Shown here: piece after piece, positions 1 through 64,000 of the stretch
Numbering within the stretch: position 1 is the first letter of the stretch
Layout of the letters: every line of letters starts with the position of its first letter
DNA from: the human T2T-CHM13v2.0 reference genome, Homo sapiens
NCBI GenBank assembly: GCA_009914755.4
Contig: CP068257.2
Coordinates: forward strand, 736,001-800,000
Length of the DNA: 64,000 nucleotides
Reading direction: 5' to 3'
Program-made: the position numbers and the translations under genes
The notes under the pieces: generated by a model
Told to the model about the DNA's origin: nothing
Databases searched by the model: none
Seen by the model: the letters and a program-made list of their open reading frames with translations, nothing else

Positions 1-950
1 TCTGCCTAAATTAACTTTGTGACATAACCCTGTACTGATCATCCAGGTGATGGGGCTTTTGTCTAGGCTCTGCCTAAGGGGGCATTGTGACATATTTCTG
101 CATTGATCACCCAGGTGGCGAACTCTTCTCTTGGATCTGCCTATGGGGGCATTGTGACAAATCTCTGCACTGATAACCAAGGTGATGTAACGGTTGTGTA
201 ACCTCTGCCTACAGGGGAATTGTGAGAGATCTCGCCACTGATCACCCAAGTGATGAAACCATTGTCTAGGCTTTGCGTACAGGGGGCTTTGTGACATACC
301 TTTGCACTGATCACCCAGGTGATGTAACACATCTAAGTTCGGCCTAAAGGAGCTTTGTGACATATCTCTGCACTGATCACTTAGGTGATGGAACACTTTT
401 ATAAGCACTGCCTACAGGGAATTTTGACAAATCTCTGCACTGATCACCTAGGTGATGTAACGCTTGTCTACCCTCTGTCCAACGGGGCATTGTGAAATAT
501 CTCTGCACTGATCACCCAGGTGATTCAACTCTTGACTAGGATCTGCCTACAGAGGTTATTGTGAAATATCTCTGCACTGATAAACTAGGTGGTGTAATCC
601 TTATCGAAGCTCTGCCTACAGGGGCGTTTTCACATATCCCTGAAGTGATGACAAAGGTGATGTAACTCTTGCCTAGGCTTTGCCTACAGGGGACATAGGA
701 CATATATCTGCACTGATCACCCAGGTGATGCAACTGTAGCCTAGGCTTTGCCTACAGGGGACATTGTGACATATCGCTTCAATGATCACCCATGTGATGC
801 AACTCTTGCCTAGGCTTTGCCTACAGGGGACATTGTGACATATCTCAGCACTGATGTCCCAGGTGCTGTAACATTAGTCTAGACTCTGGCTACACGGCAT
901 TGTGACATATCACTGCACTGATCAACCAGGTGATATAACTCTTGTCTAGG

Positions 951-1018
951 CTCTGCCTACAGGGGGCTTGTGACATATCCCTGCAATGATCACCCAGGTG
1001 ATCTAACTCTTGTTTAAG
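951..1018. repeat. Representative single 68-bp monomer.
   Basis: ctctgcctac at 951 recurs as ctctgcctaa at 1019 and ctctgcttaa at 1087, so the period is 68 bp. Neighbouring monomers within one HOR differ by about 10-30%. Confidence 0.9.
989..1002. other. Monomer-internal dyad ATCACC-CA-GGTGAT: a perfect 6-bp inverted repeat with a 2-bp spacer. It contains the E-box CAGGTG and overlaps a GATC/BclI site. It is present in nearly every monomer.
   Basis: Read directly at 989-1002. The same motif is visible in essentially every 68-bp unit, about 900 copies in the window. Any function is unknown; I record it only as a conserved sequence feature. Confidence 0.5.
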
Positions 1019-1905
1019 CTCTGCCTAAAGGGGCATTGTGACAGATCTCTACACTGATCACTCAGGTGATGTAACTATTGTCTAGGCTCTGCTTAAAGGG
1101 GCCTTGTCACATACCTCTGCACTGATCACCCAGGTGATGTAACTCTTGTCTAGACTCTGCTTTCACGGCATATTGTGACATATCCATGCGCTGATCACCT
1201 TAGTGATGTAACACTTCTGTAGGCTCGGCCTACAGGGGAATATTGACATATCTCTGCACTGTTAACCGAGGTGATTTAACTCTTGTCTAGGCTGTGCCCA
1301 CAGGGGGATTGAGACATGTCTCTGCACTGATCCCGAGGTGATCCAACTGTTGCCTGGTCTCTGCCTACTGGGGACATTGTGACATATCTCTGCACTGATC
1401 TCCCAGGTGCTGTAACTTTAGTCTAGGCTCTGGCTACACGGCATTGTGACATATCACTGCACTGATCACCCAGGTGATATAAATCTTGTCTAGGCTCTGC
1501 CTACAATGGCCTTGTGACATATCACTGCACTGATCACCCAGGTGATATAACTCTTCTCTAGGATCTGACCACAGGGTGCTTTGTGGCATTTCCCTGCAAT
1601 GATCACCCAGGTGATATACCACTTGCCAAGGCTCTGCCTACAGGGGCATTGCAATGTATCTCTGCACTGATCACCTCGTTCTTGTAACTCTTTTCTAGGA
1701 TCTGCCCACAGGGTGCCTTGTGACGTATCCCAGCAAGGATTACCCAGGTGATGTACCTCTCATCAAGGCTCTGCCTACAGGCACATTGCGATGTATCTCT
1801 GCACTGATCACCTAGGTCATGTAACTTTTGTCTAGGCTCTGCCTACGATGGCATTGTGACATATCTCTGCACTAATCATCCAAGTGATGTAACCCTTGTC
1901 TAGGA

Positions 1906-3879
1906 TCTGCCTAAATTAACTTTGTGACATAACCCTGTACTGATCATCCAGGTGATGGGGCTTTTGTCTAGGCTCTGCCTTAAGGGGGCATTGTGACATA
2001 TTTCTGCATTGATCACCCAGGTGGCGAACTCTTCTCTTGGATCTGCCTATGGGGGCATTGTGACAAACCTCTGCACTGATCACCCAGGTGATGTAACTGT
2101 TGTGTAACCTCTGCCTACAGGGGAATTGGGAGAGATCTCGCCACTGATCACCCAAGTGATGTAACCATTGTCTAGGCTTTGCTTACAATGGGCTTTGTGA
2201 CATACCTTTGCACTGATCACCCAGGTGATGTAACACATCTATGTTCGACCTAAAGGAGCTTTGTGACATATCTCTGCACTGATCACTTAGGTGATGGAAC
2301 ACTTTTATAAGCACTGCCTACAGGGAATTTTGACAAATCTCTGCACTGATCACCTAGGTGATGTAACGCTTGTCTACCCTCTGTCCAACGGGGCATTGTG
2401 AAATATCTCTGCACTGATCACCCAGGTGATTCAACTCTTGACTAGTATCTGCCTACAGAGGTTATTGTGAAATATCTCTGCACTGATAAACTAGGTGGTG
2501 TAATCCTTATCGAAGCTCTGCCTACAGGGGCGTTTTCACATATCCCTGAAGTGATGACAAAGGTGATGTAACCCTTGCCTAGGCTTTGCCTACAGGGGAT
2601 ATAAGACATATATCTGCACTGATCACCCAGGTGATGCAACTCTAGCCTAGGCTTTGCCTACAGGGGACATTGTGACATATCGCTTCAATGATCACCCATG
2701 TGATGCAACTCTTGCCTAGGCTTTGCCTACAGGGGACATTGTGACATAAATCTGCACTGATCTCCCAGGTGCTGTAACATTAGTCTAGACTCTGGCTACA
2801 CGGCATTGTGACATATCACTGCACTGATCAACCAGGTGATATAACTCTTGTCTAGGCCCTGCCTACAGGGGGCTTGTGACATATCTCTGCACTGATCACC
2901 CAGGTGATATAACTCTTCTCTAGGATCTGCCTACAGGGTGCTTTGCGACATATCCCTACAATGATCACCCAGGTGATCTAACTCTTGTTTAAGCTCTGCC
3001 TAAAGGGGCATTGTGACAGACCTCTGCACTGATCACTCAGGTGATGTAACTATTGTCTAGGCTCTGCTTAAAGGGGCCTTGTCACATACCTCTGCACTGA
3101 TCACCCAGGTGATGTAACTATTGTCTAGACTCTGTTTCACGGCATATTGTGACATATCTATGCGCTGATCACCTTAGTGATGTAACACTTGTGTAGGCTC
3201 GGCCTACAGGGGAATATTGACATATCTCTGCACTGTTAACCGAGGTGATTTAACTCTTGTCTAGGCTGTGCCCACAGGGGGATTGAGACATGTCTCTGCA
3301 CTGATCCCGAGGTGATCCAACTGTTGCCTGGTCTCTGCCTACTGGGGACATTGTGACATATCTCTGCACTGATCTCCCAGGTGCTGTAACTTTAGTCTAG
3401 GCTCTGGCTACACGGCATTGTGACATATCACTGCACTGATCACCCAGGTGATATAAATGTTGTCTAGGCTCTGCCTACAATGGCCTTGTGACATATCTCT
3501 GCACTGATCACCCAGGTGATATAACTCTTCTCTAGGATCTGACCACAGGGTGCTTTGTGGCATTTCCCTGCAATGATCACCCAGGTGATATACCACTTGC
3601 CAAGGCTCTGCCTACAGGGGCATTGCAATGTATCTCTGCACTGATCACCTCGGTCTTGTAACTCTTTTCTAGGATCTGCCCACAGGGTGCCTTGTGACGT
3701 ATCCCAGCAAGGATTACCCAGGTGATGTACCTCTCATCAAGGCTCTGCCTACAGGCACATTGCGATGTATCTCTGCACTGATCACCTAGGTCATGTAACT
3801 TTTGTCTAGGCTCTGCCTACGATGGCATTGTGACATATCTCTGCACTAATCATCCAAGTGATGTAACCCTTGTCTAGGA
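1906..3879. repeat. HOR copy U2, canonical 29-mer (1974 bp), subtype K.
   Basis: Landmarks are at 1906 and 3880. Subtype markers are ctaagggggcat preceded by gcttaag..., and tataagacatatatc. Confidence 0.8.
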
Positions 3880-5853
3880 TCTGCCTAAATTAACGATGCG
3901 ACATAAACCTGTACTGATCATCCAGGTGATGGGGCTTTTGTCTAGGCTCTGCCTAAGGGGGCATTGTGACATATTTCTGCATTGATCACCCAGGTGGCAA
4001 ACTCTTCTCTTGGATCTGCCTATGGTGGCATTGTGACAAATCTCTGCACTGATCACCCAGGTGATGTAACTGTTGTGTAACCTCTGCCTACAGGGGAATT
4101 GTGAGAGATCTCACCACTGATCACCCAAGTGATGTAACCATTGTCTAGGCTTTGCGTACAGGGGGCTTTGTGACATACCTTTGCACTGATCACCCAGGTG
4201 ATGTAACACATCTAAGTTCGGCCTAAAGGAGCTTTGTGACATACCTCTGCACTGATCACTTAGGTGATGGAACACTTTTATAAGCACTGCCTACAGGGAA
4301 TTTTGACAAATCTCTGCACTGATCACCTAGGTGATGTAACGCTTGTCTACCCTCTGTCCAACGGGGCATTGTGAAATATCTCTACATTGATCACCCAGGT
4401 GATTCAACTCTTGACTAGGATCTGCCTACAGAGGTTATTGTGAAATATCTCTGCACTGATAAACTAGGTGGTGTAATCCTTATCGAAGCTCTGCCTACAG
4501 GGGCGTTTTCACATATCCCTGAAGTGATGACAAAGGTGATGTAACCCTTGCCTAGGCTTTGTCTACAGGGGACATAGAACATATATCTGCACTGATCACC
4601 CAGGTGATGCAACTCTAGCCTAGGCTTTGCCTACAGGGGACATTGTGACATATCGCTTCAATGATCACCCATGTGATGCAACTCTTGCCTAGGCTTTGCC
4701 TACAGGGGACATTGTGACATATCTCTGCACTGATCTCCCAGGTGCTGTAACATTAGTCTAGGCTCTGGCTACACGGCATTGTGACATATCACTGCACTGA
4801 TCAACCAGGTGATATAACTCTTGTCTAGGCCCTGCCTACAGGGGGCTTGTGACATATCTCTGCACTGATCACCCAGGTGATATAACTCTTCTCTAGGATC
4901 TGCCTACAGGGTGCTTTGCGACATATCCCTGCAATGATCACCCAGGTGATCTAACTCTTGTTTAAGCTCTGCCTAAGGGGGCATTGTGACAGACCTCTGC
5001 ACTGATCACTCAGGTGATGTAACTATTGTCTAGGCTCTGCTTAAAGGGGCCTTGTCACATACCTCTGTACTGATCACCCAGGTGATGTAACTCTTGTCTA
5101 GCCTCTGCTTTCACGGCATATTGTGACATATCTATGCGCTGATCACCTTAGTGATGTAACACTTGTGTAGGCTCGGCCTACAGGGGAATATTGACATATC
5201 TCTGCACTGTTAACCGAGGTGATTTAACTCTTGTCTAGGCTGTGCCCACAGGGGAATTGAGACATGTCTCTGCACTGATCCCGAGGTGATCCAACTGTTG
5301 CCTGGTCTCTGCCTCCTGGGGACATTGTGACATATCTCTGCACTGATCTCCCAGGTGCTGTAAATTTAGTCTAGGCTCTGGCTACACGGCTTTGTGAGAT
5401 ATCACTGCACTGATCACCCAGGTGATATAAACGTTGTCTAGGCTCTGCCTACAATGGCCTTGTGACATATCTCTGCACTGATCACCCAGGTGATATAACT
5501 CTTCTCTAGGATCTGACCACAGGGTGCTTTGTGGCATTTCCCTGCAATGATCACCCAGGTGAAATACCACTTGCCAAGGCTCTGCCTACAGGGGCATTGC
5601 AATATATCTCTGCACTGATCACCTCGGTCTTGCAACTCTTTTCTAGGATCTGCCCACAGGGTGCCTTGTGACGTATCCCAGCAAGGATTACCCAGGTGAT
5701 GTACCTCTCATCAAGGCTCTGCCTACAGGCACATTGCGATGTATCTCTGCACTGATCACCTAGGTCATGTAACTTTTGTCTAGGCTCTGCCTACGATGGC
5801 ATTGTGACATATCTCTGCACTAATCATCCAAGTGATGTAACCCTTGTCTAGGA
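3880..5853. repeat. HOR copy U3, 29-mer (1974 bp), subtype F.
   Basis: Landmarks are at 3880 and 5854. It shares private variants with U8, for example gtctacaggggacatagaacat. Confidence 0.8.
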
Positions 5854-7757
5854 TCTGCCTAAATTAACTTTGTGACATAACCCTGTACTGATCATCCAGG
5901 TGATGGGGCTTTTGTCTAGGCTCTGCCTAAGGGGGCATTGTGACATATTTCTGCATTGATCACCCAGGTGGCGAACTCTTCTCTTGGATCTGCCTATGGG
6001 GGCATTGTGACAAATCTCTGCACTGATAACCCAGGTGATGTAACGGTTGTGTGACCTCTGCCTACAGGGGAATTGTGAGAGATTTCGCCACTGATCACCC
6101 AAGTGATGAAACCATTGTCTAGGCTTTGCGTACAGGGGGCTTTGTGACATACCTTTGCACTGATCACCCAGGTGATGTAACACATCTAAGTTCGGCCTAA
6201 AGGAGCTTTGTGACATATCTCTGCACTGATCACTTAGGTGATGGAACACTTTTATAAGCACTGCCTACAGGGAATTTTGACAAATCTCTGCACTGATCAC
6301 CTAGGTGATGTAACGCTTGTCTACCCTCTGTCCAACGGGGCATTGTGAAATATCTGTGCACAGATCACCCAGGTGATTCAACTCTTGACTAGGATCTGCC
6401 TACAGAGGTTATTGTGAAATATCTCGGCACTGATAAACTAGGTGGTGTAATCCTTATCGAAGCTCTGCCTACAGGGGCGTTTTCACATATCCCTGAAGTG
6501 ATGACAAAGGTGATGTAACTCTTGCCTAGGCTTTGCCTACAGGGGACATAGGACATATATCTGCACTGATCACCCAGGTGATGCAACTGTAGCCTAGGCT
6601 TTGCCTACAGGGGACATTGTGACATATCGCTTCAATGATCACCCATGTGATGCAACTCTTGCCTAGGCTTTGCCTACAGGGGACATTGTGACATATCTCA
6701 GCACTGATGTCCCAGGTGCTGTAACATTAGTCTAGACTCTGGCTACACGGCATTGTGACATATCACTGCACTGATCAACCAGGTGATATAACTCTTGTCT
6801 AGGCTCTGCCTACAGGGGGCTTGTGACATATCCCTGCAATGATCACCCAGGTGATCTAACTCTTGTTTAAGCTCTGCCTAAAGGGGCATTGTGACAGACC
6901 TCTGCACTGATCACTCAGGTGATGTAACTATTGTCTAGACTCTGCTTAAAGGGGCCTTGTCACATACCTCTGCACTGATCACCCAGGTGATGTAACTCTT
7001 GTCTAGACTCTGTTTCACGGCATATTGTGACATATCTATGCGCTGATCACCTTAGTGATGTAACACTTGTGTAGGCTCGGCCTACAGGGGAATATTGACA
7101 TATCTCTGCACTGTTAACCGAGGTGATTTAACTCTTGTCTAGGCTGTGCCCACAGGGGGATTGAGACATGTCTCTGCACTGATCCCGAGGTGATCCAACT
7201 GTTGCCTGGTCTCTGCCTACTGGGGACATTGTGACATATCTCTGCACTGATCTCCCAGGTGCTGTAACTTTAGTCTAGGCTCTGGCTACACGGCATTGTG
7301 ACATATCACTGCACTGATCACCCAGGTGATATAAATCTTGTCTAGGCTCTGCCTACAATGGCCTTGTGACATATCTCTGCACTGATCACCCAGGTGATAT
7401 AACTATTCTCTAGGATCTGACCACAGGGTGCTTTGTGGCATTTCCCTGCAATGATCACCCAGGTGATATACCACTTGCCAAGGCTCTGCCTACAGGGGCA
7501 TTGCAATGTATCTCTGCACTGATCACCTCGGTCTTGTAACTCTTTTCTAGGATCTGCCCACAGGGTGCCTTGTGACGTATCCCAGCAAGGATTACCCAGG
7601 TGATGTACCTCTCATCAAGGCTCTGCCTACAGGCACATTGCGATGTATCTCTGCTCTGATCACCTAAGTCATGTAACTTTTGTCTAGGCTCTGCCTACGA
7701 TGGCATTGTGACAAATCTCTGCACTAATCATCCAAGTGATGTAACACTTGTCTAGGA
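5854..7757. repeat. HOR copy U4, 28-mer, deletion type A (1904 bp).
   Basis: Landmarks are at 5854 and 7758. It carries the same monomer deletion as U1 and U9. Confidence 0.8.
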
Positions 7758-9662
7758 TCTGCCTAAAGTAACTTTGTGACATAACCCTGTACTGATCATC
7801 CAGGTGATGCGGCTTTTGTCTAGGCTCTGCCTAAGGGGGCATTGTGACATATTTCTGCATTGATCACCCAGGTGGCGAACTCTTCTCTTGGATCTGCCTA
7901 TGGGGGCATTGTGACAAATCTCTGCACTGATCACCCAGGTGATGTAACTGTTGTGTAACCTCTGCCTACAGGGGAATTGTGTGAGATCTCGCCACTGATC
8001 ACCCAAGTGATGTAACCATTGTCTAGGCTTTGCGTAAAGGGGGCTTTGTGACATACCTTTGCACTGATCACCCAGGTGATGTAACACATCTAAGTTCGGC
8101 CTAAAGGAGCTTTGTGACATATCTCTGCACTGATCACTTAGGTGATGGAACACTTTTATAAGCACTGCCTACAGGGAATTTTGACAAATCTCTGCACTGA
8201 TCACCTAGGTGATGTAACGCTTGTCTACCCTCTGTCCAACGGGGCATTGTGAAATATCTCTGCACTGATCACCCAGGTGATTCAACTATTGACTAGGATC
8301 TGCCTACAGAGGTTATTGTGAAATATCTCTGCACTGATAAACTAGGTGGTGTAATCCTTATCGAAGCTCTGCCTGCAGGGGCGTTTTCACATATCCCTGA
8401 ATTGATGACAAAGGTGATGTAACCCTTGCCTAGGCTTTGCCTACAGGGGACATAGGACATATATCTGCACTGATCACCCAGGTGATGCAACTCTAGCCTA
8501 GGCTTTGCCTACAGGGGACATTGTGACATATCTCTGCACTGATCTCCCAGGTGCTGTAACATTAGTCTAGACTCTGGCTACACGGCATTGTGACATATCA
8601 CTGCACTGATCAACCAGGTGATATAACTCTTGTCTAGGCCCTGACTACAGGGGGCTTGTGACATATCTCTGCACTGATCACCCAGGTGATATAACTCTTC
8701 TCTAGGGTCTGCCTACAGGGTGCTTTGCGACATATCCCTGCAATGATCACCCAGGTGATCTAACTCTTGTTTAAGCTCTGCCTAAAGGGGCATTGTGACA
8801 GACCTCTGCACTGATCACTCAGGTGATGTAACTATTGTCTAGGCTCTGCTTAAAGGGGCCTTGTCACATACCTCTGCACTGATAACCCAGGTGATGTAAC
8901 TCTTGTCTAGCCTCTGCTTTCACGGCATATTGTGACATATCTATGCGCTGATCACCTTAGTGATGTAACACTTGTGTAGGCTCGGCCTACAGGGGAATAT
9001 TGACATATCTCTGCACTGTTAACCGAGGTGATTTAACTCTTGTCTAGGCTGTGCCCACAGGGGGTTTGAGACATGTCTCTGCACTGATCCCGAGGTGATC
9101 CAACTGTTGCCTGGTCTCTGCCTACTGGGGACATTGTGACATATCTCTGCACTGATCTCCCAGGTGCTGTAATTTTAGTCTAGGCTCTGGCTACACGGCA
9201 TTGTGACATATCACTGCACTGATCACCCAGGTGATATAAATCTTGTCTAGGCTCTGCCTACAATGACCTTGTGACATATCTCTGCACTGATCACCCAGGT
9301 GATATAACTCTTCTCTAGGATCTGACCACAGGGTGCTTTGTGGCATTTCCCTGCAATGATCACCGAGGTGATATACCACTTGTCAGGGCTCTGCCTACAG
9401 GGGCATTGCAACGTATCTCTGCACTGATCACCTCGGTCTTGTAACTCTTTTCTAGGATCTGCCCACAGGGTGCCTTGTGACGTATCCCAGCAAGGATTAC
9501 CCAGGTGATGTACCTCTCATCAAGGCTCTGCCTACAGGCACATCGCGATGTATCTCTGCACTGATCACCTAGGTCATGTAACTTTTGTCTAGGCTCTGCC
9601 TACGATGGCATTGTGACATATCTCTGCACTAATCATCCAAGTGATGTAACCCTTGTCTAGGA
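7758..9662. repeat. HOR copy U5, 28-mer, deletion type B (1905 bp).
   Basis: Landmarks are at 7758 and 9663. The cgcttcaatgatcacccatg monomer is missing at ~8490-8530. The boundary reads aaagtaac. Confidence 0.8.
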
Positions 9663-11636
9663 TCTGCCTAAATTAACTTTGTGACATAACCCTGTACTGA
9701 TCATCCAGGTGATGGGGCTTTTGTCTAGGCTCTGCCTAAGGGGGCATTGTGACTTATTTCTGCATTGATCACCCAGGTGGCGAACTCTTCTCTTGGATCT
9801 GCCTATGGGGGCATTGTGACAAATCTCTGCACTGATCACCCAGGTGATGTAACTGTTGTGTAACCTCTGCCTACAGGGGAATTGTGAGAGATCTCGCCAC
9901 TGATCACCCAAGTGACGTAACCATTGTCTAGGCTTTGCGTACAGGGGGCTTTGTGACATACCTTTGCACTGATCACCCAGGTGATGTAACACATCTAAGT
10001 TCGGCCTAAAGGAGCTTTGTGACATATCTCTGCACTGATCACCTAGGTGATGGAACACTTTTATAAGCACTGCCTACAGGGAATTTTGACAAATCTCTGC
10101 ACTGATCACCTAGGTGATGTAACTCTTGTCTACCCTCTGTCCAACGGGGCATTGTGAAATATCTCTGCACTGATCACCCAGGTGATTCAACTCTTGACTA
10201 GGATCTGCCTACAGAGGTTATTGTGAAATATCTCTGCACTGATAAACTAGGTGGTGTAATCCTTATCGAAGCTCTGCCTACAGGGGCGTTTTCACATATC
10301 CCTGAAGTGATGACAAAGGTGATGTAACTCTTGCCTAGGCTTTGCCTACAGGGGACATAGGACATATATCTGCGCTGATCACCCAGGTGATGCAACTCTA
10401 GCCTAGGCTTTGCCTACAGGGGACATTGTGACATATCGCTTCAATGATCACCCATGTGATGCAACTCTTGCCTTGGCTTTGACTATAGGGGACATTGTGA
10501 CATATCTCTGCACTGATCTCCCAGGTGCTGTAACATTAGTCTAGACTCTGGCTACACGGCATTGTGACATATCACTGCACTAATCAACCAGGTGACATAA
10601 CTCTTGTCTAGGCCCTGCCTACAGGGGGCTTGTGACATATCTCTGCACTGATCACCCAGGTGATATAACTCTTCTCTAGGGTCTGCCTACAGGGTGCTTT
10701 GCGACATATCCCTGCAATGATCACCCAGGTGATCTAACTCTTGTTTAAGCTCTGCCTAAAGGGGCATTGTGACAGATGTCTGCACTGATTACTCAGGTGA
10801 TGTAACTATTGTCTAGGCTCTGCTTAAAGGGGCCTTGTCACATACCTCTGCACTGATCACCCAGGTGATGTAACTCTTGTCTAGCCTCTGCTTTCACGGC
10901 ATATTGTGACATATCTATGCGCTGATCACCTTAGTGATGTAACACTTGTGTAGGCTCGGCCTACAGGGGAATATTGACATATCTCTGCACTGTTAACCGA
11001 GGTGATTTAACTCTTGTCTAGGCTGTGCCCACAGGGGGATTGAGACATGTCTCTGCCATGATCCCGAGGTGATCCAACTGTTGCCTGGTCTCTGCCTACT
11101 GGGGACATTGTGACATATCTCTGCACTGATCTCCCAGGTGCTGTAATTTTAGTCTAGGCTCTGGCTACACGGCATTGTGACATATCACTGCACTGATCAC
11201 CCAGGTTATATAAATCTTGTCTAGGCTCTGCCTACAATGGCCTTGTGACATATCTCTGCACTGATCACCCAGGTGATATAACTCTTCTCTAGGATCTGAC
11301 CACAGGGTGCTTTGTGGCATTTCCCTGCAATGATCACCCAGGTGATATACCACTTGCCAAGGCTCTGCCTACAGGGGCATTGCAATGTATCTCTGCACTG
11401 ATCACCTCGGTCTTGTAACTCTTTTCTAGGATCTGCCCACAGGGTGCCTTGTGACGTATCCCAGCAAGGATTACCCAGGTGATGTACCTCTCATCAAGGC
11501 TCTGCCTACAGGCACATTGCGATGTATCTCTGCACTGATCACCTAGGTCATGTAACTTTTGTCTGGGCTCTGCCTACGATGGCATTGTGACATATCTCTG
11601 CACTAATCATCCAAGTGATGTAACCCTTGTCTAGGA
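9663..11636. repeat. HOR copy U6, 29-mer (1974 bp), subtype R.
   Basis: Landmarks are at 9663 and 11637. Markers are gtgacttatttctg and ccttggctttgacta. Confidence 0.8.
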
Positions 11637-13610
11637 TCTGCCTAAATTAACTTTGTGACATAACCCTGTACTGATCATCCAGGTGATGGGGCTTTTGTCT
11701 AGGCTCTGCCTAAGGGGGCATTGTGACATATTTCTGCATTGATCACGCAGGTGGCGAACTCTTCTCTTGGATCTGCCTATGGGGGCATTGTGATAAATCT
11801 CTGCACTCATCACCCAGGTGATGTAACTGTTGTGTAACCTCTGCCTACAGGGGAATTGTGAGAGATCTCGCCACTGATCACCCAAGTGATGTAACCATTG
11901 TCTAGGCTTTGCGTACAGGGGGCTTTGTGACATACCTTTGCACTGATCACCCAGGTGATGTAACACATCTAAGTTCGGCCTAAAGGAGCTTTGTGACATA
12001 TCTCTGCACTGATCACTTAGGTGATGGAACACTTTTATAAGCACTGCCTACAGGGAATTTTGACAAATCTCTGCACTGATCACCTAGGTGATGTAATGCT
12101 TGTCTACCCTCTGTCCAACGGGGCATTGTGAAATATCTCTGCACTGATCACCCAGGTGATTCAACTCTTGACTAGGATCTGCCTACAGAGGTTATTGTGA
12201 AATATCTCTGCACTGATAAACTAGGTGGTGTAATACTTATCGAAGCTCTGCCTACAGGTGCGTTTTCACATATCCCTGAAGTGATGACAAAGGTGATGTA
12301 ACCCTTGCCTAGGCTTTGCCTACAGGGGACATAGGACATATATCTGCACTGATCACCCAGGTGATGCAACTCTAGCCTAGGCTTTGCCTACAGGGGACAT
12401 TGTGACATATCGCTTCAATGATCACCCATGTGATGCAACACTTGCCTAGGCTTTGCCTACAGGGGACATTGTGACATATCTCTGCACTGATCTCCCAGGT
12501 GCTGCAACATTAATCTAGAGTCTGGCTACACGGCATTGTGACATATCACTGCACTGATCAACCAGGTGATATAACTCTTGTCTAGGTCCTGCCTACAGAG
12601 GGCTTGTGACATATCTCTGCACTGATCACCCAGGTGATATAACTCTTCTCTAGGATCTGCCTACAGGGTGATTTGCGACATATCCCTGCAATGATAACCC
12701 AGGTGATCTAACTCTTGTTTAAGCTCTGCCTAAAGGGGCATTGTGACAGACCTGTGCACTGATCACTAAGGTGATGTAACTATTGTCTAGGCTCTGCTTA
12801 AAGGGGCCTTGTCACATACCTCTGCACTGATAACCCAGGTGATGTAACTCTTGTCTAGCCTCTGCTTTCACGGCATATTGTGACATATCCATTCGCAGAT
12901 CACCTTAGTGATGTAACAGTTGTGTAGGCTCGGCCTACAGGGGAATATTGACATATCTCTGCACTGTTAACCGAGGTGATTTAACTCTTGTCTAGGCTGT
13001 GCCCACAGCGGGATTGAGACATGTCTCTGCACTGATCCCGAGGTGATCCAACTGTTGCCTGGTCTCTGCCTACTGGGGACATTGTGACATATCTCTGCAC
13101 TGATCTCCCAGGTGCTGTAACTTTAGTCTAGGCTCTGACTACACGGCATTGTGACATATCACTGCACTGATCACCCAGGTGATATAAATCTTGTCTAGGC
13201 TCTGCCTACAATGGCCTTGTGACATATCTCTGCACTGATCACCCAGGTGATATAACTCTTCTCTAGGATCTGACCACAGGGTGCTTTGTGGCATTTCCCT
13301 GCAATGATCACCCAGGTGATATACCACTTGCCAAGGCTCTGCCTACAGGGGCATTGCAATGTATCTCTGCACTGATCACCTCGGTCTTGTAACTCTTTTC
13401 TAGGACCTGCCCACCGGGTGCCTTGTGACGTATCCCAGCAAGGATTACCCAGGTGATGTACCTCTCATCAAGGCTCTGCCTACAGGCACATTGCGATGTA
13501 TCTCTGCACTGATCGCCTAGGTCATGTAACTTTTGTCTAGGCTCTGCCTACGATGGCATTGTGACATATCTCTGCACTAATCATCCAAGTGATGTAACCG
13601 TTGTCTAGGA
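11637..13610. repeat. HOR copy U7, 29-mer (1974 bp), subtype Y.
   Basis: Landmarks are at 11637 and 13611. Markers are gatcacgcaggtgg, tgataaatctc and gacagacctgtgcactgatcactaagg. Confidence 0.8.
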
Positions 13611-15584
13611 TCTGCCTAAATTAACTTTGTGACATAACCCTGTACTGATCATCCAGGTGATGGGGCTTTTGTCTAGGCTCTGCCTAAGGGGGCATTGTGA
13701 CATATTTCTGCATTGATCACCCAGGTGGCAAACTCTTCTCTTGGATCTGCCTATGGGGGCATTGTGACAAATCTCTGCACTGATCACCCAGGTGATGTAA
13801 CTGTTGTGTAACCTCTGCCTACAGGGGAATTGTGAGAGATCTCACCACTGATCACCCAAGTGACGTAACCATTGTCTAGGCTTTGCGTACAGGGGGCTTT
13901 GTGACATACCTTTGCACTGATCACCCAGGTGATGTAACACATCTAAGTTCGGCCTAAAGGAGCTTTGTGACATACCTCTGCACTGATCACTTAGGTGATG
14001 GAACACTTTTATAAGCACTGCCTACAGGGAATTTTGACAAATCTCTGCACTGATCACCTAGGTGATGTAACGCTTGTCTACCCTCTGTCCAACGGGGCAT
14101 TGTGAAATATCTCTGCATTGATCACCCAGGTGATTCAACTCTTGACTAGGATCTGCCTACAGAGGTTATTGTGAAATATCTCTGCACTGATAAACTAGGT
14201 GGTGTAATCCTTATCGAAGCTCTGCCTACAGGGGCGTTTTCACATATCCCTGAAGTGATGACAAAGGTGATGTAACCCTTGCCTAGGCTTTGTCTACAGG
14301 GGACATAGAACATATATCTGCACTGATCACCCAGGTGATGCAACTCTAGCCTAGGCTTTGCCTACAGGGGACATTGTGACATATCGCTTCAATGATCACC
14401 CATGTGATGCAACTCTTGCCTAGGCTTTGCCTACAGGGGACATTGTGACATATCTCTGCACTGATCTCCCAGGTGCTGTAACATTAGTCTAGACTCTGGC
14501 TACACGGCATTGTGACATATCACTGCACTGATCAACCAGGTGATATAACACTTGTCTAAGCCCTGCCTACATGGGGCTTGTGACATATCTCTGCACTGAT
14601 CACCCAGGTGATATAACTCTTCTCTAGGATCTGCCTACAGGGTGCTTTGCGACATATCCCTGCAATGATCACCCAGGTGATCTAACTCTTGTTTAAGCTC
14701 TGCCTAAAGGGGCATTGTGACAGACCTCTGCACTGATCACTCAGGTGATGTAACTATTGTCTAGGCTCTGCTTAACGGGGCCTTGTCACATACCTCTGTA
14801 CTGATCACCCAGGTGATGTAACTCTTGTCTAGCCTCTGCTTTCACGGCATATTGTGACATATCTATGCGCTGATCACCTTAGTGATGTAACACTTGTGTA
14901 GGCTCGGCCTACAGGGGAATATTGACATATCTCTGCACTGTTAACCGAGGTGATTTAACTCTTGTCTAGGCTGTGCCCACAGGGGAATTGAGACATGTCT
15001 CTGCACTGATCCCGAGGTGATCCAACTGTTGCCTGGTCTCTGCCTACTGGGGACATTGTGACATATCTCTGCACTGATCTCCCAGGTGCTGTAACTTTAG
15101 TCTAGGCTCTGGCTACACGGCTTTGTGAGATATCACTGCACTGATCACCCAGGTGATATAAATCTTGTCTAGGCTCTGCCTACAATGGCCTTGTGACATA
15201 TCTCTGCACTGATCACCCAGGTGATATAACTCTTCTCTAGGATCTGACCACAGGGTGCTTTGTGGCATTTCCCTGCAATGATCACCCAGGTGAAATACCA
15301 CTTGCCAAGGCTCTGCCTACAGGGGCATTGCAATATATCTCTGCACTGATCACCTCGGTCTTGCAACTCTTTTCTAGGATGTGCCCACAGGGTGCCTTGT
15401 GACGTATCCCAGCAAGGATTACCCAGGTGATGTACCTCTCATCAAGGCTCTGCCTACAGGCACATTGCGATGTATCTCTGCACTGATCACCTAGGTCATG
15501 TAACTTTTGTCTGGGCTCTGCCTACGATGGCATTGTGACATATCTCTGCACTAATCATCCAAGTGATGTAACCCTTGTCTAGGA
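13611..15584. repeat. HOR copy U8, 29-mer (1974 bp), subtype F.
   Basis: Landmarks are at 13611 and 15585. It matches U3 at a 9731-bp offset. Confidence 0.8.
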
Positions 15585-17489
15585 TCTGCCTAAATTAACT
15601 TTGTGACATAACCCTGTACTGATCATCCAGGTGATGGGGCTTTTGTCTAGGCTCTGCCTAAGGGGGCATTGTGACATATTTCTGCATTGATCACCCAGGT
15701 GGCGAACTCTTCTCTTGGATCTGCCTATGGGGGCATTGTGACAAATCTCTGCACTGATAACCCAGGTGATGTAACGGTTGTGTAACCTCTGCCTACAGGG
15801 GAATTGTGAGAGATCTCGCCACTGATCACCCAAGTGATGAAACCATTGTCTAGGCTTTGCGTACAGGGGGCTTTGTGACATACCTTTGCACTGATCACCC
15901 AGGTGATGTAACACATCTAAGTTCGGCCTAAAGGAGCTTTGTGACATATCTCTGCACTGATCACTTAGGTGATGGAACACTTTTATAAGCACTGCCTACA
16001 GGGAATTTTGACAAATCTCTGCACTGATCACCTAGGTGATGTAACGCTTGTCTACCCTCTGTCCAACGGGGCATTGTGAAATATCTCTGCACTGATCACC
16101 CAGGTGATTCAACTCTTGACTAGGATCTGCCTACAGAGGTTATTGTGAAATATCTCTGCACTGATAAACTAGGTGGTGTAATCCTTATCGAAGCTCTGCC
16201 TACAGGGGCGTTTTCACATATCCCTGAAGTGATGACAAAGGTGATGTAACTCTTGCCTAGGCTTTGCCTACAGGGGACATAGGACATATATCTGCACTGA
16301 TTACCCAGGTGATGCAACTGTAGCCTAGGCTTTGCCTACAGGGGACATTGTGACATATCGCTTCAATGATCACCCATGTGATGCAACTCTTGCCTAGGCT
16401 TTGCCTACAGGGGACATTGTGACATATCTCAGCACTGATGTCCCAGGTGCTGTAACATTAGTCTAGACTCTGGCTACACGGCATTGTGACATATCACTGC
16501 ACTGATCAACCAGGTGATATAACTCTTGTCTAGGCTCTGCCTACAGGGGGCTTGTGACATATCCCTGCAATGATCATCCAGGTGATCTAACTCTTGTTTA
16601 AGCTCTGCCTAAAGGGGCATTCTGACAGATCTCTGCACTGATCACTCAGGTGATGTAACTATTGTCTAGGCTCTGCTTAAAGGGGCCTTGTCACATACCT
16701 CTGCACTGATCACCAAGGTGATGTAACTCTTGTCTAGCCTCTGCTTTCACGGCATATTGTGACATATCCATGCGCTGATCACCTTAGTGATGTAACACTT
16801 GTGTAGGCTCGGCCTTCAGGGGAATATTGACATATCTCTGCACTGTTAACCGAGGTGATTTAACTCTTGTCTAGGCTGTGCCCACAGGGGGATTGAGACA
16901 TGTCTCTGCACTGATCCCGAGGTAATCCAACTGTTGCCTGGTCTCTGCCTACTGGGGACATTGTGACATATCTCTGCACTGATCTCCCAGGTGCTGTAAC
17001 TTTAGTCTAGGCTCTGGCTACACGGCATTGTGACATATCACTGCACTGATCACCCAGGTGATATAAATCTTGTCTAGGCTCTGCCTACAATGGCCTTGTG
17101 ACATATCACTGCACTGATCACCCAGGTGATATAACTCTTCTCGAGGATCTGACCACAGGGTGCTTTGTGGCATTTCCCTGCAATGATCACCCAGGTGATA
17201 TACCACTTGCCAAGGCTCTGCCTACAGGGGCATTGCAATGTATCTCTGCACTGATCACCTCGTTCTTGTAACTCTTTTCTAGGATCTGCCCACAGGGTGC
17301 CTTGTGACGTATCCCAGCAAGGATTACCCAGGTGATGTACCTCTCATCAAGGCTCTGCCTACAGGCACATTGCGATGTATCTCTACACTGATCACCTAGG
17401 TCATGTAACTTTTGTCTAGGCTCTGCCTACGATGGCATTGTGACATATCTCTGCACTAATCATCCAAGTGATGTAACCCTTGTCTAGGA
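15585..17489. repeat. HOR copy U9, 28-mer, deletion type A (1905 bp).
   Basis: Landmarks are at 15585 and 17490. It carries the same deletion as U1 and U4. Confidence 0.8.
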
Positions 17490-19462
17490 TCTGCCTAAAT
17501 TAACTTTGTGACATAACCCTGTACTGATCATCCAGGTGATGGGGCTTTTGTCTAGGCTCTACCTTAAGGGGGCATTGTGACATATTTCTGCATTGATCAC
17601 CCAGGTGGCGAACTCTTCTCTTGGATCTGCCTATGGGGGCATTGTGACAAATCTCTGCACTCATCACCCAGGTGATGTAACTGTTGTGTAACCTCTGCCT
17701 ACAGGGGAATTGGGAGAGATCTCGCCACTGATCACCCAAGTGATGTAACCATTGTCTAGGCTTTGCGTACAGGGGCTTTGTGACATACCTTTGCACTGAT
17801 CACCCAGGTGATGTAACACATCTAAATTCGACCTAAAGGAGCTTTGTGACATATCTCTGCACTGATCACTTAGGTGATGGAACACTTTTATAAGCACTGC
17901 CTACAGGGAATTTTGACAAATCTCTGCACTGATCACCTAGGTGATGTAACTCTTGTCTACCCTCTGTCCAACGGGGCATTGTGAAATATCTCTGCACTGA
18001 TCACCCAGGTGATTCAACTCTTGACTAGTATCTGCCTACAGAGGTTATTGTGAAATATCTCTGCACTGATAAACTAGGTGGTGTAATCCTTATCGAAGCT
18101 CTGCCTACAGGGGCGTTTTCACATATCCCTGAAGTGATGACAAAGGTGATGTAACCCTTGCCTAGGCTTTGCCTACAGGGGATATAAGACATATATCTGC
18201 ACTGATCACCCAGGTGATGCAACTCTAGCCTAGGCTTTGCCTACAGGGGACATTGTGACATATCGCTTCAATGATCACCCATGTGATGCAACAATTGCCT
18301 AGGCTTTGCCTACAGGGGACATTGTGACATAAATCTGCACTGATCTCCCAGGTGCTGTAACATTAGTCTAGACTCTGGCTACACGGCATTGTGACATGTC
18401 ACTGCACTGATCAACCAGGTGATATAACTCTTGTCTAGGCCCTGCCTACAGGGGGCTTGTGACATATCTCTGCACTGATCACCCAGGTGATATAACTCTT
18501 CTCTAGGATCTGCCTACAGGGTGCTTTGCGACATATCCCTGCAATGATCACCCAGGTGATCTAACTCTTGTTTAAGCTCTGCCTAAAGGGGCATTGTGAC
18601 AGACCTCTGCACTGATCACTCAGGTGATGTAACTATTGTCTAGGCTCTGCTTAAAGGGGCCTTGTCACATACCTCTGCACTGATCACCCAGGTGATGTAA
18701 CTCTTGTCTAGACTCTGTTTCACGGCATATTGTGACATATCTATGCGCTGATCACCTTAGTGATGTAACACTTGTGTAGGCTCGGCCTACAGGGGAATAT
18801 TGACATATCTCTGCACTGTTAACCGAGGTGATTTAACTCTTGTCTAGGCTGTGCCCACAGGGGGATTGAGACATGTCTCTGCACTGATCCCGAGGTGATC
18901 CAACTGTTGCCTGGTCTCTGCCTACTGGGGACATTGTGACATATCTCTGCACTGATCTCCCAGGTGCTGTAACTTTAGTCTAGGCTCTGGCTACACGGCA
19001 TTGTGACATATCACTGCACTGATCACCCAGGTGATATAAATCTTGTCTAGGCTCTACCTACAATGGCCTTGTGACATATCTCTGCACTGATCACCCAGGT
19101 GATATAACTCTTCTCTAGGATCTGACCACAGGGTGCTTTGTGGCATTTCCCTGCAATGATCACCCAGGTGATATACCACTTGCCAAGGCTCTGCCTACAG
19201 GGGCATTGCAATGTATCTCTGCACTGATCACCTCGGTCTTGTAACTCTTTTCTAGGATCTGCCCACAGGGTGCCTTGTGACGTATCCCAGCAAGGATTAC
19301 CCAGGTGATGTACCTCTCATCAAGGCTCTGCCTACAGGCACATTGCGATGTATCTCTGCTCTGATCACCTAAGTCATGTAACTTTTGTCTAGGCTCTGCC
19401 TACGATGGCATTGTGACAAATCTCTGCACTAATCATCCAAGTGATGTAACCCTTGTCTAGGA
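17490..19462. repeat. HOR copy U10, 29-mer (1973 bp), subtype K.
   Basis: Landmarks are at 17490 and 19463. It matches U2. Confidence 0.8.
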
Positions 19463-21367
19463 TCTGCCTAAAGTAACTTTGTGACATAACCCTGTACTGA
19501 TCATCCAGGTGATGCGGCTTTTGTCTAGGCTCTGCCTAAGGGGGCATTGTGACATATTTCTGCATTGATCACCCAGGTGGCGAACTCTTCTCTTGGATCT
19601 GCCTATGGGGGCATTGTGACAAATCTCTGCACTGATCACCCAGGTGATGTAACTGTTGTGTAACCTCTGCCTACAGGGGAATTGTGTGAGATCTCGCCAC
19701 TGATCACCCAAGTGATGTAACCATTGTCTAGGCTTTGCGTACAGGGGGCTTTGTGACATACCTTTGCACTGATCACCCAGGTGATGTAACACATCTAAGT
19801 TCGGCCTAAAGGAGCTTTGTGACATATCTCTGCACTGATCACTTAGGTGATGGAACACTTTTATAAGCACTGCCTACAGGGAATTTTGACAAATCTCTGC
19901 ACTGATCACCTAGGTGATGTAACGCTTGTCTACCCTCTGTCCAACGGGGCATTGTGAAATATCTCTGCACTGATCACCCAGGTGATTCAACTCTTGACTA
20001 GGATCTGCCTACAGAGGTTATTGTGAAATATCTCTGCACTGATAAACTAGGTGGTGTAATCCTTATCGAAGCTCTGCCTGCAGGGGCGTTTTCACATATC
20101 CCTGAATTGATGACAAAGGTGATGTAACCCTTGCCTAGGCTTTGCCTACAGGGGACATAGGACATATATCTGCACTGATCACCCAGGTGATGCAACTCTA
20201 GCCTAGGCTTTGCCTACAGGGGACATTGTGACATATCTCTGCACTGATCTCCCAGGTGCTGTAACATTAGTCTAGACTCTGGCTACACGGCATTGTGACA
20301 TATCACTGCACTGATCAACCAGGTGATATAACTCTTGTCTAGGCCCTGACTACAGGGGGCTTGTGACATATCTCTGCACTGATCACCCAGGTGATATAAC
20401 TCTTCTCTAGGGTCTGCCTACAGGGTGCTTTGCGACGTATCCCTGCAATGATCACCCAGGTGATCTAACTCTTGTTTAAGCTCTGCCTAAAGGGGCATTG
20501 TGACAGACCTCTGCACTGATCACTCAGGTGATGTAACTATTGTCTAGGCTCTGCTTAAAGGGGCCTTGTCACATACCTCTGCACTGATCACCCAGGTGAT
20601 GTAACTCTTGTCTAGACTCTGCTTTCACGGCATATTGTGACATATCTATGCGCTGATCACCTTAGTGATGTAACACTTCTGTAGGCTCGGCCTACAGGGG
20701 AATATTGACATATCTCTGCACTGTTAACCGAGGTGATTTAACTCTTGTCTAGGCTGTGCCCACAGGGGGTTTGAGACATGTCTCTGCACTGATCCCGAGG
20801 TGATCCAACTGTTGCCTGGTCTCTGCCTACTGGGGACATTGTGACATATCTCCGCACTGATCTCCCAGGTGCTGTAATTTTAGTCTAGGCTCTGGCTACA
20901 CGGCATTGTGACATATCACTGCACTGATCACCCAGGTGATATAAATCTTGTCTAGGCTCTGCCTACAATGACCTTGTGACATATCTCTGCACTGATCACC
21001 CAGGTGATATAACTCTTCTCTAGGATCTGACCACAGGGTGCTTTGTGGCATTTCCCTGCAATGATCACCGAGGTGATATACCACTTGTCAGGGCTCTGCC
21101 TACAGGGGCATTGCAACGTATCTCTGCACTGATCACCACGGTCTTGTAACTCTTTTCTAGGATCTGCCCACAGGGTGCCTTGTGACGTATCCCAGCAAGG
21201 ATTACCCAGGTGATGTACCTCTCATCAAGGCTCTGCCTACAGGCACATTGCGATGTATCTCTGCACTGATCACCTAGGTCATGTAACTTTTGTCTAGGCT
21301 CTGCCTACGATGGCATTGTGACATATCTCTGCACTAATCATCCAAGTGATGTAACCCTTGTCTAGGA
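19463..21367. repeat. HOR copy U11, 28-mer, deletion type B (1905 bp).
   Basis: Landmarks are at 19463 and 21368. Confidence 0.8.
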
Positions 21368-23476
21368 TCTGCCTAAATTAACTTTGTGACGTAACCCTGT
21401 ACTGATCATCCAGGTGATGGGGCTTTTGTCTAGGCTCTGCCTAAGGGGGCATTGTGACTTATTTCTGCATTGATCACCCAGGTGGCGAACTCTTCTCTTG
21501 GATCTGCCTATGGGGGCATTGTGACAAATCTCTGCACTGATCACCCAGGTGATGTAACTGTTGTGTAACCTCTGCCTACAGGGGAATTGTGAGAGATCTC
21601 GCCACTGATCACCCAAGTGACGTAACCATTGTCTAGGCTTTGCGTACAGGGGGCTTTGTGACATACCTTTGCACTGATCACCCAGGTGATGTAACACATC
21701 TAAGTTCGGCCTAAAGGAGCTTTGTGACATATCTCTGCACTGATCACCTAGGTGATGGAACACTTTTATAAGCACTGCCTACAGGGAATTTTGACAAATC
21801 TCTGCACTGATCACCTAGGTGATGTAACTCTTGTCTACCCTCTGTCCAACGGGGCATTGTGAAATATCTCTGCACTGATCACCCAGGTGATTCAACTCTT
21901 GACTAGGATCTGCCTACAGAGGTTATTGTGAAATATCTCTGCACTGATAAACTAGGTGGTGTAATCCTTATCGAAGCTCTGCCTACAGGGGCGTTTTCAC
22001 ATATCCCTGAAGTGATGACAAAGGTGATGTAACTCTTGCCTAGGCTTTGCCTACAGGGGACATAGGACATATATCTGCGCTGATCACCCAGGTGATGCAA
22101 CTCTAGCCTAGGCTTTGCCTACAGGGGACATTGTGACATATCGCTTCAATGATCACCCATGTGATGCAACTCTTGCCTTGGCTTTGCCTACAGGGGACAT
22201 TGTGACATATCTCTGCACTGATCTCCCATGTGCTGTAACATTAGTCTAGACTCTGGCTACACGGCATTGTGACATATCACTGCACTAATCAACCAGGTGA
22301 TATAACTCTTGTCTAGGCCCTGCCTACAGGGGGCTTGTGACATATCTCTGCACTGATCACCCAGGTGATATAACTCTTCTCTAGGGTCTGCCTACAGGGT
22401 GCTTTGCGACATATCCCTGCAATGATCACCCAGGTGATCTAACTCTTGTTTAAGCTCTGCCTAAAGGGGCATTGTGACAGATCTCTGCACTGATCACTCA
22501 GGTGATGTAACTATTGTCTAGGCTCTGCTTAAAGGGGCCTTGTCACATACCTCTGCACTGATCACCCAGGTGATGTAACTCTTGTCTAGCCTCTGCTTTC
22601 ACGGCATATTGTGACATATCTATGCGCTGATCACCTTAGTGATGTAACACTTGTGTAGGCTCGGCCTACAGGGGAATATTGACATATCTCTGCACTGTTA
22701 ACCGAGGTGATTTAACTCTTGTCTAGGCTGTGCCCACAGGGGGATTGAGACATGTCTCTGCCATGATCCCGAGGTGATCCAACTGTTGCCTGGTCTCTGC
22801 CTACTGGGGACATTGTGACATATCTCTGCACTGATCTCCCAGGTGCTGTAATTTTAGTCTAGGCTCTGGCTACACGGCATTGTGACATATCACTGCACTG
22901 ATCACCCAGGTTATATAAATCTTGTCTAGGCTCTGCCTACAATGGCCTTGTGACATATCTCTGCACTGATCTCCCAGGTGCTGTAACTTTAGTCTAGGCT
23001 CTGGCTACACGGCATTGTGACATACCACTGCACTGATCACCCAGGTGATATAAATCTTGTCTAGGCTCTGCCTACAATGGCCTTGTGACATATCTCTGCA
23101 CTGATCACCCAGGTGATATAACTCTTCTCTAGGATCTGACCACAGGGTGCTTTGTGGCATTTCCCTGCAATGATCACCCAGGTGATATACCACTTGCCAA
23201 GGCTCTGCCTACAGGGGCATTGCAATGTATCTCTGCACTGATCACCTCGGTCTTGTAACTCTTTTCTAGGATCTGCCCACAGGGTGCCTTGTGACGTATC
23301 CCAGCAAGGATTACCCAGGTGATGTACCTCTCATCAAGGCTCTGCCTACAGGCACATTGCGATGTATCTCTGCACTGATCACCTAGGTCATGTAACTTTT
23401 GTCTGGGCTCTGCCTACGATGGCATTGTGACATATCTCTGCACTAATCATCCAAGTGATGTAACCCTTGTCTAGGA
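21368..23476. repeat. HOR copy U12, 31-mer (2109 bp), subtype R with a 2-monomer insertion.
   Basis: Landmarks are at 21368 and 23477. A 136-bp two-monomer block is duplicated in tandem at ~22830-23105. Confidence 0.8.
22830..23105. repeat. Tandem duplication of a 136-bp two-monomer segment. It converts the 29-mer into the 31-mer in U12. The identical event is in U17 at ~32763-33038.
   Basis: The segment ctcccaggtgctgtaa.tttagtctaggctctggctacacggcattgtgacata.cactgcactgatcacccagg.tatataaatcttgtctaggctctgcctacaatggccttgtgacatatctctgcactgat is present twice in a row. Confidence 0.8.
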
Positions 23477-25450
23477 TCTGCCTAAATTAACTTTGTGACA
23501 TAACCCTGTACTGATCATCCAGGTGATGGGGCTTTTGTCTAGGCTCTGCCTAAGGGGGCATTGTGACATATTTCTGCATTGATCACGCAGGTGGCGAACT
23601 CTTCTCTTGGATCTGCCTATGGGGGCATTGTGATAAATCTCTGCACTCATCACCCAGGTGATGTAACTGTTGTGTAACCTCTGCCTACAGGGGAATTGTG
23701 AGAGATCTCGCCACTGATCACGCAAGTGATGTAACCATTGTCTAGGCTTTGCGTACAGGGGGCTTTGTGACATACCTTTGCACTGATCACCCAGGTGATG
23801 TAACACATCTAAGTTCGGCCTAAAGGAGCTTTGTGACATATCTCTGCACTGATCACTTAGGTGATGGAACACTTTTATAAGCACTGCCTACAGGGAATTT
23901 TGACAAATCTCTGCACTGATCACCTAGGTGATGTAACGCTTGTCTACCCTCTGTCCAACGGGGCATTGTGAAATATCTCTGCACTGATCACCCAGGTGAT
24001 TCAACTCTTGACTAGGATCTGCCTACAGAGGTTATTGTGAAATATCTCTGCACTGATAAACTAGGTGGTGTAATACTTATCGAAGCTCTGCCTACAGGTG
24101 CGTTTTCACATATCCCTGAAGTGATGACAAAGGTGATGTAACCCTTGCCTAGGCTTTGCCTACAGGGGACATAGGACATATATCTGCACTGATCACCCAG
24201 GTGATGCAACTCTATCCTAGGCTTTGCCTACAGGGGACATTGTGACATATCGCTTCAATGATCACCCATGTGATGCAACACTTGCCTAGGCTTTGCCTAC
24301 AGGGGACATTGTGACATATCTCTGCACTGATCTCCCAGGTGCTGCAACATTAATCTAGAGTCTGGCTACACGGCATTGTGACATATCACTGCACTGATCA
24401 ACCAGGTGATATAACTCTTGTCTAGGTCCTGCCTACAGAGGGCTTGTGACATATCTCTGCACTGATCACCCAGGTGATATAACTCTTCTCTAGGATCTGC
24501 CTACAGGGTGCTTTGCGACATATCCCTGCAATGATAACCCAGGTGATCTAACTCTTGTTTAAGCTCTGCCTAAAGGGGCATTGTGACAGACCTGTGCACT
24601 GATCACTAAGGTGATGTAACTATTGTCTAGGCTCTGCTTAAAGGGGCCTTGTCACATACCTCTGCACTGATAACCCAGGTGATGTAACTCTTGTCTAGCC
24701 TCTGCTTTCACGGCATATTGTAACATATCCATTCGCAGATCACCTTAGTGATGTAACAGTTGTGTAGGCTCGGCCTACAGGGGAATATTGACATATCTCT
24801 GCACTGTTAACCGAGGTGATTTAACTCTTGTCTAGGCTGTGCCCACAGGGGGATTGAGACATGTCTCTGCACTGATCCCGAGGTGATCCAACTGTTGCCT
24901 GGTCTCTGCCTACTGGGGACATTGTGACATATCTCTGCACTGATCTCCCAGGTGCTGTAACTTTAGTCTAGGCTCTGGCTACACGGCATTGTGACATATC
25001 ACTGCACTGATCACCCAGGTGATATAAATCTTGTCTAGGCTCTGCCTACAATGGCCTTGTGACATATCTCTGCACTGATCACCCAGGTGATATAACTCTT
25101 CTCTAGGATCTGACCACAGGGTGCTTTGTGGCATTTCCCTGCAATGATCACCCAGGTGATATACCACTTGCCAAGGCTCTGCCTACAGGGGCATTGCAAT
25201 GTATCTCTGCACTGATCACCTCGGTCTTGTAACTCTTTTCTAGGACCTGCCCACCGGGTGCCTTGTGACGTATCCCAGCAAGGATTACCCAGGTGATGTA
25301 CCTCTCATCAAGGCTCTGCCTACAGGCACATTGCGATGTATCTCTGCACTGATCACCTAGGTCATGTAACTTTTGTCTAGGCTCTGCCTACGATGGCATT
25401 GTGACATATCTCTGCACTAATCATCCAAGTGATGTAACCGTTGTCTAGGA
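23477..25450. repeat. HOR copy U13, 29-mer (1974 bp), subtype Y.
   Basis: Landmarks are at 23477 and 25451. Confidence 0.8.
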
Positions 25451-27423
25451 TCTGCCTAAATTAACTTTGTGACATAACCCTGTACTGATCATCCAGGTGA
25501 TGGGGCTTTTGTCTAGGCTCTGCCTAAGGGGGCATTGTGACATATTTCTGCATTGATCACCCAGGTGGCGAACTCTTCTCTTGGATCTGCCTATGGGGGC
25601 ATTGTGACAAATCTCTGCACTGATCACCCAGGTGATATAACTGTTGTGTAACCTCTGCCTACAGGGGAATTGTGAGAGATCTCGCCACTGATCACCCAAG
25701 TGATGTAACCATTGTCTAGGCTTTGCGTACAGGGGGCTTTGTGACATACCTTTGCACTGATCACCCAGGTGATGTAACACATCTAAGTTCGGCCTAAAGG
25801 AGCTTTGTGACATATCTCTGCACTGATCACTTAGGTGATGGAACACTTTTATAAGCACTGCCTACAGGGAATTTTGACAAATCTCTGCACTGATCACCTA
25901 GGTGATGTAATGCTTGTCTACCCTCTGTCCAACGGGGCATTGTGAAATATCTCTGCACTGATCACCCAGGTGATTCAACTCTTGACTAGGATCTGCCTAC
26001 AGAGGTTATTGTGAAATATCTCTGCACTGATAAACTAGGTGGTGTAATCCTTATCGAAGCTCTGCCTACAGGTGCGTTTTCACATATCCCTGAAGTGATG
26101 ACAAAGGTGATGTAACCCTTGCCTAGGCTTTGCCTACAGGGGACATAGGACATATATCTGCACTGATCACCCAGGTGATGCAACTGTAGCCTAGGCTTTG
26201 CCTACAGGGGACATTGTGACATATCGCTTCAATGATCACCCGTGTGATGCAACTCTTGCCTAGGCTTTGCCTACAGGGGACATTGTGACATATCTCTGCA
26301 CTGATCTCCCAGGTGCTGTAACATTAGTCCAGACTCTGGCTACACGGCATTGTGACATATCACTGCACTGATCAACCAGGTGATATAACTCTTGTCTAGG
26401 CCCTGCCTACAGGGGGCTTGTGACATATCTCTGCACTGATCACCCAGGTGATATAACTCTTCTCTAGGATCTGCCTACAGGGTGCTTTGCGACATATCCC
26501 TGCAATGATCACCCAGGTGATCTAACTCTTGTTTAAGCTCTGCCTAAAGGGGCATTGTGACAGACCTCTGCACTGATCACTCAGGTGATGTAACTATTGT
26601 CTAGGCTCTGCTTAAAGGGGCCTTGTCACATACCTCTGCACTGATCACCCAGGTGATGTAACTCTTGTCTAGACTCTGTTTCACGGCATATTGTGACATA
26701 TCTATGCGCTGATCACCTTAGTGATGTAACACTTGTGTAGGCTCGGCCTACAGGGGAATATTGACATATCTCTGCACTGTTAACCGAGGTGATTTAACTC
26801 TTGTCTAGGCTGTGCCCACAGGGTGATTGAGACATGTCTCTGCACTGATCCCGAGGTGATCCAACTGTTGCCTGGTCTCTGCCTACTGGGGACATTGTGA
26901 CATATCTCTGCACTGATCTCCCAGGTGCTGTAACTTTAGTCTAGGCTCTGGCTACACGGCATTGTGACATATCACTGCACTGATCACCCAGGTGATATAA
27001 ATCTTGTCTAGGCTCTGCCTACAATGGCCTTGTGACATATCTCTGCACTGATCACCCAGGTGATATAACTCTTCTCTAGGATCTGACCACAGGGTGCTTT
27101 GTGGCATTTCCCTGCAATGATCACCCAGGTGATATACCACTTGCCAAGGCTCTGCCTACAGGGGCATTGCAATGTATCTCTGCACTGATCACCTCGGTCT
27201 TGTAACTCTTTTCTAGGATCTGCCCACAGGGTGCCTTGTGACGTATCCCAGCAAGGATTACCCAGGTGATGTACCTCTCATCAAGGCTCTGCCTACAGGC
27301 ACATTGCGATGTATCTCTGCTCTGATCACCTAAGTCATGTAACTTTTGTCTAGGCTCTGCCTACGATGGCATTGTGACAAATCTCTGCACTAATCATCCA
27401 AGTGATGTAACCCTTGTCTAGGA
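25451..27423. repeat. HOR copy U14, 29-mer (1973 bp), subtype S.
   Basis: Landmarks are at 25451 and 27424. Confidence 0.8.
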
Positions 27424-29395
27424 TCTGCCTAAAGTAACTTTGTGACATAACCCTGTACTGATCATCCAGGTGATGGGGCTTTTGTCTAGGCTCTGCCTAA
27501 GGGGGCATTGTGACATATTTCTGCATTGATCACCCAGGTGGCGAACTCTTCTCTTGGATCTGCCTATGGGGGCATTGTGACAAATCTCTGCACTCATCAC
27601 CCAGGTGATGTAACTGTTGTGTAACCTCTGCCTACAGGGGAATTGGGAGAGATCTCGCCACTGATCACCCAAGTGATGTAACCATTGTCTAGGCTTTGCG
27701 TACAGGGGCTTTGTGACATACCTTTGCACTGATCACCCAGGTGATGTAACACATCTAAATTCGACCTAAAGGAGCTTTGTGACATATCTCTGCACTGATC
27801 ACTTAGGTGATGGAACACTTTTATAAGCACTGCCTACAGGGAATTTTGACAAATCTCTGCACTGATCACCTAGGTGATGTAACTCTTGTCTACCCTCTGT
27901 CCAACGGGGCATTGTGAAATATCTCTGCACTGATCACCCAGGTGATTCAACTCTTGACTAGTATCTGCCTACAGAGGTTATTGTGAAATATCTCTGCACT
28001 GATAAACTAGGTGGTGTAATCCTTATCGAAGCTCTGCCTACAGGGGCGTTTTCACATATCCCTGAAGTGATGACAAAGGTGATGTAACCCTTGCCTAGGC
28101 TTTGCCTACAGGGGATATAAGACATATATCTGCACTGATCACCCAGGTGATGCAACTCTAGCCTAGGCTTTGCCTACAGGGGACATTGTGACATATCGCT
28201 TCAATGATCACCCATGTGATGCAACAATTGCCTAGGCTTTGCCTACAGGGGACATTGTGACATAAATCTGCACTGATCTCCCAGGTGCTGTAACATTAGT
28301 CTAGACTCTGGCTACACGGCATTGTGACATGTCACTGCACTGATCAACCAGGTGATATAACTCTTGTCTAGGCCCTGCCTACAGGGGGCTTGTGACATAT
28401 CTCTGCACTGATCACCCAGGTGATATAACTCTTCTCTAGGATCTGCCTACAGGGTGCTTTGCGACATATCCCTGCAATGATCACCCAGGTGATCTAACTC
28501 TTGTTTAAGCTCTGCCTAAAGGGGCATTGTGACAGACCTCTGCACTGATCACTCAGGTGATGTAACTATTGTCTAGGCTCTGCTTAAAGGGGCCTTGTCA
28601 CATACCTCTGCACTGATCACCCAGGTGATGTAACTCTTGTCTAGACTCTGTTTCACGGCATATTGTGACATATCTATGCGCTGATCACCTTAGTGATGTA
28701 ACACTTGTGTAGGCTCGGCCTACAGGGGAATATTGACATATCTCTGCACTGTTAACCGAGGTGATTTAACTCTTGTCTAGGCTGTGCCCACAGGGGGATT
28801 GAGACATGTCTCTGCACTGATCCCGAGGTGATCCAACTGTTGCCTGGTCTCTGCCTACTGGGGACATTGTGACATATCTCTGCACTGATCTCCCAGGTGC
28901 TGTAACTTTAGTCTAGGCTCTGGCTACACGGCATTGTGACATATCACTGCACTGATCACCCAGGTGATATAAATCTTGTCTAGGCTCTACCTACAATGGC
29001 CTTGTGACATATCTCTGCACTGATCACCCAGGTGATATAACTCTTCTCTAGGATCTGACCACAGGGTGCTTTGTGGCATTTCCCTGCAATGATCACCCAG
29101 GTGATATACCACTTGCCAAGGCTCTGCCTACAGGGGCATTGCAATGTATCTCTGCACTGATCACCTCGGTCTTGTAACTCTTTTCTAGGATCTGCCCACA
29201 GGGTGCCTTGTGACGTATCCCAGCAAGGATTACCCAGGTGATGTACCTCTCATCAAGGCTCTGCCTACAGGCACATTGCGATGTATCTCTGCTCTGATCA
29301 CCTAAGTCATGTAACTTTTGTCTAGGCTCTGCCTACGATGGCATTGTGACAAATCTCTGCACTAATCATCCAAGTGATGTAACCCTTGTCTAGGA
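27424..29395. repeat. HOR copy U15, 29-mer (1972 bp), subtype K.
   Basis: Landmarks are at 27424 and 29396. It is near-identical to U10 at a 9933-bp offset. Confidence 0.8.
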
Positions 29396-31300
29396 TCTGC
29401 CTAAAGTAACTTTGTGACATAACCCTGTACTGATCATCCAGGTGATGCGGCTTTTGTCTAGGCTCTGCCTAAGGGGGCATTGTGACATATTTCTGCATTG
29501 ATCACCCAGGTGGCGAACTCTTCTCTTGGATCTGCCTATGGGGGCATTGTGACAAATCTCTGCACTGATCACCCAGGTGATGTAACTGTTGTGTAACCTC
29601 TGCCTACAGGGGAATTGTGTGAGATCTCGCCACTGATCACCCAAGTGATGTAACCATTGTCTAGGCTTTGCGTACAGGGGGCTTTGTGACATACCTTTGC
29701 ACTGATCACCCAGGTGATGTAACACATCTAAGTTCGGCCTAAAGGAGCTTTGTGACATATCTCTGCACTGATCACTTAGGTGATGGAACACTTTTATAAG
29801 CACTGCCTACAGGGAATTTTGACAAATCTCTGCACTGATCACCTAGGTGATGTAACGCTTGTCTACCCTCTGTCCAACGGGGCATTGTGAAATATCTCTG
29901 CACTGATCACCCAGGTGATTCAACTCTTGACTAGGATCTGCCTACAGAGGTTATTGTGAAATATCTCTGCACTGATAAACTAGGTGGTGTAATCCTTATC
30001 GAAGCTCTGCCTGCAGGGGCGTTTTCACATATCCCTGAATTGATGACAAAGGTGATGTAACCCTTGCCTAGGCTTTGCCTACAGGGGACATAGGACATAT
30101 ATCTGCACTGATCACCCAGGTGATGCAACTCTAGCCTAGGCTTTGCCTACAGGGGACATTGTGACATATCTCTGCACTGATCTCCCAGGTGCTGTAACAT
30201 TAGTCTAGACTCTGGCTACACGGCATTGTGACATATCACTGCACTGATCAACCAGGTGATATAACTCTTGTCTAGGCCCTGACTACAGGGGGCTTGTGAC
30301 ATATCTCTGCACTGATCACCCAGGTGATATAACTCTTCTCTAGGGTCTGCCTACAGGGTGCTTTGCGACGTATCCCTGCAATGATCACCCAGGTGATCTA
30401 ACTCTTGTTTAAGCTCTGCCTAAAGGGGCATTGTGACAGACCTCTGCACTGATCACTCAGGTGATGTAACTATTGTCTAGGCTCTGCTTAAAGGGGCCTT
30501 GTCACATACCTCTGCACTGATCACCCAGGTGATGTAACTCTTGTCTAGACTCTGCTTTCACGGCATATTGTGACATATCTATGCGCTGATCACCTTAGTG
30601 ATGTAACACTTGTGTAGGCTCGGCCTACAGGGGAATATTGACATATCTCTGCACTGTTAACCGAGGTGATTTAACTCTTGTCTAGGCTGTGCCCACAGGG
30701 GGTTTGAGACATGTCTCTGCACTGATCCCGAGGTGATCCAACTGTTGCCTGGTCTCTGCCTACTGGGGACATTGTGACATATCTCCGCACTGATCTCCCA
30801 GGTGCTGTAATTTTAGTCTAGGCTCTGGCTACACGGCATTGTGACATATCACTGCACTGATCACCCAGGTGATATAAATCTTGTCTAGGCTCTGCCTACA
30901 ATGACCTTGTGACATATCTCTGCACTGATCACCCAGGTGATATAACTCTTCTCTAGGATCTGACCACAGGGTGCTTTGTGGCATTTCCCTGCAATGATCA
31001 CCGAGGTGATATACCACTTGTCAGGGCTCTGCCTACAGGGGCATTGCAACGTATCTCTGCACTGATCACCACGGTCTTGTAACTCTTTTCTAGGATCTGC
31101 CCACAGGGTGCCTTGTGACGTATCCCAGCAAGGATTACCCAGGTGATGTACCTCTCATCAAGGCTCTGCCTACAGGCACATTGCGATGTATCTCTGCACT
31201 GATCACCTAGGTCATGTAACTTTTGTCTAGGCTCTGCCTACGATGGCATTGTGACATATCTCTGCACTAATCATCCAAGTGATGTAACCCTTGTCTAGGA
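29396..31300. repeat. HOR copy U16, 28-mer, deletion type B (1905 bp).
   Basis: Landmarks are at 29396 and 31301. The type B deletion shows at ~30125-30185. Confidence 0.8.
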
Positions 31301-33409
31301 TCTGCCTAAATTAACTTTGTGACGTAACCCTGTACTGATCATCCAGGTGATGGGGCTTTTGTCTAGGCTCTGCCTAAGGGGGCATTGTGACTTATTTCTG
31401 CATTGATCACCCAGGTGGCGAACTCTTCTCTTGGATCTGCCTATGGGGGCATTGTGACAAATCTCTGCACTGATCACCCAGGTGATGTAACTGTTGTGTA
31501 ACCTCTGCCTACAGGGGAATTGTGAGAGATCTCGCCACTGATCACCCAAGTGACGTAACCATTGTCTAGGCTTTGCGTACAGGGGGCTTTGTGACATACC
31601 TTTGCACTGATCACCCAGGTGATGTAACACATCTAAGTTCGGCCTAAAGGAGCTTTGTGACATATCTCTGCACTGATCACCTAGGTGATGGAACACTTTT
31701 ATAAGCACTGCCTACAGGGAATTTTGACAAATCTCTGCACTGATCACCTAGGTGATGTAACTCTTGTCTACCCTCTGTCCAACGGGGCATTGTGAAATAT
31801 CTCTGCACTGATCACCCAGGTGATTCAACTCTTGACTAGGATCTGCCTACAGAGGTTATTGTGAAATATCTCTGCACTGATAAACTAGGTGGTGTAATCC
31901 TTATCGAAGCTCTGCCTACAGGGGCGTTTTCACATATCCCTGAAGTGATGACAAAGGTGATGTAACTCTTGCCTAGGCTTTGCCTACAGGGGACATAGGA
32001 CATATATCTGCGCTGATCACCCAGGTGATGCAACTCTAGCCTAGGCTTTGCCTACAGGGGACATTGTGACATATCGCTTCAATGATCACCCATGTGATGC
32101 AACTCTTGCCTTGGCTTTGCCTACAGGGGACATTGTGACATATCTCTGCACTGATCTCCCATGTGCTGTAACATTAGTCTAGACTCTGGCTACACGGCAT
32201 TGTGACATATCACTGCACTAATCAACCAGGTGATATAACTCTTGTCTAGGCCCTGCCTACAGGGGGCTTGTGACATATCTCTGCACTGATCACCCAGGTG
32301 ATATAACTCTTCTCTAGGGTCTGCCTACAGGGTGCTTTGCGACATATCCCTGCAATGATCACCCAGGTGATCTAACTCTTGTTTAAGCTCTGCCTAAAGG
32401 GGCATTGTGACAGATCTCTGCACTGATCACTCAGGTGATGTAACTATTGTCTAGGCTCTGCTTAAAGGGGCCTTGTCACATACCTCTGCACTGATCACCC
32501 AGGTGATGTAACTCTTGTCTAGCCTCTGCTTTCACGGCATATTGTGACATATCTATGCGCTGATCACCTTAGTGATGTAACACTTGTGTAGGCTCGGCCT
32601 ACAGGGGAATATTGACATATCTCTGCACTGTTAACCGAGGTGATTTAACTCTTGTCTAGGCTGTGCCCACAGGGGGATTGAGACATGTCTCTGCCATGAT
32701 CCCGAGGTGATCCAACTGTTGCCTGGTCTCTGCCTACTGGGGACATTGTGACATATCTCTGCACTGATCTCCCAGGTGCTGTAATTTTAGTCTAGGCTCT
32801 GGCTACACGGCATTGTGACATATCACTGCACTGATCACCCAGGTTATATAAATCTTGTCTAGGCTCTGCCTACAATGGCCTTGTGACATATCTCTGCACT
32901 GATCTCCCAGGTGCTGTAACTTTAGTCTAGGCTCTGGCTACACGGCATTGTGACATACCACTGCACTGATCACCCAGGTGATATAAATCTTGTCTAGGCT
33001 CTGCCTACAATGGCCTTGTGACATATCTCTGCACTGATCACCCAGGTGATATAACTCTTCTCTAGGATCTGACCACAGGGTGCTTTGTGGCATTTCCCTG
33101 CAATGATCACCCAGGTGATATACCACTTGCCAAGGCTCTGCCTACAGGGGCATTGCAATGTATCTCTGCACTGATCACCTCGGTCTTGTAACTCTTTTCT
33201 AGGATCTGCCCACAGGGTGCCTTGTGACGTATCCCAGCAAGGATTACCCAGGTGATGTACCTCTCATCAAGGCTCTGCCTACAGGCACATTGCGATGTAT
33301 CTCTGCACTGATCACCTAGGTCATGTAACTTTTGTCTGGGCTCTGCCTACGATGGCATTGTGACATATCTCTGCACTAATCATCCAAGTGATGTAACCCT
33401 TGTCTAGGA
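31301..33409. repeat. HOR copy U17, 31-mer (2109 bp), subtype R with a 2-monomer insertion.
   Basis: Landmarks are at 31301 and 33410. It carries the same insertion as U12, at ~32763-33038. Confidence 0.8.
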
Positions 33410-35383
33410 TCTGCCTAAATTAACTTTGTGACATAACCCTGTACTGATCATCCAGGTGATGGGGCTTTTGTCTAGGCTCTGCCTAAGGGGGCATTGTGAC
33501 ATATTTCTGCATTGATCACGCAGGTGGCGAACTCTTCTCTTGGATCTGCCTATGGGGGCATTGTGATAAATCTCTGCACTCATCACCCAGGTGATGTAAC
33601 TGTTGTGTAACCTCTGCCTACAGGGGAATTGTGAGAGATCTCGCCACTGATCACGCAAGTGATGTAACCATTGTCTAGGCTTTGCGTACAGGGGGCTTTG
33701 TGACATACCTTTGCACTGATCACCCAGGTGATGTAACACATCTAAGTTCGGCCTAAAGGAGCTTTGTGACATATCTCTGCACTGATCACTTAGGTGATGG
33801 AACACTTTTATAAGCACTGCCTACAGGGAATTTTGACAAATCTCTGCACTGATCACCTAGGTGATGTAACGCTTGTCTACCCTCTGTCCAACGGGGCATT
33901 GTGAAATATCTCTGCACTGATCACCCAGGTGATTCAACTCTTGACTAGGATCTGCCTACAGAGGTTATTGTGAAATATCTCTGCACTGATAAACTAGGTG
34001 GTGTAATACTTATCGAAGCTCTGCCTACAGGTGCGTTTTCACATATCCCTGAAGTGATGACAAAGGTGATGTAACCCTTGCCTAGGCTTTGCCTACAGGG
34101 GACATAGGACATATATCTGCACTGATCACCCAGGTGATGCAACTCTATCCTAGGCTTTGCCTACAGGGGACATTGTGACATATCGCTTCAATGATCACCC
34201 ATGTGATGCAACACTTGCCTAGGCTTTGCCTACAGGGGACATTGTGACATATCTCTGCACTGATCTCCCAGGTGCTGCAACATTAATCTAGAGTCTGGCT
34301 ACACGGCATTGTGACATATCACTGCACTGATCAACCAGGTGATATAACTCTTGTCTAGGTCCTGCCTACAGAGGGCTTGTGACATATCTCTGCACTGATC
34401 ACCCAGGTGATATAACTCTTCTCTAGGATCTGCCTACAGGGTGCTTTGCGACATATCCCTGCAATGATAACCCAGGTGATCTAACTCTTGTTTAAGCTCT
34501 GCCTAAAGGGGCATTGTGACAGACCTGTGCACTGATCACTAAGGTGATGTAACTATTGTCTAGGCTCTGCTTAAAGGGGCCTTGTCACATACCTCTGCAC
34601 TGATAACCCAGGTGATGTAACTCTTGTCTAGCCTCTGCTTTCACGGCATATTGTAACATATCCATTCGCAGATCACCTTAGTGATGTAACAGTTGTGTAG
34701 GCTCGGCCTACAGGGGAATATTGACATATCTCTGCACTGTTAACCGAGGTGATTTAACTCTTGTCTAGGCTGTGCCCACAGGGGGATTGAGACATGTCTC
34801 TGCACTGATCCCGAGGTGATCCAACTGTTGCCTGGTCTCTGCCTACTGGGGACATTGTGACATATCTCTGCACTGATCTCCCAGGTGCTGTAACTTTAGT
34901 CTAGGCTCTGGCTACACGGCATTGTGACATATCACTGCACTGATCACCCAGGTGATATAAATCTTGTCTAGGCTCTGCCTACAATGGCCTTGTGACATAT
35001 CTCTGCACTGATCACCCAGGTGATATAACTCTTCTCTAGGATCTGACCACAGGGTGCTTTGTGGCATTTCCCTGCAATGATCACCCAGGTGATATACCAC
35101 TTGCCAAGGCTCTGCCTACAGGGGCATTGCAATGTATCTCTGCACTGATCACCTCGGTCTTGTAACTCTTTTCTAGGACCTGCCCACCGGGTGCCTTGTG
35201 ACGTATCCCAGCAAGGATTACCCAGGTGATGTACCTCTCATCAAGGCTCTGCCTACAGGCACATTGCGATGTATCTCTGCACTGATCACCTAGGTCATGT
35301 AACTTTTGTCTAGGCTCTGCCTACGATGGCATTGTGACATATCTCTGCACTAATCATCCAAGTGATGTAACCGTTGTCTAGGA
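33410..35383. repeat. HOR copy U18, 29-mer (1974 bp), subtype Y.
   Basis: Landmarks are at 33410 and 35384. Confidence 0.8.
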
Positions 35384-37356
35384 TCTGCCTAAATTAACTT
35401 TGTGACATAACCCTGTACTGATCATCCAGGTGATGGGGCTTTTGTCTAGGCTCTGCCTAAGGGGGCATTGTGACATATTTCTGCATTGATCACCCAGGTG
35501 GCGAACTCTTCTCTTGGATCTGCCTATGGGGGCATTGTGACAAATCTCTGCACTGATCACCCAGGTGATATAACTGTTGTGTAACCTCTGCCTACAGGGG
35601 AATTGTGAGAGATCTCGCCACTGATCACCCAAGTGATGTAACCATTGTCTAGGCTTTGCGTACAGGGGGCTTTGTGACATACCTTTGCACTGATCACCCA
35701 GGTGATGTAACACATCTAAGTTCGGCCTAAAGGAGCTTTGTGACATATCTCTGCACTGATCACTTAGGTGATGGAACACTTTTATAAGCACTGCCTACAG
35801 GGAATTTTGACAAATCTCTGCACTGATCACCTAGGTGATGTAATGCTTGTCTACCCTCTGTCCAACGGGGCATTGTGAAATATCTCTGCACTGATCACCC
35901 AGGTGATTCAACTCTTGACTAGGATCTGCCTACAGAGGTTATTGTGAAATATCTCTGCACTGATAAACTAGGTGGTGTAATCCTTATCGAAGCTCTGCCT
36001 ACAGGTGCGTTTTCACATATCCCTGAAGTGATGACAAAGGTGATGTAACCCTTGCCTAGGCTTTGCCTACAGGGGACATAGGACATATATCTGCACTGAT
36101 CACCCAGGTGATGCAACTGTAGCCTAGGCTTTGCCTACAGGGGACATTGTGACATATCGCTTCAATGATCACCCGTGTGATGCAACTCTTGCCTAGGCTT
36201 TGCCTACAGGGGACATTGTGACATATCTCTGCACTGATCTCCCAGGTGCTGTAACATTAGTCCAGACTCTGGCTACACGGCATTGTGACATATCACTGCA
36301 CTGATCAACCAGGTGATATAACTCTTGTCTAGGCCCTGCCTACAGGGGGCTTGTGACATATCTCTGCACTGATCACCCAGGTGATATAACTCTTCTCTAG
36401 GATCTGCCTACAGGGTGCTTTGCGACATATCCCTGCAATGATCACCCAGGTGATCTAACTCTTGTTTAAGCTCTGCCTAAAGGGGCATTGTGACAGACCT
36501 CTGCACTGATCACTCAGGTGATGTAACTATTGTCTAGGCTCTGCTTAAAGGGGCCTTGTCACATACCTCTGCACTGATCACCCAGGTGATGTAACTCTTG
36601 TCTAGACTCTGTTTCACGGCATATTGTGACATATCTATGCGCTGATCACCTTAGTGATGTAACACTTGTGTAGGCTCGGCCTACAGGGGAATATTGACAT
36701 ATCTCTGCACTGTTAACCGAGGTGATTTAACTCTTGTCTAGGCTGTGCCCACAGGGTGATTGAGACATGTCTCTGCACTGATCCCGAGGTGATCCAACTG
36801 TTGCCTGGTCTCTGCCTACTGGGGACATTGTGACATATCTCTGCACTGATCTCCCAGGTGCTGTAACTTTAGTCTAGGCTCTGGCTACACGGCATTGTGA
36901 CATATCACTGCACTGATCACCCAGGTGATATAAATCTTGTCTAGGCTCTGCCTACAATGGCCTTGTGACATATCTCTGCACTGATCACCCAGGTGATATA
37001 ACTCTTCTCTAGGATCTGACCACAGGGTGCTTTGTGGCATTTCCCTGCAATGATCACCCAGGTGATATACCACTTGCCAAGGCTCTGCCTACAGGGGCAT
37101 TGCAATGTATCTCTGCACTGATCACCTCGGTCTTGTAACTCTTTTCTAGGATCTGCCCACAGGGTGCCTTGTGACGTATCCCAGCAAGGATTACCCAGGT
37201 GATGTACCTCTCATCAAGGCTCTGCCTACAGGCACATTGCGATGTATCTCTGCTCTGATCACCTAAGTCATGTAACTTTTGTCTAGGCTCTGCCTACGAT
37301 GGCATTGTGACAAATCTCTGCACTAATCATCCAAGTGATGTAACCCTTGTCTAGGA
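35384..37356. repeat. HOR copy U19, 29-mer (1973 bp), subtype S.
   Basis: Landmarks are at 35384 and 37357. Confidence 0.8.
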
Positions 37357-39330
37357 TCTGCCTAAAGTAACTTTGTGACATAACCCTGTACTGATCATCC
37401 AGGTGATGGGGCTTTTGTCTAGGCTCTGCCTAAGGGGGCATTGTGACATATTTCTGCATTGATCACGCAGGTGGCGAACTCTTCTCTTGGATCTGCCTAT
37501 GGGGGCATTGTGATAAATCTCTGCACTCATCACCCAGGTGATGTAACTGTTGTGTAACCTCTGCCTACAGGGGAATTGTGAGAGATCTCGCCACTGATCA
37601 CGCAAGTGATGTAACCATTGTCTAGGCTTTGCGTACAGGGGGCTTTGTGACATACCTTTGCACTGATCACCCAGGTGATGTAACACATCTAAGTTCGGCC
37701 TAAAGGAGCTTTGTGACATATCTCTGCACTGATCACTTAGGTGATGGAACACTTTTATAAGCACTGCCTACAGGGAATTTTGACAAATCTCTGCACTGAT
37801 CACCTAGGTGATGTAACGCTTGTCTACCCTCTGTCCAACGGGGCATTGTGAAATATCTCTGCACTGATCACCCAGGTGATTCAACTCTTGACTAGGATCT
37901 GCCTACAGAGGTTATTGTGAAATATCTCTGCACTGATAAACTAGGTGGTGTAATACTTATCGAAGCTCTGCCTACAGGTGCGTTTTCACATATCCCTGAA
38001 GTGATGACAAAGGTGATGTAACCCTTGCCTAGGCTTTGCCTACAGGGGACATAGGACATATATCTGCACTGATCACCCAGGTGATGCAACTCTAGCCTAG
38101 GCTTTGCCTACAGGGGACATTGTGACATATCGCTTCAATGATCACCCATGTGATGCAACACTTGCCTAGGCTTTGCCTACAGGGGACATTGTGACATATC
38201 TCTGCACTGATCTCCCAGGTGCTGCAACATTAATCTAGAGTCTGGCTACACGGCATTGTGACATATCACTGCACTGATCAACCAGGTGATATAACTCTTG
38301 TCTAGGTCCTGCCTACAGAGGGCTTGTGACATATCTCTGCACTGATCACCCAGGTGATATAACTCTTCTCTAGGATCTGCCTACAGGGTGCTTTGCGACA
38401 TATCCCTGCAATGATAACCCAGGTGATCTAACTCTTGTTTAAGCTCTGCCTAAAGGGGCATTGTGACAGACCTGTGCACTGATCACTAAGGTGATGTAAC
38501 TATTGTCTAGGCTCTGCTTAAAGGGGCCTTGTCACATACCTCTGCACTGATAACCCAGGTGATGTAACTCTTGTCTAGCCTCTGCTTTCACGGCATATTG
38601 TAACATATCCATTCGCAGATCACCTTAGTGATGTAACAGTTGTGTAGGCTCGGCCTACAGGGGAATATTGACATATCTCTGCACTGTTAACCGAGGTGAT
38701 TTAACTCTTGTCTAGGCTGTGCCCACAGGGGGATTGAGACATGTCTCTGCACTGATCCCGAGGTGATCCAACTGTTGCCTGGTCTCTGCCTACTGGGGAC
38801 ATTGTGACATATCTCTGCACTGATCTCCCAGGTGCTGTAACTTTAGTCTAGGCTCTGGCTACACGGCATTGTGACATATCACTGCACTGATCACCCAGGT
38901 GATATAAATCTTGTCTAGGCTCTGCCTACAATGGCCTTGTGACATATCTCTGCACTGATCACCCAGGTGATATAACTCTTCTCTAGGATCTGACCACAGG
39001 GTGCTTTGTGGCATTTCCCTGCAATGATCACCCAGGTGATATACCACTTGCCAAGGCTCTGCCTACAGGGGCATTGCAATGTATCTCTGCACTGATCACC
39101 TCGGTCTTGTAACTCTTTTCTAGGACCTGCCCACCGGGTGCCTTGTGACGTATCCCAGCAAGGATTACCCAGGTGATGTACCTCTCATCAAGGCTCTGCC
39201 TACAGGCACATTGCGATGTATCTCTGCACTGATCACCTAGGTCATGTAACTTTTGTCTAGGCTCTGCCTACGATGGCATTGTGACATATCTCTGCACTAA
39301 TCATCCAAGTGATGTAACCGTTGTCTAGGA
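37357..39330. repeat. HOR copy U20, 29-mer (1974 bp), subtype Y.
   Basis: Landmarks are at 37357 and 39331. Confidence 0.8.
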
Positions 39331-41303
39331 TCTGCCTAAATTAACTTTGTGACATAACCCTGTACTGATCATCCAGGTGATGGGGCTTTTGTCTAGGCTC
39401 TGCCTAAGGGGGCATTGTGACATATTTCTGCATTGATCACCCAGGTGGCGAACTCTTCTCTTGGATCTGCCTATGGGGGCATTGTGACAAATCTCTGCAC
39501 TGATCACCCAGGTGATATAACTGTTGTGTAACCTCTGCCTACAGGGGAATTGTGAGAGATCTCGCCACTGATCACCCAAGTGATGTAACCATTGTCTAGG
39601 CTTTGCGTACAGGGGGCTTTGTGACATACCTTTGCACTGATCACCCAGGTGATGTAACACATCTAAGTTCGGCCTAAAGGAGCTTTGTGACATATCTCTG
39701 CACTGATCACTTAGGTGATGGAACACTTTTATAAGCACTGCCTACAGGGAATTTTGACAAATCTCTGCACTGATCACCTAGGTGATGTAATGCTTGTCTA
39801 CCCTCTGTCCAACGGGGCATTGTGAAATATCTCTGCACTGATCACCCAGGTGATTCAACTCTTGACTAGGATCTGCCTACAGAGGTTATTGTGAAATATC
39901 TCTGCACTGATAAACTAGGTGGTGTAATCCTTATCGAAGCTCTGCCTACAGGTGCGTTTTCACATATCCCTGAAGTGATGACAAAGGTGATGTAACCCTT
40001 GCCTAGGCTTTGCCTACAGGGGACATAGGACATATATCTGCACTGATCACCCAGGTGATGCAACTGTAGCCTAGGCTTTGCCTACAGGGGACATTGTGAC
40101 ATATCGCTTCAATGATCACCCGTGTGATGCAACTCTTGCCTAGGCTTTGCCTACAGGGGACATTGTGACATATCTCTGCACTGATCTCCCAGGTGCTGTA
40201 ACATTAGTCTAGACTCTGGCTACACGGCATTGTGACATATCACTGCACTGATCAACCAGGTGATATAACTCTTGTCTAGGCCCTGCCTACAGGGGGCTTG
40301 TGACATATCTCTGCACTGATCACCCAGGTGATATAACTCTTCTCTAGGATCTGCCTACAGGGTGCTTTGCGACATATCCCTGCAATGATCACCCAGGTGA
40401 TCTAACTCTTGTTTAAGCTCTGCCTAAAGGGGCATTGTGACAGACCTCTGCACTGATCACTCAGGTGATGTAACTATTGTCTAGGCTCTGCTTAAAGGGG
40501 CCTTGTCACATACCTCTGCACTGATCACCCAGGTGATGTAACTCTTGTCTAGACTCTGTTTCACGGCATATTGTGACATATCTATGCGCTGATCACCTTA
40601 GTGATGTAACACTTGTGTAGGCTCGGCCTACAGGGGAATATTGACATATCTCTGCACTGTTAACCGAGGTGATTTAACTCTTGTCTAGGCTGTGCCCACA
40701 GGGTGATTGAGACATGTCTCTGCACTGATCCCGAGGTGATCCAACTGTTGCCTGGTCTCTGCCTACTGGGGACATTGTGACATATCTCTGCACTGATCTC
40801 CCAGGTGCTGTAACTTTAGTCTAGGCTCTGGCTACACGGCATTGTGACATATCACTGCACTGATCACCCAGGTGATATAAATCTTGTCTAGGCTCTGCCT
40901 ACAATGGCCTTGTGACATATCTCTGCACTGATCACCCAGGTGATATAACTCTTCTCTAGGATCTGACCACAGGGTGCTTTGTGGCATTTCCCTGCAATGA
41001 TCACCCAGGTGATATACCACTTGCCAAGGCTCTGCCTACAGGGGCATTGCAATGTATCTCTGCACTGATCACCTCGGTCTTGTAACTCTTTTCTAGGATC
41101 TGCCCACAGGGTGCCTTGTGACGTATCCCAGCAAGGATTACCCAGGTGATGTACCTCTCATCAAGGCTCTGCCTACAGGCACATTGCGATGTATCTCTGC
41201 TCTGATCACCTAAGTCATGTAACTTTTGTCTAGGCTCTGCCTACGATGGCATTGTGACAAATCTCTGCACTAATCATCCAAGTGATGTAACCCTTGTCTA
41301 GGA
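39331..41303. repeat. HOR copy U21, 29-mer (1973 bp), subtype S.
   Basis: Landmarks are at 39331 and 41304. Confidence 0.8.
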
Positions 41304-43208
41304 TCTGCCTAAAGTAACTTTGTGACATAACCCTGTACTGATCATCCAGGTGATGCGGCTTTTGTCTAGGCTCTGCCTAAGGGGGCATTGTGACATATTT
41401 CTGCATTGATCACCCAGGTGGCGAACTCTTCTCTTGGATCTGCCTATGGGGGCATTGTGACAAATCTCTGCACTGATCACCCAGGTGATGTAACTGTTGT
41501 GTAACCTCTGCCTACAGGGGAATTGTGTGAGATCTCGCCACTGATCACCCAAGTGATGTAACCATTGTCTAGGCTTTGCGTACAGGGGGCTTTGTGACAT
41601 ACCTTTGCACTGATCACCCAGGTGATGTAACACATCTAAGTTCGGCCTAAAGGAGCTTTGTGACATATCTCTGCACTGATCACTTAGGTGATGGAACACT
41701 TTTATAAGCACTGCCTACAGGGAATTTTGACAAATCTCTGCACTGATCACCTAGGTGATGTAACGCTTGTCTACCCTCTGTCCAACGGGGCATTGTGAAA
41801 TATCTCTGCACTGATCACCCAGGTGATTCAACTATTGACTAGGATCTGCCTACAGAGGTTATTGCGAAATATCTCTGCACTGATAAACTAGGTGGTGTAA
41901 TCCTTATCGAAGCTCTGCCTGCAGGGGCGTTTTCACATATCCCTGAATTGATGACAAAGGTGATGTAACCCTTGCCTAGGCTTTGCCTACAGGGGACATA
42001 GGACATATATCTGCACTGATCACCCAGGTGATGCAACTCTAGCCTAGGCTTTGCCTACAGGGGACATTGTGACATATCTCTGCACTGATCTCCCAGGTGC
42101 TGTAACATTAGTCTAGACTCTGGCTACACGGCATTGTGACATATCACTGCACTGATCAACCAGGTGATATAACTCTTGTCTAGGCCCTGACTACAGGGGG
42201 CTTGTGACATATCTCTGCACTGATCACCCAGGTGATATAACTCTTCTCTAGGGTCTGCCTACAGGGTGCTTTGCGACATATCCCTGCAATGATCACCCAG
42301 GTGATCTAACTCTTGTTTAAGCTCTGCCTAAAGGGGCATTGTGACAGACCTCTGCACTGATCACTCAGGTGATGTAACTATTGTCTAGGCTCTGCTTAAA
42401 GGGGCCTTGTCACATACCTCTGCACTGATCACCCAGGTGATGTAACTCTTGTCTAGACTCTGCTTTCACGGCATATTGTGACATATCTATGCGCTGATCA
42501 CCTTAGTGATGTAACACTTGTGTAGGCTCGGCCTACAGGGGAATATTGACATATCTCTGCACTGTTAACCGAGGTGATTTAACTCTTGTCTAGGCTGTGC
42601 CCACAGGGGGTTTGAGACATGTCTCTGCACTGATCCCGAGGTGATCCAACTGTTGCCTGGTCTCTGCCTACTGGGGACATTGTGACATATCTCTGCACTG
42701 ATCTCCCAGGTGCTGTAATTTTAGTCTAGGCTCTGGCTACACGGCATTGTGACATATCACTGCACTGATCACCCAGGTGATATAAATCTTGTCTAGGCTC
42801 TGCCTACAATGACCTTGTGACATATCTCTGCAATGATCACCCAGGTGATATAACTCTTCTCTAGGATCTGACCACAGGGTGCTTTGTGGCATTTCCCTGC
42901 AATGATCACCGAGGTGATATACCACTTGTCAGGGCTCTGCCTACAGGGGCATTGCAACGTATCTCTGCACTGATCACCTCGGTCTTGTAACTCTTTTCTA
43001 GGATCTGCCCACAGGGTGCCTTGTGACGTATCCCAGCAAGGATTACCCAGGTGATGTACCTCTCATCAAGGCTCTGCCTACAGGCACATTGCGATGTATC
43101 TCTGCACTGATCACCTAGGTCATGCAACTTTTGTCTAGGCTCTGCCTACGATGGCATTGTGACATATCTCTGCACTAATCATCCAAGTGATGTAACCCTT
43201 GTCTAGGA
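41304..43208. repeat. HOR copy U22, 28-mer, deletion type B (1905 bp).
   Basis: Landmarks are at 41304 and 43209. Confidence 0.8.
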
Positions 43209-45182
43209 TCTGCCTAAATTAACTTTGTGACATAACCCTGTACTGATCATCCAGGTGATGGGGCTTTTGTCTAGGCTCTGCCTAAGGGGGCATTGTGACT
43301 TATTTCTGCATTGATCACCCAGGTGGCGAACTCTTCTCTTGGATCTGCCTATGGGGGCATTGTGACAAATCTCTGCACTGATCACCCAGGTGATGTAACT
43401 GTTGTGTAACCTCTGCCTACAGGGGAATTGTGAGAGATCTCGCCACTGATCACCCAAGTGATGTAACCATTGTCTAGGCTTTGCGTACAGGGGGCTTTGT
43501 GACATACCTTTGCACTGATCACCCAGGTGATGTAACACATCTAAGTTCGGCCTAAAGGAGCTTTGTGACATATCTCTGCACTGATCACCTAGGTGATGGA
43601 ACACTTTTATAAGCACTGCCTACAGGGAATTTTGACAAATCTCTGCACTGATCACCTAGGTGATGTAACTCTTGTCTACCCTCTGTCCAACGGGGCATTG
43701 TGAAATATCTCTGCACTGATCACCCAGGTGATTCAACTCTTGACTAGGATCTGCCTACAGAGGTTATTGTGAAATATCTCTGCACTGATAAACTAGGTGG
43801 TGTAATCCTTATCGAAGCTCTGCCTACAGGGGCGTTTTCACATATCCCTGAAGTGATGACAAAGGTGATGTAACTCTTGCCTAGGCTTTGCCTACAGGGG
43901 ACATAGGACATATATCTGCGCTGATCACCCAGGTGATGCAACTCTAGCCTAGGCTTTGCCTACAGGGGACATTGTGACATATCGCTTCAATGATCACCCA
44001 TGTGATGCAACTCTTGCCTTGGCTTTGACTACAGGGGACATTGTGACATATCTCTGCACTGATCTCCCAGGTGCTGTAACATTAGTCTAGACTCTGGCTA
44101 CACGGCATTGTGACATATCACTGCACTAATCAACCAGGTGATATAACTCTTGTCTAGGCCCTGCCTACAGGGGGCTTGTGACATATCTCTGCACTGATCA
44201 CCCAGGTGATATAACTCTTCTCTAGGGTCTGCCTACAGGGTGCTTTGCGACATATCCCTGCAATGATCACCCAGGTGATCTAACTCTTGTTTAAGCTCTG
44301 CCTAAAGGGGCATTGTGACAGATCTCTGCACTGATCACTCAGGTGATGTAACTATTGTCTAGGCTCTGCTTAAAGGGGCCTTGTCACATACCTCTGCACT
44401 GATCACCCAGGTGATGTAACTCTTGTCTAGCCTCTGCTTTCACGGCATATTGTGACATATCTATGCGCTGATCACCTTAGTGATGTAACACTTGTGTAGG
44501 CTCGGCCTACAGGGGAATATTGACATATCTCTGCACTGTTAACCGAGGTGATTTAACTCTTGTCTAGGCTGTGCCCACAGGGGGATTGAGACATGTCTCT
44601 GCCATGATCCCGAGGTGATCCAACTGTTGCCTGGTCTCTGCCTACTGGGGACATTGTGACATATCTCTGCACTGATCTCCCAGGTGCTGTAATTTTAGTC
44701 TAGGCTCTGGCTACACGGCATTGTGACATATCACTGCACTGATCACCCAGGTTATATAAATCTTGTCTAGGCTCTGCCTACAATGGCCTTGTGACATATC
44801 TCTGCACTGATCACCCAGGTGATATAACTCTTCTCTAGGATCTGACCACAGGGTGCTTTGTGGCATTTCCCTGCAATGATCACCCAGGTGATATACCACT
44901 TGCCAAGGCTCTGCCTACAGGGGCATTGCAATGTATCTCTGCACTGATCACCTCGGTCTTGTAACTCTTTTCTAGGATCTGCCCACAGGGTGCCTTGTGA
45001 CGTATCCCAGCAAGGATTACCCAGGTGATGTACCTCTCATCAAGGCTCTGCCTACAGGCACATTGCGATGTATCTCTGCACTGATCACCTAGGTCATGTA
45101 ACTTTTGTCTGGGCTCTGCCTACGATGGCATTGTGACATATCTCTGCACTAATCATCCAAGTGATGTAACCCTTGTCTAGGA
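43209..45182. repeat. HOR copy U23, 29-mer (1974 bp), subtype R without the 2-monomer insertion.
   Basis: Landmarks are at 43209 and 45183. It resembles U6 more than U12 or U17. Confidence 0.8.
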
Positions 45183-47156
45183 TCTGCCTAAATTAACTTT
45201 GTGACATAACCCTGTACTGATCATCCAGGTGATGGGGCTTTTGTCTAGGCTCTGCCTAAGGGGGCATTGTGACATATTTCTGCATTGATCACGCAGGTGG
45301 CGAACTCTTCTCTTGGATCTGCCTATGGGGGCATTGTGACAAATCTCTGCACTGATCACCCAGGTGATGTAACGGTTGTGTAACCTCTGCCTACAGGGGA
45401 ATTGTGAGAGATCTCGCCACTGATCACGCAAGTGATGTAACCATTGTCTAGGCTTTGCGTACAGGGGGCTTTGTGACATACCTTTGCACTGATCACCCAG
45501 GTGATGTAACACATCTAAGTTCGGCCTAAAGGAGCTTTGTGACATGTCTCTGCACTGATCACTTAGGTGATGGAACACTTTTATAAGCACTGCCTACAGG
45601 GAATTTTGACAAATCTCTGCACTGATCACCTAGGTGATGTAACGCTGGTCTACCCTCTGTCCAACGGGGCATTGTGAAATATCTCTGCACTGATCACCCA
45701 GGTGATTCAACTCTTGACTAGGATCTGCCTACAGAGGTTATTGTGAAATATCTCTGCACTGATAAACTAGGTGGTGTAATACTTATCGAAGCTCTGCCTA
45801 CAGGTGCGTTTTCACATATCCCTGAAGTGATGACAAAGGTGATGTAACCCTTGCCTAGGCTTTGCCTACAGGGGACATAGGACATATATCTGCACTGATC
45901 ACCCAGGTGATGCAACTCTAGCCTAGGCTTTGCCTACAGGGGACATTGTGATATATCGCTTCAATGATCACCCATGTGATGCAACACTTGCCTAGGCTTT
46001 GCCTACAGGGGACATTGTGACATATCTCTGCACTGATCTCCCAGGTGCTGCAACATTAATCTAGAGTCTGGCTACACGGCATTGTGACATATCACTGCAC
46101 TGATCAACCAGGTGATATAACTCTTGTCTAGGTCCTGCCTACAGAGGGCTTGTGACATATCTCTGCACTGATCACCCAGGTGATATAACTCTTCTCTAGG
46201 ATCTGCCTACAGGGTGCTTTGCGACATATCCCTGCAATGATAACCCAGGTGATCTAACTCTTGTTTAAGCTCTGCCTAAAGGGGCATTGTGACAGACCTG
46301 TGCACTGATCACTAAGGTGATGTAACTATTGTCTAGGCTCTGCTTAAAGGGGCCTTGTCACATACCTCTGCACTGATAACCCAGGTGATGTAACTCTTGT
46401 CTAGCCTCTGCTTTCACGGCATATTGTGACATATCCATTCGCAGATCACCTTAGTGATGTAACAGTTGTGTAGGCTCGGCCTACAGGGGAATATTGACAT
46501 ATCTCTGCACTGTTAACCGAGGTGATTTAACTCTTGTCTAGGCTGTGCCCACAGGGGGATTGAGACATGTCTCTGCACTGATCCCGAGGTGATCCAACTG
46601 TTGCCTGGTCTCTGCCTACTGGGGACATTGTGACATATCTCTGCACTGATCTCCCAGGTGCTGTAACTTTAGTCTAGGCTCTGGCTACACGGCATTGTGA
46701 CATATCACTGCACTGATCACCCAGGTGATATAAATCTTGTCTAGGCTCTGCCTACAATGGCCTTGTGACATATCTCTGCACTGATCACCCAGGTGATATA
46801 ACTCTTCTCTAGGATCTGACCACAGGGTGCTTTGTGGCATTTCCCTGCAATGATCACCCAGGTGATATACCACTTGCCAAGGCTCTGCCTACAGGGGCAT
46901 TGCAATGTATCTCTGCACTGATCACCTCGGTCTTGTAACTCTTTTCTAGGACCTGCCCACCGGGTGCCTTTTGACGTATCCCAGCAAGGATTACCCAGGT
47001 GATGTACCTCTCATCAAGGCTCTGCCTACAGGCACATTGCGATGTATCTCTGCACTGATCACCTAGGTCATGTAACTTTTGTCTAGGCTCTGCCTACGAT
47101 GGCATTGTGACATATCTCTGCACTAATCATCCAAGTGATGTAACCGTTGTCTAGGA
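45183..47156. repeat. HOR copy U24, 29-mer (1974 bp), a Y-like subtype.
   Basis: Landmarks are at 45183 and 47157. Confidence 0.8.
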
Positions 47157-49130
47157 TCTGCCTAAATTAACTTTGTGACATAACCCTGTACTGATCATCC
47201 AGGTGATGGGGCTTTTGTCTAGGCTCTGCCTAAGGGGGCATTGTGACATATTTCTGCATTGATCACCCAGGTGGCGAACTCTTCTCTTGGATCTGCCTAT
47301 GGGGGCATTGTGACAAATCTCTGCACTGATCACCCAGGTGATGTAACTGTTGTGTAACCTCTGCCTACAGGGGAATTGTGAGAGATCTCGCCACTGATCA
47401 CCCAAGTGATGTAACCATTGTCTAGGCTTTGCGTACAGGGGGCTTTGTGACATACCTTTGCACTGATCACCCTGGTGATGTAACACATCTAAGTTCGGCC
47501 TAAAGGAGCTTTGTGACATATCTCTGCACTGATCACTTAGGTGATGGAACACTTTTATAAGCACTGCCTACAGGGAATTTTGACAAATCTCTGCACTGAT
47601 CACCTAGGTGATGTAATGCTTGTCTACCCTCTGTCCAACGGGGCATTGTGAAATGTCTCTGCACTGATCACCCAGGTGATTCAACTCTTGACTAGGATCT
47701 GCCTACAGAGGTTATTGTGAAATATCTCTGCACTGATAAACTAGGTGGTGTAATCCTTATCGAAGCTCTGCCTACAGGTGCGTTTTCACATATCCCTGAA
47801 GTGATGACAAAGGTGATGTAACCCTTGCCTAGGCTTTGCCTACAGGGTACATAGGACATATATCTGCACTGATCACCCAGGTGATGCAACTGTAGCCTAG
47901 GCTTTGCCTACAGGGGACATTGTGACATATCGCTTCAATGATCACCCGTGTGATGCAACTCTTGCCTAGGCTTTGCCTACAGGGGACATTGTGACATATC
48001 TCTGCACTGATCTCCCAGGTGCTGTAACATTAGTCTAGACTCTGGCTACACGGCATTGTGATATATCACTGCACTGATCAACCAGGTGATATAACTCTTG
48101 TCTAGGCCCTGCCTACAGGGGGCTTGTGACATATCTCTGCACTGATCACCCAGGTGATGTAACTCTTCTCTAGGATCTGCCTACAGGGTGCTTTGCGACA
48201 TATCCCTGCAATGATCACCCAGGTGATCTAACTCTTGTTTAAGCTCTGCCTAAAGGGGCATTGTGACAGAACTCTGCACTGATCACTCAGGTGATGTAAC
48301 TATTGTCTAGGCTCTGCTTAAAGGGGCCTTGTCACATACCTCTGCACTGATCACCCAGGTGATGTAACCCTTGTCTAGACTCTGCTTTCACGGCATATTG
48401 TGACATATCTATGCGCTGATCACCTTAGTGATGTAACACTTGTGTAGGCTCGGCCTACAGGGGAATATTGACATATCTCTGCACTGTTAACCGAGGTGAT
48501 TTAACTCTTGTCTAGGCTGTGCCCACAGGGGGATTGAGACATGTCTCTGCACTGATCCCGAGGTGATCCAACTGTTGCCTGGTCTCTGCCTACTGGGGAC
48601 ATTGTGACATATCTCTGCACTGATCTCCCAGGTGCTGTAAATTTTGTCTAGGCTCTGGCTACACGGCATTGTGACATATCACTGCACTGATCACCCAGGT
48701 GATATAAATCTTGTCTAGGCTCTGCCTACAATGGCCTTGTGACATATCTCTGCACTGATCACCCAGGTGATATAACTCTTCTCTAGGATCTGACCACAGG
48801 GTGCTTTGTGGCATTTCCCTGCAATGATCACCCAGGTGATATACCACTTGCCAAGGCTCTGCCTACAGGGGCATTGCAATGTATCTCTGCACTGATCACC
48901 TCGGTCTTGTAACTCTTTTCTAGGATCTGCCCACAGGGTGCCTTGTGACGTATCCCAGCAAGGATTACCCAGGTGATGTACCTCTCATCAAGGCTCTGCC
49001 TACAGGCACATTGCGATGTATCTCTGCACTGATCACCTAGGTCATGTAACTTTTGTCTGGGCTCTGCCTACGATGGCATTGTGACATATCTCTGCACTAA
49101 TCATCCAAGTGATGTAACCCTTGTCTAGGA
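47157..49130. repeat. HOR copy U25, 29-mer (1974 bp), an S-like subtype.
   Basis: Landmarks are at 47157 and 49131. Confidence 0.8.
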
Positions 49131-51035
49131 TCTGCCTAAAGTACCTTTGTGACATAACCCTGTACTGATCATCCAGGTGATGGGGCTTTTGTCTAGGCTC
49201 TGCCTAAGGGGGCATTGTGACATATTTCTGCATTGATCACCCAGGTGGCGAACTCTTCTCTTGGATCTGCCTATGGGGGCATTGTGACAAATCTCTGCAC
49301 TGATCACCCAGGTGATGTAACTGTTGTGTAACCTCTGCCTACAGGGGAATTGTGAGAGATCTCGCCACTGATCACCCAAGTGATGTAACCATTGTCTAGG
49401 CTTTGCGTACAGGGGGCTTTGTGACATACCTTTGCACTGATCACCCAGGTGATGTAACACATCTAAGTTCGGCCTAAAGGAGCTTTGTGACATATCTCTG
49501 CACTGATCACTTAGGTGATGGAACACTTTTATAAGCACTGCCTACAGGGAATTTTGACAAATCTCTGCACTGATCACCTAGGTGATGTAACGCTTGTCTA
49601 CCCTCTGTCCAACGGGGCATTGTGAAATATCTCTGCACTGATCACCCAGGTGATTCAACTATTGACTAGGATCTGCCTACAGAGGTTATTGTGAAATATC
49701 TCTGCACTGATAAAATAGGTGGTGTAATCCTTATCGAAGCTCTGCCTGCAGGGGCGTTTTCACATATCCCTGAAGTGATGACAAAGGTGATGTAACCCTT
49801 GCCTAGGCTTTGCCTACAGGGGACATAGGTCATATATCTGCACTGATCACCCAGGTGATGCAACTCTAGCCTAGGCTTTGCCTACAGGGGACATTGTGAC
49901 ATATCTCTGCACTGATCTCCCAGGTGCTGTAACATTAGTCTAGACTCTGGCTACACGGCATTGTGACATATCACTGCACTGATCAACCAGGTGATATAAC
50001 TCTTGTCTAGGCCCTGCCTACAGGGGGCTTGTGACATATCTCTGCACTGATCACCCAGGTGATATAACTCTTCTCTAGGGTCTGCCTACAGGGTGCTTTG
50101 CGACATATCCCTGCAATGATCACCCAGGTGATCTAACTCTTGTTTAAGCTCTGCCTAAAGGGGCATTGTGACAGACCTCTGCACTGATCACTCAGGTGAT
50201 GTAACTATTGTCTAGGCTCTGCTTAAAGGGGCCTTGTCACATACCTCTGCACTGATCACCCAGGTGATGTAACTCTTGTCTAGACTCTGCTTTCACGGCA
50301 TATTGTGACATATCTATGCGCTGATCACCTTAGTGATGTAACACTTGTGTAGGCTCGGCCTACAGGGGAATATTGACATATCTCTGCACTGTTAACCGAG
50401 GTGATTTAACTCTTGTCTAGGCTGTGCCCACAGGGGGATTGAGACATGTCTCTGCACTGATCCCGAGGTGATCCAACTGTTGCCTGGTCTCTGCCTACTG
50501 GGGACATTGTGACATATCTCTGCACTGATCTCCCAGGTGCTGTAACTTTAGTCTAGGCTCTGGCTACACGGCATTGTGACATATCACTGCACTGATCACC
50601 CAGGTGATATAAATCTTGTCTAGGCTCTGCCTACAATGACCTTGTGACATATCTCTGCACTGATCACCCAGGTGATATAACTCTTCTCTAGGATCTGACC
50701 ACAGGGTGCTTTGTGGCGTTTCCCTGCAATGATCACCGAGGTGATATACCACTTGTCAAGGCTCTGCCTACAGGGGCATTGCAACGTATCTCTGCACTGA
50801 TCACCTCGGTCTTGTAACTCTTTTCTAGGATCTGCCCACAGGGTGCCTTGTGACGTATCCCAGCAAGGATTACCCAGGTGATGTATCTCTCATCAAGGCT
50901 CTGCCTACAGGCACATTGCGATGTATCTCTGCACTGATCACCTAGGTCATGTAACTTTTGTCTAGGCTCTGCCTACGATGGCATTGTGACATATCTCTGC
51001 ACTAATCATCCAAGTGATGTAACCCTTGTCTAGGA
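49131..51035. repeat. HOR copy U26, 28-mer, deletion type B (1905 bp).
   Basis: Landmarks are at 49131 and 51036. The cgcttcaatg monomer is missing at ~49870-49930. Confidence 0.8.
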
Positions 51036-53008
51036 TCTGCCTAAATTAACTTTGTGACATAACCCTGTACTGATCATCCAGGTGATGGGGCTTTTGTCTA
51101 GGCTCTGCCTAAGGGGGCATTGTGACATATTTCTGCATTGATCACCCAGGTGGCGAACTCTTCTCTTGGATCTGCTATGGGGGCATTGTGACAAATCTCT
51201 GCACTGATCACCCAGGTGATGTAACTGTTGTGTAACCTCTGCCTACAGGGGAATTGTGAGAGATCTCGCCACTGATCACCCAAGTGATGTAACCATTGTC
51301 TAGGCTTTGCGTACAGGGGGCTTTGTGACATACCTTTGCACTGATCACCCAGGTGATGTAACACATCTAAGTTCGGCCTAAAGGAGCTTTGTGACATATC
51401 TCTGCACTGATCACTTAGGTGATGGAACACTTTTATAAGCACTGCCTACAGGGAATTTTGACAAATCTCTGCACTGATCACCTAGGTGATGTAACTCTTG
51501 TCTACCCTCTGTCCAACGGGGCATTGTGAAATATCTCTGCACTGATCACCCAGGTGATTCAACTCTTGACTAGGATCTGCCTACAGAGGTTATTGTGAAA
51601 TATCTCTGCACTGATAAACTAGGTGGTGTAATCCTTATCGAAGCTCTGCCTACAGGGGCGTTTTCACATATCCCTGAAGTGATGACAAAGGTGATGTAAC
51701 TCTTGCCTAGGCTTTGCCTACAGGGGACATAGGACATATATCTGCACTGATCACCCAGGTGATGCAACTCTAGCCTAGGCTTTGCCTACAGGGGACATTG
51801 TGACATATCGCTTCAATGATCACCCATGTGATGCAACTCTTGCCTTGGCTTTGACTACAGGGGACATTGTGACATATCTCTGCACTGATCTCCCAGGTGC
51901 TGTAACTTTAGTCTAGGCTCTGGCTACACGGCACTGTGACATATCACTGCACTGATCAACCAGGTGATATAACTCTTGTCTAGGCCCTGCCTACAGGGGG
52001 CTTGTGACATATCTCTGCACTGATCACCCAGGTGATATAACTCTTCTCTAGGATCTGCCTACAGGGTGCTTTGCGACATATCCCTGCACTGATCACCCAG
52101 GTGATCTAACTCTTGTTTAAGCTCTGCCTAAAGGGGCATTGTGACAGACGTGTGCACTGATCACTAAGGTGATGTAACTATTGTCTAGGCTCTGCTTAAA
52201 GGGGCCTTGTCACATACCTCTGCACTGATAACCCAGGTGATGTAACTCTTGTCTAGGCTCTGCTTCCAGGGCATATTGTGACATAACTATGCACTGATCA
52301 CCTTAGTGATGTAACACTTGTGTAGGCTCTGCCTACAGAGGAATCTTGACATATCTCTGCACTGTTAAACGAGGTGATTTAACTCTTGTCTAGGCTGTGC
52401 CCACAGGGGGATTGAGACATATCTCTGCACTGATCCCGAGGTGATCCAACTCTTGCCTGGTCTCTGCCTACTGGGGACATTGTGACATATCTCTGCTCTG
52501 ATCTCCCAGGTGCTGTAAATTTTGTCTAGGCTCTGGCTACACGGCATTGTGACTTATCACTGCACTGATCACCCAGGCGATACAACTCTTGTCTAAGCTC
52601 TGCCTACAATGGTCTTGTGACATATCTCTGCACTGATCACCCAGGTGATATAACTCTTCTCTAGGATCTGACCACGGGGTGCTTTGTGACATATCCCTGC
52701 AATGATCACCCAGGTGATATACCACTTGCCAAGGCTCTGCTTACAGGGGCATTGCAATGTATCTCTGCACTGATCACCTAGGTCTTGTAGCTATCTTCTA
52801 GGATCTGCCTACAGGGTGCTTTGTGACGGGTCCCAGCAAGGATTACCCAGGTGATGTACCTCTCATCAAGGCTCTGCCTACAGGCACATTGCGATATATC
52901 TCTGCACTGATCACCTAGGTCACGTAACTTTTGTCTAGGCTCTACCTACGATGGTATTGTGACATATCTCTGCACTAATCATCCAAGTGATGTAACACTT
53001 GTCTAGGA
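51036..53008. repeat. HOR copy U27, 29-mer (1973 bp). It is a core/D hybrid and contains the mosaic junction. It carries a 1-bp deletion near 51176.
   Basis: Landmarks are at 51036 and 53009. tctgctatgg at 51171-51180 should read tctgcctatgg. The first ~860 bp are core-like and the last ~750 bp are D-like. Confidence 0.8.
51890..52260. repeat. Mosaic junction between the core HOR family and the divergent (D) HOR family, located inside HOR copy U27.
   Basis: Up to ~51895 the sequence matches core copies exactly, for example tcgcttcaatgatcacccatgtgatgcaactcttgccttggctttgactacagg. At 51900 it switches to D-type tgtaactttagtctaggctctgg. It returns to core-like at ~51960-52030 (gtctaggccctgcc, ggcttgtgacatatctc). 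After that it alternates between D-like and core-like patches. From ~52250 (ctgcttccagggcatattgtgacataactatgcactg) it is fully D-type. Confidence 0.7.
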
Positions 53009-54981
53009 TGTGCCTAAATTAAATTTTTGACATAACCCTGTACTGATCATCCAGGTGATGGGGCTTTTGTCTAGGCTCTGCCTAAGGGGGCATTGTGACA
53101 TATTTCTGCATTGATCACCCAGGTGGCGAACTCTTCTCTCGGATCTGCCTATGGGGGCATTGTGAGAAATCTCTGCACTGATCACCCAGGTGATGTAACT
53201 GTTGTGTAACCTCTGCCTACAGGGGAATTGTGAGAGATCTCCCCACTGATTACCCAAGTGATGTAACCATTGTCTAGGCTTTGCGTACAGGGGGCTTTGT
53301 GACATACCTTTGCACTGATCAACCAGGTGATGTAACACATCTAAGTTCGGCCTAAAGGAGCTTTGTGACACATCTCTGCACTGATCACTTAGGTGATGTA
53401 ACACTTTTATAATCACTGCCTACAGGGAATTTTGACAAATCTCTGCACTGATCACCTAGGTGATGTAACTCTTGTCTACCCTCTGTCCAACGGGGCATTG
53501 TGAAATATCTCAGCACTGAACACCCAGGTGATTCAACTCTTGACTAGGAACTGCCTACAGAGGTTATTGTGAAATATCTCTGCACTGATAAACTAGGTGG
53601 TGTAACCCTTGTCCAAGCTCTGCCTACAGGGGCGTTTCCACATATCCCTGAACTGATGACAAAGGTGATGTAACTCTTGCCTAGGCTTTGCCTACAGGGG
53701 CATTGGACATATATCTGCACTGATCACCCAGGTGATGCAACTCTTGCCTAGGCTTTGCCTACAGGGGACATTGTGACATATCTCTTCAATGATCACTCAT
53801 GTGACGCAACTCTAGCCTAGGCTTTGCCTACGGGGGACATTGTGACATATCTCTGCACTGATCTCCCAGGTACTGTAACTTTAGTCTAGGCTCTGGCTAC
53901 ACGGCATTGTGACATATCACTGCACTGATCAACCAGGTGATATAACTCTTGTATAGGCTCTGCCTACAGGGGGATTGTGACCTACCTCTGCACTGATCAC
54001 CCAGGTGATACAACTCTTCTCTAGGATCTGCCTACAGGGTGCTTTGTGACATATCCCTGCACTGATCACCCAGGTGATCTAACTCTGGTCTAAACTCTGC
54101 CTAAAGGGGCATTGTGACAGATCTCTGCACTGATCACTCAGGTGATGTAACTATTGTCTAGGCTCTGCTTCAAGGGGGCTTGTCACATATCTCTGCACTG
54201 ATCACCCAGGTGATGTAACTCTTGTCGAGGTTCTGCTTCCAGGGCATATTGTGACATATCTATGCACTGATCACCTTAGTGATGTAACACTTTTGTAGGC
54301 TCGGCCTACAGGGGAATCTTGACATATCTCTGCACTGTTAACCGAGGTGATTTAACTCTTGTCTAGGCTGTGCCCACAGAGGGATTGAGACATATCTCTG
54401 CACTGATCCCGAGGTGATACAACTCTTGCCTGGTCTCTGCCTACTGTGGACATTGTGACATATCTCTGCACTGATCTCCCTGGTGCTGTAACTTTAGTCT
54501 AGGCTCTGGGTACACGGCATTGTGACATATCACTGCACTGATCACCCAGGCGATACAACTCTTGTCTAGGCTCTGCCTACAATGGTCTTGTGACATATCT
54601 CTGCACTGATCACCCAGGTGATATAACTCTTCTCTAGGATCTGACCACACGGTGCTTTGTGACATATTCCTGCAATGATCACCCAGGAGATATACCACTT
54701 GCCAAGGCTCTGCCTACAGGGGCATTGTAATGTATCTCTGCACTGATCACCAAGGTCTTGTAGCTATTTTCTAGGATCTGCCTACAGGGTGCTTTGTGAC
54801 GTGTCCCAGCAAGGATTACCCAGGTGATATACCTCTCATCAAGGCTCTGCCTACAGGCACATTGCGATATATCTCTGCACTGATCACCTAGGTCATGTAA
54901 CTTTTGACTAGGCTCTACCTACGATGGCATTGTGACATATCTCTGCACTAATCATCCAAGTGATGTAACACTTGTCTAGGA
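53009..54981. repeat. HOR copy U28, D-family 29-mer (1973 bp).
   Basis: Landmarks (tgtgcctaaattaa) are at 53009 and 54982. Confidence 0.8.
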
Positions 54982-56953
54982 TGTGCCTAAATTAACTTTT
55001 TGACATAACCCTGTACTGATCATCCAGGTGATGGGGCTTTTGTCTAGGCTCTGCCTAACGGGGCATTGTGACATATTTCTGCATTGATCACCCAGGTGGC
55101 GAACTCTTCTCTCGGATCTGCCTATGGGGGCATTGTGAGAAATCTCTGCACTGATCACCCAGGTGATGTAACTGTTGTGTAACCTCTGCCTACAGGGGAA
55201 TTGTGAGAGATCTCGCCACTGATTACCCAAGTGATGTAACCATTGTCTAGGCTTTGCGTACAGGGGCTTTGTGACATACCTTTTCACTGATCACCCAGGT
55301 GATGTAACACATCTAAGTTCGGCCTAAAGGAGCTTTGTGACATATCTCTGCACTGATCACTTAGGTGATGTAACACTTTTATAATCACTGCCTACAGGGA
55401 ATTTGACGAATCTCTGCACTCATCACCTAGGTGATGTAACTCTTGTCTACCCTCTGTCCAACGGGGCATTGTGAAATATCTCTGCACTGATCACCCAGGT
55501 GATTCAACTCTTGACTAGGAACTGCCTACAGAGGTTATTGTGAAATATCTCTGCACTGATAAACTAGGTGGTGTAACCCTTGTCCAAACTCTGCCTACAG
55601 GGGCGTTTCCACATATCCCTGAACTGATGACAAAGGTGATGTAACACTTGCCTAGGCTTTGCCTACAGGGGACATTGGACATATATCGGCACTGATCACC
55701 CAGGTGATGCAACTCTTGCCTAGGCTTTGCCTACAGGGGACATTGTGACATATCTCTTCAATGATCACTCATGTGATGCAACTCTAGCCTAGGCTTTGCC
55801 TACGGGGGACATTGTGACATATCTCTGCACTGATCTCCCAGGTACTTTAACTTTAGTCTAGGCTCTGGCTACACGTTATTGTGACATATCACTGCACTGA
55901 TCAACCAGGTGATATAACTCTTGTATAGGCTCTGCCTACAGGGGGATTGTGACCTACCTCTGCACTGATCACCCAGGTGATATAACTCTTCTCTAGGATC
56001 TGCCTACAGGGTGCTTTGTGACATATCCCTGCACTGATCACCCAGGTGATCTAACACCGGTCTAAGCTCTGCCTAAAGGGGCATTGTGACAGATCTCTGC
56101 ACTGATCACTCAGGTGACGTAACTATTGTCTAGGCTCTGCTTAAAGGGGCCTTGTCACATATCTCTGCACTGATCACCCAGGTGATGTAACTATTGTCTA
56201 GGCTCTGCTTCCAGGGCATATTGTGACATATCTATGCACTGATCACCTTAGTGATGTAACACTTGTGTAGGCTCGGCCTACAGGGGAATCTTGACATATC
56301 TCTGCACTCTTAAACGAGGTGATTTAACTCTTGTCCAGGCTGTGCCCACAGTGGGATTGAGACATATCTCTGCACTGATCCCGAGGTGATCCAACTCTTG
56401 CCTGGTCTCTGCCTACTGGGGACATTGTGACATATCTCTGCACTGATCTCCCAGGTGCTGTAAATTTAGTCTACGCTCTGGCTACACGGCATTGTGACAT
56501 ATCACTGCACTGATCACCCAGGCGATACAACTCTTGTCTAGGCTCTGCCTACAATGAACTTGTGACATATCTCTGCACTGATCACCCATGTGATATAACT
56601 CTTCTCTAGGATCTGACCACACGGTGCTTTGTGACATATCCCTGCAATGATCACCCAGGTGATATACCACTTGCCAAGGCTCTGCCTACAGGGGCATTGC
56701 AATGTATCTCTGCACTGATCACCTAGGTCTTGTAGCTAATTTCTAGGATCTGCCTACAGGGTGCTATGTGACGTGTCCCAGCAAGGATTACCCAGGTGAT
56801 GTACCTCTCATCAAGGCTCTGCCTAAAGGCACATTGCGATATATCTCTGCACTGATCACCTAGGTCATGTAACTTTTGTCTAGGATCTACCTAAGATGGC
56901 ATTGTGACATATCTCTGCACTAATCATCCAAGTGATGTAACACTTGTCTAGGA
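54982..56953. repeat. HOR copy U29, D-family 29-mer (1972 bp).
   Basis: Landmarks are at 54982 and 56954. Confidence 0.8.
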
Positions 56954-58924
56954 TGTGCCTAAATTAACTTTTTGACATAACCCTGTACTGATCATCCAGG
57001 TGATGGGGCTTTTGTCTAGGCTCTGCCTAAGGGGGCATTGTGACATATATCTGCATTGATCACCCAGGTGGCGAACTCTTCTCTCGGATCTGCCTATGGG
57101 GGCATTGTGAGAAATCTCTGCACTGATCACCCAGGTGATGTAATTGTTGTGTAACCTCTGCCTACACGGGAATTGTGAGAGATCTCGCCACTGATTACCC
57201 AAGTGATGTAACCATTGTCTAGGCTTTGCCTACAGGGGGCTTTGTGACATAACTTTGCACTGATCACCCAGGTGATGTAACACATCTAAGTTCGGGCTAA
57301 AGGAGCTTTGTGACACATCTCTGCACTGATCACTTAGGTGATGTAACACTTTTATAATCACTGCCTACAGGGAATTTGACGAATCTCTGCACTGATCACC
57401 TAGGTGATGTAACTCTTGTCTACCCTCTGTCCAACGGGGCATTGTGAAATATCTCTGCACTGAACACCCACGTGATTCAAATCTTGACTAGAAACTGCCT
57501 ACAGAGGTTATTGTGAAATATCTCTGCACTGATAAACTAGGTTGTGTAACCCTTCTCCAAGCTGTGCCTACAGTGGCGTTTCCACATATCCCTGAACTGA
57601 TGACAAAGGTGATGTAACTCTTGCCTAGGCTTTGCCTACAGGGGACATTGGACATATATCTACACTGATCACCCAGGTGATGCAACTCTTGCCTAGGCTT
57701 TGTCTACAGGGGACATTGTGACATATCTCTTCAATGATCACTCATGTGATGCATCTCTTGCCTAGGCTTTGCCAACAGGGGACATTGACATATCTCTGCA
57801 CTGATCTCCCAGGTGCTGTAACTTTAGTCTAGGCTCTGGCTACACGGCATTGTGACATATCACTGCACTGATCAACCAGGTGATATAACTCTTGTATAGG
57901 CTCTGCCTACATGGGGATTGTGACATACATCTGCACTGATCACCCAGGTGATATAACTCTTCTCTAGGATCTGCCTACAGGGTGCTTTGTGACATATCGC
58001 TGCACTGATCACCCAGGTGACCTAACTCTGGTCTAAGCTCTGCCTAAAGGGGCATTGTGACAGATCTCTGCACTGATCACTCAGGTGATGTAACTGTTGT
58101 CTAGTCTCTGTTTAAAGGGGCCTTGTCACATATCCCTGCACTGATTACCCAGGTGATGTAACTCTTGTCTAGGCTCTGCTTCCAGGGCATATTGTGACAT
58201 AACTATGCACTGATCACCTTATTGATGTAACACTTGTGTAGGCTCGGCCTACAGGGGAATCTTGACATATCTCTGCACTGTTAACCGAGGTGATTTAACT
58301 CTTGTCTAGGCTGTGCCCACAGGGGGATTGAGACATATCTCTGCACTGATCCCGAGGTGATCCAACTCTTGCCTGGTCTCTGCCTACTGGGGACATCGTG
58401 ACATATCTCTGCACTGATCTCCCAGGTGCTGTAAATTTTGTCTAGGCTCTGGCTACACGGTATTGTGACATATCACTGCACTGATCACCCAGGCGTTACA
58501 ACTCTTGTCTAGGCTCTGCCTACAATGGTCTTGTGACATATCTCTGCACTGATCACCCAGGTGATGTAACTCTTCTCTAGGATCTGACCACGGGGTGCTT
58601 TGTGACATATCCCTGCAATGATCACCCAGGTGATATACCACCTGCCAAGGCTCTGCCTACAGGGGCATTGCAATGTATCTCTGCACTGATCACCTAGGTC
58701 TTGTAGCTATTTTCTAGGATCTGCCTACAGGGTGCTTTGTGACGGGTCCCAGCAAGGATTACCCAGGTGATGTACCTCTCATCAAGGCTCTGCCTACAGG
58801 CACATTGCGATATATCTCTGCACTGATCACCTAGGTCATGTAACTTTTTTCTAGGCTCTACCTACGATGGTATTGTGACATATCTCTGCACTAATCATCC
58901 AAGTGATGTAACACTTGTCTAGGA
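56954..58924. repeat. HOR copy U30, D-family 29-mer (1971 bp).
   Basis: Landmarks are at 56954 and 58925. Confidence 0.8.
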
Positions 58925-60896
58925 TGTGCCTAAATTAACTTTTTGACATAACCCTGTACTGATCATCCAGGTGATGGGGCTTTTGTCTAGGCTCTGCCTA
59001 AGGGGGCATTGTGACATATTTCTGCATTGATCACCCAGGTGGCGAACTCTTCTCTCGGATCTGCCTATGGGGGCATTGTGAGAAATCTCTGCACTGATCA
59101 CCCAGGTGATGTAACTGTTGTGTAACCTCTGCCTACAGGGGAATGGTGAGAGATCTCGCCACTGATTACCCAAGTGATGTAACCATTGTCTAGGCTTTGC
59201 GTACAGGGGGCTTTGTGACATACCTTTGCACTGATCACCCAGGTGATGTAACACATCTAAGTTCGGCCTAAAGGAGCTTTGTGACACATCTCTGCACTGA
59301 TCACTTAGGTGATGTAACACTTTTATAATCACTGCCTACAGGGAATTTTGACAAATCTCTGCACTGATCACCTAGGTGATGTAACTCTTGTCTACCCTCT
59401 GTCCAACGGGGCATTGTGAAATATCTCAGGACTGAACACCCAGGTGATTCAACTCTTGACTAGGAACTGCCTACAGAGGTTATTGTGAAATATCTCTGCA
59501 CTGATAAACTAGGTGGTGTAACCCTTGTCCAAGCTCTGCCTACAGGGGCGTTTCCACATATCCCTGAACTGATGACAAAGTGATGTAACTCTTGCCTAGG
59601 CTTTGCCTACAGGGGCATTGGACATATATCTGCACTGATCACCCAGGTGATGCAACTCTTGCCTAGGCTTTGCCTACAGGGGACACTGTGACATATCTCT
59701 TCAATGATCACTCATGTGATGCATCTCTTGCCTAGGCTTTGCCAACAGGGGACATTGTGACATATCTCTGCACTGATCTCCCTGGTACTGTAACTTTAGT
59801 CTAGGCTCTGGCTACACAGCATTGTGACATATCACTGCACTGATCAACCAGGTGATATAACTCTTGTATAGGCTCTGCCTACAGGGGGATTGTGACCTAC
59901 CTCTGCACTGATCACCCAGGTGATATAACTCTTCTCTAGGATCTGCCTACAGGGTGCTTTGTGACATATCCCTGCACTGATCACCCAGGTGACCTAACTC
60001 TGTTCTAAGCTCTGCCTAAAGGGGCATTGTGACAGATCTCTGCACTGATCACTCAGGTGATGTAACTATTGTCTAGGCTCTGCTTAAAGGGGCCTTGTCA
60101 CATATCCCTGCACTGATCACCCAGGTGATGTAACTCTTGTCTAGGCTCTGCTTCCAGGGCATATTGTGACATAACTATGCACTGATCACCTTAGTGATGT
60201 AACACTTGTGTAGGCTCGGCCTACAGAGGAATCTTGACATATCTCTGCACTGTTAAACGAGGTGATTTAACTCTTGTCTAGGCTGTGCCCACAGGGGGAT
60301 TGAGACATATCTCTGCACTGATCCCGAGGTGATCCAACTCTTGCCTGGTCTCTGCCTACTGGGGACATTGTGACATATCTCTGCACTGATCTCCCAGGTG
60401 CTGTAAATTTTGTCTAGGCTCTGGCTACACGGCATTGTGACTTATCACTGCACTGATCACCCAGGCGATACAACTCTTGTCTAGGCTCTGCCTACAATGG
60501 TCTTGTGACATATCTCTGCACTGATCACCCAGGTGATATAACTCTTCTCTAGGATCTGACCACGGGGTGCTTTGTGACATATCCCTGCAATGATCACCCA
60601 GGTGATATACCACTTGCCAAGGCTCTGCTTACAGGGGCATTGCAATGTATCTCTGCACTGATCACCTAGGTCTTGTAGCTATTTTCTAGGATCTGCCTAC
60701 AGGGTGCTTTGTGACGGGTCCCAGCAAGGATTACCCAGGTGATGTACCTCTCATCAAGGCTCTGCCTACAGGCACATTGCGATATATCTCTGCACTGATC
60801 ACCTAGGACATGTAACTTTTGTCTAGGCTCTACGTACGATGGTATTGTGACATATCTCTGCACTAATCATCCAAGTGATGTAACACTTGTCTAGGA
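58925..60896. repeat. HOR copy U31, D-family 29-mer (1972 bp).
   Basis: Landmarks are at 58925 and 60897. There is a 1-bp deletion in caaagtgatgtaac near 59578. Confidence 0.8.
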
Positions 60897-62869
60897 TGTG
60901 CCTAAATTAACTTTTTGACATAACCCTGTACTGATCATCCAGGTGATGGGGCTTTTGTCTAGGCTCTGCCTAAGGGGGCATTGTGACATATTTCTGCATT
61001 GATCACCCAGGTGGCGAACTCTTCTCTCGGATCTGCCTATGGGGGCATTGTGAGAAATCTCTGCACTGATCACCCAGGTGATGTAACTGTTGTGTAACAT
61101 CTGCCTACAGGGGAATTGTGAGAGATCTCCCCACTGATTACCCAAGTGATGTAACCATTGTCTAGGCTTTGCGTACAGGGGGCTTTGTGACATACCTTTG
61201 CACTGATCACCCAGGTGATGTAACACATCTAAGTTCGGCCTAAAGGAGCTTTGTGACACATCTCTGCACTGATCACTTAGGTGATGTAACACTTTTATAA
61301 TCACTGCCTACAGGGAATTTTGACAAATCTCTGCACTGATCACCTAGGTGATGTAACTCTTGTCTACCCTCTGTCCAACGGGGCATTGTGAAATATCTCA
61401 GCACTGAACACCCAGGTGATTCAACTCTTGACTAGGAACTGCCTACAGAGGTTATTGTGAAATATCTCTGCACTGATAAACTAGGTGGTGTAACCCTTGT
61501 CCAAGCTATGCCTACAGGGGCGTTTCCACATATCCCTGAACTGATGACAAAGGTGATGCAACTCTTGCCTATGCTTTGCCTACAGGGACATTGGACATAT
61601 ATCTGCACTGATCACCCAGGTCATGCAACTCCTGCCTAGGCTTTGCCTACAGGGGACACTGTGACATATCTCTTCAATGATCTCTCATGTGATGCATCTC
61701 TTGCCTAGGCTTTGCCAACAGGGGACATTGTGACATATCTCTGCACTGATCTCCCTGGTACTGTAACTTTAGTCTAGGCTCTGGCTAAACGGCATTGTGA
61801 CATATCAATGCACTGATCAACCAGGTGATATAACTCTTGTATAGGCTCTGCCTACAGGGGGCTTGTGACCTACCTCTGCACTGATCACCCAGGTGATATA
61901 ACTCTTCTCTAGGATCTGCCTACAGGGTGCTTTGTGACATATCCCTGCACTGATCACCCAGGTGACCTAACTCTGGTCTAAGCTCTGCCTAAAGGGGCAT
62001 TGTGACAGATCTCTGCACTGATCACTCAGGTGATGTAACTATTGTCTAGGCTCTGATTAAAGGGGCCTTGTCACATATCCCTGCACTGATCACACAGGTG
62101 ATGTAACTCTTGTGTAGACTCTGCTTCCTGGGCATATTGTGACACAACTATGCACTGATCACCTTAGTGATGTAACACTTGTGTAGGCTCGGCCTACAGA
62201 GGAATCTTGACATATCTCTGCACTGTTAAACGAGGTGATTTAACTCTTGTCTAGGCTGTGCCCACAGGGGGATTGAGACATATCTCTGCACTGATCCCGA
62301 GTTGATCCAACTCTTGCCTGGTCTCTGCCTACTGGGGACATTGTGACATATCTCTGCACTGATCTCCCAGGTGCTGTAAATTTTGTCTAGGCTCTGGCTA
62401 CACGGCATTGTGACTTATCACTGCACTGATCACCCAGGCGATACAACTCTTGTCTAGGCTCTGCCTACAATGGTCTTGTGACATATCTCTGCACTGATCA
62501 CCCAGGTGATATAACTCTTCTCTAGGATCTGACCACGGGGTGCTTTGTGACATATCCCTGCAATGATCACCCAGGTGATATACCACTTGCCAAGGCTCTG
62601 CTTACAGCGGCATTGCAATGTATCTCTGTACTGATCACCTAGGTCTTCTAGCTATTTTCTAGGATCTGCCTACAGGGTGCTTTGTGACGGGTCCCAGCAA
62701 GGATTACCCAGGTGATGTACCTCTCATCAAGGCTCTGCCTACAGGCACATTGCGATATATCTCTGCACTGATCACCTAGGTCACGTAACTTTTGTCTAGG
62801 CTCTACCTACGATGGTATTGTGACATATCTCTGCACTAATCATCCAAGTGATGTAACACTTGTCTAGGA
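60897..62869. repeat. HOR copy U32, D-family 29-mer (1973 bp).
   Basis: Landmarks are at 60897 and 62870. Confidence 0.8.
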
Positions 62870-64000
62870 TGTGCCTAAATTAACTTTTTGACATAACCCT
62901 GTACTGATCATCCAGGTGATGGGGCTTTTGTCTAGGCTCTGCCTAAGGGGGCATTGTGACATATTTCTGCATTGATCAGCCAGGTGGCGAACCCTTCTCT
63001 CGGATCTGCCTATGGGGGCATTGTGAGAAATCTCTGCACTGATCACCCAGGTGATGTAACTGTTGTGTAACCTCTGCCTACAGGGGAATTGTGAGAGATC
63101 TCCCCACTGATTACCCAAGTGATGTAACCATTGTCTAGGCTTTGCGTACAGGGGGCTTTGTGACATACCTTTGCACTGATCACCCAGGTGATGTAACACA
63201 TCTAAGTTCGGCCTAAAGGAGCTTTGTGACACATCTCTGCACTGATCACTTAGGTGATGTAACTCTTGTCTACCCTCTGTCCAACGGGGCATTGTGAGAA
63301 ATCTCTGCACTGATCACCCAGGTGATGTAACTGTTGTGTAACCTCTGCCTACAGGGGAATTGTGAGAGATCTCGCCACTGATTACCCAAGTGATGTAACC
63401 ATTGTCTAGGCTTTGCGTACAGGGGCTTTGTGACATACCTTTTCACTGATCACCCAGGTGATGTAACACATCTAAGTTCGGCCTAAAGGAGCTTTGTGAC
63501 ATATCTCTGCACTGATCACTTAGGTGATGTAACACTTTTATAATCACTGCCTACAGGGAATTTGACGAATCTCTGCACTCATCACCTAGGTGATGTAACT
63601 CTTGTCTACCCTCTGTCCAACGGGGCATTGTGAAATATCTCTGCACTGATCACCCAGGTGATTCAACTCTTGACTAGGAACTGCCTACAGAGGTTATTGT
63701 GAAATATCTCTGCACTGATAAACTAGGTGGTGTAACCCTTGTCCAAACTCTGCCTACAGGGGCGTTTCCACATATCCCTGAACTGATGACAAAGGTGATG
63801 TAACACTTGCCTAGGCTTTGCCTACAGGGGACATTGGACATATATCGGCACTGATCACCCAGGTGATGCAACTCTTGCCTAGGCTTTGCCTACAGGGGAC
63901 ATTGTGACATATCTCTTCAATGATCACTCATGTGATGCAACTCTAGCCTAGGCTTTGCCTACGGGGGACATTGTGACATATCTCTGCACTGATCTCCCAG
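62870..64000. repeat. HOR copy U33, D family. It is truncated by the window end and contains an internal ~271-bp (4-monomer) tandem duplication.
   Basis: The landmark is at 62870. ttgtgagaaatctctgcactgatcacccaggtgatgtaactgttgtgtaacc occurs at 63021 and again at 63292. At the junction, cacttaggtgatgtaac joins tcttgtctaccctctgtccaacggggcattgtga, which skips one monomer. Confidence 0.75.

What the first reader, a model, noticed from the sequence alone, without database searches (positions are those of the whole stretch)
1..64000. The window is pure satellite DNA, probably primate beta-satellite, with no genes and no defence system
Every base belongs to a 68-bp tandem repeat. There is no unique sequence, no promoter and gene architecture, and no interspersed transposon. 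The features that might look exciting on a checklist are all artefacts of the tandem repeat: periodic ORFs, repeats that could be mistaken for CRISPR, and dyad symmetry. The monomer read as its reverse complement (GATCAGTGCAGAGATATGTCACAATGCCCCTGTAGGCAGAGCCTAGACAAGAGTTACATCACCTGGGT) matches what I remember of the human beta-satellite (Sau3A family) consensus. Beta-satellite is found on acrocentric short arms, chr1, chr9, chrY and next to D4Z4.
Basis: partly seen in the sequence, partly recalled or inferred. Interest (0 to 1): 0.5.

Follow-up and report, generated by a model that had tools for sequence, protein, structure and literature searches.

The report
Beta-satellite higher-order repeat array
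The whole 64-kb window is one uninterrupted block of the well-known 68-bp primate "beta satellite" DNA, most likely human, arranged in about 33 copies of a 1974-bp higher-order unit, with no genes or defence system, so it is ordinary heterochromatin.

Summary
All 64,000 bases tile into 941 head-to-tail monomers of 66-69 bp, in one orientation, with no gap and no inserted element. The monomers form 33 copies of a 29-monomer, 1974-bp higher-order repeat (HOR), with 28-mer (1905 bp) and 31-mer (2109 bp) variants.

The beta-satellite reading is supported by evidence independent of memory:
- Three published human 4q35 beta-satellite primers match at 62-236 sites each, against 0 expected by chance.
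- 79% of monomers carry the Sau3A site.
- CpG is depleted five-fold.
- The same HOR turns up, in register, in contaminant contigs of unrelated bacterial assemblies and in metagenome contigs, at up to 99.2% identity.
- A related contig has these repeats on both sides of a DUX4-encoding D4Z4-like unit.

There are no tRNAs, no Rfam, Pfam or PADLOC hits, and no CRISPR architecture.

Extra detail: copies in 1-52.2 kb are 97.4-100% identical and include a 9.9-kb tandem duplication with one mismatch. This block meets a second HOR haplotype (96.6% identical) at a sharp, in-register junction at 52217-52257. Species (human versus another African ape) and chromosome could not be determined. The family is already known, so interest is low.

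The parts
1..64000 (.). Uninterrupted beta-satellite array: 941 monomers of 66-69 bp in a single orientation. The classical Sau3A-phased consensus (GATCAGTG...) reads on the minus strand. The array runs off both ends of the window.
11637..13610 (.). Reference copy (H7) of the canonical 29-monomer, 1974-bp higher-order repeat. Monomers within it are on average 75.7% identical. Monomers m13-15 resemble m22-24 (90-94%), an old internal 9-monomer duplication that produces the lag-613 peak.
1..52217 (.). Main block: HOR copies H1-H26 plus the first ~17 monomers of H27. Copies are 97.4-100% identical and fall into recurring types A-G. It includes 28-mers lacking m15 (starting at 1, 5854, 15585), 28-mers lacking m12 (7758, 19463, 29396, 41304, 49131) and 31-mers (21368, 31301).
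52217..52257 (.). Junction interval inside monomer 18 of copy H27. All 67 block-diagnostic sites switch here from main-type to d-type alleles, and the HOR register is preserved.
52257..64000 (.). d-block: the rest of H27 plus H28-H33. This is a second HOR haplotype. Its consensus is 96.6% identical to the main block (67 substitutions, no indel) and its copies are 96-98.5% identical to each other. External contigs match this form best.
17565..27497 (.). First copy of a 9,933-bp five-HOR tandem duplication (29+28+31+29+29 monomers).
   Evidence: 17565-27533 equals 27498-37466, 9,969 bp with 1 mismatch
27498..37466 (.). Second copy of the 9,933-bp five-HOR tandem duplication.
22932..22999 (.). 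Recombinant monomer at the junction of the two-monomer insertion that makes the 31-mer HOR. Its first half follows m24 and its second half follows m22. An identical twin lies at 32865-32932.
62870..64000 (.). Last, incomplete HOR copy (H33) with an irregular order: m1-6, then m3-12 (four monomers duplicated), then a truncated monomer at the window edge.
11631..12044 (-). Example of the 137-aa ORF that recurs once per HOR. It is a repeat artefact made of reiterated peptide motifs and is not a gene.

Best explanation
**What it is.** The window is an internal 64-kb piece of a 'simple' beta-satellite array (BSR/Beta, Sau3A family), meaning one without LSau or D4Z4 inserts. It comes from a hominid genome, most probably human. 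It is non-coding, germline-methylated heterochromatic DNA.

**Structure.** The array has 941 monomers of about 68 bp in one orientation. They form about 33 copies of a 29-monomer, 1974-bp HOR.

**How it arose and is maintained (inferred).** The array is built and kept uniform by unequal homologous exchange and tandem segmental duplication in HOR register. That process leaves:
- whole-monomer length variants (28-, 29- and 31-mers);
- a recombinant m24/m22 junction monomer;
- recurring HOR types and a 9.9-kb five-HOR tandem duplication that is still 99.99% identical;
- a sharp in-register junction at 52.2 kb, where a young, locally amplified haplotype meets the older, more widespread one.

**Shown versus inferred.** Shown: the anatomy, family membership at the sequence level, the absence of genes, and the presence of the same HOR in other public data. 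Inferred: the exchange mechanism, the heterochromatin and methylation state, a human origin, and an acrocentric short-arm or pericentromeric location.
For: - **Periodicity and tiling:**
- **HOR map and copy identities:**
- **Published human primers:** the 4q35 D4Z4/pLAM reverse primer and the two BSR-labelled primers match far above chance, each on one strand only.
- **Sau3A site:** present in 746 of 940 monomers.
- **CpG depletion:** CpG o/e 0.20 against GpC o/e 0.95.
- **Contamination pattern:** a generic monomer 27-mer occurs in 21 small contigs of unrelated prokaryote assemblies, those with recorded coverage at about 1x or below. This is the typical pattern of human DNA contamination.
- **Same HOR elsewhere:** several contigs align in register to this HOR. 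Against the d-block consensus, L034 is 99.2% over 1200 bp, L019 98.5% over 1853 bp, L017 98.0% and L022 97.4%. L008 independently shows probe spacings of 1906 and 1974 bp.
- **D4Z4 association:** L002 has these repeats flanking a DUX4-like D4Z4 unit. This matches the published linkage of beta satellite with D4Z4/LSau (PMC3488192, PMC4787827, 10.1101/2021.07.12.452052).
- **Exchange footprints:** the hybrid monomer, the 9,969-bp duplicate with 1 mismatch, and the sharp M-to-d switch.
- **No genes:**
Against: - No Dfam/RepeatMasker run and no alignment to a primate genome was possible. The family assignment rests on three short published oligos, the family definition and the genomic company the repeat keeps, not on a full-length reference consensus.
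- Window GC is 47%. One paper quotes 53% for the family (PMC4787827).
- No external contig exceeds 99.2% identity, and the main-block alleles are barely seen outside the window. Human origin of this exact array is therefore not proven.
- Only one of three HOR length variants shows a clean hybrid junction. The junctions of the copies lacking m12 and m15 are unresolved.
[quoted passage not shown] This 64-kb stretch has none, which limits how far the location can be inferred.
Confidence: 0.93

Rival explanations
1. The family is the same (beta satellite), but the window comes from a non-human African great ape (chimpanzee, bonobo or gorilla) rather than from human.
For: - Beta satellite is enriched on acrocentric short arms of human, gorilla, chimp and bonobo (10.64898/2025.12.22.696095).
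- Human and chimp 4q beta-satellite consensus sequences are 98.5% identical (PMC3488192), so monomer-level matches do not separate the species.
- No external contig reaches more than 99.2% identity, and the main-block haplotype is essentially unseen elsewhere.
Against: - Contaminant contigs in cultured bacterial isolates are almost certainly human DNA. They carry this same HOR in register at 96-99.2% identity.
- That range equals the within-window range of 94-100%.
- Satellite HORs are generally not conserved this closely between species. This last point is general knowledge and was not tested here.
Confidence: 0.12
2. The window is the beta-satellite cluster linked to D4Z4 (4qA/10qA distal cluster), or a beta-composite LSau-betaSat array.
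For: The 4q35 primers match. Related contigs show the composite arrangement.
Against: - The 4qA cluster is only 6.2 kb (PMC3488192, PMC4787827). The window is 64 kb and is open at both ends.
- No GC-rich LSau or D4Z4 insert interrupts the 941 monomers.
- The composite-type contigs are only 78-87% identical to this HOR.
Confidence: 0.01
3. The window is a prokaryotic or mobile-element feature, such as a CRISPR-like array, a repeat protein gene or a defence locus, or a non-primate satellite acquired horizontally.
For: There are regular repeats with a conserved ~22-nt core and a more variable ~46-nt remainder, and periodic ORFs of up to 148 aa. The monomer motif is found in prokaryote assemblies.
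Against: - 86% of the 'spacers' recur exactly, and distinct ones are 72% identical to each other, against 53% after shuffling.
- ORFs have no Pfam or PADLOC family, and their product is not on record.
- The prokaryote hits are contigs of 209-2029 bp scattered over unrelated taxa, those with recorded coverage at about 1x or below. This is contamination, not inheritance.
- CpG o/e of 0.20 indicates a methylated vertebrate genome.
Confidence: 0.005
4. Part of the fine structure is an assembly artefact rather than biology: the 9.9-kb near-perfect duplication and/or the sharp junction at 52.2 kb.
For: The copies are 100% identical over kilobases (H12=H17, H13=H18, H14=H19). Long satellite arrays are among the hardest regions to assemble (PMC9186530).
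Against: - The duplicated unit has a single internal mismatch and clean in-register ends.
- The same HOR types (B, C, D, E) recur elsewhere in the window at 99.2-99.7% identity. This graded series is expected from successive real duplications.
- No reads were available to test this.
Confidence: 0.05

Closest known systems
Human beta-satellite HOR arrays (Sau3A family). The classical subsets are pB4 on the acrocentric chromosomes and pB3 on chromosome 9 (Waye & Willard 1989, as summarised in PMC8125562). In T2T nomenclature these are 'simple' betaSat arrays.
   Same: The window has a ~68-bp monomer with a Sau3A site and tandem head-to-tail arrays organised in multimeric HORs that are the recent unit of amplification. 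It has no LSau insert. The same HOR is seen in presumably human contaminant DNA.
   Different: I could not obtain the pB3 or pB4 sequences or their HOR lengths, so identity with either named subset is untested. The published chr1 and acrocentric arrays show many strand switches, whereas this 64-kb stretch has none.
4qA/10qA distal beta-satellite cluster (BSR) next to D4Z4 and pLAM.
   Same: It is the same monomer family. Three published 4q primers match at 0-1 mismatch.
   Different: That cluster is 6.2 kb and adjoins pLAM and D4Z4. The window is at least 64 kb, pure satellite, and HOR-structured.
Beta-composite (LSau-betaSat, D4Z4-like) arrays of acrocentric short arms and pericentromeres.
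   Same: The monomer family is shared, and even the 30-mer probe chosen as specific to this HOR occurs in them (L002, L004, L009, L013, L016, L021).
   Different: Those contigs alternate 68-bp repeats with 60-75% GC inserts encoding DUX4-like ORFs. They are only 78-87% identical (90% for L021) to this HOR; L013 is an exception at about 94%. The window has no such insert.
Alpha-satellite HOR arrays. This is an architectural analogue, not a relative.
   Same: Both show diverged monomers (~76% identical here) inside near-identical HOR copies (97-100%), whole-monomer insertion and deletion variants, super-repeats, and abutting haplotype layers.
   Different: The monomer sequence is unrelated and is 68 bp rather than 171 bp. 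Beta satellite is not the centromere-forming satellite.

Membership tests
Beta satellite (BSR/Beta, Sau3A family) | Tandem head-to-tail arrays of a diverged ~68-bp (67-69 bp) monomer | tested here: met
   TRF reports period 68 with 940 copies. My tiling gives 941 monomers of 66-69 bp with no gaps. Monomers average 86% identity to the consensus. The definition comes from 10.1101/2021.07.12.452052 and PMC4787827.
Beta satellite (BSR/Beta, Sau3A family) | One Sau3AI (GATC) site per monomer, which gives a 68-bp ladder on digestion | tested here: met
   GATC is present in 746 of 940 monomers, and the commonest GATC spacings are 68, 69 and 67 bp. The ladder is described in PMC3488192.
Beta satellite (BSR/Beta, Sau3A family) | Sequence similarity to reference human beta-satellite sequence | tested here: met
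   Three published human 4q35 oligos match. The D4Z4/pLAM reverse primer matches at 27 of 28 bases. 4qAe-r and 4qAe-f, both labelled BSR, match at 0-1 mismatch. The counts are 104, 236 and 62 sites against 0 expected, each on one strand only. This is only about 60 nt of reference sequence in total. The full Dfam BSR/Beta consensus could not be compared.
Beta satellite (BSR/Beta, Sau3A family) | RepeatMasker/Dfam annotation as BSR/Beta (the operational definition used in T2T papers) | not testable with these tools
   No Dfam or RepeatMasker is available. 10.64898/2026.07.22.740206 defines betaSat from the RepeatMasker classes BSAT|Beta|LSAU-BSAT.
Beta satellite (BSR/Beta, Sau3A family) | Monomers organised into multimeric higher-order repeats | tested here: met
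   The HOR has 29 monomers and 1974 bp, in 33 copies at 94-100% identity, while monomers within one HOR are 76% identical.
Beta satellite (BSR/Beta, Sau3A family) | Genomic association with LSau/D4Z4-like (DUX4) units | tested here: met
   This is met in related loci and not in the window itself. L002 has beta-satellite blocks on both sides of a unit encoding a DUX4-like double homeodomain (PDB 5z6z, E = 1.9e-76; two Pfam homeodomains). The window is the 'simple' array type with no insert.
Beta satellite (BSR/Beta, Sau3A family) | G+C-rich composition (53% quoted in PMC4787827) | tested here: inconclusive
   The window is 47.4% G+C. That is lower than the quoted figure. Whether it counts as G+C-rich relative to the host genome average was not tested here.
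Beta satellite (BSR/Beta, Sau3A family) | Hominoid host, located on acrocentric short arms or in the pericentromeres of chr1, 3, 9, Y and others | not testable with these tools
   No primate genome is searchable. The indirect evidence is vertebrate-type CpG depletion and the same HOR in presumably human contaminant contigs.
CRISPR array or prokaryotic defence locus | Conserved direct repeats separated by unique, mutually unrelated spacers, with cas or defence genes nearby | tested here: not met
   86% of 'spacer' instances recur exactly, and distinct ones are 72% identical to each other. No ORF has a PADLOC or Pfam family.

The most novel reading that the evidence does not exclude
The main block (1-52.2 kb) may be a very recently amplified HOR haplotype that is specific to one chromosome or even private to one haplotype. 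Only 2 of the 17 closest external contigs (L008, L028) match its consensus better than the d-block's. It contains a 9.9-kb five-HOR duplication with a single mismatch. It has expanded in register against the older, widespread haplotype. If so, the 52.2-kb junction and the block's diagnostic alleles would be a useful marker for dating and tracing recent beta-satellite turnover across human pangenome and ape T2T assemblies. A weaker option is that the strand-specific E-box dyad (ATCACC-CA-GGTGAT), present in over half the monomers, is a conserved protein-binding site; ZNF555 binding to one 4qA BSR unit has been reported.
Probability: 0.3. Interest if true: 0.2.

Novelty: already known. Interest (0 to 1): 0.08.

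Why it matters
For gene or defence-system discovery it matters very little. This is a textbook primate satellite family, described in 1985-1989 and fully assembled in T2T genomes, and the window holds nothing else.

The practical value is negative. The window can be removed from any scan for genes, CRISPR arrays or defence systems, and its periodic ORFs, 'spacers' and dyads should be treated as repeat artefacts.

For satellite biologists, three features are clean small-scale examples of how HOR arrays evolve, though none is unexpected:
- the sharp in-register junction between two HOR haplotypes;
- the near-perfect 9.9-kb super-repeat;
- the m24/m22 recombinant monomer.

Tried and rejected
1. 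**Exact-product lookup.** I looked up the 137-aa ORF product in public assemblies and found nothing on record.
2. **Printed consensus in papers.** Full-text searches for conserved 12- to 17-mers of the monomer returned one primer paper and otherwise unrelated SSR or SNP papers. No printed beta-satellite consensus is held. Waye & Willard 1989 (PMC297815) is not held.
3. **This specific HOR in the literature.** A search for pB3/pB4/D9Z5/'1974 bp'/'29-mer' gave nothing useful. Chromosome assignment was abandoned.
4. **Array flanks from metagenome contigs.** In L001 and L017 the non-satellite parts are bacterial or phage genes, so these are chimeric assemblies and not real flanks.
5. **First BLAST run.** Running the loci against the whole window with blastn timed out. 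I redid it with megablast against the HOR consensus.
6. **First CRISPR-style test.** The fuzzy regex found too few cores. I redid it from the monomer tiling.
7. **Hybrid-junction test.** It was inconclusive for the 28-mers lacking m12 and m15.
8. **Large protein-database search.** I decided not to spend one on the ORFs. They are repeat artefacts with no family, and the output carries no organism label that would settle human versus ape.
9. **Bacterial promoter and terminator scan.** I did not run it, because it does not apply to a primate satellite.


Full report
**1. The observation**

TRF reports a single array from 17 to 64000 with period 68 and 940 copies. I tiled the window against the 68-bp consensus. 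This gives 941 consecutive monomers (498 of 68 bp, 243 of 69, 194 of 67, 5 of 66, and a truncated last one). There are no unassigned bases between them, and all are in one orientation. GC content is flat at 0.467-0.479. The statements 'every base belongs to the repeat' and 'no interspersed transposon' are therefore literally correct.

Autocorrelation shows long-range peaks at 1974 (the strongest, 0.536), 1905, 2109 and 613 bp. TRF rerun with a 2000-bp ceiling returns periods 68, 1974 (32.4 copies, 90% match, top score) and 1905.

**2. Anatomy**

I labelled every monomer by its best match to a reference HOR copy (11637-13610). This shows 33 HOR copies:

| Variant | Length | Copies start at |
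|---|---|---|
| Canonical 29-mer | 1974 bp | most copies |
| 28-mer lacking m15 | 1905 bp | 1, 5854, 15585 |
| 28-mer lacking m12 | 1905 bp | 7758, 19463, 29396, 41304, 49131 |
| 31-mer with two extra monomers | 2109 bp | 21368, 31301 |
| Irregular last copy, m3-6 duplicated | incomplete | 62870 |

- Monomers within one HOR are only 75.7% identical on average. An old internal duplication (m13-15 resembling m22-24) explains the 613-bp peak.
- HOR copies H1-H26 are 97.4-100% identical to each other and fall into recurring types.
- A five-HOR, 9,933-bp unit is tandemly duplicated almost perfectly. Segment 17565-27533 equals 27498-37466 over 9,969 bp with one mismatch.
- Copies H27-H32 form a second haplotype. 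Its consensus differs from the main block at 67 sites, giving 96.6% identity with no indel.
- The change between the two haplotypes is not a gradient. Inside H27 all diagnostic sites switch from main-type to d-type between positions 52217 and 52257, and the HOR register is preserved.
- The extra monomer of the 31-mers (22932-22999, with a twin at 32865-32932) is an m24/m22 hybrid. This is the recombinant product expected from unequal exchange. The junctions of the copies lacking m12 and m15 are not resolvable.

**3. Nothing else is there**

- There are no tRNA or tmRNA genes and no Rfam family at gathering threshold.
- ORFs of 100 aa or more occur once per HOR at the same phase, all on the minus strand. 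They are built from reiterated peptide motifs.
- The seven representative ORFs have no PADLOC family. They also have no Pfam family, apart from one line at 16.7 bits against a cutoff of 27.
- The 137-aa product is not on record in public assemblies.
- I also treated the conserved ~22-nt core as a 'repeat' and the remainder of each monomer as a 'spacer'. 86% of spacer instances recur exactly elsewhere. Distinct spacers are 72% identical to one another, against 53% after shuffling. This is not CRISPR architecture.
It carries a strand-specific CAGGTG E-box in 527 monomers and is simply part of the monomer.

**4. Is it beta satellite?**

It describes the window but is not an external test. I found four independent lines of evidence.

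*(a) Published human oligos.*
- The reverse primer used to amplify the last D4Z4 unit plus pLAM from a human chr4 BAC (10.1101/157040) matches at 27 of 28 bases once per HOR. It has 104 hits at up to 3 mismatches, against 0 expected. On 4qA, pLAM is followed directly by a 6.2-kb beta-satellite cluster (PMC3488192).
- Two primers explicitly labelled BSR in PMC4787827 also match. 4qAe-r is exact at several sites, with 236 hits at up to 1 mismatch, all on the + strand. 4qAe-f has 62 hits at up to 1 mismatch, all on the - strand. Both have 0 hits expected.

*(b) The family definition.* Beta satellite is defined as a 67-69 bp repeat with a Sau3AI site, organised in HORs (PMC4787827, PMC8125562, 10.1101/2021.07.12.452052). 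The window meets this. GATC is present in 746 of 940 monomers, with 67-69 bp spacing.

*(c) The company it keeps.* A 30-mer specific to this HOR hits 21 metagenome contigs. Several of them alternate 68-bp-periodic blocks with 60-75% GC inserts. In L002 the insert encodes a 494-aa ORF with two homeodomains that matches human DUX4 at E = 1.9e-76. This is the known beta-satellite plus D4Z4/LSau composite arrangement.

*(d) Composition.* CpG o/e is 0.20 against GpC o/e of 0.95. This is the footprint of a germline-methylated vertebrate genome.

**5. Whose genome?**

A generic monomer 27-mer occurs in 21 small contigs of unrelated prokaryote assemblies, including Streptomyces, Mycobacterium, Streptococcus oralis and Campylobacter concisus. 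Where coverage is recorded it is about 1x or below. This is the standard signature of human DNA contamination.

Several of these contigs, and several metagenome contigs, align in register to this same HOR. They match the d-block consensus better than the main block:

| Contig | Identity to d-block consensus | Aligned length |
|---|---|---|
| L034 | 99.2% | 1200 bp |
| L019 | 98.5% | 1853 bp |
| L017 | 98.0% | 1369 bp |
| L022 | 97.4% | 1352 bp |

L008 independently shows 1906- and 1974-bp probe spacings.

I infer two things. The d-block is the widespread form of the HOR. The main block is a locally amplified derivative. Human is the most likely source. Another African ape cannot be excluded, because beta satellite is abundant in gorilla, chimp and bonobo and monomer consensus sequences are 98.5% identical between human and chimp. 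The chromosome could not be assigned. The library holds no sequence or length for the classical pB3 (chr9) and pB4 (acrocentric) HORs.

**6. How it works**

This is non-coding satellite heterochromatin. The array is generated and homogenised by unequal homologous exchange and tandem segmental duplication in HOR register. The supporting footprints are:
- the whole-monomer length variants;
- the hybrid monomer;
- the graded series of HOR types (99.2-100% identical);
- the 9.9-kb duplication;
- the sharp in-register junction between haplotypes.

These footprints are shown. The process itself, the chromatin state and the location are inferred.

**7. Comparison and verdict**

The window is a 'simple' beta-satellite HOR array in the T2T sense.
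- It is not the 6.2-kb 4qA cluster, because it is too long and has no pLAM or D4Z4.
- It is not a composite LSau array, because it has no inserts.
- Unlike the published descriptions of the chr1 and acrocentric arrays, it has no strand switch in 64 kb.

The refinements are the mixed HOR lengths, the two haplotype blocks and the recent super-repeat. The family is already known, and interest is low.

Noticed in passing
L022-L042 (prokaryote genome-contig hits): Beta-satellite monomers occur in 21 small contigs (209-2029 bp) of GTDB representative assemblies from unrelated bacteria and archaea. These include Streptomyces spp., Mycobacterium ostraviense, Streptococcus oralis, Campylobacter concisus and several MAGs. 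Where coverage is recorded it is about 1x or below. This is almost certainly human DNA contamination left in reference assemblies. It bears on the published claim that beta satellite is widely distributed by horizontal transfer (ref. 91 in PMC8125562).
   Followed up: partly
L017 1-6700 and 6364-6804(-); L001 1-5250: Two metagenome contigs join this HOR to ordinary bacterial or phage genes (SHMT-like, alcohol dehydrogenase-like, ribonucleotide-reductase-like, PhoH-like). One L017 ORF runs from beta-satellite peptide motifs straight into a MarR-like C-terminus. These are chimeric assemblies, not real array flanks.
   Followed up: partly
L002 1400-5800: A D4Z4-like unit with an uninterrupted 494-aa DUX4-like ORF (2183-3667, +) is followed by an inverted second DUX4-like fragment. 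The ORF at 3803-4336 (-) resembles the DUX4 middle region, and the ORF at 4915-5421 (-) mirrors the one at 1422-2246 (+). The two units therefore sit head to head, with beta satellite on both sides. Its origin (human acrocentric DUX4L copy or another primate) was not determined.
   Followed up: no
window, every monomer (e.g. 309-322): An E-box, CAGGTG, sits on the + strand in 527 of 940 monomers and only once on the - strand. It lies inside the 14-bp dyad ATCACC-CA-GGTGAT, which has 276 exact copies and is the most conserved part of the monomer. A KRAB zinc-finger protein (ZNF555) has been reported to bind one 4qA beta-satellite unit (PMC4787827). Whether this motif is the site was not examined.
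   Followed up: no
window 1-52217 versus L001-L042: Among the 17 external contigs that are at least 93% identical to the HOR, 13 match the d-block consensus better, one ties, and only L001, L008 and L028 slightly prefer the main block (L001 over only 126 bp). The homogeneous 52-kb main block thus looks like a local or private expansion of a rarer haplotype.
   Followed up: partly
L018 (9337 bp), L003, L004, L011: Long metagenome contigs of 68-bp repeats are only 78-82% identical to this HOR but share the exact 30-mer probe. They are presumably other beta-satellite subfamilies. Their own HOR structure was not analysed.
   Followed up: no
window 3880-5853 and 13611-15584 (H3, H8): These two main-block copies form their own type and are 99.0% identical to each other. 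In H3, as in H27-H32, position m13 is closer to reference m22 than to reference m13. This suggests gene conversion between the paralogous monomers m13 and m22, or retention of an older state.
   Followed up: no

What the first reader, a model, noticed from the sequence alone, without database searches (positions are those of the whole stretch)
1..51035. A third hierarchy level: HOR subtypes recur in a fixed order every 5-6 HOR units (~9.7-11.9 kb)
Each HOR copy carries private substitutions that define subtypes. I label them A, K, F, B, R, Y and S here. Reading along the array, the order is A K F A | B R Y F A K | B R Y S K | B R Y S | Y S | B R Y S S. This is a cyclic pattern of K or A, then B, R, Y, then F or S. 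It is punctuated by deletions or duplications of whole HOR units. Periods of 9731, 9933, 11705 and 11908 bp all appear. A structured super-HOR on top of the HOR is uncommon enough to note. It means the array was amplified in multi-HOR blocks.
Basis: seen in the sequence. Interest (0 to 1): 0.6.

Follow-up and report, generated by a model that had tools for sequence, protein, structure and literature searches.

The report
Nested multi-unit duplications in beta satellite
The recurring order of repeat-unit variants is real, but it is the footprint of a few recent tandem duplications spanning 2 to 6 repeat units in a human-type beta-satellite array, which is how satellite DNA normally evolves, not a stable third level of periodicity.

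Summary
The whole window is one 68-bp tandem array, beta-satellite-like. It is organised as a 1974-bp (29-monomer) higher-order repeat (HOR), with 1905-bp and 2109-bp variants.

The last unit is B-type, not S. The order is far from random: 0 of 200,000 label shuffles reach it.

There is no single super-period. Each of the four quoted periods comes from one pair of segments, and no multi-unit motif occurs more than twice in a row. The pattern resolves into dated events:
- **Youngest:** a 9933-bp (5-HOR) tandem duplication with one difference in 9969 bp.
- **Next:** a 3947-bp (2-HOR, Y S) duplication with 2 differences in 3988 bp.
- **Older:** three independent copies of an "S-tail, B, R, Y" block, 0.39-0.46% apart.
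- **Oldest:** older A/K/F repeats.

Units u4, u10/u15, u25 and u27 are mid-unit recombinants. The homogeneous core ends inside u27 (52219-52257), next to HORs 3-6% diverged from the core.

The best explanation is out-of-register homologous exchange at multi-HOR offsets. This is a known phenomenon in alpha satellite (HOR haplotypes, superHORs, nested duplications). Interest is low.

The parts
17..64000 (+). Uninterrupted 68-bp tandem array (beta-satellite type) in a single orientation, with no foreign insertions
   Evidence: TRF. Composition is uniform. All 104 near-matches to a human 4q35 distal primer lie on the + strand.
29..51063 (+). 26 homogenised 'core' HOR units, u1-u26. The basic unit is 1974 bp (29 monomers), with 1905-bp and 2109-bp variants. 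Pairwise divergence is 0-2.5%.
17565..27497 (+). Copy 1 of the youngest tandem duplication. Period 9933 bp = 5 HORs (K/S-hybrid, B, R with 135-bp insertion, Y, S).
   Evidence: At ungapped shift 9933, 17565-27533 equals 27498-37466 apart from one C/G difference at 20679/30612.
27498..37466 (+). Copy 2 of the 9933-bp duplication, lying directly head-to-tail with copy 1. The exchange point is confined to about 36 bp, at unit offset +47 to +83.
   Evidence: The u15 head lacks the T insertion of u10 and lacks the B marker.
33421..37367 (+). Copy 1 of the 3947-bp (Y S, 2-HOR) tandem duplication
   Evidence: 33421-37408 against +3947 shows 2 differences in 3988 bp.
37368..41355 (+). Copy 2 of the Y S duplication (units u20-u21)
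6825..13729 (+). Older block 1: S-type tail of u4, then B, R, Y
   Evidence: 0.43-0.46% from blocks 2, 3 and 4
18399..26329 (+). Older block 2: S-type tail of u10, then B, R(+135 bp), Y, then S head
   Evidence: 31 differences in 7931 bp against block 4
28332..36262 (+). Block 3. This is the recent copy of block 2, not an independent event.
40240..48035 (+). Older block 4: S-type tail of u21, then B, R, Y, then the S head of u25
3908..6845 (+). F plus A-head pair, repeated at 13639-16576 (shift 9731) with 0.71% divergence
22813..22947 (+). 135-bp insertion, a tandem copy of monomers m21-m22. It is present only in the R units u12 and u17 (second copy at 32746-32880). It arose after the older block amplification and before the 5-HOR duplication.
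6824..6899 (+). Junction interval of hybrid unit u4 (A head, S tail)
18333..18541 (+). Junction interval of hybrid unit u10 (K head, S tail). It is copied in u15 at 28266-28474.
52219..52257 (+). Single switch inside u27 from the core-type to the flank-type HOR haplotype
   Evidence: 69 diagnostic consensus differences, 37 of them fixed. Through 52219, u27 matches the core consensus at 31 of the first 38 diagnostic sites, with 7 scattered flank-type matches. From 52257 it is flank-type at all 31 remaining sites.
52258..64000 (+). Older, more diverged HOR units (rest of u27, u28-u32 and a partial u33). They are 1.5-3.9% from each other and 4.5-6.1% from the core (u27, a hybrid, is 2.9-3.7% from the core), with no multi-unit order detectable.

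Best explanation
The window lies in a beta-satellite array, almost certainly human. Its 1974-bp HOR has been locally expanded by out-of-register homologous exchange between misaligned copies of the array. The likely process is unequal sister-chromatid exchange or unequal crossover, or an equivalent replication-template switch. The offsets were several HOR units (2, 4, 5 and 6).

Each such exchange duplicates a run of neighbouring HOR variants head to tail. The variants then reappear in the same order.

Inferred history, oldest first:
1. HOR variants A, K, F, B, R, Y and S diverged to about 1.3-2.5%. They include two independent one-monomer deletions, one in A and one in B.
2. An S-B-R-Y block was amplified to at least three copies, now 0.39-0.46% apart. 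Mid-unit exchanges with the A/K/F part created hybrids u4 (A/S) and u10 (K/S).
3. The R unit of one block gained a two-monomer duplication.
4. Y S was duplicated (period 3947 bp).
5. An exchange between u10 and the new Y unit, five units downstream, duplicated K/S-B-R-Y-S (period 9933 bp). This was very recent.

The apparent 'third level' is therefore a transient genealogical by-product of array turnover. It is not a maintained period and not a functional unit.

Shown directly: the segment identities, the adjacency of copies, the junction intervals and the relative order of events 3 to 5. Inferred: the molecular mechanism and the older steps.
For: Youngest duplication.
- The copies lie head to tail and the period is an exact sum of five unit lengths (1905+2109+1974+1973+1972 = 9933).
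- The identity run is the period plus 36 bp, with one substitution.
- No junction scar is present.

Order of events.
- The u15 head lacks the T insertion of u10, the B-head marker and the first Y marker. This places the exchange between K/S unit u10 and Y unit u20 at offset +47 to +83, so the Y S duplication came first.
- The graded divergence agrees: 0.01% < 0.05% < 0.4-0.5% < 0.6-1.2% < 1.3-2.5%.
- The 135-bp insertion occurs only in u12 and u17, so it falls between the block amplification and the 5-HOR duplication.

Mosaic units.
- Separate clustering of heads and tails shows that u4, u10, u14, u15, u19 and u21 share one tail type. Every B unit inside the ordered region is preceded by that tail.

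No true period.
- Each long period maps to one segment pair, and no motif has more than 2 consecutive copies.

Same behaviour in a related family.
- Alpha satellite shows HOR haplotypes, young layers prone to recent nested duplications, and superHORs.
Against: - The mechanism is inferred from the products only. Unequal exchange, break-induced replication and template switching would leave the same footprint.
- The three older B-R-Y blocks are about equally diverged, and B R Y S occurs at a clean 4-unit spacing once the young events are removed. A short-lived genuine 4-HOR amplification unit is therefore not excluded.
- The window shows only 64 kb of an array that may be much larger, and the left edge is open.
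- A near-perfect 9.9-kb tandem copy is also what an assembly over-expansion would look like. No read data were available.
Confidence: 0.82

Rival explanations
1. This is a genuine superHOR. A defined multi-HOR unit, most plausibly the 4-unit B R Y S of about 7.8 kb, is the current amplification unit of this array. The window catches its edge, with A/K/F units and later indels blurring it.
For: - S-tail, B, R, Y occurs four times, and B R Y S occurs three times plus a partial copy.
- After removing the two youngest events the right part reads B R Y S B R Y S B.
- The three independent blocks are similarly diverged, 0.39-0.46%, as a burst would give.
Against: - No motif is repeated 3 or more times consecutively.
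- Block spacing is 6, 5 and 6 units.
- The most recent events used offsets of 2 and 5 units, not 4.
- Only about 2.25 consecutive B R Y S copies exist even in the reconstructed ancestor.
Confidence: 0.12
2. The youngest tier, the 9.9-kb and 3.9-kb near-identical tandem copies, is an assembly artefact: a falsely expanded repeat. Only the older, weaker order would then be biological.
For: Divergence of 0.01% and 0.05% in a satellite array is in the range where assemblers can mis-resolve copy number.
Against: - The copies are distinguishable: one substitution, one indel at the u10/u15 head, and different flanks.
- The junctions are exactly what a homologous exchange predicts.
- The order stays highly non-random without these copies, p <= 2e-4.
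Confidence: 0.05
3. Long-tract gene conversion between pre-existing units made distant units alike, with no change in copy number.
For: Mosaic units (u4, u10, u25, u27) show that exchanges do occur inside units.
Against: - The identical tracts are 4-10 kb and directly adjacent.
- Tract length equals the period, and the tracts carry a length variant (+135 bp) with them. This is the signature of duplication.
- Known mammalian conversion tracts are far shorter (established knowledge, not tested here).
Confidence: 0.03

Closest known systems
Alpha-satellite superHORs and HOR haplotypes (CentromereArchitect, PMC8336445; T2T-HG002 HORhap/superHOR annotation, PMC13477032)
   Same: HOR copies fall into variant classes, and recurring combinations of neighbouring classes form a repeat above the HOR. 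The same clustering-then-order logic applies.
   Different: The satellite family differs (68-bp beta, not 171-bp alpha, and not a kinetochore array). The motif here never reaches 3 consecutive copies, so it would not be annotated as a superHOR array under the HG002 definition.
Recent nested duplications and layered expansion in active alpha-satellite arrays (Altemose et al., bioRxiv 10.1101/2021.07.12.452052)
   Same: There is a homogeneous young domain with nested, near-identical multi-HOR duplications. It abuts older, more diverged HORs of the same family across a sharp haplotype boundary (here inside u27).
   Different: Only one flank is visible, so symmetry cannot be judged. The scale is tens of kb, not hundreds. 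There is no link to CENP-A or any function.
Unequal-crossover model of tandem-repeat evolution (Smith 1976; recalled from memory, not read here)
   Same: It predicts spontaneous emergence of longer periodicities and local homogenisation from out-of-register exchange, as seen here.
   Different: It is a theoretical model. This window gives an unusually clean worked example with datable tiers.
Human beta satellite (Sau3A family) HOR arrays on acrocentric short arms and on chromosomes 1, 9 and Y (Waye & Willard 1989, as summarised in PMC8125562 and PMC7767330)
   Same: 68-bp monomers are organised in multimeric HORs. There is a GATC site in most monomers, and the array neighbours a (ATGGA)n/HSat-type satellite in a related contig (L008).
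   Different: The chromosome and the named HOR (pB3, pB4 or other) could not be assigned with the tools available.

Membership tests
Human beta satellite (Sau3A family) | Tandem monomers of about 68 bp | tested here: met
   TRF gives period 68 with 940 copies and 74% matches. The consensus HOR splits into 29 monomers of 66-69 bp.
Human beta satellite (Sau3A family) | Monomers organised in multimeric higher-order repeats | tested here: met
   The 1974-bp unit is repeated 32 times at 94-100% identity, while monomers are only about 77% alike.
Human beta satellite (Sau3A family) | Sau3A (GATC) site recurring in the monomers | tested here: met
   There are 33 GATC sites in the 29-monomer consensus, mostly 66-69 bp apart.
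Human beta satellite (Sau3A family) | Sequence similarity to a reference beta-satellite monomer | tested here: inconclusive
   No reference consensus was available. The indirect evidence is as follows. A published primer placed distal to pLAM on human 4q35 (bioRxiv 10.1101/157040) matches 104 sites with at most 3 mismatches, against 0 expected. The beta-satellite nature of that 4q35 region is from memory. The same HOR family turns up as stray contigs in unrelated bacterial assemblies, as human contamination does.
Human beta satellite (Sau3A family) | Chromosomal location (acrocentric p arms or pericentromeres of chromosomes 1, 9, Y and others) | not testable with these tools
   No human reference genome was searchable. 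The only hint is contig L008, which joins the HOR to (ATGGA)n.
superHOR array (working definition of PMC13477032) | [quoted passage not shown] | tested here: not met
The maximum is 2 consecutive copies: 'K B R Y S' x2 and 'Y S' x2.
superHOR (looser definition of CentromereArchitect, PMC8336445) | A substring of the HOR-level decomposition that recurs (minimum count 2) | tested here: met
   B R Y occurs 4 times and B R Y S 3 times. Caveat: that method uses structural HOR variants as symbols, whereas the classes here are mostly defined by substitutions.
Tandem segmental duplication by in-register homologous exchange | Copies directly adjacent and head to tail, with a period equal to a whole number of repeat units | tested here: met
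   9933 = the sum of five unit lengths and 3947 = the sum of two. The copies abut at 27497/27498 and 37367/37368.
Tandem segmental duplication by in-register homologous exchange | Scar-free junction, with the identity run only slightly longer than the period | tested here: met
   The identity runs are 9969 bp (period + 36) and 3988 bp (period + 41).
Layered expansion (young core, older flanks) | A homogeneous domain bordered by more diverged HORs of the same family, with a discrete boundary | tested here: met
   The core is at most 2.5% diverged internally and the flank is 4.5-6% from the core. The switch lies inside u27 at 52219-52257. Only one side is visible.

The most novel reading that the evidence does not exclude
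Beta-satellite arrays are not kinetochore-forming. They may nonetheless undergo the same layered, nested multi-HOR expansion as active alpha-satellite arrays, with exchange junctions concentrated in one part of the HOR. Here four hybrid junctions fall in consensus positions 816-1201, next to the two one-monomer deletion sites and one copy of an internal three-monomer duplication. If that holds across the whole array and across haplotypes, it would point to a sequence-determined recombination hot zone inside a non-centromeric satellite. It might also reveal a genuine 4-HOR (B R Y S) amplification unit beyond the window.
Probability: 0.15. Interest if true: 0.4.

Novelty: new member of a known kind. 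Interest (0 to 1): 0.2.

Why it matters
The finding is a clean, datable example of how satellite arrays turn over. About 14 kb of the roughly 51-kb core (27%) was created by just two very recent events.

Structures like this are useful as markers for assembly validation and for tracing array haplotypes between individuals.

It does not reveal a new organisational principle. The same behaviour is documented for alpha satellite and is predicted by the unequal-exchange model.

Tried and rejected
- Exact 15-22-mers of the monomer were searched in the paper library to tie the sequence to a published beta-satellite sequence. The first search found nothing. The second found only a 4q35 primer.
- Waye & Willard 1989 (PMC297815) is not held, so no reference HOR could be compared and no chromosome assigned.
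- Metagenome and prokaryote-genome collections were scanned for the HOR anchor, hoping for independent copies of the array. This returned 16 short contigs. Most are paralogous (78-98.8% identical), collapsed, or chimeric: L007 carries bacterial genes. None spans enough units to test subtype order.
- An Rfam scan of the flanks of those contigs found nothing.
- A greedy monomer decomposition failed and was replaced by alignment to a concatenated monomer.
- I tested whether subtype-defining substitutions are conversions toward the monomer family consensus. They are not: 12 of 31 eligible, near the one-third expected by chance.
- Gene conversion was rejected as the cause of the long identical tracts, and a single fixed super-period was rejected (see rival explanations).
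- A first BLAST self-comparison merged neighbouring events and was not used for boundaries.
Full report
**What the window is.** Tandem Repeats Finder (TRF) reports a single tandem array with a 68-bp unit over 17..64000, with 74% matches between monomers. Base composition is flat at GC 0.47. Ungapped autocorrelation peaks at 1974 bp, then at 68, 1905 and 613 bp, and at long shifts of 11705, 3878, 7757, 9731, 9933 and 11908 bp. A 16-mer that occurs once per long repeat gives 33 starts and hence 32 complete higher-order repeat (HOR) units. Their lengths are 1904/1905 bp (28 monomers), 1971-1974 bp (29 monomers) and 2109 bp (31 monomers).

**Family assignment.** The features match the published description of human beta satellite, the Sau3A family: a 68-bp monomer, a GATC site in most monomers and multimeric HOR organisation (PMC8125562, PMC7767330, bioRxiv 10.1101/2021.07.12.452052). 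I could not obtain a reference consensus. The indirect links to human are these:
- A published primer used to amplify the region distal to D4Z4/pLAM on human 4q35 matches 104 sites here with at most 3 mismatches, against 0 expected.
- The same HOR family occurs as stray short contigs in assemblies of unrelated bacteria and archaea and in metagenomes, which is the pattern of human contamination.
- One such contig joins the HOR to (ATGGA)n, an HSat2/3-type pentamer satellite.
The chromosome could not be determined.

**Checking the observation.** I aligned the 32 units and computed pairwise divergence. Units u1-u26 differ by 0-2.5%. Units u28-u32 are 4.5-6.1% from them, and u27 is intermediate. 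The distance histogram has a low mode at or below 0.9% and a main mode at 1.3-2.4%. The order is A K F A B R Y F A K B R Y S K B R Y S Y S B R Y S B.

The only mislabel is the last unit (49159-51063). It is B-type: 0.7-0.9% from the other B units, and it carries the 69-bp deletion at consensus 724-792 that all B units share.

Structural markers back the classes independently:
- A units (u1, u4, u9) share a different 69-bp deletion at consensus 944-1012.
- R units u12 and u17 share a 135-bp insertion, which is a tandem copy of monomers m21-m22.

Bootstrap support is 100% for F, R and Y and 89% for B. It is only 58-63% for A, K and S as whole-unit clades.

The order is not random. There are 12 distinct adjacent pairs, against a minimum of 14 in 200,000 label shuffles. 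After deleting the two youngest duplications, p is still at or below 2e-4. Mean divergence dips at unit lags 5, 6, 11 and 17. The observation therefore stands, with minor corrections.

**What produces the order.** Mismatch positions along each unit-offset diagonal resolve the pattern into discrete events of different ages.

*Tier 0.* At an ungapped shift of 9933 bp, 17565-27533 equals 27498-37466 except for one C/G difference at 20679/30612.
- The period equals the sum of five unit lengths.
- The copies abut head to tail.
- The identity run exceeds the period by only 36 bp, so the exchange point is confined to unit offset +47 to +83.

*Tier 1.* 33421-37408 matches the sequence 3947 bp downstream with 2 differences in 3988 bp. 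This is a two-unit Y S tandem duplication, with its junction at the unit boundary.

*Order of tiers 0 and 1.* The head of u15 lacks the T insertion of u10. It also lacks the marker of a B head and the first Y marker. This is what an exchange between u10 and the Y unit five positions downstream would give. That Y unit exists only if the Y S duplication came first, which agrees with the divergences of 0.05% versus 0.01%.

*Tier 2.* Four blocks of about 6.9-7.9 kb lie at 6825-13729, 18399-26329, 28332-36262 and 40240-48035. They differ by 0.39-0.46%. The third is merely the tier-0 copy of the second, so there are three independent copies.

*Tier 3.* F plus the A head at 3908-6845 repeats at +9731 with 0.71% divergence. 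A units u1 and u9 differ by 0.6%, and the K heads by 1.2%.

The 135-bp insertion is confined to the R units of blocks 2 and 3. It therefore arose between tier 2 and tier 0.

**Mosaic units.** Clustering the unit heads (consensus 1-850) and tails (1013-1974) separately shows that u4, u10, u14, u15, u19 and u21 share one tail type.
- u4 is an A head joined to an S tail, with the junction at 6824-6899.
- u10, and its copy u15, is a K head joined to an S tail, with the junction at 18333-18541.
- u25 is an S head with a different tail.

u27 is a clean recombinant between the core haplotype and the flank haplotype. There are 69 diagnostic consensus differences, 37 of them fixed. The switch lies between 52219 and 52257, so the homogeneous domain ends there and not at 51035.

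- 9731 bp from 4001-7000
- 9933 bp from 17751-27500
- 11705 bp from 7001-11250
- 11908 bp from 28251-32750

The recent T2T-HG002 study annotates a superHOR only when an n-mer of HOR haplotypes (n = 2-9) is repeated at least three times in a row (PMC13477032). This region fails that test. It does meet the looser 'recurrent substring' notion of CentromereArchitect (PMC8336445).

After removing tiers 0 and 1, the right part reads B R Y S B R Y S B. A brief phase of 4-HOR amplification is therefore possible but cannot be established from about 2.25 copies.

**Mechanism.** The footprints are those expected from homologous exchange between misaligned array copies: head-to-tail copies, periods that are whole numbers of HORs, scar-free in-register junctions, hybrid units and a graded series of ages. 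The candidates are unequal sister-chromatid exchange, unequal crossover, or a replication-template switch with the same outcome. The products are shown; the molecular route is inferred.
- Long-tract gene conversion does not fit, because tract length equals the period, the copies are adjacent and a length variant travels with them.
- An assembly artefact cannot be excluded for the two youngest tiers without reads. The copies do differ by a substitution and an indel, and the non-random order survives their removal.

**Comparison with what is known.** In alpha satellite, several things are already described:
- HOR haplotypes.
- Young central layers flanked by older ones.
- 'Patterns of recent nested duplication'.
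- SuperHORs, reported to occupy about a third to a half of the arrays on chr8, chr9 and chr15.
New HORs in beta-satellite arrays were also reported from T2T-CHM13. I found no paper describing multi-HOR order in a beta-satellite array specifically. This is therefore a new instance of a known kind of structure, not a new kind.

**Related loci.** Sixteen external contigs carry this HOR family.
- Most are closer to the flank-type units u28 and u31 (97-98.8%) than to the core.
- L003 is 99.1% identical to core units and contains a 1906-bp unit spacing.
- None is long or reliable enough to test subtype order.
- L007 is chimeric with bacterial genes.

**Verdict.** Interest is low.

Noticed in passing
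window, every HOR unit: consensus positions about 805-1008 and 1418-1621 (for example 833-1036 and 1377-1580 in u1, allowing for its deletion): Inside the HOR, monomers m12-m14 are 97/91/97% identical to m21-m23, a three-monomer internal duplication nine monomers apart. This explains the 613-bp autocorrelation peak. Other monomer pairs are about 77% alike.
   Followed up: yes
window 972, 6825, 16556 (A-type) and 8509, 20214, 30147, 42055, 49882 (B-type): Two independent deletions of exactly one monomer (69 bp) define the A and B HOR variants. They lie at consensus 944-1012 (m14/15) and 724-792 (m10/11; these two monomers are 88% alike).
   Followed up: yes
window 22813-22947 and 32746-32880: A 135-bp insertion makes the 2109-bp units. 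It is a 99%-identical tandem copy of monomers m21-m22, present only in the two R units related by the youngest duplication.
   Followed up: yes
window 6824-6899, 18333-18541 (copy at 28266-28474), about 48175-48385, and 52219-52257: All four older hybrid-unit junctions fall in consensus positions 816-1201, about 20% of the HOR. This is near the two deletion sites and one copy of the internal duplication. The clustering is suggestive only (rough p about 0.03).
   Followed up: partly
window 52219-52257 and 52258-64000: There is a sharp switch inside unit u27 from the homogenised core haplotype to an older haplotype. Its units differ 1.5-3.9% from each other and 4.5-6.1% from the core. This looks like the edge of a young expansion layer.
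   Followed up: yes
window 29-62897 (all unit comparisons): The transition:transversion ratio is about 1:1 or lower in every class of variant: core 82:94, flank singletons 47:89, core-versus-flank consensus 34:35. This is well below the roughly 2:1 usual for human point mutation (the 2:1 figure is from memory). CpG sites are over-represented among variants (15 of 176, from 21 CpGs). The low ratio is unexplained, and a test for conversion toward the monomer consensus was negative.
   Followed up: partly
L008 1-1851 and 1863-4209: A metagenome contig joins this beta-satellite HOR (97.7% to flank-type units) directly to about 2.3 kb of (ATGGA)n, an HSat2/3-type pentamer satellite. It may represent an array edge in the source genome family.
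   Followed up: partly
L007 1-6672 and L010-L016: The HOR family appears in assemblies labelled Actinomadura, Acidovorax, Streptosporangium, Campylobacter, Psychrobacter, a Desulfobacteraceae metagenome-assembled genome (MAG) and a Woesearchaeota MAG. In L007 it is fused to bacterial genes. These look like contamination or chimeric contigs in public records.
   Followed up: partly

What the first reader, a model, noticed from the sequence alone, without database searches (positions are those of the whole stretch)
17600..37330. Very recent 9933-bp tandem duplication (5 HOR units) that postdates the 31-mer insertion
The segments at ~17.6-27.4 kb and ~27.5-37.3 kb are virtually identical. All artefact-ORF translations match at an offset of exactly 9933 bp. 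Both segments contain the rare 2109-bp 31-mer HOR, so the 2-monomer insertion arose first and the 5-HOR block was then duplicated. A further 2-HOR (3947-bp) duplication follows at 33.4-41.3 kb. In an assembly, blocks this similar are also prime candidates for collapse or false duplication.
Basis: seen in the sequence. Interest (0 to 1): 0.5.

Follow-up and report, generated by a model that had tools for sequence, protein, structure and literature searches.

The report
Recent 5-unit duplication in beta satellite
A 9.9-kb block of five higher-order repeat units in a 68-bp (beta-type) satellite array has been copied head-to-tail so recently that the two copies differ at one base. This is a clean but ordinary example of how satellite arrays grow by unequal exchange.

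Summary
Window 17565-27533 matches 27498-37466 at an offset of exactly 9933 bp, with no indel and one mismatch (20679 C vs 30612 G): 99.99% over 9969 bp. The whole 64-kb window is one uninterrupted, single-orientation 68-bp satellite, beta/Sau3A-like. It is organised in ~1974-bp 29-monomer higher-order repeats (HORs), with 28-, 31- and 33-monomer variants.

The duplicated block is five HORs (29+28+31+29+29 = 146 monomers). Ordinary HOR pairs here differ by a median of 34 positions (~1.7%).

The junction unit (27452-29423) is a hybrid. Its first 46 bases match the unit that follows copy B, and the rest matches the first unit of copy A. The switch lies in a 36-bp identical zone, in HOR register, which is the signature of unequal homologous exchange.

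The 31-mer occurs only in the two copies and is identical in both, so it predates the duplication. The neighbouring 3947-bp duplication (33421-37367 / 37368-41314, 2 mismatches) is also real, and three informative sites show it is older than the 9933-bp event.

An assembly copy-number error cannot be excluded without reads. The phenomenon is well known, so interest is low.

The parts
17565..27497 (+). Copy A of the 9933-bp, 5-HOR block. HOR types: b (29-mer), d (28-mer), e* (31-mer), f (29-mer), g (29-mer).
   Evidence: The offset-9933 ungapped match has 1 mismatch.
27498..37430 (+). Copy B of the 9933-bp block.
   Evidence: Unit-to-unit distances are U10/U15 = 1, U11/U16 = 1, U12/U17 = 0, U13/U18 = 0, U14/U19 = 0.
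27452..29423 (+). Hybrid junction HOR unit U15. The first 46 bases match the head of U20 (and the array consensus) and lack the two markers that U10 carries at alignment columns 44 and 47 (the column-47 extra T is also in b-type unit U02). From base 47 onward it is identical to U10.
   Evidence: Alignment of unit heads. A 99-bp substring, 27497-27595, is unique in the window.
27498..27533 (+). The 36-bp exchange zone (HOR alignment columns 48-83), identical in the two parental units. Its partner is 37431-37466.
   Evidence: The match at offset 9933 runs 36 bp longer than the period. The next mismatch is 27534/37467, the f-type marker G at column 84.
20679..20679 (+). The only difference between the copies: C in copy A (derived) vs G at 30612 in copy B (the state in 29 of the other 31 units; the exceptions are U01, C, and U28, T).
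21396..23504 (+). 31-monomer HOR variant (2109 bp) in copy A. The extra 135-bp dimer is at 22813-22947.
31329..33437 (+). 31-monomer HOR variant in copy B, identical to U12. The extra dimer is at 32746-32880.
33421..37367 (+). Left copy of the older 3947-bp (2-HOR, types f and g) duplication.
   Evidence: The offset-3947 match 33421-37408 has 2 mismatches, at 34148 and 36263.
37368..41314 (+). Right copy of the 3947-bp duplication. Its 41-bp exchange zone is 37368-37408 (HOR columns -17 to +24). It keeps the ancestral bases at 38095 and 40210.
1..64000 (+). Host array: an uninterrupted, single-orientation 68-bp satellite of about 939 monomers and 32 complete HOR units, with no inversion and no foreign insertion.
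   Evidence: TRF, monomer scan, anchors, no inverted repeats, no Rfam family.

Best explanation
The window is a beta-satellite-type array: 68-bp monomers in a ~1974-bp, 29-monomer higher-order repeat (HOR). Within it, a five-HOR block of 9933 bp was duplicated in tandem very recently by an in-register, homology-mediated unequal exchange. Unequal sister-chromatid or inter-homologue crossing-over is the likely route, and a replication restart through the same homology would give the same product.

The exchange joined the head of the HOR unit lying just after the block to the equivalent position of the block's first unit. The switch occurred inside a 36-bp stretch where the two units are identical. 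That created one hybrid unit (U15) and two otherwise identical copies.

Order of events:
1. A two-monomer (135-bp) gain made the 31-mer variant.
2. A 3947-bp, two-HOR duplication arose by the same kind of exchange, with a 41-bp zone.
3. Two substitutions occurred in its left copy.
4. The 9933-bp duplication followed.
5. One substitution occurred in copy A.

Together the two recent events added 13.9 kb, which is 22% of this window.

What is shown: the identity, the edges, the hybrid junction and the relative order. What is inferred: the molecular pathway, the absolute age, and that the assembly is correct.
For: - Identity: 1 mismatch and 0 indels over 9969 bp at offset 9933. Background HOR pairs have a median of 34 mismatches per ~1974 bp, and adjacent units always differ by 21-47.
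- Block structure: the period is an exact sum of five HOR lengths, and the copies are head-to-tail with no spacer.
- Hybrid junction: U15 lacks the two markers that U10 carries at alignment columns 44 and 47 (the extra T at column 47 is also present in b-type unit U02). It also lacks the f-type marker at column 84, and from column 48 onward it is identical to U10. The match at offset 9933 overshoots the period by exactly the 36-bp identical zone.
- 31-mer first: U12 and U17 are identical and are the only 31-mers in the window.
- Order relative to the 3947-bp event: at column 712, U13 and U18 carry T while U20 and all 29 other units carry G. At column 853, U14 and U19 carry C while U21 and all others carry T. 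U15 also lacks the d-type C at column 25 that it would carry if a d unit had followed the block.
- Against a trivial false duplication: the copies are not strictly identical, and the junction is a novel 99-bp sequence, unique in the window, that has to exist in the underlying data.
- The HOR family exists in independent data. A contaminant contig in a Campylobacter concisus assembly is 98.5% identical in register. Metagenome contigs reach 95-97.7%. A 1906-bp 28-monomer beta-satellite HOR is published for CHM13 chr22 and chr15 short arms (PMC10760446).
Against: - No sequencing reads are available, so the copy number (2, rather than 1 or more than 2) rests on the assembly alone.
- The single A/B difference could be a consensus error.
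- The junction 99-mer was not found in the metagenome collection. That test has very little power.
- Two copies cannot distinguish crossing-over from replication-based or circle-mediated routes.
- The source species and chromosome are inferred, not shown.
Confidence: 0.8

Rival explanations
1. Assembly artefact. The genome has one copy of the block, or three or more, and the assembler mis-resolved a near-identical 10-kb repeat (false duplication or partial collapse).
For: The blocks are 99.99% identical and 9.9 kb long, which is the hardest case for assembly. Satellite arrays on repeat-rich arms are known trouble spots; the human assembly paper gave these satellite arrays targeted extra validation (PMC9186530).
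Against: - The junction unit U15 is a specific hybrid with a 99-bp sequence found nowhere else in the window.
- The two parental units differ by about 40 positions per 1974 bp, so a spurious long overlap between them is unlikely (inference).
- The copies differ at one base.
- The mutation pattern across U13/U18/U20 and U14/U19/U21 is phylogenetically coherent.
- A wrong copy number (more than 2) remains possible.
Confidence: 0.1
2. There was no copy-number gain. Two pre-existing, diverged 5-HOR modules were homogenised by a long gene-conversion tract.
For: The array already contains older repeated d-e-f(-g) modules at 99.4-99.75% per-unit identity (U05-07, U11-14, U16-19, U22-25). A similarly structured acceptor could therefore have existed.
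Against: - A tract of at least 9.9 kb would be required. It would have to carry over the 28-mer deletion and the 31-mer insertion and end exactly in HOR register. Typical mammalian conversion tracts are far shorter (general knowledge).
- The b-type unit occurs elsewhere only as U02, so no b-d-e-f-g acceptor is evident.
- The hybrid head of U15 is explained directly by a crossover.
Confidence: 0.04
3. A replication-based or extrachromosomal route: break-induced replication with template switching, or excision and rolling-circle reintegration of a 9933-bp circle. This would give the same two-copy product.
For: The product (a tandem copy with a seamless in-register junction in 36 bp of identity) is equally compatible with this route.
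Against: Nothing in the sequence requires it. There are no templated insertions or microhomology-only junctions, and only two copies, whereas rolling circles tend to give more. The sequence alone cannot distinguish it.
Confidence: 0.06

Closest known systems
Human beta satellite (Sau3A family) higher-order repeat arrays of acrocentric short arms, e.g. the 1906-bp 28-monomer HOR reported on T2T-CHM13 chr22:1.53-1.61 Mb and chr15:0.58-0.64 Mb (PMC10760446)
   Same: - The monomer is 68 bp, with about 75% inter-monomer identity (77% reported) and about one GATC per monomer.
- 1904-1906-bp 28-monomer units are present here (8 of 32 units), and HOR copies are at least 98% alike.
- One metagenome contig joins this HOR to a (CATTC)n-type satellite, as in the published HSat3-BSat layout.
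   Different: - The dominant unit here is a 29-mer (1971-1974 bp). The 28-mers are two independent one-monomer deletions.
- No reference sequence was available, so identity with the published HOR was compared only by length and organisation.
- Chromosome and species are not established.
Recent multi-HOR duplications, HOR-haplotypes and layered expansion in alpha-satellite arrays (Altemose et al., bioRxiv 10.1101/2021.07.12.452052)
   Same: - Local blocks of several HORs are nearly identical and are embedded in older, more diverged copies.
- A young homogeneous core (U01-U26) abuts an older flank (U27-U32, 3-6% diverged).
- Structural HOR variants are carried along by the expansions. That paper notes the same hyper-local evolution in non-centromeric satellites.
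   Different: This is a different satellite family, with no centromere function implied. The scale is small: two events adding 13.9 kb.
Unequal crossing-over model of tandem-repeat evolution (Smith 1976; cited from general knowledge, not from a tool)
   Same: An in-register exchange between misaligned repeat units gives a tandem duplication whose junction is a hybrid unit. All of these features are seen here.
   Different: The model is generic. The reciprocal deletion product and the pathway (sister chromatid or homologue) cannot be observed.
De novo satellite structural variants on acrocentric short arms in pedigrees (bioRxiv 10.64898/2025.12.16.694519)
   Same: Gains and losses of whole HOR multiples (135 bp to 6.8 kb) are observed within a few generations. 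This shows the process is ongoing at this size scale.
   Different: Most of the events detailed in the passages read were in alpha satellite, SST1 and HSat1A (not all eight were seen). None is reported as a 10-kb beta-satellite gain.

Membership tests
Beta satellite (Sau3A family) | Tandem monomer of about 68 bp | tested here: met
   TRF gives period 68 with 75% matches. Of the 933 intervals between 934 monomer peaks, 928 are 66-69 bp, across the whole window.
Beta satellite (Sau3A family) | Sau3A (GATC) site recurring about once per monomer | tested here: met
   999 GATC sites in about 939 monomers.
Beta satellite (Sau3A family) | Relatively GC-rich satellite (about 52% reported genome-wide) | tested here: inconclusive
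   GC is 47-48% throughout. That is above alpha satellite (39%) but below the 52% family average quoted.
Beta satellite (Sau3A family) | Sequence match to the reference beta-satellite consensus | not testable with these tools
   No reference consensus is held, and a full-text search for monomer substrings found no paper. The resemblance to the consensus is from memory only. Indirect support: 98.5% in-register match to a contaminant contig in an assembly of a human-associated bacterium, and a published 28-monomer, 1906-bp HOR.
Tandem duplication by in-register unequal homologous exchange | Two head-to-tail copies with no spacer, and a period equal to a whole number of repeat units | tested here: met
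   Copies are 17565-27497 and 27498-37430. 9933 = 5 HORs = 146 monomers.
Tandem duplication by in-register unequal homologous exchange | Junction lies within a stretch of identity between the two parental units, in repeat register | tested here: met
   The 36-bp identical zone at HOR columns 48-83. The older 3947-bp event has a 41-bp zone.
Tandem duplication by in-register unequal homologous exchange | Hybrid repeat unit at the junction, with parental markers switching once | tested here: met
   U15 lacks the U10 markers at columns 44 and 47 to the left of the zone and is identical to U10 to the right.
Tandem duplication by in-register unequal homologous exchange | Support from independent reads, or a reciprocal deletion allele in other haplotypes | not testable with these tools
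   No reads or other haplotypes are available. The junction 99-mer is absent from the metagenome collection, which is uninformative.
Assembly false duplication | Copies strictly identical, and a junction not represented in the reads | tested here: inconclusive
   The copies differ at one base and the junction is a specific hybrid. Read support cannot be checked.

The most novel reading that the evidence does not exclude
Both recent exchanges used almost the same place in the 1974-bp HOR: alignment columns -17 to +24 and 48 to 83, i.e. within about 100 bp. This might mark a preferred breakage or exchange site in this beta-satellite HOR that is driving an ongoing local expansion. The chance of two random breakpoints lying this close is about 0.06-0.1 (my own estimate). 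Older exchange points inferred from mosaic units lie elsewhere (columns ~690-1350). No PRDM9-type 13-mer motif (CCNCCNTNNCCNC, from general knowledge) occurs anywhere in the window.
Probability: 0.06. Interest if true: 0.4.

Novelty: new member of a known kind. Interest (0 to 1): 0.15.

Why it matters
As biology it is a textbook-clean, datable example of how satellite arrays grow. It has nested multi-HOR duplications, identifiable hybrid junction units and a resolvable order of events, in a satellite family (beta) whose fine structure has been described far less than alpha satellite.

Practically, it flags about 24 kb (17.5-41.4 kb) where mapping, copy-number calling and assembly are least reliable. 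It also supplies copy- and junction-specific markers to validate that stretch:
- the 99-mer at 27497-27595;
- the 31-mer junction at 22947-22972;
- the variant at 20679/30612.

It does not reveal a new mechanism or element.

Tried and rejected
- Rfam scan of the whole window: no family. The recurring 137-aa ORFs are one per HOR and are artefacts of the repeat.
- Exact search for the 99-bp junction sequence in metagenome contigs: no hit. The test has low power and is not evidence against the duplication.
- Full-text search of papers for monomer substrings, to obtain a reference consensus: nothing. Search for 'D9Z5': nothing. Waye & Willard 1989 (PMC297815) is not held.
- A greedy segmentation of unit diagonals, meant to date older block edges, merged flanks and was uninformative. 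It was replaced by per-pair mismatch lists.
- Recombination hot-spot idea: only two events, older breakpoints lie elsewhere, and there is no PRDM9 13-mer motif. It is kept only as the low-probability novel case.
- The reverse order of events (9933-bp duplication first, then 3947-bp) is rejected. It would need two back-mutations (columns 712 and 853) plus a change at column 25.
- Relative divergence alone (1/9969 vs 2/3988) could not order the events; my own binomial estimate gives P about 0.2.
- Metagenome contig L007 looked like an array edge but is a chimera with bacterial genes.
Full report
**What the window is**

The whole 64-kb window is one tandem array with flat composition (GC 0.47-0.48). 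TRF gives a 68-bp unit at 75% matches. A monomer scan finds about 934 forward-oriented monomers, nearly all spaced 66-69 bp apart. No reverse-strand monomers and no foreign stretch were found, there are no inverted repeats in 16-43 kb, and there is no Rfam family.

GATC occurs about once per monomer: 999 sites in about 939 monomers. Self-comparison peaks at 1974 bp. A 24-mer anchor that occurs once per period cuts the window into 32 complete higher-order repeat (HOR) units, U01-U32.

- Most units are 29-mers (1971-1974 bp).
- Eight are 28-mers (1904-1905 bp) produced by two different one-monomer deletions. One deletion, at alignment columns 945-1013, is in U01, U04 and U09. The other, at columns 725-793, is in U05, U11, U16, U22 and U26.
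- Two are 31-mers (2109 bp; U12 and U17).

These features fit the beta satellite / Sau3A family: a 68-bp repeat enriched on acrocentric short arms. They also fit the published 1906-bp, 28-monomer beta-satellite HOR on T2T-CHM13 chr22 and chr15 short arms (PMC10760446). My recognition of the monomer consensus is from memory, because no reference sequence could be retrieved.

Independent data contain the same HOR:
- a 1200-bp contaminant contig in a Campylobacter concisus assembly is 98.5% identical in register;
- metagenome contigs reach 95-97.7%.

**Check of the observation**

At offset 9933 the ungapped match runs from 17565 to 27533 (partner 27498-37466). Over these 9969 bp there is one mismatch (20679 C vs 30612 G) and no indel. 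The period equals five HOR units, 1973/1972 + 1905 + 2109 + 1974 + 1973, or 146 monomers. Unit-by-unit distances are U10/U15 = 1, U11/U16 = 1, U12/U17 = 0, U13/U18 = 0 and U14/U19 = 0.

For comparison, among the 325 unit pairs of U01-U26:
- the median distance is 34 mismatches;
- adjacent units always differ by 21-47;
- only nine pairs have <=1 mismatch, all belonging to the two events discussed here;
- no pair has 2-4 mismatches, and the next class has 5-10.

The mechanical ORFs do recur at +9933.

**Anatomy of the junction**

I labelled unit types by their markers (a to g). The order along the window is:

a b c a' d e f c a | b d e* f g | b d e* f g | f g | d e f g' d'

This is followed by six diverged units.

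- U10, the first unit of copy A, carries two head markers: A at column 44 and an extra T at column 47. The extra T is shared with the other b-type unit, U02.
- U15, the first unit of copy B, lacks both. It also lacks the f-type G at column 84, and from column 48 onward it is identical to U10.
- The first 46 bases of U15 equal the head of U20, the unit that follows copy B. The match at offset 9933 overshoots the period by exactly the 36 bp (columns 48-83) where the two parental units are identical.

U15 is thus a hybrid unit whose parental markers switch once, in register. That is the expected product of an unequal homologous exchange between the unit after the block and the first unit of the block. 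A 99-bp substring across it (27497-27595) is unique in the window.

**Order of events**

*The 31-mer.* The extra 135 bp (22813-22947 and 32746-32880) is a second copy of the adjacent two monomers. It is present only in U12 and U17, which are identical, so the gain predates the block duplication. It is not a fresh clean duplication. The two dimer copies differ at 3 of 135 positions. The first copy carries the e-type states and the second the states of other unit types, plus one private change.

*The 3947-bp duplication.* The segment 33421-37408 matches 37368-41355 with two mismatches, 34148 and 36263. Its junction lies in a 41-bp identical zone at columns -17 to +24.

*Relative order.* At column 712, U13 and U18 have T while U20 and all 29 other units have G. 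At column 853, U14 and U19 have C while U21 and all other units have T. Both substitutions therefore arose in the left copy after the 3947-bp duplication and were then copied by the 9933-bp duplication. The reverse order would need two back-mutations. It also predicts a d-type C at column 25 of U15, which is absent.

*The remaining A/B difference.* This is a G-to-C change in copy A; 29 of the other 31 units carry G there, the exceptions being U01 (C) and U28 (T).

The two recent events added 13.9 kb to what was a five-unit stretch.

**Wider structure**

- Adjacent HORs are never each other's closest relatives.
- Three- and four-unit modules d-e-f(-g) recur (U05-07, U11-14, U16-19, U22-25) at 5-13 mismatches per unit. 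The array therefore has an older multi-HOR tier of about 7.8 kb beneath the recent duplications.
- U27-U32 differ from U01-U26 by 3-6% and from each other by 1.5-3.8%. U27 itself switches from the young to the old type between columns 686 and 845, about 51.75-51.9 kb.
- This resembles the young-core, older-flank pattern and the hyper-local expansions described for human satellites (bioRxiv 10.1101/2021.07.12.452052).

**Mechanism and rivals**

The best-supported reading is a genuine, recent, in-register unequal exchange. The hybrid junction and the order of events are shown. The pathway (sister chromatid or homologue, crossover or replication restart) is inferred and cannot be resolved from two copies.

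*Assembly copy-number error* is the main rival. Several points argue against a simple false duplication:
- the junction is a specific novel sequence;
- the parental units differ by about 40 positions, so a spurious long overlap is unlikely (inference);
- the copies differ at one base;
- the shared and derived variants are phylogenetically coherent.

Only reads can settle the exact copy number.

*Long-tract gene conversion* would need a tract of at least 9.9 kb that carries a deletion and an insertion and ends in register. No b-d-e-f-g acceptor is evident.

**Dating (inference)**

This assumes a human acrocentric short-arm origin. With the pedigree-based rate of 1.33e-7 per bp per generation (bioRxiv 10.64898/2025.12.16.694519), one difference in 9969 bp corresponds to about 380 generations (95% interval 10-2100). 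The 3947-bp event corresponds to about 1900 generations. With the autosomal rate of 1.37e-8 both ages are ten-fold larger. That pedigree study also observed de novo gains and losses of whole satellite repeat units, from 135 bp to 6.8 kb, within a few generations. Events of this kind are therefore expected.

**Verdict**

This is a clean instance of a well-known process in a known satellite family. It is of practical value for assembly validation and of low scientific surprise.

Noticed in passing
window 51064-62897 (U27-U32); switch at about 51747-51906: There is a sharp change of array domain. Units right of about 51.9 kb differ by 3-6% from U01-U26 and by 1.5-3.8% from each other. U27 is a hybrid: it is of the young type up to about alignment column 685-845 and of the old type after that. 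This looks like an older, less homogenised flank next to a recently expanded core.
   Followed up: partly
window 7786-51063: Adjacent HOR units are never the most similar pair (21-47 mismatches). Modules of three or four units (types d-e-f-g, about 7.8 kb) recur at 5-13 mismatches per unit (U05-07, U11-14, U16-19, U22-25). This is a super-HOR tier older than the finding.
   Followed up: partly
window 63233-63502: The last, truncated unit carries a 270-bp (4-monomer) insertion relative to U32. That would make it a 33-monomer variant; anchor spacing is 2242 bp.
   Followed up: partly
window units U01, U04, U09 vs U05, U11, U16, U22, U26: The 28-monomer variants arose twice independently, by deletion of different monomers (alignment columns 945-1013 vs 725-793).
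   Followed up: yes
window 22813-23082 (and 32746-33015): The two dimer copies inside the 31-mer differ at 3 of 135 positions. The first copy has e-type states, and the second has the states common to other unit types plus one private change. This suggests an out-of-register exchange between different unit types, or later conversion, rather than a simple fresh duplication.
   Followed up: partly
window U10/U15 and U04 vs U14/U19/U21: Mosaic units. The right ~60% of the b-type units (after about column 882) and of U04 (after about column 925) is nearly identical to the g type. This records older in-register exchanges in mid-HOR.
   Followed up: partly
L008:1-4209 (metagenome contig ERZ772962 NODE-7753): 1.85 kb of this HOR (97.7% to the U27-U32 type) is joined to a (CATTC)n-type satellite. 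This fits the published HSat3-BSat neighbourhood on distal acrocentric short arms, but it could be a short-read assembly chimera.
   Followed up: partly
L007:1-8041 (metagenome contig OLDW01000434.1): 6.7 kb of bacterial coding sequence (ORFs that look like serine hydroxymethyltransferase and zinc alcohol dehydrogenase, judged by eye) is joined to 1.4 kb of this satellite. It is a chimeric metagenome contig containing host DNA.
   Followed up: partly
window, within each HOR (e.g. 20161 vs 20774): Inside the HOR there is an internal sub-period of about 613 bp (9 monomers) at about 84-85% identity. It is also visible as a peak at offset 613 in the self-comparison. This suggests the 29-mer was itself built from an older shorter repeat.
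   Followed up: no
window 1-64000: CpG is strongly depleted: 721 observed vs about 3584 expected from base composition.
   Followed up: no
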